Assembly (NCBI RefSeq): GCF_964204865.1
Contig: NC_135252.1
Coordinates: forward strand, 16,120,001 to 16,184,000
Origin: Styela clava
Taxonomy: Eukaryota
Direction of reading: 5' to 3'
Length of the DNA stretch: 64,000 nt
Made by a program: the position numbers and the translations under genes. The first letter of the stretch is position 1; each line of letters begins with the position of its first letter. Shown piece by piece: positions 1 to 64,000 of this stretch. The notes under the pieces are model-generated. The model saw nothing but the letters and a program-made list of their open reading frames with translations, searched no databases and was not told the origin of the DNA.

Positions 1-3000
1 TAACTATATATCCTGCTGAGTGTATAACGCTCGCTACAGGTATGCAAAACAGAAAATGTGAGAAAAAAAGTATTGGGGATAATGTTGAAACGATCATTAA
101 ATCGTAGATTGAATTTGAAGCATTAACATATCAGCCTTTCTTCGCCGCCAATACTCATCACGGCTCACCCCAAATTCAAAAAAAAAATTCCCCTTTCAAA
201 TAGCTTGAGCACAGGTGTAAATTTCACTTATAACTTAGACACATTTGTAAACTCATTTGAAGAATTTGTAAGAACTCAAATCTACTGAAACTACTTTCAC
301 ATTCTTGTCAATACTTTACTTTCAGACGCGTCATATCATAATATATGGGAGAAATATGAAAATTCTATCCTCGTATTTTCGGCTATACAAACAGATTATT
401 CAAAAAATGGACGTCCAAACGTTTTATTTACACTACTCGCCTTGTGTTTCCAGCAATCTGCTTTGCGGTTCAGAGAATAAAACGTAATTGTCCAAATAAA
501 TGGCCATAAGATGAGTGTTTGAGCTTCGGCAATAAAAAGGTATCCCATGCTTCGTTGTAAGATAAGAAGGTTGAACAATTGCAAATAGTATTTCTAGCTA
601 TAACTAGAAATTCGATAGACTCCACGTGGTTTTTACTCACCTTTTTGAGCTTAATTCAAAAACTCCTAATACAGATTCGGATTTCATATCGGCTACATAC
701 GTTTTCTCGAGTTGAAATTTATTACGCGAGTCATTTTTACGAACATGACCAAAAACTCGTTTCCGGAAATCATTAAATTGCGATGGCGTCACACAAAAAC
801 ACTTACACATATTATAAAAAATTCCCGATAATAATACCTAATCCTGAATACCCAAATCCATTCAACGAGACTATCCCTGGATTAGGTCAAGATTCGAATC
901 ATAACCTCGTCGTCTGTTTAGTCATACATCACTGCTTTCCTATCCGAATACTTGTGCGAATATCACATCAAAAATTATATACCCGAAATTAAAAGTTGAA
1001 ATCCCTTTTTGTGGTCAGAGATACGAAAATTAAATTCTATAATTTAATATCAAATCTAAAATACCGAATTCGATTCTGTCTAATAGATTTGGAAATAAAT
1101 TTATAGGATCGTGATGCAGATTATGCTGAAGGTGAGTGCCGATTTTTAAACTAGTACCGCATGCTGACTTGGCTTCAACTTTTTCGTTTTTAGTCGGTAT
1201 AGATATAATAGTTCCTACTTCCTATTACTGTTCACACCTAAAGCCTGTGTGAAGTTCAAGACACGATTTTCATTTGCTACTCCAATCAACCATATATATA
1301 TACTAAAAATGTATTTTGTAAATTATACTCGGTGATTATCTCGGTTCGTCATGCGACGAATTGATTTAAAACTACGTCGAATTGTTCTTGATTATTTACG
1401 GGAAGAAATGAAGGAACATTTTCATATGAAAACATAGAATTCATTCTGTTTCATATAATACCAAACATGATAATATTTCCTTCAAACGTGAAGACTTGCG
1501 GGTATTCACTCTGTCACAAATTCACGGTCATGTTAATTATTAAGTTCAATTTGGAATTATTAGAGAATCGTTATAAAATATTCTGTTTTAACATGGTAAT
1601 TCTATTGTAAATTGCCAGTAAAAATTGCAAAAAAGACCAATAAGTACAAGCCCTTCTTGTAAGGTCTATGTTACAACTATCTATAGATGTATATATCTAT
1701 CTATATAGATCGACGCTTGGCCACATATAGTTCTTCCCATATTTCACCGTTTCGAAATTTTTGATGCATAAAATTCGAGTATTTCCGCGAGTTGACACGT
1801 TTACATCTTCAAAATGCCATGTTGTTTAAAAAAGTAGTCGTAGCTGATTTTACTAGCCTAGTATTTGGGGTAGTTTTTCAACTTGAACTCTTTCTCAAAA
1901 AAGCAGCGGTTGAGTGGTTCGGTTTATACTTACACTTTTGGAAAAACAAAAACTGACAAAAAACTAGATTACGAATACCACTCAACGTGTAAAACATGCA
2001 TGAAATCTTACTCATTTAAAATAGTAACGCTGCTAATATTATTCATCGTTGACTTCTTACTCATTAGCCATTGTTACGGAAGTAAACGAGGAAGCCAATT
2101 CTCGGTGAAACAGTTCGAGAAGCCGGCTAGTTTTACATTTCATCGAATTCTCCATACCTCGCATATACTTCTATAATTATTCAAAATTTATCGGCTAACT
2201 TTGCTCGGTTATTGACAGTTTTTGCCCGTAACCTATTCTTGGCTAATGCTGCGTGACGTCGAAACACGTTATTTAGGACCTAAAATGATCCGTTCGAAGC
2301 CATTCTACTATGCCCATAAAAAATGCACGCATCCATGCGTGAACTAACCACCATTTAATTTTAGAATTGCCATTTGTGCGTGGTTGGGATGACTTACATA
2401 AATGCAGTATAATAGGATGAATTGCGCAGAAAGAATTCCTGTCTTCGTATATCATTTTATGAATCACGTGCAGGTGATTGTTCGAATGACGTCGTACTCA
2501 GAAGCTAAAATCAAGTAAAATAGTAAATGACATACAACACACGCGGAAACAAAATCTTTCTGAAAAATACTGTACATAACAAGAGGGGGCAATTGAACAG
2601 CATCATTCAAACTCCCCTATTAAACGACAAACCTAAAGCGCATCGATATAAAAAGTAAGCTTCCAAGTATGTAACTAAATCCATACACGCATTGGGTACG
2701 ACAAATTCATTTCAAATGGTACGCTCCATTCATTTGGTATAAAATCCATTATATACGGTAAGAAACTAACAAAGCAGAGCTATTATATTTCTCGGCGACA
2801 TCAGGTCACCTGAGCACAATTCTGTCTCAACGCGGAAGTACTGTGATTAACAAACAACCGGAGCAATGTGTTGCCGGTTATTGGCTGCACGGTTAAATCA
2901 TATTATGCAAATCATAACACTAAACATGGTCTATGGTGAATCAGATACTTCGAAACGGGATTTGGAGAGGAATACTCGGTAAATGCAACATCAACAAAAC

Positions 3001-6000
3001 CACAATAATACAACAAAACGAAACCACTAATAATAGATATATTACAAACAGAAGAACGTCGCGTTACATTTTCTGCTTTATATTCACATTCATTGCCAGA
3101 AAGGCGAATCAAGCGTTTGAGAGTTTATGGGCATACCGTTTCGACTACATTTGCCAGAAGTAGTTCAAATTGCGCATTTAGAAATGAATAAAGCTGGATA
3201 CCGGTACCCGATCGAGGACATACGTGTACGTGCGTATTTAGTATCCTTTGAATAAATGTTTTGTTTGTCGTATTATCCTGAATCTTTTTATGCTCAGTCC
3301 ATACTAAACATGAACTAAATCTTATATAAAATCTAAATATGATTTTTCATATAAATGTACTATATTTAGTACAACGCAAAATACTGTTGCAATAATAACC
3401 CGCCTGTAAGTGCATGTATACCGAGCCGCCCCTTTCTTTTAAACTGCGTTGCTATCAACAGAAATTGTCGAATATAGAAATGCGTCTCATAGTCGTGTTA
3501 TTCTTAATATTTCGGCTAAAAAAATGGACTAACAAATGATGCGTATCTGATTGTTTTCCGCTTATAGGGCCCACGCTTATACGTGATTCAACACAAACTG
3601 GTGTTCAACGGTCATTCATCGTTGGCACGGTATGATAAAAAACGTGAAGAATTGGGACCAGGTCAATTTATTACGATAATAATGAAATACCCAGTTACAT
3701 GGACAACTTTAAAGGAAGTTGGTTGCCTATCTAAATATAAAATAAATAACTGGTCAGCTACGTCGACTACGTCCGTGTACTACGGGACGAATTTCACCTA
3801 CTAACCCCCACGTTGTTGAATGCAACAACGTAGCTTGTCGACTTATGATAAACAGAAGCTCCTTAAAATTAATTTGAAATACATTGGCTTTAATCAACCT
3901 TGCAAGATAACGTTAACGAAATGACAATTCAATTCATTTACCACAGTTACGCGCCACAATAAACTAGTTAGAGAAATGGTGCATGTTTCGTAAATTCATC
4001 GTTGATACTATTTACATTGGGCATTCATAGAAGACAAACGTTAACGAATGCTTGAAAAATTAAAAATAATTTTATAATTCTCGTGATACATTTTGGAAGT
4101 GTCTACCATCTTGAAACCTAGTATACCTAATGAAGAAAACTAAGTGCCACGCCTAATTCTATATTATAACGTCGTGAGCTATATAATCCACTAGACTATA
4201 GACATAGAATAGAATAATTTCAAGGTAAATAAAGCAACCGTCAATTTTAACCAGAATGTATTTTTGTGTGACAAGTGCGCACTATATTTGTCTGGCGCCG
4301 TTTTAAAACAATCCCAATTCATCAATATTTCATAAACATATTACAATACAATACAATGAATACATATCCTATCCTTTCGGCTAAAAATAATCTAATAACA
4401 ATAACAAAAGATGCAAATTAGAGATGGAGGAGGTACAATAATAGCATTCAAATATGCACTTATACATATTTATTTATCATCATTTCTAAATGTTTATAAA
4501 CCGACAATAAAATTTTTCTGTTGAAATGAATGAGGTTAGCAGCATTCAACCCAAAGAAGTTTTGAATAATGTCATTGCGGTCAACAACGGAAATTAATCA
4601 TTATGAAATACCATTACCGGGGATATCCGGCAATGGTTGTCACGGTTAATAATTACAATTGATCTGATCGGCTGTGTATAGGTACTGCAGAGATACAGAA
4701 GGTATCATCATTTAATAAAATAGATAATTAAATAAGAGAGCAATGCTCAAATATATGGTACGAAGGCCATAACAAAGTGATATCAAATCTTTCACAGCGG
4801 CAGTCTCCCTCATTAAAAAACTCCCGACTTCGCTAACCACCTGATCGCTGAAATGCGATCGCGGAACCGCCACATGGAGCGCAATTTTTATTTCGACGAC
4901 GTCATCACACAAAACTTGCTAAAAAACGAATCCCATAGAGCGCACAGAAGTTTCGAAAAAAAAGTAACACTGAAAATTTCAAAGCAATTGGTCCAGTAGG
5001 TAAAGAGAAAGGTGATATTTTCACAACAACAATTTAACAAAACGACACAAAAAGGTCCACTTCGTGTCAAGTAAGATTGGTGGATAAGCGCGAGGAAGAT
5101 GGATGAAAGTGGCGGAATAAAGTGTTCTCGGATTCTCCCATGAATTTAAATAAAATAGCAAAATTTGGCGTGAAATATTGGGTCTCGGTGTTAATAAATG
5201 CAATAACATCATATACGGAGAATCCACGCATTTATTGACTAAATTATGCATATGAAGCCAATCAAGTGCTGCCAATGGAATCATATTTATGTAGGGCTGT
5301 GTATCCATTAGAAATACCACGCACTCGGAGAAATATTTTATTTACAGTTTAAGTTAAATTTTAGTCACACAATCGACAGCAAAGAGTGGTGAGACTGCTG
5401 AGACTTTTTAAAAGTTTTTACTTTATTTGCTAGGTAAATTAAATTTAGCCCAAATTTCTGACTAAGAATGGAGAAATACTGAGATTGAAAGACCCTGCTA
5501 TAAGTTCAGCAATTTGACCAAACCTTATGTCTTTTCGGGCTTACTGACATATTTCTGCTTCCGAATGTACCTCCTAACGTAAATTTAGCAACAAACGACT
5601 GCGGGATTTCATTTTTGTGACGAGGACGAAAAAATGTTGAAATTTGTGTTCTTTGTTATGCTCATTAAAAAATTTCAACGATTTCACGCACAATAAAAAA
5701 GCATCATAAATTTCCATTAAAAATTTAATCCTGATGCTATTTTATATGATGTGCAAACATCACGGATTGTGATTGTTTACCAACGCAAACGATGCCGCAC
5801 GCACTGGAGATGAAAATTACAATTTGTGCGCAATGTGCCCTTTTTATCCTCGGTCGGTTTCAAACGAGCGCTATTGAAATTACCGCTATAAATTTATACC
5901 GAATCATGATGATACAAAATCCAATGTATGTTTAATCAATATTCCTCTCTACTAATGAGTACCTTATTTTATTATTATACAATTTTCATGATTGGATAAT

Positions 6001-6563
6001 AAATCGAGCACGACAAAAATTTCGGGTGATAAAAATCGTGGACAAATACAGTAGTTAATTAGGCGAGCTGATTTCTTCATTTAAACTTTCGTATTTTAAA
6101 GCGGAGTGCGCTGGGTCGAATCCTGCCCGCGGATCCAGACTAATAATGTTGTTGTTATTTCATTCTTGCCTGACAACATTAATGATCAGATGTCATAGAG
6201 TGGCGATGTCCGCAAGCATTATTTCGAGCATTAACCGTTTGAATCTATATCCATCGCTAGAATCACTGAATAAAGTAAAATAATAGTAAAAAAAGGAAAC
6301 TTGATATATATATATCAATTTTTCAGCGAGAAATATATATACAGTATAATATATACCAAATATATAAGAATACGTATTCATGAAATATATATTGATAAAT
6401 GTATTTGTAAAGAGGTACATATCAAGACTAACAGTTATCTATGAAGAGAAAAATTCCACCGAAATCCAGAATGTAAAACAGGTATACACACAAGCGGTTA
6501 AACTTATTTATATTGTGAGTTGAAGATCTGGATCCGGATCCAAGTCCTCTATCATTCAGTATA

Positions 6564-6674
6564 GGGTGTTCTCGAAGTATGTTCACCAAGATGGCGCACA
6601 ACCTGAACCCTAACCTGGTACGCATACTATGTTCAGGTTGTGCGCCATATTGGTGCACATACTTCTGGAGGCCC
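6564..6674. mobile_element. Short hairpin MITE related to the 16265 family; second copy at 55418..55564
   Basis: GAAGTATGTTCACCAAGATGGCGCACAACCTGAAC ... GTTCAGGTTGTGCGCCATATTGGTGCACATACTTC inverted arms around AACCCTAACC. Confidence 0.68.
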
Positions 6675-8748
6675 AGAATAGAGCGTGTGTTTGTCGTATT
6701 TAGGTCAAACTGCCCATTTGTTCGTTGTTTTCTTCAGTTTGGTCCCACACCATATTTATATAACGTTGTTCTAAAAGATTTCTTTCCATTTGTCCGTCAA
6801 CGCAGATCATATTCATAATTTTATCGTTTTCAAAGCCCGTTACCACAGTTCCAACTATTTTTCAATTTAGTTCATTGTCTCATAATGTTTTTGTTGATTC
6901 AGTCTCGGTTTGTCAGCAACGTTATCCTTCCGTCCGCGTTGTTGTTTGTTAATTTGCACAATACTGAACCCGCGCTGCAATCCTCTTTGTCCTGTATGGT
7001 TCGTCAGTAATTGGTGGAAGAAAAGAGATATATTAGATTATCAATGGCCCGACTTGCGACTCACTAGGATATATATATATATATATTTGCTTTGTCAGCT
7101 TTTTTGACTGATTTCCTCAAATTGTTGCCTATATATACCCTGGTTGTTGATATGCTATTGCAGTATATATAAATAAATACACTTTAATCAATCAGCCGAC
7201 GCGTATGGGATGGATTACGGCTGAACATGTGAACTCGCCTATTTACCCTGATTCGTTATAATTCGTGAAGCAATATTGCAGATAAAAGAATTTCCATCTT
7301 CGATTTAGCAAATCGACTTTGTGTAACAGGAAACGAAAAAAAAACTAAATGTATACATTCGAATGAATAACTTGTCGAAAAACTCTGCCCCTTTTACCTT
7401 TGAACACGAAATACGCTAATTTAGTTAAACAGTTTTTGTTTTAAGTATCGGTATATACTCAGGGTTACCATATTTTTTGACTTCAAAGCGGGGCGCCTAC
7501 AAAGACACGACCCGTTAGCTGTGATCCTGTAATTTTACAGTTTCCTATTTCACTACATAGGCCTGCATTTAAAGCCATCTCGGCTGTCTTCATTGACCGT
7601 ATTGTCATCCAGAGTTCATGCGCATATTCTCTGTCTGAATGTCGGGTTCAGTTCGAAAAATAGAAAGGAATAGACGCTAATGAATCAAATGATCCAAATT
7701 TAGATTTTTTATGTACAGCAAAAGAAATAAAGAATATTGAATTAGTCTGCCATTTCTAAGCATTGAAATTTACGTATTCGCCCAAGCATGCTTTTCTTTA
7801 GATAACACCTCTAAAAAGACGTTGTTCAATGTTACATTCACGCGAACGTCCGAACAGGACCGATTAGAATTGATTTTACATATGATACGTTCGCTAACAA
7901 TGTTAGCGGAAAACAACGAAACAACGCATTCACCGAAAAGTGTATCTACATGGGTTATTAGTATGCGTATTCTGTAACTAAGATTTCGTATTTTACGCAA
8001 CTAAAAATTTGTTCGTCATTGTTCGGAAATTCTCACGGTGTTCTAGCATGTGGTCCTAATCCAGCGTTCGTGGCGGTTTGATAACCATACTAGTTTTTGG
8101 ATTCAATAGACGCAGGAACGAATACTCTATCGTTCAAATTTGGAATATACTCAAATTTATGGATTTTATTAAAAAAGGTAACATCCGTATACATCTCCAG
8201 AAATCCGACTAGGGGCAATGACCCATACTTCAAATTATAGAACTATATTTTATTACAACAAATTGACACGAAAAAAAATTTTACATGTTGAAAATCACTC
8301 CAAATGTCGACGGTTTTGTCATCGAACTAGCGTCAGTTACAAGCTTGCCATCGCATCACAACTCTGCGGTAGCTCGCATTCTTTGGTGATTAATATTGTG
8401 CGAATGGATTACTGATATCTAAGGCTGGGAATTTCGGGGAAAACACTTTAGCCCAGCGGTTCCCAAGGTGGGCGAAAACGCCCCCTTGTGTGCGTTTGCG
8501 ATAACCTGGGGGGCGCTGATGGCGATTTGGGCAATTGGGGGGCGTTGGCTGACAAACTGGGCGATTGAGGGGCGCTGACAATAATACGGGAACTCAAAAG
8601 AAGTGTGAAATTTTAGGTCATATACTCCTATGTTTTGGTTCAAACTAGTTTGCTTGTGATTACAGTGTTGGAATATTCTCGCTTAACGTAGAATAGGTAT
8701 TATGGCTTTTTTTAAATCCGCATTGCCTCATACCAATACTAGTCTAGG

Positions 8749-9235
8749 CAGTGGCGTAGCAAGACTCTAGTGGACCCCCCCCCCCCCCGCAAAAATATTT
8801 CGTGGAAATGACTCTAAAAACTGTCGGACATAAGCTAAAACAACGCTTTTTTTTTTATTTCGTCAAAAAGCATAACATGTCTCTATTAAAAGGCAATGGT
8901 AACCTAACATTTGCCGTTTATCTTGGTTACTTTAATTTTGTTCATACGTGCTTCCTCTTCTGGCCTTTTTCTGCATTTCTGTGCGCCACTGAGAGGTTTT
9001 GCTTTCGACATCATTCTGACAGCCTTCGTAATTTTGCCGGTGCGATCAAACCACATGACGCCGAAAATCGACGACTCCCTGGAATTGTTACGTAACAAAC
9101 CGATTTGAGCAGAACTAACATCAACGCTATAAGATGTGCATAACTGGTTTTGCAATGCAGCATTTGCGGCTTAAATTTCTAAAGTCTAACCGCTTGGCCC
9201 TTCCCGCGACCGTGTGGGTGGATGCTACGCCACTG
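8749..9235. mobile_element. hAT MITE (487 bp)
   Basis: TIR CAGTGGCGTAGC / GCTACGCCACTG with a perfect 8-bp TSD AGTCTAGG. Confidence 0.88.
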
Positions 9236-10368
9236 AGTCTAGGCCATATGCATCCTACAGCATGCACTGCACGTTTCGTTGTATTGAATAACAGCTTTAT
9301 TATACTATCGGGCTCTACTTTTTTTTCTCTTAAGCGGTAGTGTAGGTACAACACACTTATGTTACAATTTTGGTTTTGTTAAGAGCAACACGGGAGAGCT
9401 TGGCTGGACTGACGCATGCCAGATAGGACCATCACCACGTTGCGACTTAACTGGTTCATTTTTATATTTTGAGTCATCGAATAATAAGGCTACATATGTA
9501 ATACGTAAATTGGAAAACGGCAAAGACCTAGCGTGTTGTTTCATCATTTGTGTTCCGTAAGTTCAAACCTTCGAATACAGTGTCTTAGGCAGCATATTTA
9601 ACTGATTTATATTAAAAATAGAATTATACATCGTAGTCCCCAAAAAAACTAAACTATCAATTTCTCAATTACTTCTTCGAAAATGGAGTGAAATATTCAA
9701 CTTCTGGTTGCGTATGTTTGTACCCAAAAGTGTCGGAAAATCTGGAACGTTTTGCACAAAAGTTATGTTGTTCCTAACTAAAATATGTTTTAGCTTATTA
9801 CCTCACAATGGTTACAAAGCAATTTCGAGTGATCTTATCCCGTTGTCTATCAAAATTATTTCGACCTACTGCAAGAGATATGCAGCTTACTTCGGACATA
9901 TGAAAGTAATCTAGTAAAACAGATTTCGTTATTAAATTTTATTTATGTGCAAATCCTACTACAAGATAGCTTAAAGAAAGCATCAACTGCGGACCTTGAA
10001 TAGACGACTTTGCAACAAAATCGTGAACAATACATTTCGACCGAAAACTGATTATAAATTTACCATTGTCAAATTTTTATAATCACCAATTTTAGTACTT
10101 CAATTATTTTTCACATTTGTTTGGTTCTTACCAATACACTTAGTGATATTCTTTTGAATTAAACGCCATAGAAGATAAATTTGCGATGACGAAATCATTT
10201 TTAAAGAAATTGTACATTATAAAGATGATTTGTACCTGAGATGTCAGTTTTTTGCACGTATAGAAACTGATAATTACTGCAATATTCAACTATTTGAATC
10301 ATCACTTCTGCGAGCTGGCAGATTTTGAATCAACACAAATGGTATGAAGGATACTGAGAAATAAAATA

Positions 10369-11736
10369 TCATGGCTCTTTATTATTATCCAACAATGGCA
10401 GCTTTAATCTCTTCCATCTTCTCATATAAAAACGTTCATTCCCTTTTGCAGTTGCATCATCTTCTACCAATATTTCAACTCTTTGCAATATCACTTCGGT
10501 GTCAGATGTTTCTAATATCACATCAATAACATCTCCTGTGGAAGCCTAGATTCAGGAAAATAGAAGAATAAATAAAGCAGTTGCAGCACCCCAATAAGAA
10601 ATGGACTTAGAGGAGGAAATATAACCAAGTACATCATGAGAAAACAAAAGAGCAATGCCTGAATATATGGAAACAAGGGTTGCACATTGACACCAGTTGG
10701 TGAGAGCACAAGAGTTTTCGGAAAAAAATTGCCGGGAACGCGAAGGGCTAAAAAAGCACTCCCCTTTAATCAAAATAACAGCATACCCATCAGCACAATA
10801 TCGAGTGTCAGGTCCCATAGAATTGTTGAGAAGATTTGAAAAAAACCAATAATCTTCTAGTAACCTACTGACCTCATCTTTCGAACCAGAATATTTTGAA
10901 TTAATTGGTTCATTAGTCACAGAGAAAGGCTATTTTTCTTAACAAGAATTTCGCATGACGATCCGTAATATGTGCAGTTAGTGTTAAAAACCATGTCATA
11001 CCTGCACACTTTTCTTTTGTAATCTTTTGCCATTCAACCTGATACAGCCATCAAAAAATAGCTCGTTCAACTTTTTAGTTCCTAGGGAAAATGCTTTGTT
11101 GGCAATGGTGACAGCACGAGCTGATGTAACAGTGATATAAATATCCTTATATCCTGGGGGTTTTGGAGTCTGGTGACCTTGCTTCTGTGCCATCTCAGAT
11201 TCACATGATTTAGGCAACCTATCATTCTGGTCAATCCCATTGTTATAGGCTCTCTAGACACAAATTTATAAGAAAATCAATGACATATATATATATCTTC
11301 ATTCATACTTTCAGGATGTCTTCTTTCTTGTTACATCCCACTAAATTATGCACTATTTTAAACATATAATGCAACTGGGTATGGAAAGCCAGAAAGGCAA
11401 TATAAAATAGATCAAATATATGTGTCAATCTTGCATAACACACTCTTAAAATAGTGGAGTTACAATTACAATGCATTAAACAAGTGGTGAAAAATTAGCC
11501 AATAATACTGCTATAAGCAGTTTTCTAACCTTTGAGAATATACAAGGCAACGTCATTTCTTGATTCATGCTGCCTGTCACAGTTTTCAGCATCCATCTTA
11601 GGCAAGACAAAAAAGGCAGTTGCGCATGCCTTAATGGTGACAATTCCGCATATAACAATTTATTTTGCACATAAAATATCTGTATATTTATTCTATGCCT
11701 TATCAGACGCCTTACTAGAAAATTTCTGAACAGCAT
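10369..11736 (-). CDS. MTRES1: Mitochondrial transcription rescue factor 1 homologue (C6orf203-like, S4-like RNA-binding domain; 211 aa)
   Basis: complement(join(10369..10545,11002..11253,11530..11736)), phase-0 GT-AG introns. The Arg-rich N-terminus (MLFRNFLVRRLIRHR) resembles a mitochondrial presequence. GYKDIYITVTSARAVTIANKAFSLGTKKLNELFFDGCIRLNGKRLQKKSVQASTGDVIDV...YMRRWKRLKLP matches the vertebrate MTRES1 pattern as I recall it (YKDL...LRLN..KL.KKS..VKVGDTLDL...LRRWKSLKLP). Confidence 0.75.
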
Positions 11737-11957
11737 GAACAATTACACTGAAAAATTAGCATAGCATAGTAAATGTTAATATGCAATAACACTTAATGAG
11801 GGACTTTAAAACTTCGTCTATAATCTGCTATAGAAGAAACAAAGATAAGAGTAATGCATTGAATCTCTTCAAAATTAACTTTTATCAATCCAATATAGGT
11901 ATTAAAAATAACAATATTCAACGTGCAAATGTAATACAGCATATTATAACATTTCAA

Positions 11958-13724
11958 CTATAAATATTTTTCCATCTTGCAATAGTATCTTGATCCCAAA
12001 CCACAATAGGTAAAACATACTCCATCAACATCTCTGATTACCGAATAGCCTTGTCGTTTATATAAGTGAATAGCTTGATAATTATCTGCCTCAACCCACA
12101 AGTATATTTTCTGGAGAAGCAAAAATACATAAAACTCAAACACTGATTGTAAAATTGATATCAACTTTTCAATATTTGTTTTCAAACACTCACATTACAC
12201 CCAGACTCTGCAGCTTTGACCTCAGCTTCACAAAGAAGGCGGCTACCAATGCCGCGTAGCTGAAACTCTGGATGAACAAATATTACATCTAAGTAACATG
12301 ATGAACTTTTTTCAAACAAATTTTCATGCATGAAGTACGATGAACAAACTCCCATACACCACAACCTTAAAATTAATGCATCTCATCTAAGAAAACTTGT
12401 ATAAATTCAATACTCTCATATATCTGAGGCTGATTGATGCTCTTCAAGACTCTCTTTCACTAGATGAATACATTCAGACATTACTTGTACCTGAATACTG
12501 AAACTTGTGTGAGACATGCATTTCCTTTAAATATTTACATAAATGGCATGTTGTGTTCTGGCTGTTATAATTACCATACTTTAGACAGTTTTATATTTTG
12601 GCAATGAAGATTAAGCTATATTGTAAAACACATATTTTTAGGCACTCATAAATTAATTTGTTTCATTGAACATTATGAACAATTTTTTTTTATCTAATAA
12701 TATGACCAACTAAACTTACCCACAGCAACCTCGACATCCAACATTTGAATAGGTGTAGCAAAAACTTCCCTCATTAGGATTGCTGTATTCAAATATATAA
12801 TTACAATTGAATGCTGTATTGTACCGTGAGCTCTATGACATGATGTAATTGTTACTTTGCATAAATACCTACATCATTATTATTACTGTACTCCATTCAA
12901 TGCTAATTCTAACCTGTCGCTTTTCATCTTGAGAACACAAACACCAACAAGTTGATCGGATATGGTGGCAATTAACGAATGCTTGTAATAGCACGATGGT
13001 GCATTTTGCATTGAACGCTTTTCTATATTTATAACTCCATTCAAATTTTTCTCTCCAACGGCCCATTCAAAAGTTTTTCTATATGAAAACAAATTTATCA
13101 ATATCCACTACAATGTGAATCATGTTTGTGTGAAGTGCGTTGTCCCACCGGTCACAAAAGTAAAGTAGGTACCGGTAACGGCTTCCTCCACTATCAAGTC
13201 CACCATGCTTCCGAAAATAACTACGTAACTAATCCCATATCTGACTCACTGACTGGATTGGTAACTGGACAAAAGGACTGTGGTTCGCCATATGGTTAAG
13301 TTGCCTTTCCCCTCCCCGGGATAAATATGTAAATCCTATCTTATCGACTTGCATGAAATGTAAAATACTTATGGTTATAAATCGCATTTAGTCAGGTGCG
13401 ATCTACTGTTCAATTCTAGCCTTGACCTCTTTCAATCTTAGACTACCGTACTTAGAATGGCTGAATGTCAAGTAGGCTACGGTACCAGGAAAGCACAACA
13501 CTTACTGACTTAGTACCGGTTTTTCCTAAGTTCTATAATTGAACCTCATTGATTGGAGTGCCAGAGTGCTGTAGCACATGTCAGAATGTAGCAACGTTTA
13601 ACTTTGATAAAATCTCAATTAGGTATTTCCTTGAAAAAACTTGCCTAAAACAAGTAACAAGTAACTTCGCAGCAAAATCACTGTCTTCTGGCCTCATTTC
13701 CCTGATTCGAATCGTGCCTGTCAT
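11958..13724 (-). CDS. GNAT-family N-acetyltransferase, Cys-rich (210 aa)
   Basis: complement(join(11958..12110,12194..12365,12720..12782,12914..13078,13645..13724)) = 633 nt with all phases consistent. The first intron is GC-AG. It has a typical GNAT N-terminus (IRIREMRPEDSDFAAKLL), acetyl-CoA motif A (YLDVIFVHPEFQLRGIGSRLL) and motif B (IYLWVEADNYQAIHLYKRQGY). Confidence 0.85.
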
Positions 13725-15409
13725 CCTAGTAAGTAGTAACACGTCAAATAAGCAAGACTATGACCTCTAATTCCAAAAATGTTTAAAGACATAAAGATGA
13801 AGAATGACCTCAAAATCACGAAATTGGGCATGTTCCAAATATTTCGTGGCGCTAAGTTGAGGCCACTGGCGCTGCCTTCATTAGTCGGGACTCGGGGGAT
13901 CATTGAGCATGGTTTCATTAAGCATGATAGTTTACTGAAAATAGTCATAATTCGCCCACGGTCGGCTCACTACCCATGAGTGATGCGTTATTACGTCATC
14001 AGTTTGCTATATTATGAAGCTTGCGGAAGAGGATTTCCGTTTAAATTCATTTGCGTATTTGAAATGGTTTTGTTGGTTGAAATAACTGAAAAGATATACA
14101 TAGATATACTGAGGCATTAGGATAAAGTAGGAGGTCGTGGCATCTGCCAATCATCTCTGCGTCGGTACTCGGTACCATAAGCTATCAAAGTGGAGTAGGG
14201 GCAGAGTATTTCTGATTTTCTGTGATTGCATTTATTGGATGGTAATTGAAGGTTTATACCAGGATAATAGCACAAAAGTAGGAATTCAGTTACTCCCAGG
14301 TAGGGATGGGCAATAAAGAATACCGAATCCGGAGGATTTGAATCCTCGGGACTCGGTTTTCGGCGCCGATTTTGTATTTCGGATTTATAATTTATTAATC
14401 TGTCTCGCGTGATTATACTTGTGTTTTCTTGCAAAGAGCTCGCAAACGCGTTTGCGTCAGATATCGAAAACCGTAATCCCAGTTTGAATATTTAGAACCC
14501 GAAGACGGCGTTATTGCACCATTTTATTGATTATCATCGATTTTTCGAATGCAACAATCTTATTTTTTTGGAATAGTATAACATTCTTTATTTTATATTA
14601 AATGACTTTTCGAGTTCTCCCGGAAAATGATGAATACTCGACGTTAGATGATAAAACATTATTTGCGATTAATTTAGATCAAATTTTGCTTTTCACGACA
14701 TCAGGTTTCCAAAAATACGAAGTTATAACACAAAACAATGCGCTTTGTTTATTTTTGCGCTCCCAACATATATCTTGGATTTCGATTCGCTGATGAATCC
14801 TTTCCTATCGCTTAAGAGCGACACACGCCTGGCCGGGTGTCGGACGGTATTTTAGTCGACGATAAATTAAAAAAGTTGGGATGATAACTGGAAATAAAAA
14901 TTTGGTAACAGAAATGAACTTGTCCCAAGATATTAATATATATATATGAGTTTGGCTCTCAGAAGCAATCGTTTTCTGTCAAAGGCACAAGACATTCAAA
15001 CAATATATAACGATCATATCATATCAGTCCGATAACCTACATCCTCCTTAGGGTTCCAATACATTTGAACCCACGCCATTTGCACCTGTATACTACTGCA
15101 GCTATGGAAATTTTTTTAGTTTTGCGGATATTTGAACCCATACTAACCCTAACCCATGGATTTTAGCACCTGTATATAGATTGAACCCGCGCATATACAC
15201 ATGGGTTCAAATGTACGGTCACCCCTCCTCAGACACACACGCAACAATATCGCGTTGAGAGAATACCATGGCGCATCACTCAAGCGTAACGAGAGAACTG
15301 TGTAACATAAATAAACAAAGACGAAAAAAGCGTGAACCAACTATATTAAGTTAACTATGATTGAGGTGTATATGTATACTGTGTATCGTATAATATATAT
15401 ACTGTATGA

Positions 15410-16824
15410 CAGGGGTCGGCAACCCCTGGCACGCGTGCCAATTGTAGTACGCGAGAGGATTTCTCATGACACACCAAGCGATTTGAGCCATATTCAAATA
15501 TTTATTTTCGTAGTGCGACAAACATTCTACAATTGAACAAAAAATAACAAATTCATTGAAAAAACATACAATATTTAACTGCAATCGACGAGAGGCCGAA
15601 ATCTGTACCCGAAATCGATGTAGATAAGCGTGTGCAGTCAATCATCCCCCTCCTTTCAAATTTTTGGAAAACTGAAAAAGTCGCAAATACCTCGTGCGAT
15701 TGCTTTTTGCTGAAAATCCTGATTGTTTTTATCAGCGTGACGTGTTATTTAGGCCGTAAACACTTTTAGTTGGTGTTTATTCTCCCTGAATCACAACAAT
15801 TATTTAACGACAACGATAATAATTACTTTATTTTTGCCCAGAATTGAAATTCGCTGAGAGTTATTACATAATCAATCGAAACTAAATACAATTAACCATT
15901 AAGCATGTTTATCTCATATTTTTACATCAAAAGATTGAGTGGTATTTCAGACAAATAATGTTTATATTTTGACGCAAGAAGACGTAACCGCGAGTTACGT
16001 TGGACACAAAATTATATCAATATAGAAGAAAGTTTTAGACTCTCGTAGCTGTCATAAAATGAATATTTTACTGAAGAGAAAAGTTGGTATACGCTGAAAA
16101 CCTCGGCCTTTTTAACGAGCGCGTAATCGCGGCGACTGTTCCATAAGGGAATGAAAATTTTCGGTTTTGAAACACCCCTTTCGAAAATCCTGACTGCGCG
16201 CCTGGCTGATTTTCATCATTCCACCGTGAGCTACATGTAACCCTAACAAAAACGATGAAATAAAGGCGCTCCGTAGTGTGTGCACCAAGATGGCGGACAC
16301 CGGAACGTAGAATGTGTACCAGGTTTTGGTTAGGGCACAATTTTATTCCAATTTTTCTTATTTCAGTTCTATTACTGTATTTCGAGTTTGGGGACTAGCC
16401 ACATGACTCCTGTAGTATTAGTACCTGAAATTATGGCCTAACCCCAACCTGGTACACATAATACGTTCCAGTGTCCGCCATCATGGTGCACATACTACGG
16501 GAGTACCAAAATAAATTTTATCTTTTTTAGTATTTATCGCGATTTCATTGTTTCTGGCTACAAAACTAATCGCGAGTGGCCTTATTTAATACCTATTACA
16601 AGTCGTCCAAAGACAGGTCGGATGTAGAAATGCCGTATGACGAAATCTCTCGTACGCTAGTTTCCATGCACGTTATCCAATAAAATGAATTTGTTTTTCA
16701 TCCCCTTACTATTCAAATCAGGTATAGTTGGCTATGCAAACCATACACATAAAAATGTTTGGCACGCGAAAGTGCTCATTATTCATATACTGGCACGCCG
16801 GGTTCAAAAGGTTGCCGACCCCTG
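15410..16824. mobile_element. Non-autonomous hAT transposon (1.4 kb) with a nested MITE
   Basis: TIR CAGGGGTCGGCAACC / GGTTGCCGACCCCTG with a perfect 8-bp TSD CTGTATGA. A left-truncated copy lies at ~27200..27829. Confidence 0.88.
16265..16507. mobile_element. Palindromic ~240-bp MITE (possibly PIF/Harbinger-type); other copies at ~21241..21475, ~27270..27512, ~31856..32055, ~41818..42060 and ~46734..46967
   Basis: ~70-bp terminal inverted arms (CTCCGTAGTGTGTGCACCAAGATGGCGGACACCGGAACG... / ...CGTTCCAGTGTCCGCCATCATGGTGCACATACTACGGGAG), GG..CC ends and AAA on both flanks. Confidence 0.72.
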
Positions 16825-18002
16825 CTGTATGATATATAACTCAATGGACCTTTACCCGAGCATCGACTTCCTTGTTTACTTCGCGACATTGGCCAATCAG
16901 CAGGATGCAAAAAGTGACGTAACAATGCTTCAATTTCGCATCCGCCAAAGTTCCCTCCCTCCCCCCCCCCCAAAGTTCGGAAATTTTGTTTTGCATGTCT
17001 CTTCGTACATGAAGTCCTATTTAGTAGACACTAAACTTAAATTTTACAATTTTTATTGAATTTTGTTCCAATGAGAATCCTATGGAATGGGACAGGCATA
17101 ATTACCATGGGATGGGATGGGGGACAGAAAAATATGTCCCATGGACAAGCCTGACAATTACACATTGTTATGTATCGCGGATTCGACAATCGCTATTTAG
17201 GGTTTCAAACGTCGAAGAATGATATCATTTTGTGATATATTTTTAAATCCCATTCTTTCGATGCCGCTACAGTTGGCAATATACCGTGCGATTTAAATAA
17301 TTTTATTTATCACTAGATGCTGAAAATTGCGCAATCGCTTGTCAAAGAGTAAAGGTGTCTAACTTAAATGTCAGAATTATCACGAAAAAAAGCATCATCG
17401 TCAGGGCCAACTATAAACAATAACATATCGGGAGGACGATTAAATTGTTGTAACGCGCACTGAATAATATTGTTTGGACCGCAAACCGTGATGCGCCGTA
17501 CATATAACGACGCCGTTGTGTTTAAGTAGAAGGTAGAATTTTTTCAAACGGACTGTTACGAACCTCGACCCCCCCCCCCCCCCCCCACAATTAAAATTAA
17601 ACCATTCGGCATCGCATAAGATAAAAGCATTTAGATATTTGAGAATATACCAAGCTTGGCAGCTTGACAGTAAAATAATTAAACTGATCCCTCCTTATTT
17701 TCAACTGGATTGAACTCTCCTTATTTGTTTATCCTAAATTCTAGAATGTACTATTTCCATAAACTGTTCCATATGTTTGTGAATGTATGCAAATATCGTT
17801 TATATATATGTATTCAATATATTTATAAGCTTTTACTTACAGCAACAGCATATGTTTCAATGCATGAATAAACAAAAGTATTTAATATTTACCAGAAAAA
17901 TGTATTAATAAGTTTCTGCAAACAGTATCAGCATATGCCTAAATGCACGAATGAATGCTGCAAATAAATATTGTTGCAATTTACGTAATGAATAATCTAG
18001 AA

Positions 18003-19068
18003 CAGTGGTTCTCAACCTTTTGCAGTTCCCGAATGCGTCCACAAACGTGGTTGGCGCAAGGAGACGCAACAGATAATTGCCAGACATTGCGTGAACGACC
18101 CTGTGACGAGAACCACTTTGCGAAAATTGAAATACTACCGAATAAATGAGTCTTTATACCTTCGAAAAACTCTATCTAAAAATAAATGAGTTTGTACAAC
18201 GTTGAAAAACTCTCACTTCAACTTTAAGAACAAAGTCTGCTAAGCATAAATTAACCGAACAGTTTTAACCGTAATAACATTTATTTAAGGAGAAATATGT
18301 CAATACAGAAACCCAAAATTCTTAGTATGGGGTCATAACAGATTAGTTTTGACATCATTGCATCTGAGGGGTCTTGCAATTAACATAGCCTGTCTCGTCG
18401 TTTAACTCAGGTTGCCCCCGATGTAAGCATATTTTTCATTATCGTACCACACCTGTTTTGCCGATGGTTGCTCTTGATTAAATAAATTTCATGATTTTTC
18501 TCGTTCGAAACGTCTCTCTGGTATCTCGGATAAATATTCCTGTCAAAATCGTATGACTTTGGTATAGATACATACTTGGCAATAGATGTACGCAATAGAA
18601 GTGGAAGTCAAAGCAAGAATTTTTACTTACATTTATGAAAATATATATAAAACCGGCAGCGTATGCAGCTGCCAGAACGCAACGTTCTGGCGTAGTTCCA
18701 CGGCGATGCGAGGGGTATTTTAACAAAAAATATAGAAAAAAATTGATTCAATACAAGCCCTTGTTTAAAAACAGGATGTTTTTTAGAATTGATAAAGTAC
18801 AAAACCCTAACTATGTGCTATCAAACTCCTCCGTTATGACGTTAGCCCCCGTTATGAGGCCATAGACTTAACAAACATCCAGCCGTTCAGGGTTTGAAAT
18901 GGGCAGAGGACTTCTCACCAAGTTCGGTTGTTAGACGAATATCGGTACTACGAATCAATAGGAGTTAAAATAAAATCATAAAACTAATGGATATGCCGTC
19001 AATACTTTATATTTTGCTTGACGGACCGGCAGCAACGTTGCCGCGGACCCGGCGGTCGAGAAACCTTG
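18003..19068. mobile_element. Non-autonomous hAT transposon (~1.07 kb)
   Basis: TIR CAGTGGTTCTCAACC / GGTCGAGAAACCTTG with a perfect 8-bp TSD ATCTAGAA. Confidence 0.85.
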
Positions 19069-22000
19069 ATCTAGAATCATTGCAGTATCACTAATAAGGG
19101 ACAAGTATTAAAACAAAATTATGTAACGTTGAACATTCGATGTAAATTTTCAGAGAATATTACTTATACATCATTTTGTGTCGTATATTTTAACACGGCA
19201 GAACAAATTCGGTTGTGCATGCCGACCTCGGCTCTTACCTGAACATCACCCCTAAAATCCTACAAAGCAGTGTACTACAAAACTATGTAACCAGATGCCG
19301 GTACTGTACTTGTCATCTACGTTTCCTTAGAATGCCGTTCCCATGGTGACCTCACTTTTTTTGTATGTAATGAGTGTTTTTTTTTCTTTCTTGTTGTTGA
19401 TGTAAACGTTTTTAATTTACATTGTTTGACTTTTATTACCGATTACTGTTGGACTTAATCACATTACACGATGGTGAAAAAATAGAAGACTGATTAGTTA
19501 CGGCCCTCTAATTTTGCGCAACTGCTCAATCTCTTTGCAAACCGTTTGTTGGCATTAAACAAAACGGTGATATTATTTACATACTATATTTCTAAATGAA
19601 CTTTGCTTGCCCCTTTAGATGGGCAGAGTCGTGATGATTATATTAAAGGCGACGGTATAACTTTATATTGTGCGTGGAATGAGTGACTGCTATTTAAAAC
19701 TTTGATATATACATATGTTTATCGAAAGCGCAAGTAGTGAATATTTTTGTCTCGACAAATATTATAAAGTTTCTTCTAACAATATCGACATTTGTCAAAA
19801 TGTTACACTGAAACTTTCTATGAATTATATACCAATGAGCTCCAATTCCCACTGAATATAACTTGGTAAATAATTTTGGTTAACATTTTAAGCTAAATTA
19901 TTCGACATTATCTACTATAAGCATAATAAATAATTGGTTTCAAGGTGATTATGTACCGGATATAATGACATTTTTACATTGGCATTATATTGAAATGATT
20001 CAGTCATTCAATATACAACGTGAGGAAAATCAACGCATTTCATTTTGTAAAAAATAGACAAGAATAGGCTTTTTGAAATTTTCATTACATACTTAATAAG
20101 ACATTTGATGTCATTTTTTTGGAAGAAACGTCTGCAATATGACTCCCTACAGCTGCAATACACCCTGAAAATTTTTATCACCCTCTGAGTGATTTCCCGT
20201 GAAATTCCATTTATTGTTTTTCAAATAGCAGCTTTCAGTCCATCAATGGTCTTGATCGGTTCTTGTACACCTCCCTTTAATTTACTCCCACAGAAAATAA
20301 TATGGAAATAATAAATAAGGTGAAAGGTCCTCCATCCATTGATTTTTTTTTCTGTATGGGAAGTTAGTCGAAACGATACTTTTGAATTTTAATTCCTAAA
20401 TATTGGCACCATGCAGCATCCGCACATAAAGAGCTGAAGTAAGCAAAACCTATTTTTTCCCTCCAACTGCACACCACACCCTCATGCCCTCGCTATGGAG
20501 AGGCTTTTTATGAAGCTCTCGAGGGTTTCTTCCTGCCCAGTACCAAAAAGTTTACTCATTGACAAAGCCAGATAAATTAAAATGGAATCCGTCACCGGTA
20601 ATCAGAATATCATCTGCAGGAATATTTTCAGTTACATGGGCTACTCCCTAATAGTAATAGAACATTTCACGATAAGTGCACGACGTTTACCTGCCCAAGC
20701 CATAAATATGCATCAACGATTTTTATGAAATTAATAATAAATCACTCGTTATTGAAATCTCACCCTGTAAAATTTGTATAAGGAAATTATTTAAAACTAA
20801 ATAATCCTATTACATAGTAGGCCTATCAGTATTCTAAACATGCGATTTCAATTGTCAAGAACAACGTGTAGTTACATAGTTAAATAAAACTTACATTCAT
20901 ACCAAACTAGAGGGCCCCATTTGCTAAACTTCGTAAAAAGCGAGTTTTACGAGCACACAACTGTGTCTCTCAAAATTTACGCACGATCGTTGTTGAACAA
21001 ATAAATGACCACGCAACAGTATGACTATGCCCCGTCAGTCACATGGATAGGGCAAGTATAGTTTGTAACAACCCGCTGTCTTGCTTTGCAATCATTCACT
21101 TAAAACTGATATTCATGCCGCTAGACAAGACATAAAAATGGTTCCATATTTTGGGACCATCAACTCTTTGGGAAATATCTTTCCCCGTTCGACGCAGCGT
21201 GGGGAAAAGCTAAACGATGCCGCTTCGTTGGTTTAACAAGATACTCATGTAGTATGTTAACCAAGATGGCGGACGCCGGAACGTGGTGCGTGTGCAGGGT
21301 TGGGGTTAAGCCATAAATTCAGGTACAAATACTACGGGAGTCACTTGGCTAGTCCCCGAACTCGTAATAGAACCAAAATAAGAAAAATTGGAATATAATT
21401 ATGTGCTAACCCTAACCTGGTGCATGTGCTGCGTTCCGGTGTCCGCCAACTTGGTGCACATACTACGGGAGCGCTAAAAGATGAGACCCGAACTAGTTGG
21501 GGCGTTGGAGTTCTAGAACAGAATCAGTAAACCCATTAAGTTGTATCTTGAAAAATAGTTCTTTTGATTGAGACCATTGAAGAAAATGGCAGTCAAACAA
21601 ACGACTGTCAAATCGACGGACAACAAATCGTCGTGAACTTTTTAATTAACTAATTTTGTTGTACCTTCGATTCTCAATGAGCGAGAAAAGGTTGTGCGAT
21701 GTTGTTTTATTGAAATGATAGAAAGGGATGGAATAAAGAATACTAATTATTATGACATTCGAGCCGAGAAAGGCACGAAAAGTACAACTGTGGAAGACCT
21801 TGTTATACCAAATGACCGTCCAGCGGTTATATTGCTTATTATTTAGTGTCGTCATCAAATTTCTGGTGACCTATTTATATTGCGTGATAGAGAAAAGTCA
21901 ATTTAACGTTAGCTGAAAAAGAAAACAGTAATCAAATTAGCACTGACAGAATTGTTGTTCCGAGCTCTATTGATTATCACAAATAGTTAATAGCAGTCAC

Positions 22001-22100
22001 GATTGTTTTAGTTATATTCATTTTCTGAACAAGTATAATAAACATACCAAAAGTAGTAACAATGAAAAACAAACCGAATTATATTGAATTACTTAAGTCA

Positions 22101-22197
22101 TGACTCATGAAATACGCAACTGCCAATACTATATAAACTAGCAGTTGCGAGCTAGTCTGCACATCATCTTCTATACAACTCAACAGGAACTTCTAAG
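22101..22197 (+). promoter_or_regulatory. Core promoter and non-coding exon 1 of AMP copy A1
   Basis: AP-1 TGACTCA 22101..22107, CCAAT 22123..22127, TATATAAA 22130..22137, donor AAG|GTTGGT at 22197/22198. The acceptor immediately precedes the ATG. Confidence 0.65.
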
Positions 22198-22284
22198 GTT
22201 GGTGTGAAAACTGTTTGAAAATTTTGAAACTTGCGTATATAAACAAACCTCTTTGTTAACTCGCCGAAATTTTATTTCATCCAG

Positions 22285-23404
22285 ATGAATTTAAAGCTTC
22301 TCACTATTTTGCTACTCGTTGTCTTGTTGACAATCGACCTTGGTGACTCATGGGGACGCAGAAGACGCCGACGAGGTGGTAGGGGAAGAGGAAGAAGCGT
22401 CTGGAGAAGGGTTAAAAAAGCTACCAGGAAAGTTGGCAAATTCTACAAGAGAAACAGGTTGGTCGGAAAACTTCGTATCGCACTTAAAGAAGCGTATTTA
22501 TTTAAAAGCAATCAATGTGAAAAGTTAACAATATTCGAAAGTAATAAAATTTGTGGTCAACGTTTGATTTCTTACTCATATATATCTAGCCCTATCACAA
22601 TACAACCTCCACACAACAATGTAAAGTGTTGTGCAAAAGAATAATAACGCAATAGTGTAAAGCAAGCTGAGAGCATTGATATATATTTGAAGGTCCATTT
22701 TCGAAAAATTACAAAATTATTTCTACCTAAGAGATCCGGATGTAATGAACCTCGGACTCTGAAAAACAAGTCATGAATCATGGCTAAACAAGTATACTGT
22801 CAACTTTTTACAGAAAAACCATTCATAGAGTTGGAAAATGGGTACTTCGTGGAGCCGCCGCGTATGACAACGAAGACCTGAACAGCTTAAATCAGCTTAA
22901 GAATCAGGTAATGTCGACAAACATTGCTGAATTAAAAAACGAAAACTATGTCCTTTTATAATACTTCTATATCTGCTATATCTTTCATCATCGGTATTTA
23001 CCAGTGTGCAAATAGATCAATTGTATGAATTGTTAATTTATTTCCAGAATCTGGAATCGTATCAAGAGTACCTGGACAACCTGGAAGAAGCAATGAGTGA
23101 AATGTATCCGGAAGAAGACATTGATCAACTCATGGAAGCATTGGACAATGTCGTTGACATGAACGACGGTTTGTATTTTCTAAAGAAATAAAAGAACTAT
23201 TCTCAGTCACAAACAACTGCTTTCAAATCCTTGAATCCTTATCCTTTCATGACCTTCATAAAATACTTATAATGTTTTCCAAATTCAGAGGATCGTAAAG
23301 ATTTATTTGCGACTGCAAACGAGGAGATGCCTGAATTTGAGCCAATTCAAATGCCAGATGGGTTCAAAGATGAATTGGCGATGAGAGTTGCAAATCTTGC
23401 GTAA
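22285..23404 (+). CDS. Styelin-related cationic antimicrobial peptide precursor, copy A1 (167 aa, intact)
   Basis: join(22285..22457,22814..22907,23048..23168,23289..23404), all GT-AG with phases 2/0/1. Translation: MNLKLLTILLLVVLLTIDLGDS|WGRRRRRRGGRGRGRSVWRRVKKATRKVGKFYKRNRKTIHRVGKWVLRG|AAAYDNEDLNSLNQLKNQNLESYQEYLDNLEEAMSEMYPEEDIDQLMEALDNVVDMNDEDRKDLFATANEEMPEFEPIQMPDGFKDELAMRVANLA*. Non-coding exon 1 ends at 22197 (intron 22198..22284). AATAAA at 23558..23563. Confidence 0.88.
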
Positions 23405-25150
23405 TCTTCTCATCCCACTTATCGGCAATTTATTTTTATATTCTCAAAAATATATTTGAATACATTCGAACAGTTCGGAACATGATGCAGTTTTTAATCA
23501 TCAACAAAATGGAAGTTATCTTGAAATCTAATGGCTTTAGATGGCTCTTTATTTTCAAATAAATGCCTGCTTTTTAACAGTATACCATATTCAGAAAAAT
23601 TTACCAAAAGACCTTCGCGATACTCACTTATTCAATTTGTTACTGTTTAAAAATATATTTTTGAAATGTAAAATAAAATCTTTGTCGGAAAACTCTTGTG
23701 GATATTTCACCTATACAGCGTTGGAAAGAATCGAGAGACCTTTTTCAAATATTCGACGAGTCATTCGAATGAAAAGATTCGACTCGAACTAGGAATCCAT
23801 TAACCGACAGAAAGACTTGTCTCGAAAATAGCAAAAAAGAATTAGATCAAATACGATTTACATGGTAAATCAAAGTTCTATTGGGGAAATCAAACATTTA
23901 CATAACATAGTTGCTTCGAAATCTCTTTTGACATGCCAGAACTTAGAAATCATTTCTGAAATATTGTGGTGCAACAATAAAATATTAGTCAAATATAGGA
24001 ATTCTGAAAGACAACTGATTTTCTGCAAAACAGGACTGTGGAGTCGGGAATCGGAGTCACAGTTTGACATATTTTCACCAAAGTCAGAGTCCCGGAAACC
24101 GAACTCCCCGGAGTCATGAGTTGTATTCCTCGGAGTCGGAATTGCAGATTTTCAATGATGATAAAAGAAGTCATATTTTCAACGGAAACACAAAAGACGC
24201 CAAGTTAATATGCAACTTCTATATATATTTGCTGTTAATCTGTATATATAAAATTGCTCAATGGAAATTTGAGTTCGTTACTTGTCTCAAGACGGCGCTG
24301 CAGAGCCACTGTGAGTTACATTTAACTCCAGTCATTCTTCGAGTAAGATTGACCATAATTGGACACGAAATGGCCCTCTGTATCGTTTGCTATTATGTTG
24401 TTGTTCTTGTTGGCATTTTTTTTTGCTTTTGTTGTTGTGAAAAAATCGCCTTTCTCATTAACTATCTGACCGATTACCTTGAAATTTACAGTGGCTGAAA
24501 TTGTTGTTGTCGTAGAAGGCTGTTACTTTAATTTATGTCAAAAATAGCTGTAAGCTCTATGCAGACCGGGTTACTATAATTTTAATTATGAACGGATACT
24601 TTGAAGGCAGTTTTTAGAATATAAACGATTTAAAATAAAATAAAAATGATATTTGGTTTTGTTATTCAGGTTGATAATACTTGCCCAAATATTTTCCTTT
24701 CAGAAGGTTAAAAAATTAATATACGGCCGAATAAATAATTTTTTTCTAAATTTGATAAACTTTACTCTCTATTAATGACGTCATCTTCAAAAAGGGACTC
24801 ACGTATGGCATCACCAAGCCCCTCAACGTATAAATCCGGCCCTGACTCAAAGGGAATCGTTTTTTTTTTGTGTAGTGATGTAAAAAAATTAAAAATTACT
24901 TTAGCGTTTCGCGACCACATGTCACCGATCTCTTGGAAAGTAGGCTATCGGTTCTGTAAAATATTTGCTACTACAGTCGTGACTCCAGTCATTTGGTATT
25001 TTCAATTCACGTTGAAACTGAATGCATGATCATCATCGTTAAAAAACCTGGGAAAGTTAAGTCAGTCCGGGTACCGGTACTTTGGTACTGGTAAGTTACT
25101 GTAGCTGTTCCACAGTTGCAGCTTCGTTCAGTATGATTTTGGGGGAGATT

Positions 25151-25389
25151 AAAATTCCCGGTTTGGCTTTTGTGTCAATATATTTGATCATTGCTCTCGT
25201 GTTTATATTTATCCTGCTATGGCTAACGTCGACATGGTTTCGATGCAAATATAGCAAAGACATTGGTCTAAAATTCCCGGTTTGGCTTTCGTGTCAATAT
25301 ATTTGATCATTGCTCTCGTGTTTATATTTATCCTGCTATGGCTAACGTCGACATGGTTTCGATGCAAATTTAGCAAAGACATTGGTCTA
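25151..25389. repeat. 119-bp direct tandem duplication
   Basis: AAAATTCCCGGTTTGGCTTT...CATTGGTCTA occurs at 25151 and 25270. It is single-copy in the paralogous blocks (~36680, ~53540). Confidence 0.85.
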
Positions 25390-26794
25390 ACTCTAAGCTA
25401 ATGCGTTGGCATGATGTGTGTTTTTGTATTCGATAGAAGAAGGCTAGGCAGTTATAGCGACGGCCATATTGGAAAAATATGCTAATTTAGATACACTGCT
25501 ATTTGATAAGCCAGTAGTCACGACCGGAAAGCGATCCAATAATCTGCTGCTCCTCGAGCGTAGGTTATAAAATTAAATATGGTGAAAATTAGCAACCGCC
25601 ATTTTGTCGCTAAATTTCAGTGACGCCTCGCGGGCCGGATATGGCCCATGGGCCGTAGATTGCCAACCCCTGGCCCAGAGTATCCCTGCCTTACTTTGAG
25701 TTCAGCTATAGAATATTCTTCTTTCGTCTTTGTTACGTCATTTTGCTCCAAATCACGTTCACAATAATTTACGTAGCTTGCTTTATTTGCATGCAAACCT
25801 CAAACAGACGAGTTATTGAAATGGATTTTTGGTTCATATATTCCCTATTAATTCAGAAGAGAACAAATCCATACGTGAGGTGAAGTAAATTTTCATCTAT
25901 TTTAACCGTTTTTTCATCATATCTGCCGAAAAGAAATCTTTTTGAGAGCTTGAAACATCGATACGATTGGGTACCCTATATTCACCAATAAAACACAAGA
26001 TATTAAATAGGTCATTTTTTTATATTGTCTCTCTCATGCAGGACGTGTAGTGCAGTGGGCATGAAAATAATTTTATTTTTAATATATAGTACTGGTCAGC
26101 GTAATGAGTAAGTTTTCACAGCTAAATGAGTATTTCATATATATATGATTCGAGTTTGTAAATCATTATTACGCTCCTCAGCATGTACAGTATAATTGTA
26201 TGTAAATCGGTTTCGCATTTTAGATAAAAATCAAATTCGGCCTGATGGATTTATTATTAAATAATATGCGTCAGCGTTATATGATTTCTGTTTCGAGCTA
26301 GATGTAAACCTATAACAAGTAGTCATGAACACGTGGAATTCATTCATTTTCTTTATTGCTAAAATATTTCAGGGATACTTATCGTAGGCTTGTGTAGTGC
26401 GTATTCGATAGCAATTCTCTGAATAAATATATACTATGTCAATCGCTTTTACACTCAAAAGAAATTTGTTCATTCAATTTTCTCTTTCTTTTAACTCTTT
26501 TTAATTTATTTAATTCCCTCTTTTCTCCCGTTAGACGTTTCACAATTTGGAGATCAACTGCGTGCGCATCAAACGATCTCTTCAAAGCAGCTTGTAATAT
26601 TCTGCTAGTCCGAAGTGGCTCGGTTTATTCCTGTTTTTCTTGGATGATCAAATATAAATATCATCCGACCTTTCCTGAAAAATGAATGTACATGGAATGC
26701 ATCAAAACTAGTAAGTTAACTCAACAAAGATTATAATTGTTAGTATTTATTGTTGTCAAAATTGAGATGAACAATGTAGAGCCAAGAAGAAAAA

Positions 26795-27099
26795 AACAAG
26801 AATATCGGTCAGAGACCGAAGACGTATCGATCGAAAGCTAGGGGATTCCACAAAACAGCGCTCTTACTCCATAGTGACACCTTGTGTCCCATCACTAATT
26901 AACTGATAACTCGCTAATTATACGACATAATTCGCCCAAAATAAAAAGGCTTCTGTTACGAGATATGATGAATGCACATGCAAACAAAATCTGCAGCAGA
27001 TCCAATTTCGCTTTCGTGAGATATCGCGTTCATCTAACAGACGGACAGACAGACAAATACCTATCAACATACTTACCGATTAAAATCGATAAGTAATAA
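26795..27099. mobile_element. DINE-1/HINE-like non-autonomous Helentron; other copies at ~55087..55343 and ~62763..63085
   Basis: Starts AACAAGAATATCGG within an A-run, contains a GACG/GACA microsatellite and ends in the hairpin ACTTACCGAT-TAAA-ATCGATAAGT. It is absent at the paralogous sites ~38000 and ~56670. Confidence 0.55.
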
Positions 27100-28552
27100 C
27101 ACTCAGCACTTGATATCTCATAACTGGCATATTGTAACCTCCCCGCTTCAATTTGATTTTATCTAAAAGTTTGTCGCTCTGGAAGTATGTCCACCGACAT
27201 GCGCGCCTGGCTGATTTTCATCATTCCACCGTGAGCTACATGTAACCCTAACAAAAACGATGAAATAAAGGCGCTCCGTAGTATGTGCACCAAGATGGCG
27301 GATACCGGAACGTAGAATGTGTACCAGGTTTGGGTTAGGGCACAATTTTATTCCAATTTTCCCTTTTTCAGTTCTATTACTGTATTACGAGTTTGGGGAC
27401 TAGCCAAATGACTCCTGTAATATTTGTACCAGAAATTATGGCCTAACCCCAACCTGGTACACATACTACGTTCCGGTGTCTGCCATAATGGTGCACATAC
27501 TACGGGAGTACCAGAATAAATTTTATCTTCTTTAGTTTTTATCGCGATTTCATTGTTTCTGGCTACAAAATTAATCGCGAATGGCCTTAATTAATACCTA
27601 TTACTTAAGTCGTTCAAAGACAGGTCGGATGTAGAAATGCCGTATGACGAAATCTCTCGTACGCTAGTTTCCATGCACGTTATCCCATAAAATGAATTTG
27701 TTTCTCATCCGCTTACTATTCAAATCAGGTAGTTGGCTATGCAAACCATACACATAAAAATGTTTGGCACGCGAAAGTGCTCATTATTCATATACTGGCA
27801 CGCCGGGTTCAAAAGGTTGCCGACCCCTGCTGTATGGTATATAACTCAATGGACCTTTACCCGAGCATCGACTTCTTTGTTTACTTCGCGACATTGGCTA
27901 ATCAGCAGGATGCAAAAAGTGACGTAACAATGCTTCATTTTCACATCCGCCAAAGTGCCCCCCCCCCCATTCTTTCGATGCCGCTACAGTTGGCAATATA
28001 CCTTGCGATTCAAATAATTTTATTTATCACTAAATGCTGAAAATTGCGCAATCGCTTGTCAAAGAGAAAAGGTGTCTAACTTAAATATCAGAATTATCAC
28101 GAAAAAAAAGCATCATCATCAGGGCCGTACATAAAACGACGCCGTTGTGTGTAAGTAGAAGGTAGAATTTTTTTTCAAACAGGCTGTTACGAGCCTCGAC
28201 CCCCCCTCTGAATGCACCCCTGCACAATAAAAATACATTTGGCATCGCATAGGATAATAGCATTTAGATATTTGAGAATATACCAAGATTGGCAGCTTGA
28301 CAGTAAAATAATTAAACTGATCCCTCCTTATTTTCAACTGGATTGAACTCTCCTTATTTGTTTATCCTAAATTCTAGAATGTACTATTTCCATAAACTGT
28401 TCCATATGTTTGTGAATGTATGCAAATATAGTTTATATATATGTATTCAATATATTTATAAGCTTTTACTTACAGAAACAGCATATGTTTCAATGCACGA
28501 ATGAATGCTGCAAATAAATAATGTTGCAAATTGCGTAATGAACAATCTAGAA

Positions 28553-29629
28553 CAGTGGTTCTCAACCTTTTGCAGTTCCCGATGCGTCCACAAACGTGGT
28601 TGGCGCAAGGAGACGCAACAGATAATTGCCAGACATTGCGTGAACGACCCTGTGACGAGAACCACTTTGCGAAAATTGAAATACTACCGAATAAATGAGT
28701 TTGTATACCTTCGAAAAACTCTATTTAAAAATAAATGAGTTTGTATAACGTTGGAAAACTCTCACTTTAACCTTAAGAACAAAGTCTGCTAAGCATAAAT
28801 TAACCGAACAGTTTTAACCGTAATAACATTTATTTAAGGAGAAATATGTCAATACAGAAACACAAAATTCTTAGTATGGGGTCATAACAGATTAGTTTTG
28901 ACATCATTGCATCTGAGGGGTCTTGCAATTAACATAGCCTGTCTCGTCGTTTAACTCAGGTTGCCCCTGATGTAAGTATATTTTTCATTATCGTACCACA
29001 CCTGTTTTGCCGGTGGCTGCCTTGATTAAATAAATTTCATGATTTTTCTCACTCGAAACGTCTCTCTGGTATCTCGGATAAATATTCCTCTTAAAATCGT
29101 ATGACTTTGGTATAGATACATACTTGGCAATAGATGTAGGCAATAGAAGTGGAAGTCAAAGCAAGAATTTTTACTTACATTTTGAAAATATAATTCCGGC
29201 AGCGTATGCAGCTGCCAGAACGCAACGTTCTGGCGTAGTTTCACGGCGATGCGAGGGGTATTTTAACAAAAAATATAGAAAAAAAAATGATTCAATACAA
29301 GCCCTTGTTTTAAAACAAGATGTTTTTTCAGAATTGATAAAGTACAAAACCCTAACTATGTGCTATCAAACTCCTTCGTTATGACGTTAGCCCCCGTTAT
29401 GAGGCCATAGACTTAACAAACATCCAGCTGTTCAGAGTTTGAAATGGGCAGAGGACTTCTTACCAAGTTCGGTTGTTAGACGAATACCGGTACTACGAAT
29501 CAATAGGAGTTAAAATAAAATCATAAAACTAATGGATATGCCGTCAATACTTTGTATTTTGCTTATAATAGAAAAAAATTGACGGACCGGCAGCAACGTT
29601 GCCGCGGACCCGGCGGTTGAGAAACACTG
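28553..29629. mobile_element. Duplicate of the 18003..19068 hAT element
   Basis: CAGTGGTTCTCAACC / GGTTGAGAAACACTG, TSD ATCTAGAA. Confidence 0.85.
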
Positions 29630-32600
29630 ATCTAGAATCATTGCAGCATCACTAATGAAGGACAGGTATTAAAACAAAATTATGTAACGTTGAACATTTG
29701 ATGTAAATTTTCAGAGAAATATTACTTATACATCATTTTGTGTCATATATTTTAACACGGTAGAACAAATTGGGTTGTGCATGCCGACCTCGGCTCCTAC
29801 CTGAACATCACCCCTTAAATCATACAAAGCAGTATACTACAAAACTATGTACCCAGATGCCGGTACTGTACTTGGCATCTACGTTTCCTTAGAATGCCGT
29901 TCTCATGATTACCTCACTTGACGGTGCCCGGAGTCGAATTTTTGTATGTAATGAGTGTTTTATTTTCTTTCTTGTTGTTGCTGTTTTAATTTACATTGTT
30001 TGACTTAATACATGATGGTGAAAAAATAAAAGACTGATTAGTTACGGCCCTCTAATTTCGAGCAACTGCTCAATCTCTTTGCAAACCGTTTGTTGGCATT
30101 AAACAAAACGGTGATATTATTTACATACTATATTTCTAAATAAACTTTGCTTGCCCCTTTAGATGGGCAGAGTCGTGATGATTATATTAAAGGCGTCGGT
30201 ATAACTTTATATTGTGCGTGGAATGAGTGACTGCTATTTAAAACTTTGATACATATGTTTATCGAAAGCGCACGTAGTGAGTATTTTTGTCTCGACAAAT
30301 AATATAAAGTTTCTTCTAACAATATCGACATTTGTCAAAATACTACACTGAAACTTTCTATGGAATATAATACCAATGAGCTCCAATTTCCACTGAATAT
30401 AACTTGGTAAATAATTTTGGTTAACATTTTGAGCTAAATTATTCGACATTATCTACTATAAGCATAATAAATAATTGGTTTCAAGGTGATTATGTACCAA
30501 TATAATGACATTTTTACGTTGGCATTACATTGAAATGATTCGGTCATTCAATATACAACGTGAGGCAAATCAACGCATTTCATTTTGTAAAAAATAGACA
30601 AGAATAGGCTTTTTCAAATTTTCATTACATACTTAATAAGACATTTGATGCCATTTTTTTGGAAGAAACGTCTTACAATACACCCTGAAAATTTTCATCA
30701 CCCTCTGAGTGATTTTCCGTGGAATTCCATTCATTGTTTTGCAAATAGCAGCTTCCAGTCCATCAATGGTCTTGATCGGTTCTTGTACACCTCGCCCTTT
30801 AATTTACTCCAACAGAAAATAATGAGGAAATAATAAATAAGGTGAAGGGTCCTCAATCCATTGATTTTTTTTTTGCTGTATGGGAAGTTAGTCGAAACGA
30901 TACTTTTGCATTTTAATTCTTAAATATTGACACCATGCAGTATCCGCACATAAAGAGCTGAAGTAAGCAAAACCGTTTTTTTCTCCTTCAACTGCACACC
31001 ACACCCTCATGCCCTCGCTATGGAGAGGCTTTTTATGAAGCTCTCGAGGGTTTCTTCCTGCCTAGTACCAAAAAGTTTACTCATTGACAAAGCCAGATAA
31101 ATTAAAATGGGATCCGTCACTGGTAATCAGAATATCATTTGCAAGAATATTTTCAGTTACATAGGCTACTCTCTAATAGTGATAGAACATTTCACGATAA
31201 GTGCACGACGTTTACCTGCCCAAGCCATAAATATGCATCAACGATTTTTATGAAATTGATAATAAATCACTCGTTATTGAAATCTCACCCTGTAAAATTT
31301 GTATAAAGAAATTATTTAAAACTAAATAATCCTATTACATAGTAAGCCTATCAGTATTCTAAACATGCGTTTTCAATTGTTAAGAACAACATGTAGTTAC
31401 ATAGTTAAATAAAACTTACATTCTTACCAAACTAGAGGGCCCCATTTGCTAAACTTCGTAAAAAGTGAGTTTTACGAGCACACAGCTGTGTCTCTCAAAA
31501 ATACAATAGTGAAATCTCTTATTTGCAATTCGCGAAAGATCTCACAAACACTTGATGCACGGTTAATTAAATACATTCTCCGGAAATCTCACGCACGATC
31601 GTTGGTGAACAAGTAAATTATCACGCAACAGTTTGACTTTGCCCCGTCAGTCACCTGGGTAGGGCAAGTATAGTTTGTAACAACTCGCTGGCTTGCTTTG
31701 CAATCATTCACTTAAACCTGGTAATCATGCCGCTAGACAAGACATAGAAATGGTTCCGTATTTTGGGACCATCAAATCTTTGGGAAATGTCTTTTCCCGT
31801 TCGACGCAGCGTGGGGAAAAGCTATACGATGCCGTTTCGTTGGTTTAAAAAGATAGGTACTCATGTAGTATGTGAACCGAGAAGGCGGACGCCGGAACGT
31901 GGTGCGTGTGCAGGGTTGGGGTAAAACAATAATTTCAGGTACAAATACTACGGGAGTCACTTGGCTAATCCCCGAACTCGTAATAGAACTAAAATGGGAA
32001 AAATTAGAATATAATTATGTCCTTACCATCATGGTGCACATACTACGGGAGCGCCAAAAGATGAGACCCTAGTTGGGGCGTTGGAGTTCTAGAACAGAAT
32101 CAGTAAACCCATAAAGTTGTATCTTAAAAAATAGTTCTTTTGATTGAGACCATTGAAGCAAATGGCAGTCAAACAAACGACTGTCAAATCGACGGACAAC
32201 AAATCGTCGTGAACGTTTTAATTAACTAATTTTGTTGTACCTTCGATTCTCAATGAGCGAGAAAAGGTTGTGCGATGTTGTTTTATTGAAATGATAGAAA
32301 GGGATGAAATAAAGAATACTAATTATCATGACATTCGAGCCGAGAAAGACACGAAAAGTGCAACTGTGGAAGACCTTGTTATACCAAATGACCGTTCAAC
32401 GGTTATATTGCTTATTATTTAGTGTCGTTATCAAATTTCTGGTTACCTATTTTGTATTGCGTGATAGAGAAAAGTCAATTTAACGTTAGCTGGGAAAGAA
32501 AACGGTAATCAAATTAGCACTGACAGAATTGTTGTTCCGAGCCTCTGTTGATTATCACAAATAGTTAATAGCAGTCACGATTGTTTTATTTATATTCATT

Positions 32601-32681
32601 TTCTGAACAAGTATAATAAACATACCAAGGGTAGTAACAATGAAAAACAAACCGAACTATATTGAATTACTCACTCAGTCA

Positions 32682-32778
32682 TGACTCATGAAATACGCAA
32701 CCGCCAATACTATATAAATTAGCAGTTGCGAGCTAGTCTGCACATCATCTTCTATACAACTCAACAGGAACTTCTAAG
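32682..32778 (+). promoter_or_regulatory. Core promoter and exon 1 of AMP copy A2
   Basis: TGACTCA 32682..32688, TATATAAA 32711..32718, donor at 32778/32779. Confidence 0.62.
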
Positions 32779-32865
32779 GTTGGTGTGAAAACTGTTTGAA
32801 AATTTTGAAACTTGCGTATATAAACAAACCTCTTTGTTAACTCGCCGAAATTTTATTTCAACCAG

Positions 32866-34034
32866 ATGAATTTAAAGCTTCTCACTATTTTGCTTCTCGT
32901 TGTCTTGTTGACAATCGACCTTGGTGACTCATGGGGACGCAGAAGACGCCGACGAGGTGGTAGGGGAAGAGGAAGAAGCGTCTGGAGAAGGGCTAAAAAA
33001 GCTATCAGGAAAGTTGGCAAATTCTACAAGAGAAACAGGTTGGTCGGAAAACTTGGTATCGCACTCAAAGAAACATATTTTTTTAAAAGCAATCACTTCG
33101 GAAAGTTAACAATATTCGAAAGTAATAAAATTTGTTGTCAAAGTTGGATTTCTTATTCAAATATATCTAGCCCTATCACAATACAACCTCCACACAACAA
33201 TGTGAAGTGTTAGACAAACGAATAAATACTCAAAAATGCAAGCAAGCTGAGAGCATTGATATATATTTGTAAGTCCATTTTCGAAAAATGACAAAATTAT
33301 TTCAACATAAGAGATCCGGATGTAATGAACCTCGGACTCTAAAAAACAAGTCACGAATTATAGCTAAACAAGAACACTGTCAACATTTTACAGGAAAACC
33401 ATTCATAGAGTTGGAAGAATAGTACTTCGTGGAGCAGCCGCGTATGACAACGAAGACCAGAATAACTTAAATCAGCTTAAGAATCAGGTAATGTCGACAA
33501 AAATTGCTGAAATAAAAAACGAAAACTATGTCCTTTTATAATACTTCTATATCTGCTTCATCTTTCATCATCAGTATATACCACAGTGTGCAAATAGATC
33601 AATTGTATGATTTGTTAAATCTTTTCGAGAATCTGGAATCTTATCAAGAGTACCTGGACAACATGGAAGAAGCAATGAATGAAATGTATCCGGAAGAAGA
33701 CATTGATCAACTTACGGAAGCATTGGACAGTGTCGTTGACATGAACGACGGTTTGTATTTTCTAATGAAATAAAAGAACTATTATCAGTCACAAAAATGG
33801 CCATTCGGTGACGAACACCCTAATTTAAGACATGGTCTGCAAAGCTGTAAACACGATCAACAAACAACTGCTTTCAAATCCATGAATCCTTATCCTTTCA
33901 TAATCTTCATAAAATAATAATAATGTTTTCCAATTTCAGAAGATCTTAAAGATTTATATGCGACTGCAAACGAGGAGATGCATGAAGTTAGGCCAATTCA
34001 ATACAATTCAAATGCCAGATGGGTTCAAAGATGA
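32866..34034 (+). CDS. Styelin-related AMP precursor, copy A2 (160 aa; +10-nt frameshift in last exon)
   Basis: join(32866..33038,33394..33487,33630..33750,33940..34034). Cationic region WGRRRRRRGGRGRGRSVWRRAKKAIRKVGKFYKRNRKTIHRVGRIVLRG. The exon-4 acceptor is GAG. The last exon reads EDLKDLYATANEEMHEVRPIQYNSNARWVQR*, and the ancestral stop at 34063..34065 is now out of frame. Confidence 0.8.
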
Positions 34035-35051
34035 ATTGGCGATGAGAGTTGCAAATCTTGCGTAATCTTCTCATCCCACTTATCGGCAATTTACTTTTAT
34101 ATTCTCAAAAATATTTGAATACATTCGAACAGTTCGGAACATGATGCAGTTTTTGATTATGAGCAAAATGGGCGTCATCTTGAAGTTCAATGGCTTTTTA
34201 TTTTCAAATAAATGCCTGCTTTTTAATAGTACTGTATACCATATTCAGAAAAATTCATCAAAAGACCTACGCGATTCACTTCAATTTGTTACTGTTTGAA
34301 AATGTATTTTTAAAAGGTAAAATAAAATCTTTGTCGGAAAACTCTTGTGGATATTTCACCTATATATACAGCGTTGGAAAGAATCGAGAGACCCTTCTCA
34401 AATATTCGACGAGTCATTCGAATGAAAAGATTTGACTCGAACTAGGAATTCAATAACCGACAGAAAGACTTGTCTTGAAAATAGCAAAAAAAAATTAGAT
34501 CAAATACGATTTACATCGTAAATCAATGTTCTATTCGGGAAATCAAACATTTACATAACATAGTTGCTTCGAAATCTCTTTCGACATGCCAGAACTTAGA
34601 AATCATTTTAAAAATATTGTGATGCAACAATAAAATATAGGAATTCTGAAGGACAACTGATTCTCTGCAAAACAGGACTGTGGAGTCGGGAATCAAAGTC
34701 ACAGTTTGACATGCTTTCACCAAAGTCAGAGTCCCGGAAACCGAACTCCCCGGAGTCATGAGTTGGAGTCGAAAATCTGTATTCCTCGGAGTCGGAATTG
34801 CAGATTTTCAATGATGATAAAAGAAGTCATATTTTCAACGGAAACACAAAAGACGCCAAATTAATATGCAACATATATATATATTTGCTGTTAATCTGTA
34901 TAAATAAAATTGCTCAATTGAAATTTGAGTTCGTTACATGTCTCAAGACGGCGCTGCAGAGCTACTGTGAGTTACATTTAACTCCAGTCATTCTTCGAGT
35001 AAGATTGACCATTATCGGACACGAAATGGGCCTCTGTATCTTTTTGCTATT

Positions 35052-35928
35052 ATTGGACACGTTTATTGGACACGTTTAGTGGCCATAACGATCGTTTCAA
35101 TATTATGTTGTTGTTCTTGTTCTTTGACACGTTTTTAAAAAGTCGCTTTTCTCTTCGAATACTGGACCAAATGCTTTGAAATTTTCAGTGGTTAAAGATT
35201 AATTTTTTCGCTAGAAGGCTATTACTTTTATTTATTTCAAAATTTTGCGTGAATTCTATGAAATTTGATATTTCGTTTAAAATTTTGCTGTATTATTTTT
35301 TATCCATGGGAACACGGATTTTAGTCAGTGTCGTGACTGGCTGTACGTTTTGATTCTGCAAAATTCTTGCTACTGAAAATTCAGAACTTTTTTGAGGGTA
35401 CCGGTAGCGTCAAAGGTACCGGTAAGGACTGATTCGCTCTGGTCTAACGTGTCCATATATTTGTGCGTAGCTCTCTTGTGTTCTTAAACCATGCAGATAG
35501 ACACTATAGAAATCAAGCAAGCAGTGCCTAAGTATAAGGACCCAAATGTTTCGCATCATAGGATAGGATTTACATATTTATCCCGGGGGAGAAGAAAAGC
35601 CGATAGGACGACTTGATCATATGGCGAACCACGGCCTCTTGTCTGGTTCCCAGTCCAGGTCGGGTATGGGATTAGTTAGCCAATTATTGGACACGTAGTG
35701 GACATAACGATCGTTTCAATATTATGTTGTTGTTGTTGTTGTTCTTTGACACGTTTTTAAAAAGTCGCTTTTCTCTTCGAATACTGGACCTATTGCTTTG
35801 ATTTTCAGTGGTTAAAGATAAAATTTTTCTCCAGAAGGCTATTACTTTTTTTTTCGCTATGACGTCATCAAAATTATTGCCATTGGGTGGCGCTACGTGT
35901 CCATATATTTGAGCATAGCTCTCTTGTT
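35052..35928. repeat. Interspersed repeat cluster (TTATTGGACACG...GTCCATATATTTGAGCATAGCTCTCTTGT family); another copy in paralogue-B intron 2 at ~58373..58628
   Basis: Two tandem or nested copies here, largely deleted in the paralogous blocks. Includes (TTG)n and a ~140-bp repeat (35560..35690) also seen inverted at ~13190..13345. Confidence 0.6.
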
Positions 35929-38039
35929 ATGGTTGTTCTTGTTGGCATTTTTTTGCTTTTGTTGTTGTAAAAAAATCGCCTTTCTCATTAACTATCTGAC
36001 CGATTATTTTGAAATTTACAGTGGCTGAAATTGTTGTTGTCGTAGAAGGCTGTTACTTTAATTTATTTCAAAAATAGCTGTAAGCTCTATGCAGGGCCGG
36101 GTTACTATAATTTTAATTATGAACGGATAATTTGAAGGCATTTTTTGGAATATAAACGATTTAAAATAAAAATGATATTTGATTTTGTTTCTGTTCAGAA
36201 GGTTAAAAAATTAATATACGGCCGGATAAATAATTTTTTTCTAAATTTGATAAACTTTACTCTCTATTAATGACGTCATCTTCAAAAAGGGACTCACGTA
36301 TGACATCACCAAGCCCCTCAACGTATAAATCCGGCCCTGACTCAAAGGGAATCGTTTGTTTTTGTGTAGTGATGTTAAAAAATTAAAAATTACTTTAGCG
36401 TTTCGCGACCACATGTCACCGATCTCTTGGTCAACGAACACGGGAGTTTTTATTAAGCTGAAAGTAGGCTATCGGTTCTGTAAAATATTTGCTACTACAG
36501 TTGTGACTCCAGTCATTTGGTATTTCAATTCACGTTGAAATTGAATGCATGATCATCATCGTTAAAAAAACTGGGAAAGTTAGGACAGTCCGGGTACCGG
36601 TACTTTGGTACTGGTAAGTTACGGTAGCTGTTCCACAGTTGCAGCTTCGTTCAGGATGATTTTGGAGCGGATTTGAATTTTCGATTTGGCTTTCGTGTCA
36701 ATATATTTGATCATTGCTCTCGTGTTTATATTTATCCTGCTATGGCTAACGTCGACCTGGTTTCGATGCAAATATAGCAAAGACATTGGTCTAACTCTAA
36801 GCTAATGCGTTGGCATGATGTGTATTTTTGTATTCGATAGAAGAAGGCTAGCCAGTTATAGCATCGGCCATATTGAAAAAATATGCTAATTTAGATACCC
36901 TGCTATTTGATAAGCCAGTAGTCACGACCGGAAAGCGATTCAATAATCTGCTGCTGCTCGATCCCCGCCTTACATTGAGTTCAGCTATAGAATATTCTTC
37001 TTTCGCCTTTGTTACGTCATTTTGCTCCAAATCACGTTCACAATAATTAACGTAGCTTGCTTTATTTGCATGCAAACCTCAAACAGACGAGTTATTGAAA
37101 TGGATTTTTGGTTCATATATTCCATATTAATTAAGAAGAGAACAAATCCATACGTGAGGTGAGGTAAATTTTCATCTATTTAAACCGTTTTTTCATCATA
37201 TCTGCCGAAAAGAAATCTTTTTGAGAGCTTGAAACATCGATACGATTAGGTACCATAAATTCACCAATAAAACACAAGATATTAAATAGGTAATTTTTTT
37301 TTATATTGTCTCTCTCATGCAGGACGTGTATTGTAGTGGGCATGAAAACAATTTTTTTATTTTTAATATATTAAATAATGTATACTGGTCAGCGCAATGA
37401 GTAAGTTTTCACAGCTTATCTGAGTTTAATATATATATATATATATGATCCAAATTTGTAAATCATTATTACGCTTCACAGCTGATTGTATGTATATTGG
37501 TTTTGCCTTCTATATAAAAATAAAATTCGGCCATATGGAATATGGCCGTGGAATTCATACATTTGCTTCAATGCTAAAAGGTTTCAATGATAGTTATCGT
37601 AGGGCTGTGTAGTGCATATTCGATAGCAATTCTCTGAATAAATATATACTATGTCAATCGCTTTTACACTCATAAGAAATATTTCCTCCCAATTTCTCCT
37701 TTTTTTAACTCTTTTAACTCTAACTAATTCATTTTATTCTCTCATTTCTTCCGTCTGACTTTTCACGATTTGGAGAACAACTGCGTGCGCATCAAACGAT
37801 CTTTTCAAAGCAGCTTGTAATATTTTGCTAATCTGAGGTGGCTCGGTTTATTTTTGTTTTTCTTGGGTGATCAAATATAAATATCATCCGACTATTCCTG
37901 AAAATGAATGTACATAAAATGCATCGAAATTAGTAAGTTACCTCAACAAAGATGATAATTGTTAGTATTTATTGTTGTCAAAATTGAGATGAACAATGTT
38001 GAGCCAAAAAGGAAGAAATACAAATTGTACCTAAGAGTT

Positions 38040-39405
38040 ACAAACCCTACCTATATCAAATCTGCTGAACAGATGTATAAAAAATCACCATCTTCCAGAG
38101 TTCGATAATTCCAAATTTTTATTTATAAAATATATGCAGAATTGTGGAATAGAGGGGTCTATAGCGTTTGATATATTAAAATTGTTCAAACTTCCTTTAA
38201 ATTTTTGGTAACCTTTTAAACGTTGTTAGACAATAATAAGTCACGAAACAATTGAAAAATATTAGTTTCATACTCCTATGACGCAGCATGTATGACCCAG
38301 GCCAGGAAAATAGCATTCTCACCATCAAAAGGGAACTTGTTGATAGACCTATGCCAGTTTTCATAGCTTATCTAACTATATATCAAAGTCTCAACCATGA
38401 TTTCTTTCGCCGATTTCTATCATATCCGCTACAAAAAGTGTGAAAACAATTGGGACATGCTTGTATGAAGTTTCGTTTCGTTATTTGTTTCTTAAAAATA
38501 ACATGCCGAGCAAACATATGGATATATGTTGCCTCATGTGCGTCAGCGTTATATCCTTTCTGTTTCGAGACATTGAATAAATTTTGAATATAACAAAGCA
38601 ATCATAAACATATGGACACTAATTTATGATAATAAGTAACGAAAATGCGAAAAATAAACGGAATTTCATACCTAATTTAATGAGAAAAAGTTATCAAAGC
38701 AATTTCAAATAAACATTTTCTCTCTCGATTCATTATAGGTACCATAAAAAACATCCATATAAGCGACTCCTCAAGGAGCATTTGAGAACTTGAAATTTAA
38801 TAAACTTTAATTATGATCAATTTGCTCCACAATATCCAATCCTTCAGCTCCACTGCTTGGAAACTTGGCCAATTTCAATTTGCATAAAAATGGTTTGCCT
38901 CAATATATTAATGAGTTGAATAAAAATAATGGGTATTAATGGGCGTATAAAAATAATCATTATATCTAAACGCGAGCCGCGCAACGTGATAAACTACACG
39001 ACTTATCAATTTAATAAAAATAATGACCGATGATTCGATATAAAGAGCGTTCGCCCAGAAGTTGATTCACAACAACCTAGTTTGATGATCTGAGAAACCA
39101 GATTACTCAAGGTAAGTGATCTGAATATTTTCACGACATCTTCACTGGACGGCTTCGACGTCAAAAATTGTAGTTTTCACTCAAATATATTGCTGTGATT
39201 TTGGGATATGATATATATGTGTATAGGATACTTGTATACAAAGCATATTTGTGTATGAAAAGTATGCATAACATAAAACATTCACGAAAGAGTATAATAG
39301 GGTATTAATATCGTACGTCTTAGCTTAGCTTATATTCTAAATATCCTGTTCTAACACAGAAACACTGCAAGGTTTAAAGATGAAAAAATACCAATTACTG
39401 ACATT
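38040..39405 (+). pseudogene. 5' fragment of paralogue B (promoter, exon 1 and part of intron 1; no CDS)
   Basis: Near-identical to ~56700..58000. TATAAA 39039..39044, donor AAG|GTAAGT at 39111/39112. Homology stops at ~39405, about 70 bp before the coding exon would begin. Confidence 0.75.
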
Positions 39406-40962
39406 CAATCGTGGAACGTCTGTGGCGATTACAATGAGTTTTCTATCCATTGTTGAGTCATCAATGGTTTCATTAACCATTATAGTTTACTGAAAATAGT
39501 CATAGTTCGCCCAGGGTCGGCTCGCTACGCATGAGTGATGCGTTACTACGTCATCAGTTTGCTATATTATGAAGCTTACGGAAGAGGATTTCCGTTTGAA
39601 TTTATTTGCGTATTTGGAATGGTTTTGTTGGTTGAAATAACTGAAAAGATATACATAGATGTACTGAGGCATTAGGATAAAGTAGGAGGTCGTGGCATCT
39701 GCCAATCATCTCTGCGTCGGTACTCGGTACCATAAGCTATCAAAGTGGAGTAGGGGCAGAGTATTTCTGATTTTCTGTGATTGCATTTATTGGATGGTAA
39801 TTGAAGGTTTATACCAGGATAATAGCACAAAAGTAGGAATTCAGTTACTCCCAGGTAGGGATGGGCAATAAAGAATACCGAATCCGGAGGATTTGAATCC
39901 CCGGGACTCGGTTTTCGGCGCCGATTTTGTATTTCGGATTTATAATTTATTAATCTGTCTCGCGTGATTATACTTGTGTTTTCTTGCAAAGAGCTCGCAA
40001 ACGCGTTTGCGTCAGATATCGAAAACCGTAATCCCAGTTTGAATATTTAGAACCCGAAGACGGCGTTATTGCACCATTTTATTGATTATCATCGATTTTT
40101 CGAATGCAACAATCTTATTTTTTTGGAATAGTATAACATTCTTTATTTTATATTAAATGACTTTTCGAGTTCTCCCGGAAAATGATGAATACTCGACGTT
40201 AGATGATAAAACATTATTTGCGATTAATTTAGATCAAATTTTGCTTTTCACGACATCAGGTTTCCAAAAATACGAAGTTATAACACAAAACAATGCGCTT
40301 TGTTTATTTTTGCGCTCCCAACATATATCTTGGATTTCGATTCGCTGATGAATCCTTTCCTATCGCTTAAGAGCGACACACGCCTGGCCGGGTGTCGGAC
40401 GGTATTTTAGTCGACGATAAATTAAAAAAGTTGGGATGATAACTGGAAATAAAAATTTGGTAACAGAAATGAACTTGTCCCAAGATATTAATATATATAT
40501 GAGTTTGGCTCTCAGAAGCAATCGTTTTCTGTCAAAGGCACAAGACATTCAAACAATATATAACGATCATATCATATCAGTCCGATAACCTACATCCTCC
40601 TTAGGGTTCCAATACATTTGAACCCACGCCATTTGCACCTGTATACTACTGCAGCTATGGAAATTTTTTTAGTTTTGCGGATATTTGAACCCATACTAAC
40701 CCTAACCCATGGATTTTAGCACCTGTATATAGATTGAACCCGCGCATATACACATGGGTTCAAATGTACGGTCACCCCTCCGCAGACACACACGCAACAA
40801 TATCGCGTTGAGAGAATACCATGGCGCATCACTCAAGCGTAACGAGAGAACTGTGTAACATAAATAAACAAAGACGAAAAAAGCGTGAACCAACTATATT
40901 AAGTTAACTATGATTGAGGTGTATATGTATACTGTGTATCGTATAATATATATACTGTATGA

Positions 40963-42377
40963 CAGGGGTCGGCAACCCCTGGCACGCGTGCCAATTGTAG
41001 TACGCGAGAGGATTTCTCATGACACACCAAGCGATTTGAGCCATATTCAAATATTTATTTTCGTAGTGCGACAAACATTCTACAATTGAACAAAAAATAA
41101 CAAATTCATTGAAAAAACATACAATATTTAACTGCAATCGACGAGAGGCCGAAATCTGTACCCGAAATCGATGTAGATAAGCGTGTGCAGTCAATCATCC
41201 CCCTCCTTTCAAATTTTTGGAAAACTGAAAAAGTCGCAAATACCTCGTGCGATTGCTTTTTGCTGAAAATCCTGATTGTTTTTATCAGCGTGACGTGTTA
41301 TTTAGGCCGTAAACACTTTTAGTTGGTGTTTATTCTCCCTGAATCACAACAATTATTTAACGACAACGATAATAATTACTTTATTTTTGCCCAGAATTGA
41401 AATTCGCTGAGAGTTATTACATAATCAATCAAAACTAAATACAATTAACCATTAAGCATGTTTATCTCATATTTTTACATCAAAAGATTGAGTGGTATTT
41501 CAGACAAATAATGTTTATATTTTGACGCAAGAAGACGTAACCGCGAGTTACGTTGGACACAAAATTATATCAATATAGAAGAAAGTTTTAGACTCTCGTA
41601 GCTGTCATAAAATGAATATTTTACTGAAGAGAAAAGTTGGTATACGCTGAAAACCTCGGCCTTTTTAACGAGCGCGTAATCGCGGCGACTGTTCCATAAG
41701 GGAATGAAAATTTTCGGTTTTGAAACACCCCTTTCGAAAATCCTGACTGCGCGCCTGGCTGATTTTCATCATTCCACCGTGAGCTACATGTAACCCTAAC
41801 AAAAACGATGAAATAAAGGCGCTCCGTAGTGTGTGCACCAAGATGGCGGACACCGGAACGTAGAATGTGTACCAGGTTTTGGTTAGGGCACAATTTTATT
41901 CCAATTTTTCTTATTTCAGTTCTATTACTGTATTTCGAGTTTGGGGACTAGCCACATGACTCCTGTAGTATTAGTACCTGAAATTATGGCCTAACCCCAA
42001 CCTGGTACACATAATACGTTCCAGTGTCCGCCATCATGGTGCACATACTACGGGAGTACCAAAATAAATTTTATCTTTTTTAGTATTTATCGCGATTTCA
42101 TTGTTTCTGGCTACAAAACTAATCGCGAGTGGCCTTATTTAATACCTATTACAAGTCGTCCAAAGACAGGTCGGATGTAGAAATGCCGTATGACGAAATC
42201 TCTCGTACGCTAGTTTCCATGCACGTTATCCAATAAAATGAATTTGTTTTTCATCCCCTTACTATTCAAATCAGGTATAGTTGGCTATGCAAACCATACA
42301 CATAAAAATGTTTGGCACGCGAAAGTGCTCATTATTCATATACTGGCACGCCGGGTTCAAAAGGTTGCCGACCCCTG
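40963..42377. mobile_element. Duplicate of the 15410..16824 hAT element
   Basis: Same TIRs and TSD CTGTATGA. Confidence 0.88.
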
Positions 42378-43559
42378 CTGTATGATATATAACTCAATGG
42401 ACCTTTACCCGAGCATCGACTTCCTTGTTTACTTCGCGACATTGGCCAATCAGCAGGATGCAAAAAGTGACGTAACAATGCTTCAATTTCGCATCCGCCA
42501 AAGTTCCCTCCCTCCCCCCCCCCCAAAGTTCGGAAATTTTGTTTTGCATGTCTCTTCGTACATGAAGTCCTATTTAGTAGACACTAAACTTAAATTTTAC
42601 AATTTTTATTGAATTTTGTTCCAATGAGAATCCTATGGAATGGGACAGGCATAATTACCATGGGATGGGATGGGGGACAGAAAAATATGTCCCATGGACA
42701 AGCCTGACAATTACACATTGTTATGTATCGCGGATTCGACAATCGCTATTTAGGGTTTCAAACGTCGAAGAATGATATCATTTTGTGATATATTTTTAAA
42801 TCCCATTCTTTCGATGCCGCTACAGTTGGCAATATACCGTGCGATTTAAATAATTTTATTTATCACTAGATGCTGAAAATTGCGCAATCGCTTGTCAAAG
42901 AGTAAAGGTGTCTAACTTAAATGTCAGAATTATCACGAAAAAAAGCATCATCGTCAGGGCCAACTATAAACAATAACATATCGGGAGGACGATTAAATTG
43001 TTGAAACGCGCACTGAATAATATTGTTTGGACCGCAAACCGTGATGCGCCGTACATATAACGACGCCGTTGTGTTTAAGTAGAAGGTAGAATTTTTTCAA
43101 ACGGACTGTTACGAACCTCGACCCCCCACACAATTACCCCCCCCCCCCCACAATTAAAATTAAACCATTCGGCATCGCATAAGATAAAAGCATTTAGATA
43201 TTTGAGAATATACCAAGCTTGGCAGCTTGACAGTAAAATGATTTAAACTGATCCCTCCTTATTTTCAACTGGATTGAACTCTCCTTATTTGTTTATCCTA
43301 GAATGAACTATTTCCATAAACTGTTCCATATGTTTGTGAATGTATGCAAATATCGTTTATATATATGTATTCAATATATTTATAAGCTTTTACTTACAGC
43401 AACAGCATATGTTTCAATGCATGAATAAACAAAAGTATTTAATATTTACCAGAAAAATGTATTAATAAGTTTCTGCAAACAGTATCAGCATATGCCTAAA
43501 TGCACGAATGAATGCTGCAAATAAATAATGTTGCAATTTACGTAATGAATAATCTAGAA

Positions 43560-44637
43560 CAGTGGTTCTCAACCTTTTGCAGTTCCCGAATGCGTCCACA
43601 AACGTGGTTGGCGCAAGGAGACGCAACAGATAATTGCCAGACATTGCGTGAACGACCCTGTGACGAGAACCAATTTGCGAAAATTGAAATACTACCGAAT
43701 AAATGAGTCTTTATACCTTCGAAAAACTCTATCTAAAAATAAATGAGTTTGTACAACGTTGAAAAACTCTCACTTCAACCTTAAGAACAAAGTCTGCTAA
43801 GCATAAATTCACCGAACAGTTTTAACCGTAATAACATTTATTTAAGGAGAAATATGTCAATACAGAAACCCAAAATTCTTAGTATGGGGTCATAACAGAT
43901 TAGTTTTGACATCATTGCATCTGAGGGGTCTTGCAATTACCATAGCCTGTCTCGTCGTTTAACTCAGGTTGCCCCTGATGTAAGTATATTTTTCATTATC
44001 GTACCACACCTGTTTTGCCGGTGGCTGCCTTGATTAAATAAATTTCATGATTTTTCTCACTCGAAACGTCTCTCTGGTATCTCGGATAAATATTCCTGTC
44101 AAAATCGTATGACTTTGGTATAGATACATACTTGGCAATAGATGTACGCAATAGAAGTGAAAGTCAAAGCAAGAATTTTTACTTACATTTTTGAAAATAT
44201 AATTCCGGCAGCGTATGCAGCTACCAGAACGCAACGTTATGGCGTAGTTCCACGGCGATGCGAGGGGTATTTTAACAAAGAATATAGAAAAAAATTGATT
44301 CAATACAAGCCCTTGTTTTAAAACAGGATGTTTTTTTAAAATTGATAAAGTACAAAACCCTAACTATGTGCTATCAAACTTCTCCGTTATGACGTTAGCC
44401 CCCGTTATGAGGCCATATAGATCCAACAAACATCCAGCTGTTCAGGGTTTAAATGAGCAGAGGACTTCTTACCAAGTTCGGTTGTTAGACGAATACCGGT
44501 ACTACGAATCAATAAGAGTTAAAAAAAATCATAAAACTAATGGATATGCCGTCAATACTTTGTATTTTGCTTATAATAGAAAAAAATTGACGGACCGGCA
44601 GCAACGTTGCCGCGGACCCGGCGGTTGAGAAACACTG
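43560..44637. mobile_element. Third copy of the 18003..19068 hAT element
   Basis: Same TIRs and TSD ATCTAGAA. Confidence 0.85.
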
Positions 44638-47593
44638 ATCTAGAATCATTGCAGCATCACTAATGAAGGACAGGTATTAAAACAAAATTATGTAACGTTA
44701 AACATTTGATGTAAATTTTTAGAGAAATATGGTAGAACATGGTGAAACTAATTCGGTTGTGCATGCCGACCTCGGCTCCTACCTGAACATCACCCCTAAA
44801 ATCATATAAAAGCAGTGTATTCAGATGCCGGTACTGTACTTGGCATCTAGGCTTCCTTAGAATCCCGTCCCCATGGTTACCACACTTGACGGTGCCTGGA
44901 GTCGAATTTTTGTATGTAATGAATGTTTTTTTCATTCTTGTTGTTGCTGTTTTAATTTACAATGTTTGATTTTTTTACCGATTACTGTTGGACTTAAACA
45001 TTACACGATGGTGAAAAAAAAAGATGAATGATTAGTTACGGCCCTCTATTTTTGCGCAACTGCTCAATCTCTTTGCAAACCGTTTGTTGGCATTAAACAA
45101 AACGGTGATATTATTTACATTGTGCGTGGAATGAGTGACTACTATTTAAAACTTTGATACACATGTTTATCGAAAACGCACGTAGTGAATATTTTTGTCT
45201 CGACAAATATCATAAAGTTTCCTCTAACAATATCGACATTTGTCAAAATGTTACACTGAAACTTTGTATGAAATATATACCAATGAGCTCCAATTTCCAC
45301 TGAATATAACTTGGTAAATAATTTTGGTTAACATTTTGAGCTAAATTATTCGACATTATCTACTTTAAGCATAATAAATAATTGGTTTCACGTGATTATG
45401 TACCAGATATAATGATATTTTTACGTTGGCATTACATTGAAATGATTCAGTCATTCAATATACAACGTGAGGAAAATCAACGCATTTCATTTTGTAAAAA
45501 ATAGACAAGAATAGGCTTTTTTAAATTTTCATTACATACTTAATAAGACATTTGATGCCATTTTTTGAGAGAAACGTCTTCAATATGACTCCATACAGCT
45601 GCAATACACCCTGAAAATTTTCATCACCCTCTGAGTGATTTCCCGTGAAATTCCATTTATTGTTTTGCAAATAGCAGCTTTCAGTCCATCAATGGCTTTA
45701 ATCGGTTCTTGTACACCTCGCCCTTAGTTTACTCTCACACGAAATAATAACAAGGTGAAAGGTCAGGTGCACGTGCTGGTCCTCCCATATTAGATAGATC
45801 AAATGCAATGGGAAGGATCCTCCATCCATTGATTTTTTTTTTGCTGTATGGGAAGTTAGTTGAAACGATACCTTGGCATTTTAATTCTTAAATATTGACA
45901 CCATGCAGTATCCGCACATAAAGAGCTGAAGTAAGCAAAACCGTTTTTTTTTCCTTCAACTGCACACCACACCCTCATGCCCTCGCTATGGAGAGGCTTT
46001 TTATGAAGCTCTCGAGGGTTTCTTCCTGCCTAGTACCAAAAAGTTTACTCATTGACAAAGCCAGATAAATTGAAATGGGATCCGTCACTGGTAATCAGAA
46101 TATCATTTGCAAGAATATTTTCAGTTACATAGGCTACTCTCTAATAGTGATAGAACATTTCACGATAAGTGCACGACGTTTAACTGCCCAAGCCATAAAT
46201 ATGCATCAACGATTTTTATGAAATTGATAATAAATCACTCGTTATTGAAATCTCACCCTGTAAAATTTGTATAAAGAAATTATTTAAAACTAAATAATCC
46301 TATTACATAGTAAGCCTATCAGTATTCTAAACATGCATTTTCAATTGTTAAGAACAACATGTAGTTACATAGTTAAATAAAACTTACATTCATACCAAAC
46401 TAGAGGGCCCCATTTGCTAAACTTCGTAAAAAGCGAGTTTTACGAGCACACAACTGTGTCTCTCAAAATTTACGCACGATCGTTGTTGAACAAATAAATG
46501 ACCACGCAACAGTATGACTATGCCCCGTCAGTCACATGGATAGGGCAAGTATAGTTTGTAACAACCCGCTGTCTTGCTTTGCAATCATTCACTTAAAACT
46601 GATATTCATACCGCTAGACAAGACATAAAAATGGTTCCATATTTTGGGACCATCAACTCTTTGGGAAATGTCTTTCCCCGTTCGACGCAGCGTGGGGAAA
46701 AGCTAAACGATGCCGCTTCGTTGGTTTAACAAGATACTCATGTAGTATGTTAACCAAGATGGCGGACGCCGGAACGTGGTGCGTGTGCAGGGTTGGGGTT
46801 AAGCCATAAATTCAGGTACAAATACTACGGGAGTCACTTGGCTAGTCCCCGAACTCGTAATAGAACCAAAATAAGAAAAATTGGAATATAATTATGTGCT
46901 AACCTTAACCTGGTGCATGTGCTGCGTTCCGGTGTCCGCCAACTTGGTGCACATACTACGGGAGCGCTAAAAGATGAGACCCGAACTAGTTGGGGCGTTG
47001 GAGTTCTAGAACAGAATCAGTAAACCCATTAAGTTGTATCTTGAAAAATAGTTCTTTTGATTGAGACCATTGAAGAAAATGGCAGTCAAACAAGCGACTG
47101 TCAAATCGACGGACAACAAATCGTCGTGAACTTTTTAATTAACTAATTTTGTTGTACCTTCGATTCTCAATGAGCGAGAAAAGGTTGTGCGATGTTGTTT
47201 TATTGAAATGATAGAAAGGGATGGAATAAAGAATACTAATTATTATGACATTCGAGCCGAGAAAGGCACGAAAAGTACAACTGTGGAAGACCTTGTTATA
47301 CCAAATGACCGTCCAGCGGTTATATTGCTTATTATTTAGTGTCGTCATCAAATTTCTGGTGACCTATTTATATTGCGTGATAGAGAAAAGTCAATTTAAC
47401 GTTAGCTGAAAAAGAAAACAGTAATCAAATTAGCACTGACAGAATTGTTGTTCCGAGCTCTATTGATTATCACAAATAGTTAATAGCAGTCACGATTGTT
47501 TTAGTTATATTCATTTTCTGAACAGGTATAATAAACATACCAAAAGTAGTAACAATGAAAAACAAACCGAATTATAATGAATTACTTAAGTCA

Positions 47594-47690
47594 TGGCTCA
47601 TGAAATACGCAACTGCCAATACTATATAAATTAGCAGTTGCGAGCTAGTCTGCACATCATCTTCTATACAACTCAACAGGAACTTCTAAG
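47594..47690 (+). promoter_or_regulatory. Core promoter and exon 1 of AMP copy A3 (AP-1 site mutated)
   Basis: TGGCTCA at 47594..47600 replaces TGACTCA. TATATAAA 47623..47630, donor at 47690/47691. Confidence 0.62.
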
Positions 47691-47777
47691 GTTGGTGTGA
47701 AAACTGTTTGAAAATTTTGAAACTTGCGTATATAAACAAACCTCTTTGTTAACTCGCCGAAATTTTATTTCATCCAG

Positions 47778-48944
47778 ATGAATTTAAAGCTTCTCACTAT
47801 TTTGCTACTCGTTGTCTTGTTGACAATCGACCTTGGTGACTCATGGGGACGCAGAAGACGCCGACGAGGTGGTAAGGGAAGAGGAAGAAGCTTCTGGGGA
47901 AGGGCTAAAAAAGCTGTCAGGAAAGTTGGCAAATTCTACAAGAGAAACAGGTTGGTCGGAAAACTTCGTATCGCACTTAAAGAAGCATATTTATTTAAAA
48001 GCAATCAATGTGAAAAGTTAACAATATTCGAAAGTAATAAAATTTGTGGTCAACGTTTGATTTCTTACTCATATATATCTAGCCCTATCACAATACAACC
48101 TCCACACAACAATGTAAAGTGTTGTGCAAAAGAATAATAACGCAATAGTGTAAAGCAAGCTGAGAGCATTGATATATATTTGAAGGTCCATTTTCGAAAA
48201 ATTACAAAATTATTTCTACCTAAGAGATCCGGATGTAATGAACCTCGGACTCTAAAAAACAAGTCACGAATTATAGCTAAACAAGAACACTGTCAACATT
48301 TTACAGGAAAACCATTCATAGAGTTGGAAGAATAGTACTTCGTGGAGCAGCCGCGTATGACAACGAAGACCAGAATAACTTAAATCAGCTTAAGAATCAG
48401 GTAATGTCGACAAAAATTGCTGAATTAAAAAACGAAAACTATGTCCTTTTATAATACTTCTATATCTGCTATATCTTTCATCATCGGTATTTACCAGTGT
48501 GCAAATAGATCAATTGTATGATTTGTTAATTTATTTCCAGAATCTGGAATCGTATCAAGAGTACCTGGACAACCTGGAAGAAACTATGAGTGAAATGTAT
48601 CCGGAAGAAGACATTGATCAACTCATGAAAGCATTGGACAATGTCGTTGACATGAACGACGGTTTGTATTTTCTAAAGAAATAAAAGAACTATTATCAGT
48701 CACAAAAATGGCCATTCGGTGATGAACATCCTAATTTAAGACATGGTCTGCAAAGCTGCAAACACGATCAACAAACAACTGCTTTCAAATCCTCGAATCT
48801 TTATATTTCATAATCTTCATAAAATACTTATAATGTTTTCCAATTTCAGAAGATCGTAAAAATTTATTTGCGACTGCAAACGAGGAGATGCCTGAAGTTG
48901 AGCCAGTTCGATACAGTTCAGTTGGCAGATATGATCAAAGATGA
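47778..48944 (+). CDS. Styelin-related AMP precursor, copy A3 (160 aa; +10-nt frameshift in last exon)
   Basis: join(47778..47950,48307..48400,48541..48661,48850..48944). Cationic region WGRRRRRRGGKGRGRSFWGRAKKAVRKVGKFYKRNRKTIHRVGRIVLRG. The last exon reads EDRKNLFATANEEMPEVEPVRYSSVGRYDQR*, and the ancestral stop at 48973..48975 is out of frame. Confidence 0.82.
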
Positions 48945-49206
48945 ATTGGCGATGAGAGTAGCAAATCTTGCGTAATCTTCTCATCCCACTTATCGGCAAT
49001 TTACTTCTATATTCTCAAAAATATTTGAATACATTCGAACAGTTGAACATGATGCAGTTTTTGATTATCAGCAAAATGGGCGTCATCTTGAAGTTCAATG
49101 GCTTTGGATGGCTCTTTATTTTCAAATAAATGCCTGTTTTTTAACAGTACTGTATACCATATTCAGCAAATATTTACCAAAAGACCTCCGCGATACTCAC
49201 TCATTC

Positions 49207-52045
49207 CAATGAGCATATATACAATGAGTGGATGACTTCCAAATATTTGCTCATTAATCCCTTATGCCCTGCATATTTACTTCGTCCAGCTAAATCGTTT
49301 GTTGCATATGGAGAAAGCATATTGCTCGCTGCAAAAATCCCTTGCTTCGGCCGCGCCGGTTGCAAAATTGGCCGTATTGAGGCTTTTAATTTTTCGATTC
49401 GTGTTCGGTTTTGGGTTTCGAAGTATGGTACGTTGAAAACATACTAACTATAAGCATATGCTTATTTGGAATGCATATCTATTAGCTACAGCACAGAATA
49501 TGAAGTCAAGTGCGGTTATTTCTGATTATAGCATGGGATTTAGGTACATATTTATCCATGGGAAAGGAAAGGGATAAGAAGTCCTAAATATATGGCGAAC
49601 CACAGCTTCTCGCAATCATAGTTTATAAGGCGCTCCATACGAAGCCCCAGGGCTCTCCGATTTCAAATCACTCTGGCAGTCTGGGATATCTTGACAATAA
49701 AAACGAAGACAAAAATTAGAAGAATAGCAGGGAATCGGCTTTCCTCTCCACATGAGTAAATATGTTAACCCCATCCTATATCAATGAATACAAAGCCCCA
49801 CGTCCCTCTTAACATGGGTCGTAACGAGTGGTGGGATTCAAATTTTTTGTCAGCTGGTTCCATCACAAAAGTCATAGTTTTCGACCGGTTCTGTTACATG
49901 TTTTTTAGTAATGCTGACCGATTCGATGATCTCATTAAATTCCGTGAGACGGTTCTATAGAACGGGTAAATCCCACCACTGGTCTTAACCCCCCCCCCCC
50001 CCTTGGTTTGAGAAAAAATTTTCATGCGAAATTTCCTCCACAAAAAAGCAGCACCGTCGTTTTAAGGTCGCGCATTATGGTTTCGTCAAAACGATATTAT
50101 TCTGCGTATTATCACCGCAGCGCAATTAACACCGCCATACTTTTTTATTTTTACGATATGTTATTTTTTTAGTTGGCGCTGATAATGACAAATGAGAATG
50201 CGCCCTTCGAAATGAAAGAAGGGTTATGAGCTAATTTCAGGACATTCTATTCCCGATTTCTTTTATTTTAATACAAAGCAGGGCGCATTGAAAAGCAAAA
50301 TAGAATTTACTAACATAAATTTACAACGAGTTACGTATAATTTACCGACGGCTATCGCCAAGAAACAGAAACGATGAATGTGAGAATTTTTTATTTTGTG
50401 TCATTTTTGCGCCATCATATTTTTCAATTTCTAATTTTGCGTAAATCGCGTCAACATCGTTTTGGTAAATTTAGAAACGTTGAATCAGATAAGCAAGGCA
50501 TGTGAATAATGTATTCTATGCAAATTTCCCGAGATGTTGCGGAGAAATAACATTTTGACCACGTAGAAATGCCATTATTGCTGATTTATTCACGTGTTAA
50601 GTATCAGTGTTTTAAACCAAACCTGAGTTACGTGAATACTCAACACTGAGTATTCTAGAGATTACCAATTTGCGGAGTTTTTTAATTATTATTTAATATG
50701 AAAAAAACACGGAAACGATATAAAATTAAAACATAAAAATGTCAACTATCAGCTTCACAAATATCGCATCCCGGGGTCAGTAATGATAATATTGTTTGCT
50801 CAAAATTGGGACCGTAACTGTGATACAAATCCAACACAGAAGATAAAAATCAGAATTAAATTAATTTTTGTTGTGAATACATTTCTTAATAGTTGTCTTT
50901 AACATCTTCGCCGATGTTCGTTAAAATTTCGAATAATTTTATTTAAAAAAAAATACGGTTTGCTCACCACTAATCACGGTGCATGTAAATAATCAATAAA
51001 TGACAATAAAAAATCAACTTTGTTAGCATTAAATTCCAAGGAAAATTTCCACATTTCATGATTCGATCGGCGCTACACGCGAGCGTGTTTTTGTATATAT
51101 TCACCAAACACCGTCAAAAAAACAGAGGCGAGCTACACGTGACTGTGGAATTTCGCTGTGAACGACGCATTGTTTTTAATTTATTACACGCCTCACGCCG
51201 TCGTGAATTGAACTTTTGGCGCACTGTTTTAATTTCACCGTATGCCCCCACCCCGTTGGAAAAATCCTGGCTGCGACCCTTGTTCAAATTCTATATCTCA
51301 CTATTGATTACAAAAGTATAATTGCATCCAAATCAACAGTATCTATATATATGACTATATGAAGGATCGTTAAAATTAAATAATATACATGCAAAAATCA
51401 TAATTGATAACAAAATGTACTCTAAATAATAAAATAAAAAACAAACTTTTTTGTGTAAATTCACAAGACATGAAGATGGCAAATTTTAAATTTCAATGGC
51501 AAGATGTCCCGGAGTAATTTATAGGTAAAATCAGTATTTTCAATAAGTATACGAATAGCTCACAAAATCCAGACAGCCTGGGGGTTCATTTGGAGCACAG
51601 AGCTATTTGGAGAGGCCGTGGTTCGCCATTTATTAGGCTTTCGGCTTTCCTCTCCCCCTGGATAAATATGTAAGTCACATGTTATATCAATGAATAAATA
51701 CAGCAATAACTGCACCCCACGTGGCGACTGATTCATATTCTGTTCTGTAGCTACGTTTTCTGCCTAATAGATATATATGTATTCCCAATATGCATATGCT
51801 TATAGTTAGTATGCTTTCAACGTACCATACTTCGAAACCCAAAACCGAACACGATTCGAAAAATTAAAAGCCTCAATACGGCCAATTTCGCACTCGACCC
51901 AGCAGAAACAAGGGATTTTTGCAGCGAACGATGTGCTTTCTTCATATGCAACGAACCATTTAGCTGGACGACTTAAAAATGCAGGGCACAATGGATTAAT
52001 GAGCAAATATTTGGAAGTTTCCACTCATTGTATATATGCTCATTG
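49207..52045. mobile_element. Non-autonomous foldback DNA transposon with long TIRs (~270 bp well matched, degenerate to ~460 bp) and a 7-bp TSD; P/Galileo-like
   Basis: Ends are CAATGAGCATATATACAATGAGTGGA ... CCACTCATTGTATATATGCTCATTG. Flanks are CTCATTC (49200..49206) and CTTATTC (52046..52052). The empty paralogous site near 23627 has a single CTTATTC. No transposase ORF. Confidence 0.85.
49826..49981. mobile_element. Small hAT MITE nested in the foldback element
   Basis: AGTGGTGGGATT / AATCCCACCACTG, with flanks GTCGTAAC / GTCTTAAC (7/8 match). Confidence 0.7.
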
Positions 52046-55000
52046 CTTATTCAATTTGTTACTGTTTAAAAATGTATTTTTGAAATGTAAAATAAAATCT
52101 TTGTCGGAAAACTCTCGTGGATATTTCACCTATACAGCGTTGGAAAGAATCGAGAGACCTTTTTCAAATATTCGACGAGTCATTCGAATGAAAAGATTCG
52201 ACTCGAACTAGGAATCCACTAACCGACAGAAAGACTTGTCTCGAAAATAGCAAAAAAGAATTAAATCAAATACGATTTACATCGTAAATCAAAGTTCTAT
52301 TGGTGAAATCAAATATTTACTTAACATAGTTGCTTCGAAATCTCTTTTGACATGCCAGAACTTAGAAATCATTTCTGAAATATTGTGGTGCAACAATAAA
52401 ATATGAGTCAAATATAGGAATTCTGGAAGACAACGGATTCTCTGCAAAATAGGACTGTGGAGTCGGGAATCGAAGTCACAGTTTGACATATTTTCACCAA
52501 AGTCAGGGTCCCGGAAACCGAACTCCTCGGAGTCATGAGTTGGAGTCGAAAATCTGTATTCCTCGGAGTCGGAATTGCAGATTTTGAATGATGATAAGAA
52601 AAGTCATATTTTCAACGGAAACACAAAAAACGCCAAGTTAATTTGCAACTTATATATATATTTGCTGTTAATCTGTATATATAAAATTGCTCAATGGAAA
52701 TTTGAGTTCGTTAGTTGTCTCAAGACGGCGCTGCAGAGCCACTATTGCTATTATTTTGTTGTTCTTGTTGGCATTTTTTTTTGCTTTTGTTGTTGTGAAA
52801 AAATCGCCTTTCTCATTAACTATCTGACCGATTACTTTGAAATTTACAGTGGCTGAAATTGTTGTTGTCGTAGAAGGCTGTTACTTTAATTTATGTCAAA
52901 AATAGCTGTAAGCTCTATGCAGGGCCGGGTTACTATAATTTCAATTATGGGCGGATACTTTGAAGGCATTTTTTGGAATATAAACGATTTAAAATAAAAT
53001 AAAAATGATATTTAGTTTTGTTATTCAGGTTGATAATACTTGCCCAAATATTTTCCGTTCAGAAAGTTAAAAAATTAATATACGGCCGAATAAATAATTT
53101 TTTTCTAAATTTGGAAAACTTTACACTCTATTAATAACGTCATCTTCGAAAAGGGACTCACGTATGACATCACCAAGCCCCTCAACGTATAAATCCGGCC
53201 CTGACTCAAAGGGAATCGTTTTTTTTGTGTAGTGATGTTAAAAAATTAAAAATTACTTCAGCGTTTCGTGACCACATGTCACCGATCTCTTGGTCAACGA
53301 AGACGGGAGTTTTTATTAAGCTGAAAGTAGGCTATCGGTTCTGTAAAATATTTGCTACTACAGTTGTGACTCCAGTCATTTGGTATTTCAATTCACGTTG
53401 AAACTGAATGCATGATCATCATCGTTAAAAAAACTGGAAAACTTAGGACAGTCCGGGTACCGGTACTTTGGTACTGGTAAGTTACTGTAGCTGTTCCACA
53501 GTTGCAGCTTCGTTCAGGATGATTTTGGGGGAGATTAAAATTCCCGGTTTGACTTTGGTGTCAATATATTTGATCATTGCTCTCGTGTTTATATTTATCC
53601 TGCTATGGCTAACGTCGACATGGTTTCGATGCAAATATAGCGAAGACATTGGTCTAACTCTAAGCTAATGCGTTAGCATGATGTGTATTTTTGTATTCGA
53701 TAGAAGAAGGCTAGGCAGTTATAGCGACGGCCATATTGGAAAAATATGCAAATTTAGATACCCTGCTATTTGATAAGCCAGTAGTCACGACCGGAAAGCG
53801 ATCCAATAATCTGCTGCTCCTCGAGCGTAGGTTTTAAAATTAAATTATGGTTAAAATTAGAAACCGCCATTTTGTCGCTAAATTTCAGTGAAGCCTCGCG
53901 GGCCGGATATGGCACATGGGCCGTAGATTGCCGACCCCTGGCCTAGAGTATCCCTGCCTTACTTTGAGTTCAGCTATAGAATATTCTTCTTTCGCCTTTG
54001 TTACGTCACTTTGCTCCAAATCACGTTCACAATAATTTACGTAGCTTGCTTTATTTGCATGCAAACCTCAAACAGACGAGTTATTGAAATGGATTTTGGT
54101 TCATATATTCCGTATTAATTAATTAGAGAACAAATCCATACGTGAGGTGAAGTAAATTTTCATCTATTTTAACCGTTTTTTCATCATATCTGCCGAAAAT
54201 AAATCTTTTTGAGAGCTTGAAACATCGATACCATTGGGTACCATAAATTCACCAATAAAACACAAGATATTAAATAGGTCATTTTTTTTATATTGTCTCT
54301 CTCATGCAGGACGTGTATTGCAGTGGGCATGAAAATAATTTTATTTTTAATATATAGTACTGGTCAGCGCAATGAGTAAGTTTTCACAGCTTATAGCTTA
54401 TCTGAGTTTAATATATATATATATATATATATATATGATCCAAATTTGTAAATCATTGTTACGCTTCACAGCTAATTGTATGTATAGTGATTTTGCCTTC
54501 TAGATAAAAATAAAATTCGGCCATATGGATTTATTATTAAATGATGTGCGTCAGCGTTATATGATTTCTGTTTCGAGCTAAATGTAAAAATTTAACAAGT
54601 AGTCATGAACACGTGCAATTCATTCATTTTCTTTATTGCTGAAATGTTTTAAGGATACTTATTGTAGGATTGTGTAGTGCGTATTCGATAGCAATTCTCT
54701 GAATAAATATATACTATGTCAATCGCTTTTACACTCATAAGCAATTTTTTCATTTCAATTTTCTCCTTTTTTTTTACCTCTTTTTAATTCATTCAATTCC
54801 CTCTTTTCTTCCCTTAAGACTTTTCACGATTTGGAGAACAACTGCGTGCGCATCAAACGATCTCTTCAAAGCAGCTTGTAATATTCTGCTAGTCCGAAGT
54901 GGCTCGGTTTTCCTCGTGTTTTTCTTGGATGATCAAATATTAATATCATCCGACCTTCCTGAAAAATGAATGTACATGAAATGCATCGGAAATAGTTTAG

Positions 55001-57579
55001 TAAATTAACTCAACAAAGATGATAAATGTTAGCATTTATTGTTGTCAAAATTGAGATGAACAATGTTGAGCCAAGAAGAAAAAAAAAACAAGAATATCTT
55101 TCAGAGACCGAAGACTTATCGATCGAAAGTTAGGGGACAGCGCTCATATTCCATAGTGACACCTTGTGTCCCATCACTAATTAATTGATAACTCGCTAAT
55201 TATACGACATAATTCGCCCAAAATCAATAGGCTTCTGGTTCGAGATATGATGAATGCACATGCAAACAAAATCTGCAACAGACGGACAGACAGACAGACA
55301 AATACCTATCAACGTACTTACCGATTAAAATCGATAAGTAATAACACTCAGCACTCGATATCTCACAACTGGCATATTGTAACCTCCCCGCTTTAATTCG
55401 ATTTTATCTAAAAGTTTGGCGCTCCGGAAGTATGTCCACCGAGATGGCGCACAACCTGAACCCTAACCTGGTACACATACTATGTTCAGGTTGTGAATCC
55501 TAACCTGGTACACATACTATGTTCAGGTTGTGCGTCATCTTGGTGCACATACTTCAGGAGCACCAAACGATCTCCTCCTTGCGCGTTTGGTACGTCATTT
55601 TCCTCCAGATCACTTCACACTAATTTACGAAGCTTGCTTTATTTGCGTGCAAATCTCGAACAGACGAAAAATTCAGATAAATTCTTGGTGGTAACCGGAC
55701 GACATACCGTGGTCCGCCGTATGATTAAGCAATAATAAGAAGGGAATAAATCCACACGTGAGGTGAATTAAATACCTCAATGTAGTTCATCATATCAGCC
55801 GATAAGAAATATTTTAGAGAGCTTGAAATATCCATAAGATTCGGTATTAATCATGAAATTCACCAATAAAACACAAAAGATTAAATAGCTCATTTTTTTA
55901 TTTTGTCTCTCTCATGCAGGACGTGTATTGCAGTGAGCATGGAAATAGTTTTATTTTTAATATATAAATAAATACTGGTCAGTGCAATGAGTATTTTTTC
56001 ACAGGTTATCTGAGTATTTAATATATATATGATCTGAGTTCGTAAACCATTATTACGCTTCTCAGCATGTACAATATAATTGTATGCAAATCGGTTTCGC
56101 CTTTTAGATAAAATAAAAATGCGACCATATGGATTTATTATTAAGTGATGTGCGTCAGCGTTATATGATTTCTGTTTCGAGCTAAATGTAAAAATATAAC
56201 AAGTAGTCATGAACACGTGGAATTCATTCATTTTCTTTATTGCTGAAAGATTTTAAGGATACTTATTGTAGGATTGTGTAGTGCGTATTTGATAGCAATT
56301 CTCTGAATAAATATATACTATGTCATTTTTTTTACACTCATAAGAAATTTTTGCATTTCAATTTTCTCCTCTTTTAACCTTTTTCAACTCATTTAATTCT
56401 CTCTTTTCTTCCGTCTGACCTTTCACGATTTGGAGAACAATTGTGTGCGCATCAAACGATCTCTTCAAAGCAGCTCGTAATATTCTGCTAATCTGAACTG
56501 GCTCGGTTTATTCTTCATTCTCTTGATTGATCAAATATAGATATCATCCGACCTTTCCTAAAAAATGAATGTACATAAATGCATCAAAATTAGTAAGTTA
56601 ACTCAACAAAGATGATAATTGTTAGTATTTATTGTTGTCAAAATTGAGATGAACAATGTTGAGCCAAAAAGGAAGAAATACAAATTGTACCTTAGAGTTA
56701 CAATCCCTACCTATATCAAATATGCTGAACAGATGTATAAAAAATCACCATCTTTCCAGAGTTCGATAATTTCAAATTTTCATTTATAAAATATATGCAG
56801 AATTGTGGAATAGAGGGGTCTATAGCGTTTGATATATTAAAATTGTTCAAACTTCCTTTAAATTTTTGGTAACCTTTTAAACGTTGTTAGACAATATTAA
56901 GTCACGAAACAATTGAAAAATATTAGTTTCATACTCCTATGACGCAGCATGTATGACGCAGGCCAGGAAAATAGCATTCTCACCCTCAAAAGGGAACTTG
57001 TTGATAGACCTATGCCAGTTTTCATAGCTTATCTAACTATATATCAAAGTCTCAAACATGATTTCTTTCGCCGATTTCTATCATATCCGCTACAAAAAGT
57101 GTGAAAACAATTGGGACATGCTTGTATGAAGTTTCGTTTCGTTATTTGTTTCTTAAAAATAACATGCCGAGCAAACATATGTATATATGTTGCCTCATGT
57201 GCGTCAGCGTTATATCCTTTCTGTTTCGAGACATTGAATAAATTTTGAATATAACAAAGCAATCATAAACATATGGACACTAATTTATGATAATAAGTAA
57301 CGAAAATGCGAAAAATAAACGGAATTTCATACCTAATTTAATGAGAAAAAGTTATCAAAGCAATTTCAAATAAACATTTTCTCTCTCGATTCATTATAGG
57401 TACCATAAAAAACATCCATATAAGCGACTCCTCAAGGAGCATTTGAGAACTTGAAATTTAATAAACTTTAATTATGATCAATTTGCTCCACAATATCCAA
57501 TCCTTCAGCTCCACTGCTTGGAAACTTGGCCAATTTCAATTTGCATAAAAATGGTTTGCCTCAATATACGTGATACAAT

Positions 57580-57714
57580 ATACGCAACGTGATAAACTAC
57601 ACGACTTATCAATTTAATAAAAATAATAACCGATGATTCGATATAAAGAGCGTTCGCCCAGAAGTTGATTCACAACAAACTAGTTTGATGATCTGAGAAA
57701 CCAGATTACTCAAG
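57580..57714 (+). promoter_or_regulatory. Core promoter and exon 1 of AMP paralogue B
   Basis: GATA motifs (TGATAA, CTTATC) lie just upstream of TATAAA 57642..57647. Perfect donor AAG|GTAAGT at 57714/57715. Intron 57715..58072 ends in TTTTCAG directly before the ATG. Confidence 0.62.
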
Positions 57715-58072
57715 GTAAGTGATCTGAATATTTTCACGACATCTTCACTGGACGGCTTCGACGTCAAAAATTGTAGTTTTCACTCAAATGTATTGCTGTG
57801 ATTTTGGGAAAGGATATATATAGGATACTTGTATACAAAGCATATTTGTGTATGAAAAGTATGCATAACATGAAACATTAACGAAAGAGTATAATAGGTC
57901 AATATCGTACGTCTTAGCTTAACTAATATTCTAAATTATTCTGTTGTAACACAGGAGCACTTCAAGGTTTAAAGATAAAAAAAAATACCAATTACCGACA
58001 TTTTGAAAAATAGTTTGCGGTTGAAGAAAAAGTATCGTTCGTTACTTGTATTTTATAATTTTTTGTTTTCAG

Positions 58073-59699
58073 ATGAATTTCAAATTTCTTGCCTTACTGC
58101 TTCTTATTGCCCTGTTGACAATCGATAGTGGCGATGCTTGGGGACGTCGTAGAAGAAGAGGTAGAAGAGGAGGTTGGTTCCGCAGAGTAGTCCGGGGGGT
58201 GGGAGGATTTGTTAAAAAAGGGATCAAGTTTTACAAAAGACACAAGTAAGATTGTTAAACATAAGTTTTACTGCATGAGTAAATTATAAGTTGGGTATAT
58301 ATATAATTTGCTTATTCTGATATTCATTTCTGATTTATAGATTATAGTGGCTTTACTGACAAAATCACACGAATTATTGGAGACGAAGTGGACATAACGA
58401 TCGTTTCAAAATTTTGTTGTTATTGTTATTGTTATTTGTCTCCGTCTCCATTTTTAAAAAATCGCTTTTCTCTTCGAATACTGGACCAATTGATTTGAAT
58501 TGATTTTCAGTGGCTAAAGATAAAACTTTTCTCCAGAAAGCTATTACTTTTTTTTCGCTATGACGTCATCAAAATTATTGCCATTGAGTGGCGCTACGTG
58601 CCCATATATTTGAGCATAGCTCTCTTGTATTATAAAATGAAGACAGATTTATTCTGTTATTTGAATGGTTCTACTAGATATATATTCATTATGTTAACTG
58701 GACAACGTTATTTGCTCACTTTATTAAACAGTCATAAATATATAAGAATAAATGGTTTTATTTTGTCACATGCAACCACAACAACACAGCGCTTAACACA
58801 ACATTTCTTCTTGTTTTATTTAAACTTTGTTTAAAAAGTGAAAACACCCCGTGAAATAACCTTATCAAGCAGTAAAACTAGAAAAAACATTTTTTTTTGT
58901 GAGTTTTAGTGGTTTTCCAGGAAAAACCTTTTGTGTTATTTTCAAACGTAACTGTGACGTTTTTGTTTACGTGCACAGGTCTGTTATTCATAAAGTAGGA
59001 GGCGCCATTTTTAAAATGTTTGGAGACAATGAAGCTTTGGAAAATTTGGCAACTTTGAAAAATCAGGTATATTGAGTATAATCGAAGAGATGTTGTAATT
59101 GATTTGAGTGTCTTTTTGTATTTATTTAAATATAGTTACCTTAATTTTAAGGATCTCGAATCGTATGGAGATTTCATGGACAACCTAAAATCTGCTTTGG
59201 AAGAAAATTATCCCGATCAAGACAGTGAAGATATAATGCAAATGATAGACGATGTTGCTGATATGAAGAAAGGCAAGTTATTTAAGGTTTTTGTGATATC
59301 ATTCACATTTATCCTATCTTAATGTCAACAAGCCCTGCAAAAGGGAATTCTATCAAGAATAAATAATATTTAATCCTACCCTCGAAATAATTCCAAAAAT
59401 TATCATTAAATTGGCCCAACGAAACGCCCCGCAAAAAAGGTGATTTTATTTATATATACGAAAGGATAACAATTAACAAGAATTTTGACCGCAGGCAAAG
59501 TAGTAGCACTTACAACATTTTTTTAATACCTAATGAGTAAATCAACTATACAACCGAATGTTAATTATATTCCTTAATATCAGACGAACGCGCCGAATTC
59601 ATGTCGATGATAAAAGAGGAGATGGAGAATGTTGAGCATGATCCTTTGTCAGATCAAGTCAAGGAAGAACTGTCGATGAGAATTGCCAATCTTGAATAA
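58073..59699 (+). CDS. Styelin-related AMP precursor, divergent paralogue B (165 aa, intact)
   Basis: join(58073..58245,58979..59066,59152..59272,59584..59699). Exon lengths are 173/88/121/116 versus 173/94/121/116 in A1, with identical phases. The last intron is GC-AG (AAG|GCAAGT). Translation: MNFKFLALLLLIALLTIDSGDA|WGRRRRRGRRGGWFRRVVRGVGGFVKKGIKFYKRHKSVIHKVGGAIFKMFG|DNEALENLATLKNQDLESYGDFMDNLKSALEENYPDQDSEDIMQMIDDVADMKKDERAEFMSMIKEEMENVEHDPLSDQVKEELSMRIANLE*. AATAAA at 59720..59725. Confidence 0.88.
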
Positions 59700-60083
59700 T
59701 GCTATGGATCTGAATTTCAAATAAATATATGATTATCGTCATGTTTAGTTTTACGTGAATTAGTACACACTGACCACCAAAACTATTAGGCCCATAACGA
59801 TTCAACCATAATTTTATTGAAATAAAAAAAATAATGTGAAATAATCCTTTTTTTGTCGCAATTATATTTTTATGGGGCTGTTAAAGGCTGGCTGGCAGAG
59901 TCGCAATCGAAATGCAATGCGTACATTATGAAAAAAGGGACAAAATGTACTTATCCATATTTCAATGTAATTCTATTCAAATTATACTGAGTGGTCCTGT
60001 AGTTCAAGCGAATGCATCAAAATCGGTGCAACATATTGCTCTATTCCGTGGATGATGGTCGACCTACATCAGAAGTTCTAAAT

Positions 60084-60682
60084 CAGGGGTGGGCAACCTT
60101 TTTCGGCTCGCGTGCCAAAATCGGCTAAATTTAACGACAAAATTGTTCCGCGTGCCAACCAAAGTTAAAAACAATGCTTTGCCACTTTCAAAGCAGAGAT
60201 ACACAAGAACTCACCTTTCAAACATGTACAGACAGATTCACTAATCGGAAAAATATCAGTCCGGCAAATAGATTTGATTACTTTTCTTATTCTATATCAG
60301 TGAGACTTCTGCTGCTGCATTACCGCTGATAGAGATTTTAGATTGAGTTTATATTTTATAACTTACAAAGAAATACACAAACTACTGGTTTCATCTTTCA
60401 GGCTACTCTTATTACGAGACTCAATAAAGTAAGGCAGTTGCAAAGTCATAATGTATTTTTTTTGTAGCCAAACGTCATGAAAGGACAAAAAAAGTTTAAA
60501 CAAATAACGGATTGTTAACAAAATCATAATGAATAAACGAACATCGGGTCTCATCAGATATTTCAGTCTTGAAACCTTTTATCGGAAGGAGAATGATTTC
60601 ATTTCCGAGGCCTCGCTCGCCTGCCGGATAAATGGACTCGCGTGCCAAGTTTGGCACGCGTGCCAGGGGTTGCCCACCCCTG
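60084..60682. mobile_element. hAT MITE
   Basis: Perfect TIR CAGGGGTGGGCAACC / GGTTGCCCACCCCTG with subterminal CGCGTGCCA repeats. The flanks do not form a matching TSD. Confidence 0.72.
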
Positions 60683-63600
60683 CTATATGACTTGCAAGTA
60701 TTGTGGAAATTTGACCTAACGCCCTTGTGCAATTCCTTTGAATTTGCGGATCACCTTGTTGTTTGAATCCTTGTGTGTAGTACGAGTACCCACAATTCGT
60801 TTTTGAGAACGAACCCTTAAATTATTTAAAAAAATCAGATAGCACGTATTTGTTGCAAGTTTTACCTCTGCGCCCTTGCGTATCGTGTTATTGACATACA
60901 ATTTACTGCGTCTCTGTTCAATCATAAATATACTCCATTGCAAGAAATATGCAATGAGTGACATAATTCAGATTCATTGAAATATTTTAAATAAAAAGAT
61001 ATCGAACTAATTATTCAATTTTGATCGAGCTAGTTTGATCATCTATTTTTAGTTCAAATTTTTTCGAAAGATGCGTCTCGCGGTTTGAACAGTTTAAATT
61101 TTAATGCTGGTGCCTCTTTAAGTTTAACTTCCGTTTTAATACTTACTGACCTATGCTTCTTCCCGTTCCAAGAGGTCAGTTTAAGTTATCAGAATTTCCC
61201 CAAAACCTGAGAATGGGACATGGAAAGTTTGGTCTTGCTGAGAGGAGGACGCTTGCTATTAATAGTGACCTATCAATGTATCAAGATATGCCAGTAAAAA
61301 AATATTTCACTTCGGTCTTTACCTCCCGTTGATGAGCATTCAATTAATTTTCAAACTCGAGAGCGCTCAAAGACTAGGTGGTCGAACGTTTCCTATAGAA
61401 ACCATATGGCTTAGAAGTAAAAGTAAATCGATAGAACATTTTCAATACACTACTGGCAGTAATATTAACTGGACAGAAAGCAACCTGACACAATAACTTT
61501 TGCAATTACCCTAAGTTGGTATCATAATTCCATTTAATGAACATTCATACACTTTCCATTGCATAATAGGTTTGAGGTTGAGCTTCAAATAAATACACGG
61601 TAGTGAAGACGACCACGCAATAATAAATGGGAGTAGGCTATTTTACTTTCCGCGCAATAGTCAATAGAAAAATGTCTGGTTGGATTTTCATCAGAAACGG
61701 CAAGTTGAGTCGCGAAACAAATCGAAATTTATATATATGAGTGTAGACTGCAGACGGAACTCTTGTTATAAAGTGTAGCATAATTAACTGCGTATTATCT
61801 CTACTTGGGACGGACCGGTAATTTAATAAACGCCGTCTTTTCTATGCAAATTGACGTTGATAAAAAATTGAAGTGCTGGAACTAAATTGCTAATAGGCCG
61901 ACTAGTATCTTCTCAGCGGGATCAGGGACTCTCCACCAATCCTATAGTCTATCGTACATATGCCAATATCTTCTAGTTTAAAATAAAATTGAATGCGGTA
62001 GATTTTCCAACTGTAATACTGCAAAGGTGCTTCTGACATTTCCTGACGCGAGAACCCACAACTTAGTTTGCTCTCTGTTCTGCCTGAAGCCTAATGAAAT
62101 ACAAAACTTTGTATAGATGCTCGTTTGAAAGGTAGAAAACAGGCCATTCTGCTCACAGTAGTGCTAATAGTGGAACGGACGCACTGCCCCCTGGTAGTTC
62201 ATTGCACATACAAATCTTTGCAACTACCCTAATGCAAATACCAAATTCTCTACTGCCGAGCCTGTGGTGCCGTCATGCCGACCACCATGTAGGCACATCC
62301 ATGGCTTTGAGTTCATTAGGATAGAAACATGCGTTCCTAATAGGTTGTAGATAGTTGGTGGATTGAAAAAGTTTGCTACGGCGTACGTCCAATGGTCAAA
62401 TAATTCGAGCATATATTTAATTGCAGCTGTCAACCAGCTAATAACAACAAAAACTTAACAAGAATCCTGTCTTTCATTCTAAATATACATCAATATATTA
62501 TACCTGTAATGAATGAGAAATCGAGTGCCCTGATAAGGGGCTTTATTCAACTTAAATCTAAAGCACATTCGGAATCTAAAGTGAAATCCATATGTAAGTA
62601 AATGTTACTAAATAAGAAAAACAAATACATAGCGAATTGCTGACGCTATTAGTAAGCGGGTCAATAGTAAAATGAGTATGTTGAATGAAGTAACTACGGC
62701 ACAGCAATTATTGTCATTTGGTAAACGCGCTATAGCAATCATCGTTGGGCTGCCAATGTATAAACGAGAATATCGGTTGGAAACCGAAGACTTATCGATC
62801 GATAATTAGGGGATCCCCCCAAACAGAAACTGCAGTCTCGATTCATCCGCTCTTGTAACTTGCGCACTGCGCATCGCACACACACATTCGGCGGGTCTCA
62901 AAATTCTCTCGCTTTACAAAAATCTAGATCACTATATCAATAATTGATTGATAACTCGCTAATTATACGACATAATTCGCGCTTCCGGTCCGAGATAAGA
63001 TGAATGCACATGCAAAATCTGGAGCAGATTCAATCTCGCTTTTGTGAGATATGGCGTGCATCTAACAGACATACAGACATACAGTTACATTGATTTGCAT
63101 TCACAAGTTATTATAATACCTGAATCACATGCTTCATGTACAGAAACCAAATTTCTATAACGGATTGTGTATGTATGAAAGAACATTTTTATTTTAATCA
63201 ATAGTATTGAATTTTTGAGTTCAATAAAAAAATTAATGAAAAAATGATTAACAGTTTTTTCCGTCGCTCAAGTTATTCATCATATGCAAACTACGTTTGA
63301 GGTACATTTCACACGGTCCAGTCCTACACACTTTTTATCTCTTCTTTGTGCAAGAAATAAAGAATGCTGAGAACTTCTGCCATAAAAATATGATTGTTAA
63401 AATAGTTACATAAATTGTGTCTGAATTTCATCTTTTATATTTGTTTGAATTTTCAAAGTTCAACGTTATTCCATGTTTCTATTTTGATCTGATTATTTCT
63501 ATTTGTACGGTAATCGAACACCCTGAATATCGATTCTATTCTCACTTTAGAATTTGCTGACGTGTATAATGTTGTTGCGTTGCTTTAGGAAGTGAAATAT

Positions 63601-64000
63601 TGTTTATGTGATAAAAAAAATAAATTTACTACTTTACAGTTGCAAGAATATTTTAACTACCCAATAATTCTGATCAATCAATGTTCCTAAAATTTTAGGC
63701 GAACTTCATTAGCATTCAACTATCTAACATGTTTATCATTCGCATTTTCGCAGCACTAATTTCGCATTGTTATGTCAATATTTCTAATTTGACGTCCTAT
63801 TCAACCTCCGTATAAATTTTTCTTCCTATATTCATATGTTTACAGATCAGTAATCGGAATTTCTACAATATTCTGAGTATGAAAAATTTGGTGGAGCTGT
63901 TAGGACCGTGAAGTCTGAGCGACTTAAACAAACTTTATCATGGTGTATATTTAACCATTCAACATTCGTTACACGACGGTCTTGACTTGCTTTTCATGCA

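Follow-up and report, generated by a model that had tools for sequence, protein, structure and literature searches.

Botryllin-family, styelin-related precursors, probably of antimicrobial peptides, encoded by a tandem gene cluster in Styela clava

The styelins, reportedly purified from the ascidian Styela clava in 1997, are encoded in this species at 16.31-16.34 Mb of contig C10. Each true styelin exon there scores 27.6-41.6 bits against the Pfam Styelin family (PF17562, gathering cut-off 27 bits) and the peptides start GWLRKAAKSVGKFYYKHK and GWFGKAFRSVSNFYKKHKTYIH, which shows that the styelin starts given in an earlier reading of the DNA studied here (the sequence-only reading) were correct.

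The second relevant system is botryllin of Botryllus schlosseri (WCR67982.1 / OP851480), a 158-aa pre-propeptide (Franchi, Ballarin & Cima 2023, Mar Drugs 21:74; PMC9966394). Its transcript was located in morula cells by in situ hybridisation, anti-botryllin antibodies label both granules and extracellular traps, and the granules contain the propeptide as well as furin (PMC9966394). A synthetic botryllin 37-mer kills bacteria and yeast, with MIC values of 3.1-50 ug/mL; the mature termini were deduced in silico, not measured, and the authors assumed that the oligo-Arg leader is discarded (PMC9966394).

Here we have analysed a 64,000-nucleotide stretch of S. clava DNA (the window; contig C3, 16120001-16184000, with positions below counted from its first letter), which carries four genes in tandem, all on the + strand, three of them near-identical copies (A1, A2 and A3) and the fourth divergent (B). 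We consider it likely that they encode botryllin-family, styelin-related antimicrobial-peptide precursors, probably made by haemocytes.

Gene models and precursor architecture

Each gene has four coding exons, with the ATG at 22285 in A1, 32866 in A2, 47778 in A3 and 58073 in B, and the coding introns have phases 2, 0 and 1 in all four. Exon 1 of A1 (22285..22457, 173 nt, ending in phase 2) encodes the signal peptide, the leader WG-RRRRRR-GGRGRGRS and the N-terminal part of a styelin-like helix as far as FYKRN(R); exon 2 (22814..22907, 94 nt, phase 0) encodes KTIHRVGKW..., completes the cationic region and runs into the acidic propiece (...LNQLKNQ); exon 3 (23048..23168, 121 nt, phase 1) encodes acidic helices (NLESYQEYLDNLEE...YPEED...); and exon 4 (23289..23404, 116 nt with the TAA stop) encodes the acidic C-terminus ...DELAMRVANLA. 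In B, exon 1 (58073..58245, 173 nt) encodes the signal, a WGRRRRRGRRG leader and GWFRRVVRGVGGF...FYKRH(K), exon 2 (58979..59066, 88 nt) SVIHKVGGAIFKMFG and then DNEALENLATLKNQ, and exon 4 (59584..59699, 116 nt with the TAA stop) ends ...EELSMRIANLE. Splice sites are AG/GT throughout, the sole exception being exon 3 of B (59152..59272, 121 nt), which has a GC donor in place of GT at 59273-59274; this junction is needed by the RefSeq protein P0003 (MKK|DER). The remaining two genes, A2 (32866..34034; coding exons 32866-33038, 33394-33487, 33630-33750 and 33940-34034) and A3 (47778..48944; 47778-47950, 48307-48400, 48541-48661 and 48850-48944), each have a 160-aa product.

In a script comparison the spliced A1 model is identical to RefSeq P0001 (LOC120343518), its exon 1 having 100% identity to residues 1-57, and the A3 and B models agree with P0002 (LOC120343457) and P0003 (LOC120342944). 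The four genes with conserved exon sizes and phases that had been proposed from the letters are confirmed. The A1, A3 and B products, of 167, 160 and 165 aa, are each named "uncharacterized protein"; no protein id was recovered for A2, and a literature search found no paper mentioning these S. clava genes. The sequence-only reading had given each gene five exons, of which the four coding ones stand, whilst the fifth, a non-coding 5' exon, is putative and rests on conserved donor and acceptor signals. In A1 this predicted exon lies at 22160..22197 (+), near a TATATAAA box at ~22133-22140, and is followed by an intron with its GT donor at 22198 and AG acceptor at 22283-22284. It is 100% identical between A1, A2 and A3 (0/38 differences); in B, where the putative first exon ends at 57966, the context of the donor is similar.

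The A genes are borne on tandem segmental duplications, which span 13909..57568 in a self-BLASTN of the window: 13909-23213 pairs with 39464-48706 at 96.5-97.7% identity, 16192-24396 with 27196-35053 at about 90-95%, and 27196-34275 with 41745-49194 at about 90-98%. A1-A3 are probably recent tandem duplicates that gene conversion has reshuffled.

The signal-cationic-anionic layout described by the sequence-only reading is borne out, as is its WG-(R)5-6 leader, seen in all four products. Each has a 22-aa signal peptide ending G-D-(S/A), a good -3/-1 cleavage site, a cationic region of 51-53 aa that lacks Asp and Glu (net charge +18 to +23) and an acidic tail of 85-92 aa (net charge -16 to -22). 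The precursor core can be written (K/G)(F/W)Y-x-(K/R)-x-(K/R)-x-x-IH-(K/R)-VG; B carries WGRRRRRG, GWFRR and KRHKSVIHKVGGA, and A1-A3 carry WGRRRRRRG together with KRNRKTIHRVG, a variant of this core. The hydrophobic moment is 0.75-0.86 for A1, A3 and B. In an AlphaFold2 model of B (mean pLDDT 71.9, pTM 0.61) the tail, residues 75-165, is entirely helical, with a block pLDDT of 71-92.

Arg-rich composition is the one feature that would suit protamine-like nuclear basic proteins of the testis, an identity to which we give practically no weight, because every copy has a hydrophobic N-terminal signal and a long acidic tail, and because there is homology to botryllin, a secreted granule protein. 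Nuclear targeting and no secretory signal, which would characterise such a class, are at odds with the G-D-(S/A)-ending signal found in 4/4 products.

Relationship to botryllin and to the styelins

A phmmer search with P0001 against 1.84e9 representative proteins matched botryllin of Botryllus schlosseri (E 1.9e-10), identified as WCR67982.1. By BLASTP, B is 37% identical to botryllin over 139 aa (E 2e-23) and A1 32% identical (E 5e-14), the alignments covering leader, core and tail (residues 3-134), and thus similarity extends over each part of the precursor, including the acidic propiece. The S. clava precursors (160-167 aa) are close in length to botryllin, with its 22-23 aa signal and long anionic propiece, and both species belong to the Styelidae. 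The W-G-(R)5-G leader, GWF helix and KHK-x-x-IHKVGGA core of the botryllin family are all found here, in A1-A3 as a core variant; the signal length, the WGRRRRRG leader, the GWF...(F/W)Y-x-KHK-x-x-IHKVGGA core and a long acidic propiece with (Y/F)P-(D/E)-x-D and D(E/P)DER motifs are common to both. However, there are differences: botryllin is one reported gene whereas S. clava has a tandem array, type A has an added GGRGRGRS Arg/Gly extension, with (V/F)W for GWF and KRNR for KHK, B bears an extra 7-aa insert (GFVKKGI), and neighbouring C-type genes have a much shorter core. The tree left without resolution which S. clava gene is the botryllin orthologue.

The sequence-only reading had called this family apparently undescribed, a claim it would have surrendered to a match with a characterised family. 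That claim falls, since botryllin is published and experimentally characterised, and already has the WGRRRRRG leader, long acidic propiece and styelin-like core, although the match is one of homology and not of identity. Judged by sequence, the four S. clava genes belong to the botryllin family and are therefore new members of a known family, not a new kind of molecule.

The same reading had also proposed a relationship to the styelins, and this is upheld by profile scores above those of shuffled sequences and by equal phases of the first two coding introns. The family profile scores true styelin precursors at 24.5-28 bits, a level reached by 0/1000 shuffles. With the signal removed, styelins score 10-18 bits with the A/B profile and 11.8-17.6 bits with the profile built from A1, A3, B and botryllin, values reached by 0/2000 segment-preserving shuffles; among six segment-shuffle tests there was one exception, the all-family profile against L040, where 28/2000 shuffles reached the real score. 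The profile core kfykrhkktih aligns with styelin FYKKHKTYIH. Moreover, styelin and cluster genes agree in the phases of their first two coding introns, 2 and then 0. The phase-0 intron has the same position in the two families, before an acidic (F/Y)-x-(D/E)-(F/Y)-(L/M) exon, which in both opens with x-x-E-x-(F/Y)-x-(D/E)-(F/Y)-(L/M); measured against the FYK-x-HK motif, the phase-2 intron comes two codons later here than in styelin genes. Styelins C, D and E come from the same species and share the order of signal, cationic helix and anionic tail, with an FYK(K/R)HK-x-x-IH core. The shared core motif and gene structure support common ancestry of the cluster genes and the styelins.

The cluster proteins are nevertheless distinct from classical styelins, as had also been argued. 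A1, A3 and B score 8.2, 10.6 and 11.3 bits against PF17562, all below its cut-off, as is botryllin itself (16.9 bits), and the genes lie on another chromosome-scale contig than the styelin genes. Styelin precursors are 81 aa long, about half the 160-167 aa found here, from exons of 113/58/57/18 nt, and have no leader, the 31-32 aa peptide beginning with GW directly after the signal, whereas in the cluster proteins an oligo-Arg leader of 10-16 aa separates the signal from the styelin-like helix; the styelin tail is 25-26 aa, versus about 90 aa.

Prohormone or neuropeptide-type precursors, in which the oligo-Arg stretch would just mark where a convertase cuts and the bioactive product would come from the acidic part, might be suggested by multibasic sites beside acidic spacers, which are typical of prohormones, and by a tail that in some paralogues is better conserved than the core. 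We find this hard to credit, as repeated peptide units are absent, no internal dibasic sites flank the tail, and there is clear homology both to the styelins and to botryllin, which is a product of morula cells.

Wider expansion and the frameshifted copies

At least 23 exon-2 matches are present in S. clava, in four clusters (C3:16.14-16.24 Mb, C3:7.75-7.78 Mb, C18:11.41-11.46 Mb and C4:7.12 Mb). On C3 and C18 the scaffold runs from a conserved signal through an invariant W-(G)-oligoarginine leader and a freely varying cationic core to an acidic propiece; the core is 28-34 aa long in the C types, and the C4 pair has GWFRRGW in place of the oligo-Arg run. Across the wider family the net charge is -5 to +6 and the hydrophobic moment 0.56-0.98. 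Among 10 paralogues the leader keeps its W, R, R, R and G without exception, while the core is variable or nearly absent.

An invariant leader beside a varying core could indicate that these botryllin homologues have a main role other than direct killing, as a polyanion-binding or cell-penetrating module, and the marking of extracellular traps by botryllin antibodies, with propeptide in granules (PMC9966394), and the resemblance of the tail to a folded domain in the AlphaFold2 model point the same way. We think such a role, for example as an extracellular-trap scaffold or in granule packing, tunic formation or wound-clot formation, improbable, because the synthetic botryllin core is lethal to bacteria and yeast (PMC9966394) and the cores here are strongly amphipathic and styelin-like.

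A broader proposal is that these genes form a superfamily, at least 23 strong and so far unreported, in which the oligo-Arg leader has a function of its own and the styelins and botryllin are two branches. We put this forward tentatively, at somewhat less than even chances; if true, the leader could serve, for example, as a switch for a convertase or as a tag for granule sorting or cell penetration.

In A2 and A3 a 10-nt tandem duplication (A2 ~33994-34013, A3 ~48904-48923) puts the last 18 codons out of frame, leaving 95 coding nt in the last exon and removing the conserved C-terminal motif. A2 and A3 may be decaying. That only A1 and B are functional, with A2 and A3 young pseudogenes, would fit the presence of the duplication in both copies, the out-of-frame downstream sequence of A2, which is still nearly identical to A1, and the retention of the (D/E)EL-x-x-R-x-A motif in A1, B and C types. 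However, the remaining reading frame and every splice site are intact in both, A3 has a RefSeq model of 160 aa, the frameshift leaves the cationic peptide and most of the propiece untouched, and the terminal motif is also missing in botryllin and the C4 paralogues; we therefore consider the pseudogene explanation unlikely, though deserving some weight.

Proposed processing and significance

By homology with botryllin and the styelins, we propose the following steps for the S. clava peptides. The signal would be cleaved after GDS/GDA and, with the charges of the tail and the cationic part almost in balance, a neutral propeptide would be stored in the granules of morula cells. When these cytotoxic cells degranulate, a furin-type convertase would cleave at the oligo-Arg and other basic sites and the acidic propiece would be removed, releasing a helix of 35-50 aa that would disrupt microbial membranes, with the oligo-Arg leader either discarded or retained in the active peptide. 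The B junction (...MF-G-D) resembles the styelin ...L-G-D junction, and thus C-terminal amidation would be possible.

Precursors of cathelicidins and amphibian skin peptides also combine a conserved signal and propiece with a variable cationic peptide and tandem amplification and, as in the S. clava genes, have an acidic propiece that offsets the positive charge of the peptide. To our knowledge there is no sequence relationship, and the S. clava propiece differs in lying C-terminal to the peptide, with an oligo-Arg leader before it.

The S. clava expansion, the Arg/Gly-rich leader of type A and the frameshift shared by A2 and A3 are possibly new. Two ascidian antimicrobial-peptide families that have so far been treated separately, the styelins and botryllin, are now linked: the species that produces styelins also bears a tandem botryllin-type array, with a core motif and intron phases in common. 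The cluster provides named, testable candidates, namely the peptide of B, those of type A, whose leader is rich in Arg and Gly, and the C types with their short cores, and a natural series for probing the role of the oligo-arginine leader and of the charge-balancing propiece. Its value lies in annotation, because the loci are all named "uncharacterized protein", and in comparative immunology.

A shared gene and protein plan in the four window genes

The open reading frames from 22285, 32866, 47778 and 58046/58073 open with nearly the same hydrophobic leader, which is followed by WGRRRRR. Using tblastn and reading by hand to place the exons, we obtained four plus-strand genes with four coding exons each, namely the three near-identical genes A1, A2 and A3 and the divergent gene B. 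The coding exons of A1 lie at 22285-22457, 22814-22907, 23048-23168 and 23289-23404 (173, 94, 121 and 116 nt), those of A2 at 32866-33038, 33394-33487, 33630-33750 and 33940-34034, those of A3 at 47778-47950, 48307-48400, 48541-48661 and 48850-48944, and those of B at 58073-58245, 58979-59066, 59152-59272 and 59584-59699 (173, 88, 121 and 116 nt). The coding introns have phases 2, 0 and 1 in all four genes, and exons are flanked by AG...GT at every junction, with the sole exception of a GC donor 3' of exon 3 of B. The last intron of B (59273-59583) has a GC-AG boundary, not GT-AG, with the donor GCAAGT, and this junction is needed for the RefSeq protein. A TATA box together with conserved donor and acceptor sites suggests a short putative non-coding first exon 5' of the coding exons (~22160-22197 in A1), the sequence of which is the same in A1, A2 and A3.

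When exon 1 of A1 was searched as the open frame 22285-22641, with scoring limited to residues 1-57, two Styela clava RefSeq proteins were matched, at 100% and 87% identity. The A1 model is identical, by script comparison, to P0001 (LOC120343518, 167 aa), and the A3 and B models agree with P0002 (LOC120343457, 160 aa) and P0003 (LOC120342944, 165 aa), all three of which bear the RefSeq name "uncharacterized protein". Protein searches used single exons or database entries identical to the models; such an entry is lacking for A2, which was searched at the exon level only. Five LOC identifiers of S. clava genes were mentioned in no paper that we found, and the literature found on S. clava antimicrobial peptides included none dealing with the window genes.

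Each of the four proteins has a signal peptide of 22 aa with G-D-S or G-D-A at its end, the leader W-G-(R)5-6, a cationic stretch of 51-53 aa without any Asp or Glu (net charge +18 to +23) and an acidic tail of 85-92 aa (net charge -16 to -22). Since the charges of the last two offset each other, the propeptide is near neutral (-2 to +6). If helical, the cationic part is strongly amphipathic, with a hydrophobic moment of 0.75-0.86 over 18 residues. The oligo-Arg leader is the best conserved part apart from the signal, and W23, R25, R26, R29, G30 and W35 are invariant among 10 paralogues. An AlphaFold2 model of B, computed from the family alignment of 10 sequences, has a mean pLDDT of 71.9 and a pTM of 0.61; in this model residues 18-44, which hold the leader, are disordered, core residues 46-71 are helical and the tail is built of five helices (block pLDDT 71-92). 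A Foldseek search of the model against the PDB gave no match at E <= 0.001, and the predicted tail is a generic helical bundle. The sequence-only reading had described this cluster correctly in all checkable details of gene models and protein anatomy.

Membership of the botryllin family and kinship with styelins

A phmmer search of the A1 protein against 1.84 billion representative proteins returned six matches, including three S. clava paralogues on the same contig as the window (P0002, P0003 and P0005), a paralogue on contig C4 (P0007) and P0004, at E 1.9e-10, which a cluster look-up identified as botryllin of Botryllus schlosseri (WCR67982.1, 158 aa). The sixth match, a 572-aa JGI protein (P0006), was dismissed as a spurious acidic-repeat match. 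In BLASTP, B is 37% identical to botryllin over 139 residues (E 2e-23) and A1 32% identical (E 5e-14), and the alignments take in the signal, WGRRRRRG, GWF(K/R)(K/R) and KHK-x-x-IHKVGGA and reach far into the acidic tail, where (Y/F)P-(D/E)-x-D and D(E/P)DER are held in common. When 5.8 billion proteins were searched with a profile, the matches were confined to S. clava proteins and botryllin, a Haliotis EF-hand protein (P0015) being judged another spurious acidic-repeat match.

Botryllin is made as a pre-propeptide of 158 aa with a signal of 23 residues, from which a mature peptide of 37 aa, with 30-37.5% identity to styelins, has been deduced (PMC9966394). It is transcribed in cytotoxic morula cells, as seen by in situ hybridisation; antibodies label morula-cell granules and extracellular traps; the synthetic peptide kills yeast and bacteria with an MIC of 3.1-50 ug/mL; and maturation by granule furin has been proposed (PMC9966394). 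Given this work and the homology to botryllin, a long-prodomain, poly-Arg, styelin-related family had already been described. The window cluster had been thought to represent an apparently undescribed family; however, a published peptide is a member of it, and the S. clava genes are its unstudied members. The four window genes add new members to the known botryllin family and represent a lineage-specific expansion of it. The possibility that B is the orthologue of botryllin was considered, but in a maximum-likelihood tree of 10 family members B, A, C (short-core paralogues 3' of the window) and botryllin arise from one fork, which does not pair B with botryllin or single out any orthologue.

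Pfam sets a cut-off of 27 bits for its Styelin model (PF17562); A1 scores 8.2 bits against it, A3 10.6, B 11.3 and botryllin 16.9, so that by the Pfam criterion none is a styelin. Other Pfam matches (Gag_p24_C, Gal4_dimer and others, 12-16 bits) are far under their cut-offs and were set aside as noise arising from helical, acidic composition. A genome scan with PF17562 located the real styelin genes on a contig other than that of the window, at C10:16.31-16.34 Mb, where three genes (loci L040-L042; exon scores 27.6-41.6 bits) encode 81-aa precursors in exons of 113/58(55)/57/18 nt with intron phases 2, 0 and 0. Their peptides start GWLRKAAKSVGKFYYKHK, GWFGKAFRSVSNFYKKHKTYIH and GWFSKVASSVGRFYKKHKTYIH. 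The last of these begins the peptide of the middle gene, L041 (G000:C10:16332000-16335000, minus strand), which is not known to correspond to any of styelins A-E and is possibly a styelin variant not reported before.

A family HMM, made locally from 11 proteins of the botryllin type, scored the styelins, whose exons were joined in local scripts, at 24.5-28.0 bits, a level reached by none of 1000 shuffles (top shuffle 11.5). With the signal removed, a profile of A1, A3, B and botryllin gave the styelins 11.8-17.6 bits, equalled by none of 2000 shuffles that kept cationic and acidic segments apart; with the all-family profile two styelins beat all shuffles and the score of L040 was equalled by 28 of 2000. 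In the core, botryllin-type kfykrhkktih aligns with styelin FYKKHKTYIH. Both gene types have a phase-0 intron at the same point, directly 5' of an exon that opens with x-x-E-x-(F/Y)-x-(D/E)-(F/Y)-(L/M), and a phase-2 intron inside the helix, although the latter, measured from the motif, comes two codons later in botryllin-type genes. Comparison at this level supports styelins and botryllin-type genes being separate families of common ancestry, and in view of the family-HMM scores, the core alignment and the intron positions "styelin-related" was a fair term for the cluster.

Extent of the family and probable exchange within the A array

The gene array extends beyond the window, which covers G000:C3:16120001-16184000. 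At L043:1549-2412 (G000:C3:16185549 onward) there is a family copy whose cationic core is just WLKW, without oligo-Arg, and RefSeq LOC120343565 (P0013, 210 aa) appears to fuse the tail exons of this copy with the gene that follows, at 16188470. The region C3:16188470-16218764 holds at least six genes of the C type, whose cores are short (28-34 aa). Reading 3-kb loci, we found the exon for signal and W-oligoArg again in clusters at C3:7.75-7.78 Mb (L007, L012, L013) and C18:11.41-11.46 Mb (L014, L015, L017-L019), and a pair at C4:7.12 Mb (L016, L020) that is styelin-like and leader-less and starts GWFRRGW. Exon matches total 23 at E <= 10, with 16 of the 23 at E < 0.01. With hhalign, the signal plus leader of the C3:7.75 Mb cluster matched the family alignment at E 1.5e-14, and an acidic exon aligned at the exon-3 position (E 3.6e-4). 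Cores in the outlying clusters are long, cationic and quite different, with acidic exons downstream; those on C18 are rich in Tyr and His, with one or two Cys following the Arg run. All family members for which RefSeq names were retrieved are called "uncharacterized", the C3:7.75 Mb and C18 genes lying outside this count.

Self-comparison of the window places the A genes within tandem segmental duplications, 13909-23213 being 96.5-97.7% identical to 39464-48706, and the A2 unit 90-95% identical to the other two. The same 124-aa open frame occurs at 16685-17059 and 42238-42612, in two duplicated upstream units, and is probably a piece of repeat carried by the segmental duplication. Identity among A1 (22285-23404), A2 (32866-34065) and A3 (47778-48975) is mosaic: in introns 2-3 A1 and A3 are closest, and in exon 2 A2 equals A3 exactly and differs from A1 by 9.6%. 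Such a pattern suggests gene conversion or unequal crossing-over in the A array. The last coding exon of A2 (~33994-34013) and A3 (~48904-48923) also contains a shared tandem duplication of 10 nt (CAATTCAATA-like). It shifts the frame, so that both proteins stop short at 160 aa and 10 unrelated residues take the place of the conserved C-terminus (A1 ...DELAMRVANLA, B ...EELSMRIANLE); 3' of the duplication, the old frame of A2 is still nearly identical to A1.

By eye, exon 1 of A1 and A3 differs at six nucleotides, with five amino acids changed. Over residues 23-75 the Nei-Gojobori pN/pS is ~1.3 for A1-A3 and ~0.8 for A1-A2, and A2-A3 show 0 synonymous and 4 non-synonymous changes; in the tail pN/pS is 0.4-0.8 among the A copies. 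Positive selection in the cationic core was considered on these counts, which lean to replacements but are not significant, as there are only 0-2 synonymous changes.

A proposed mode of action

The proteins seen here combine a signal for secretion with an amphipathic cationic core and a predicted helical propiece that balances its charge, and they are homologous to botryllin and styelins. By that homology, the propeptide would be stored in granules of morula cells, convertases would cut at the Arg run and take off the acidic tail, and the released peptide would disrupt microbial membranes. The oligo-Arg leader may be either cut away or part of the active peptide, and in B the C-terminus may be amidated at ...MF-G-D (compare ...L-G-D in styelin).
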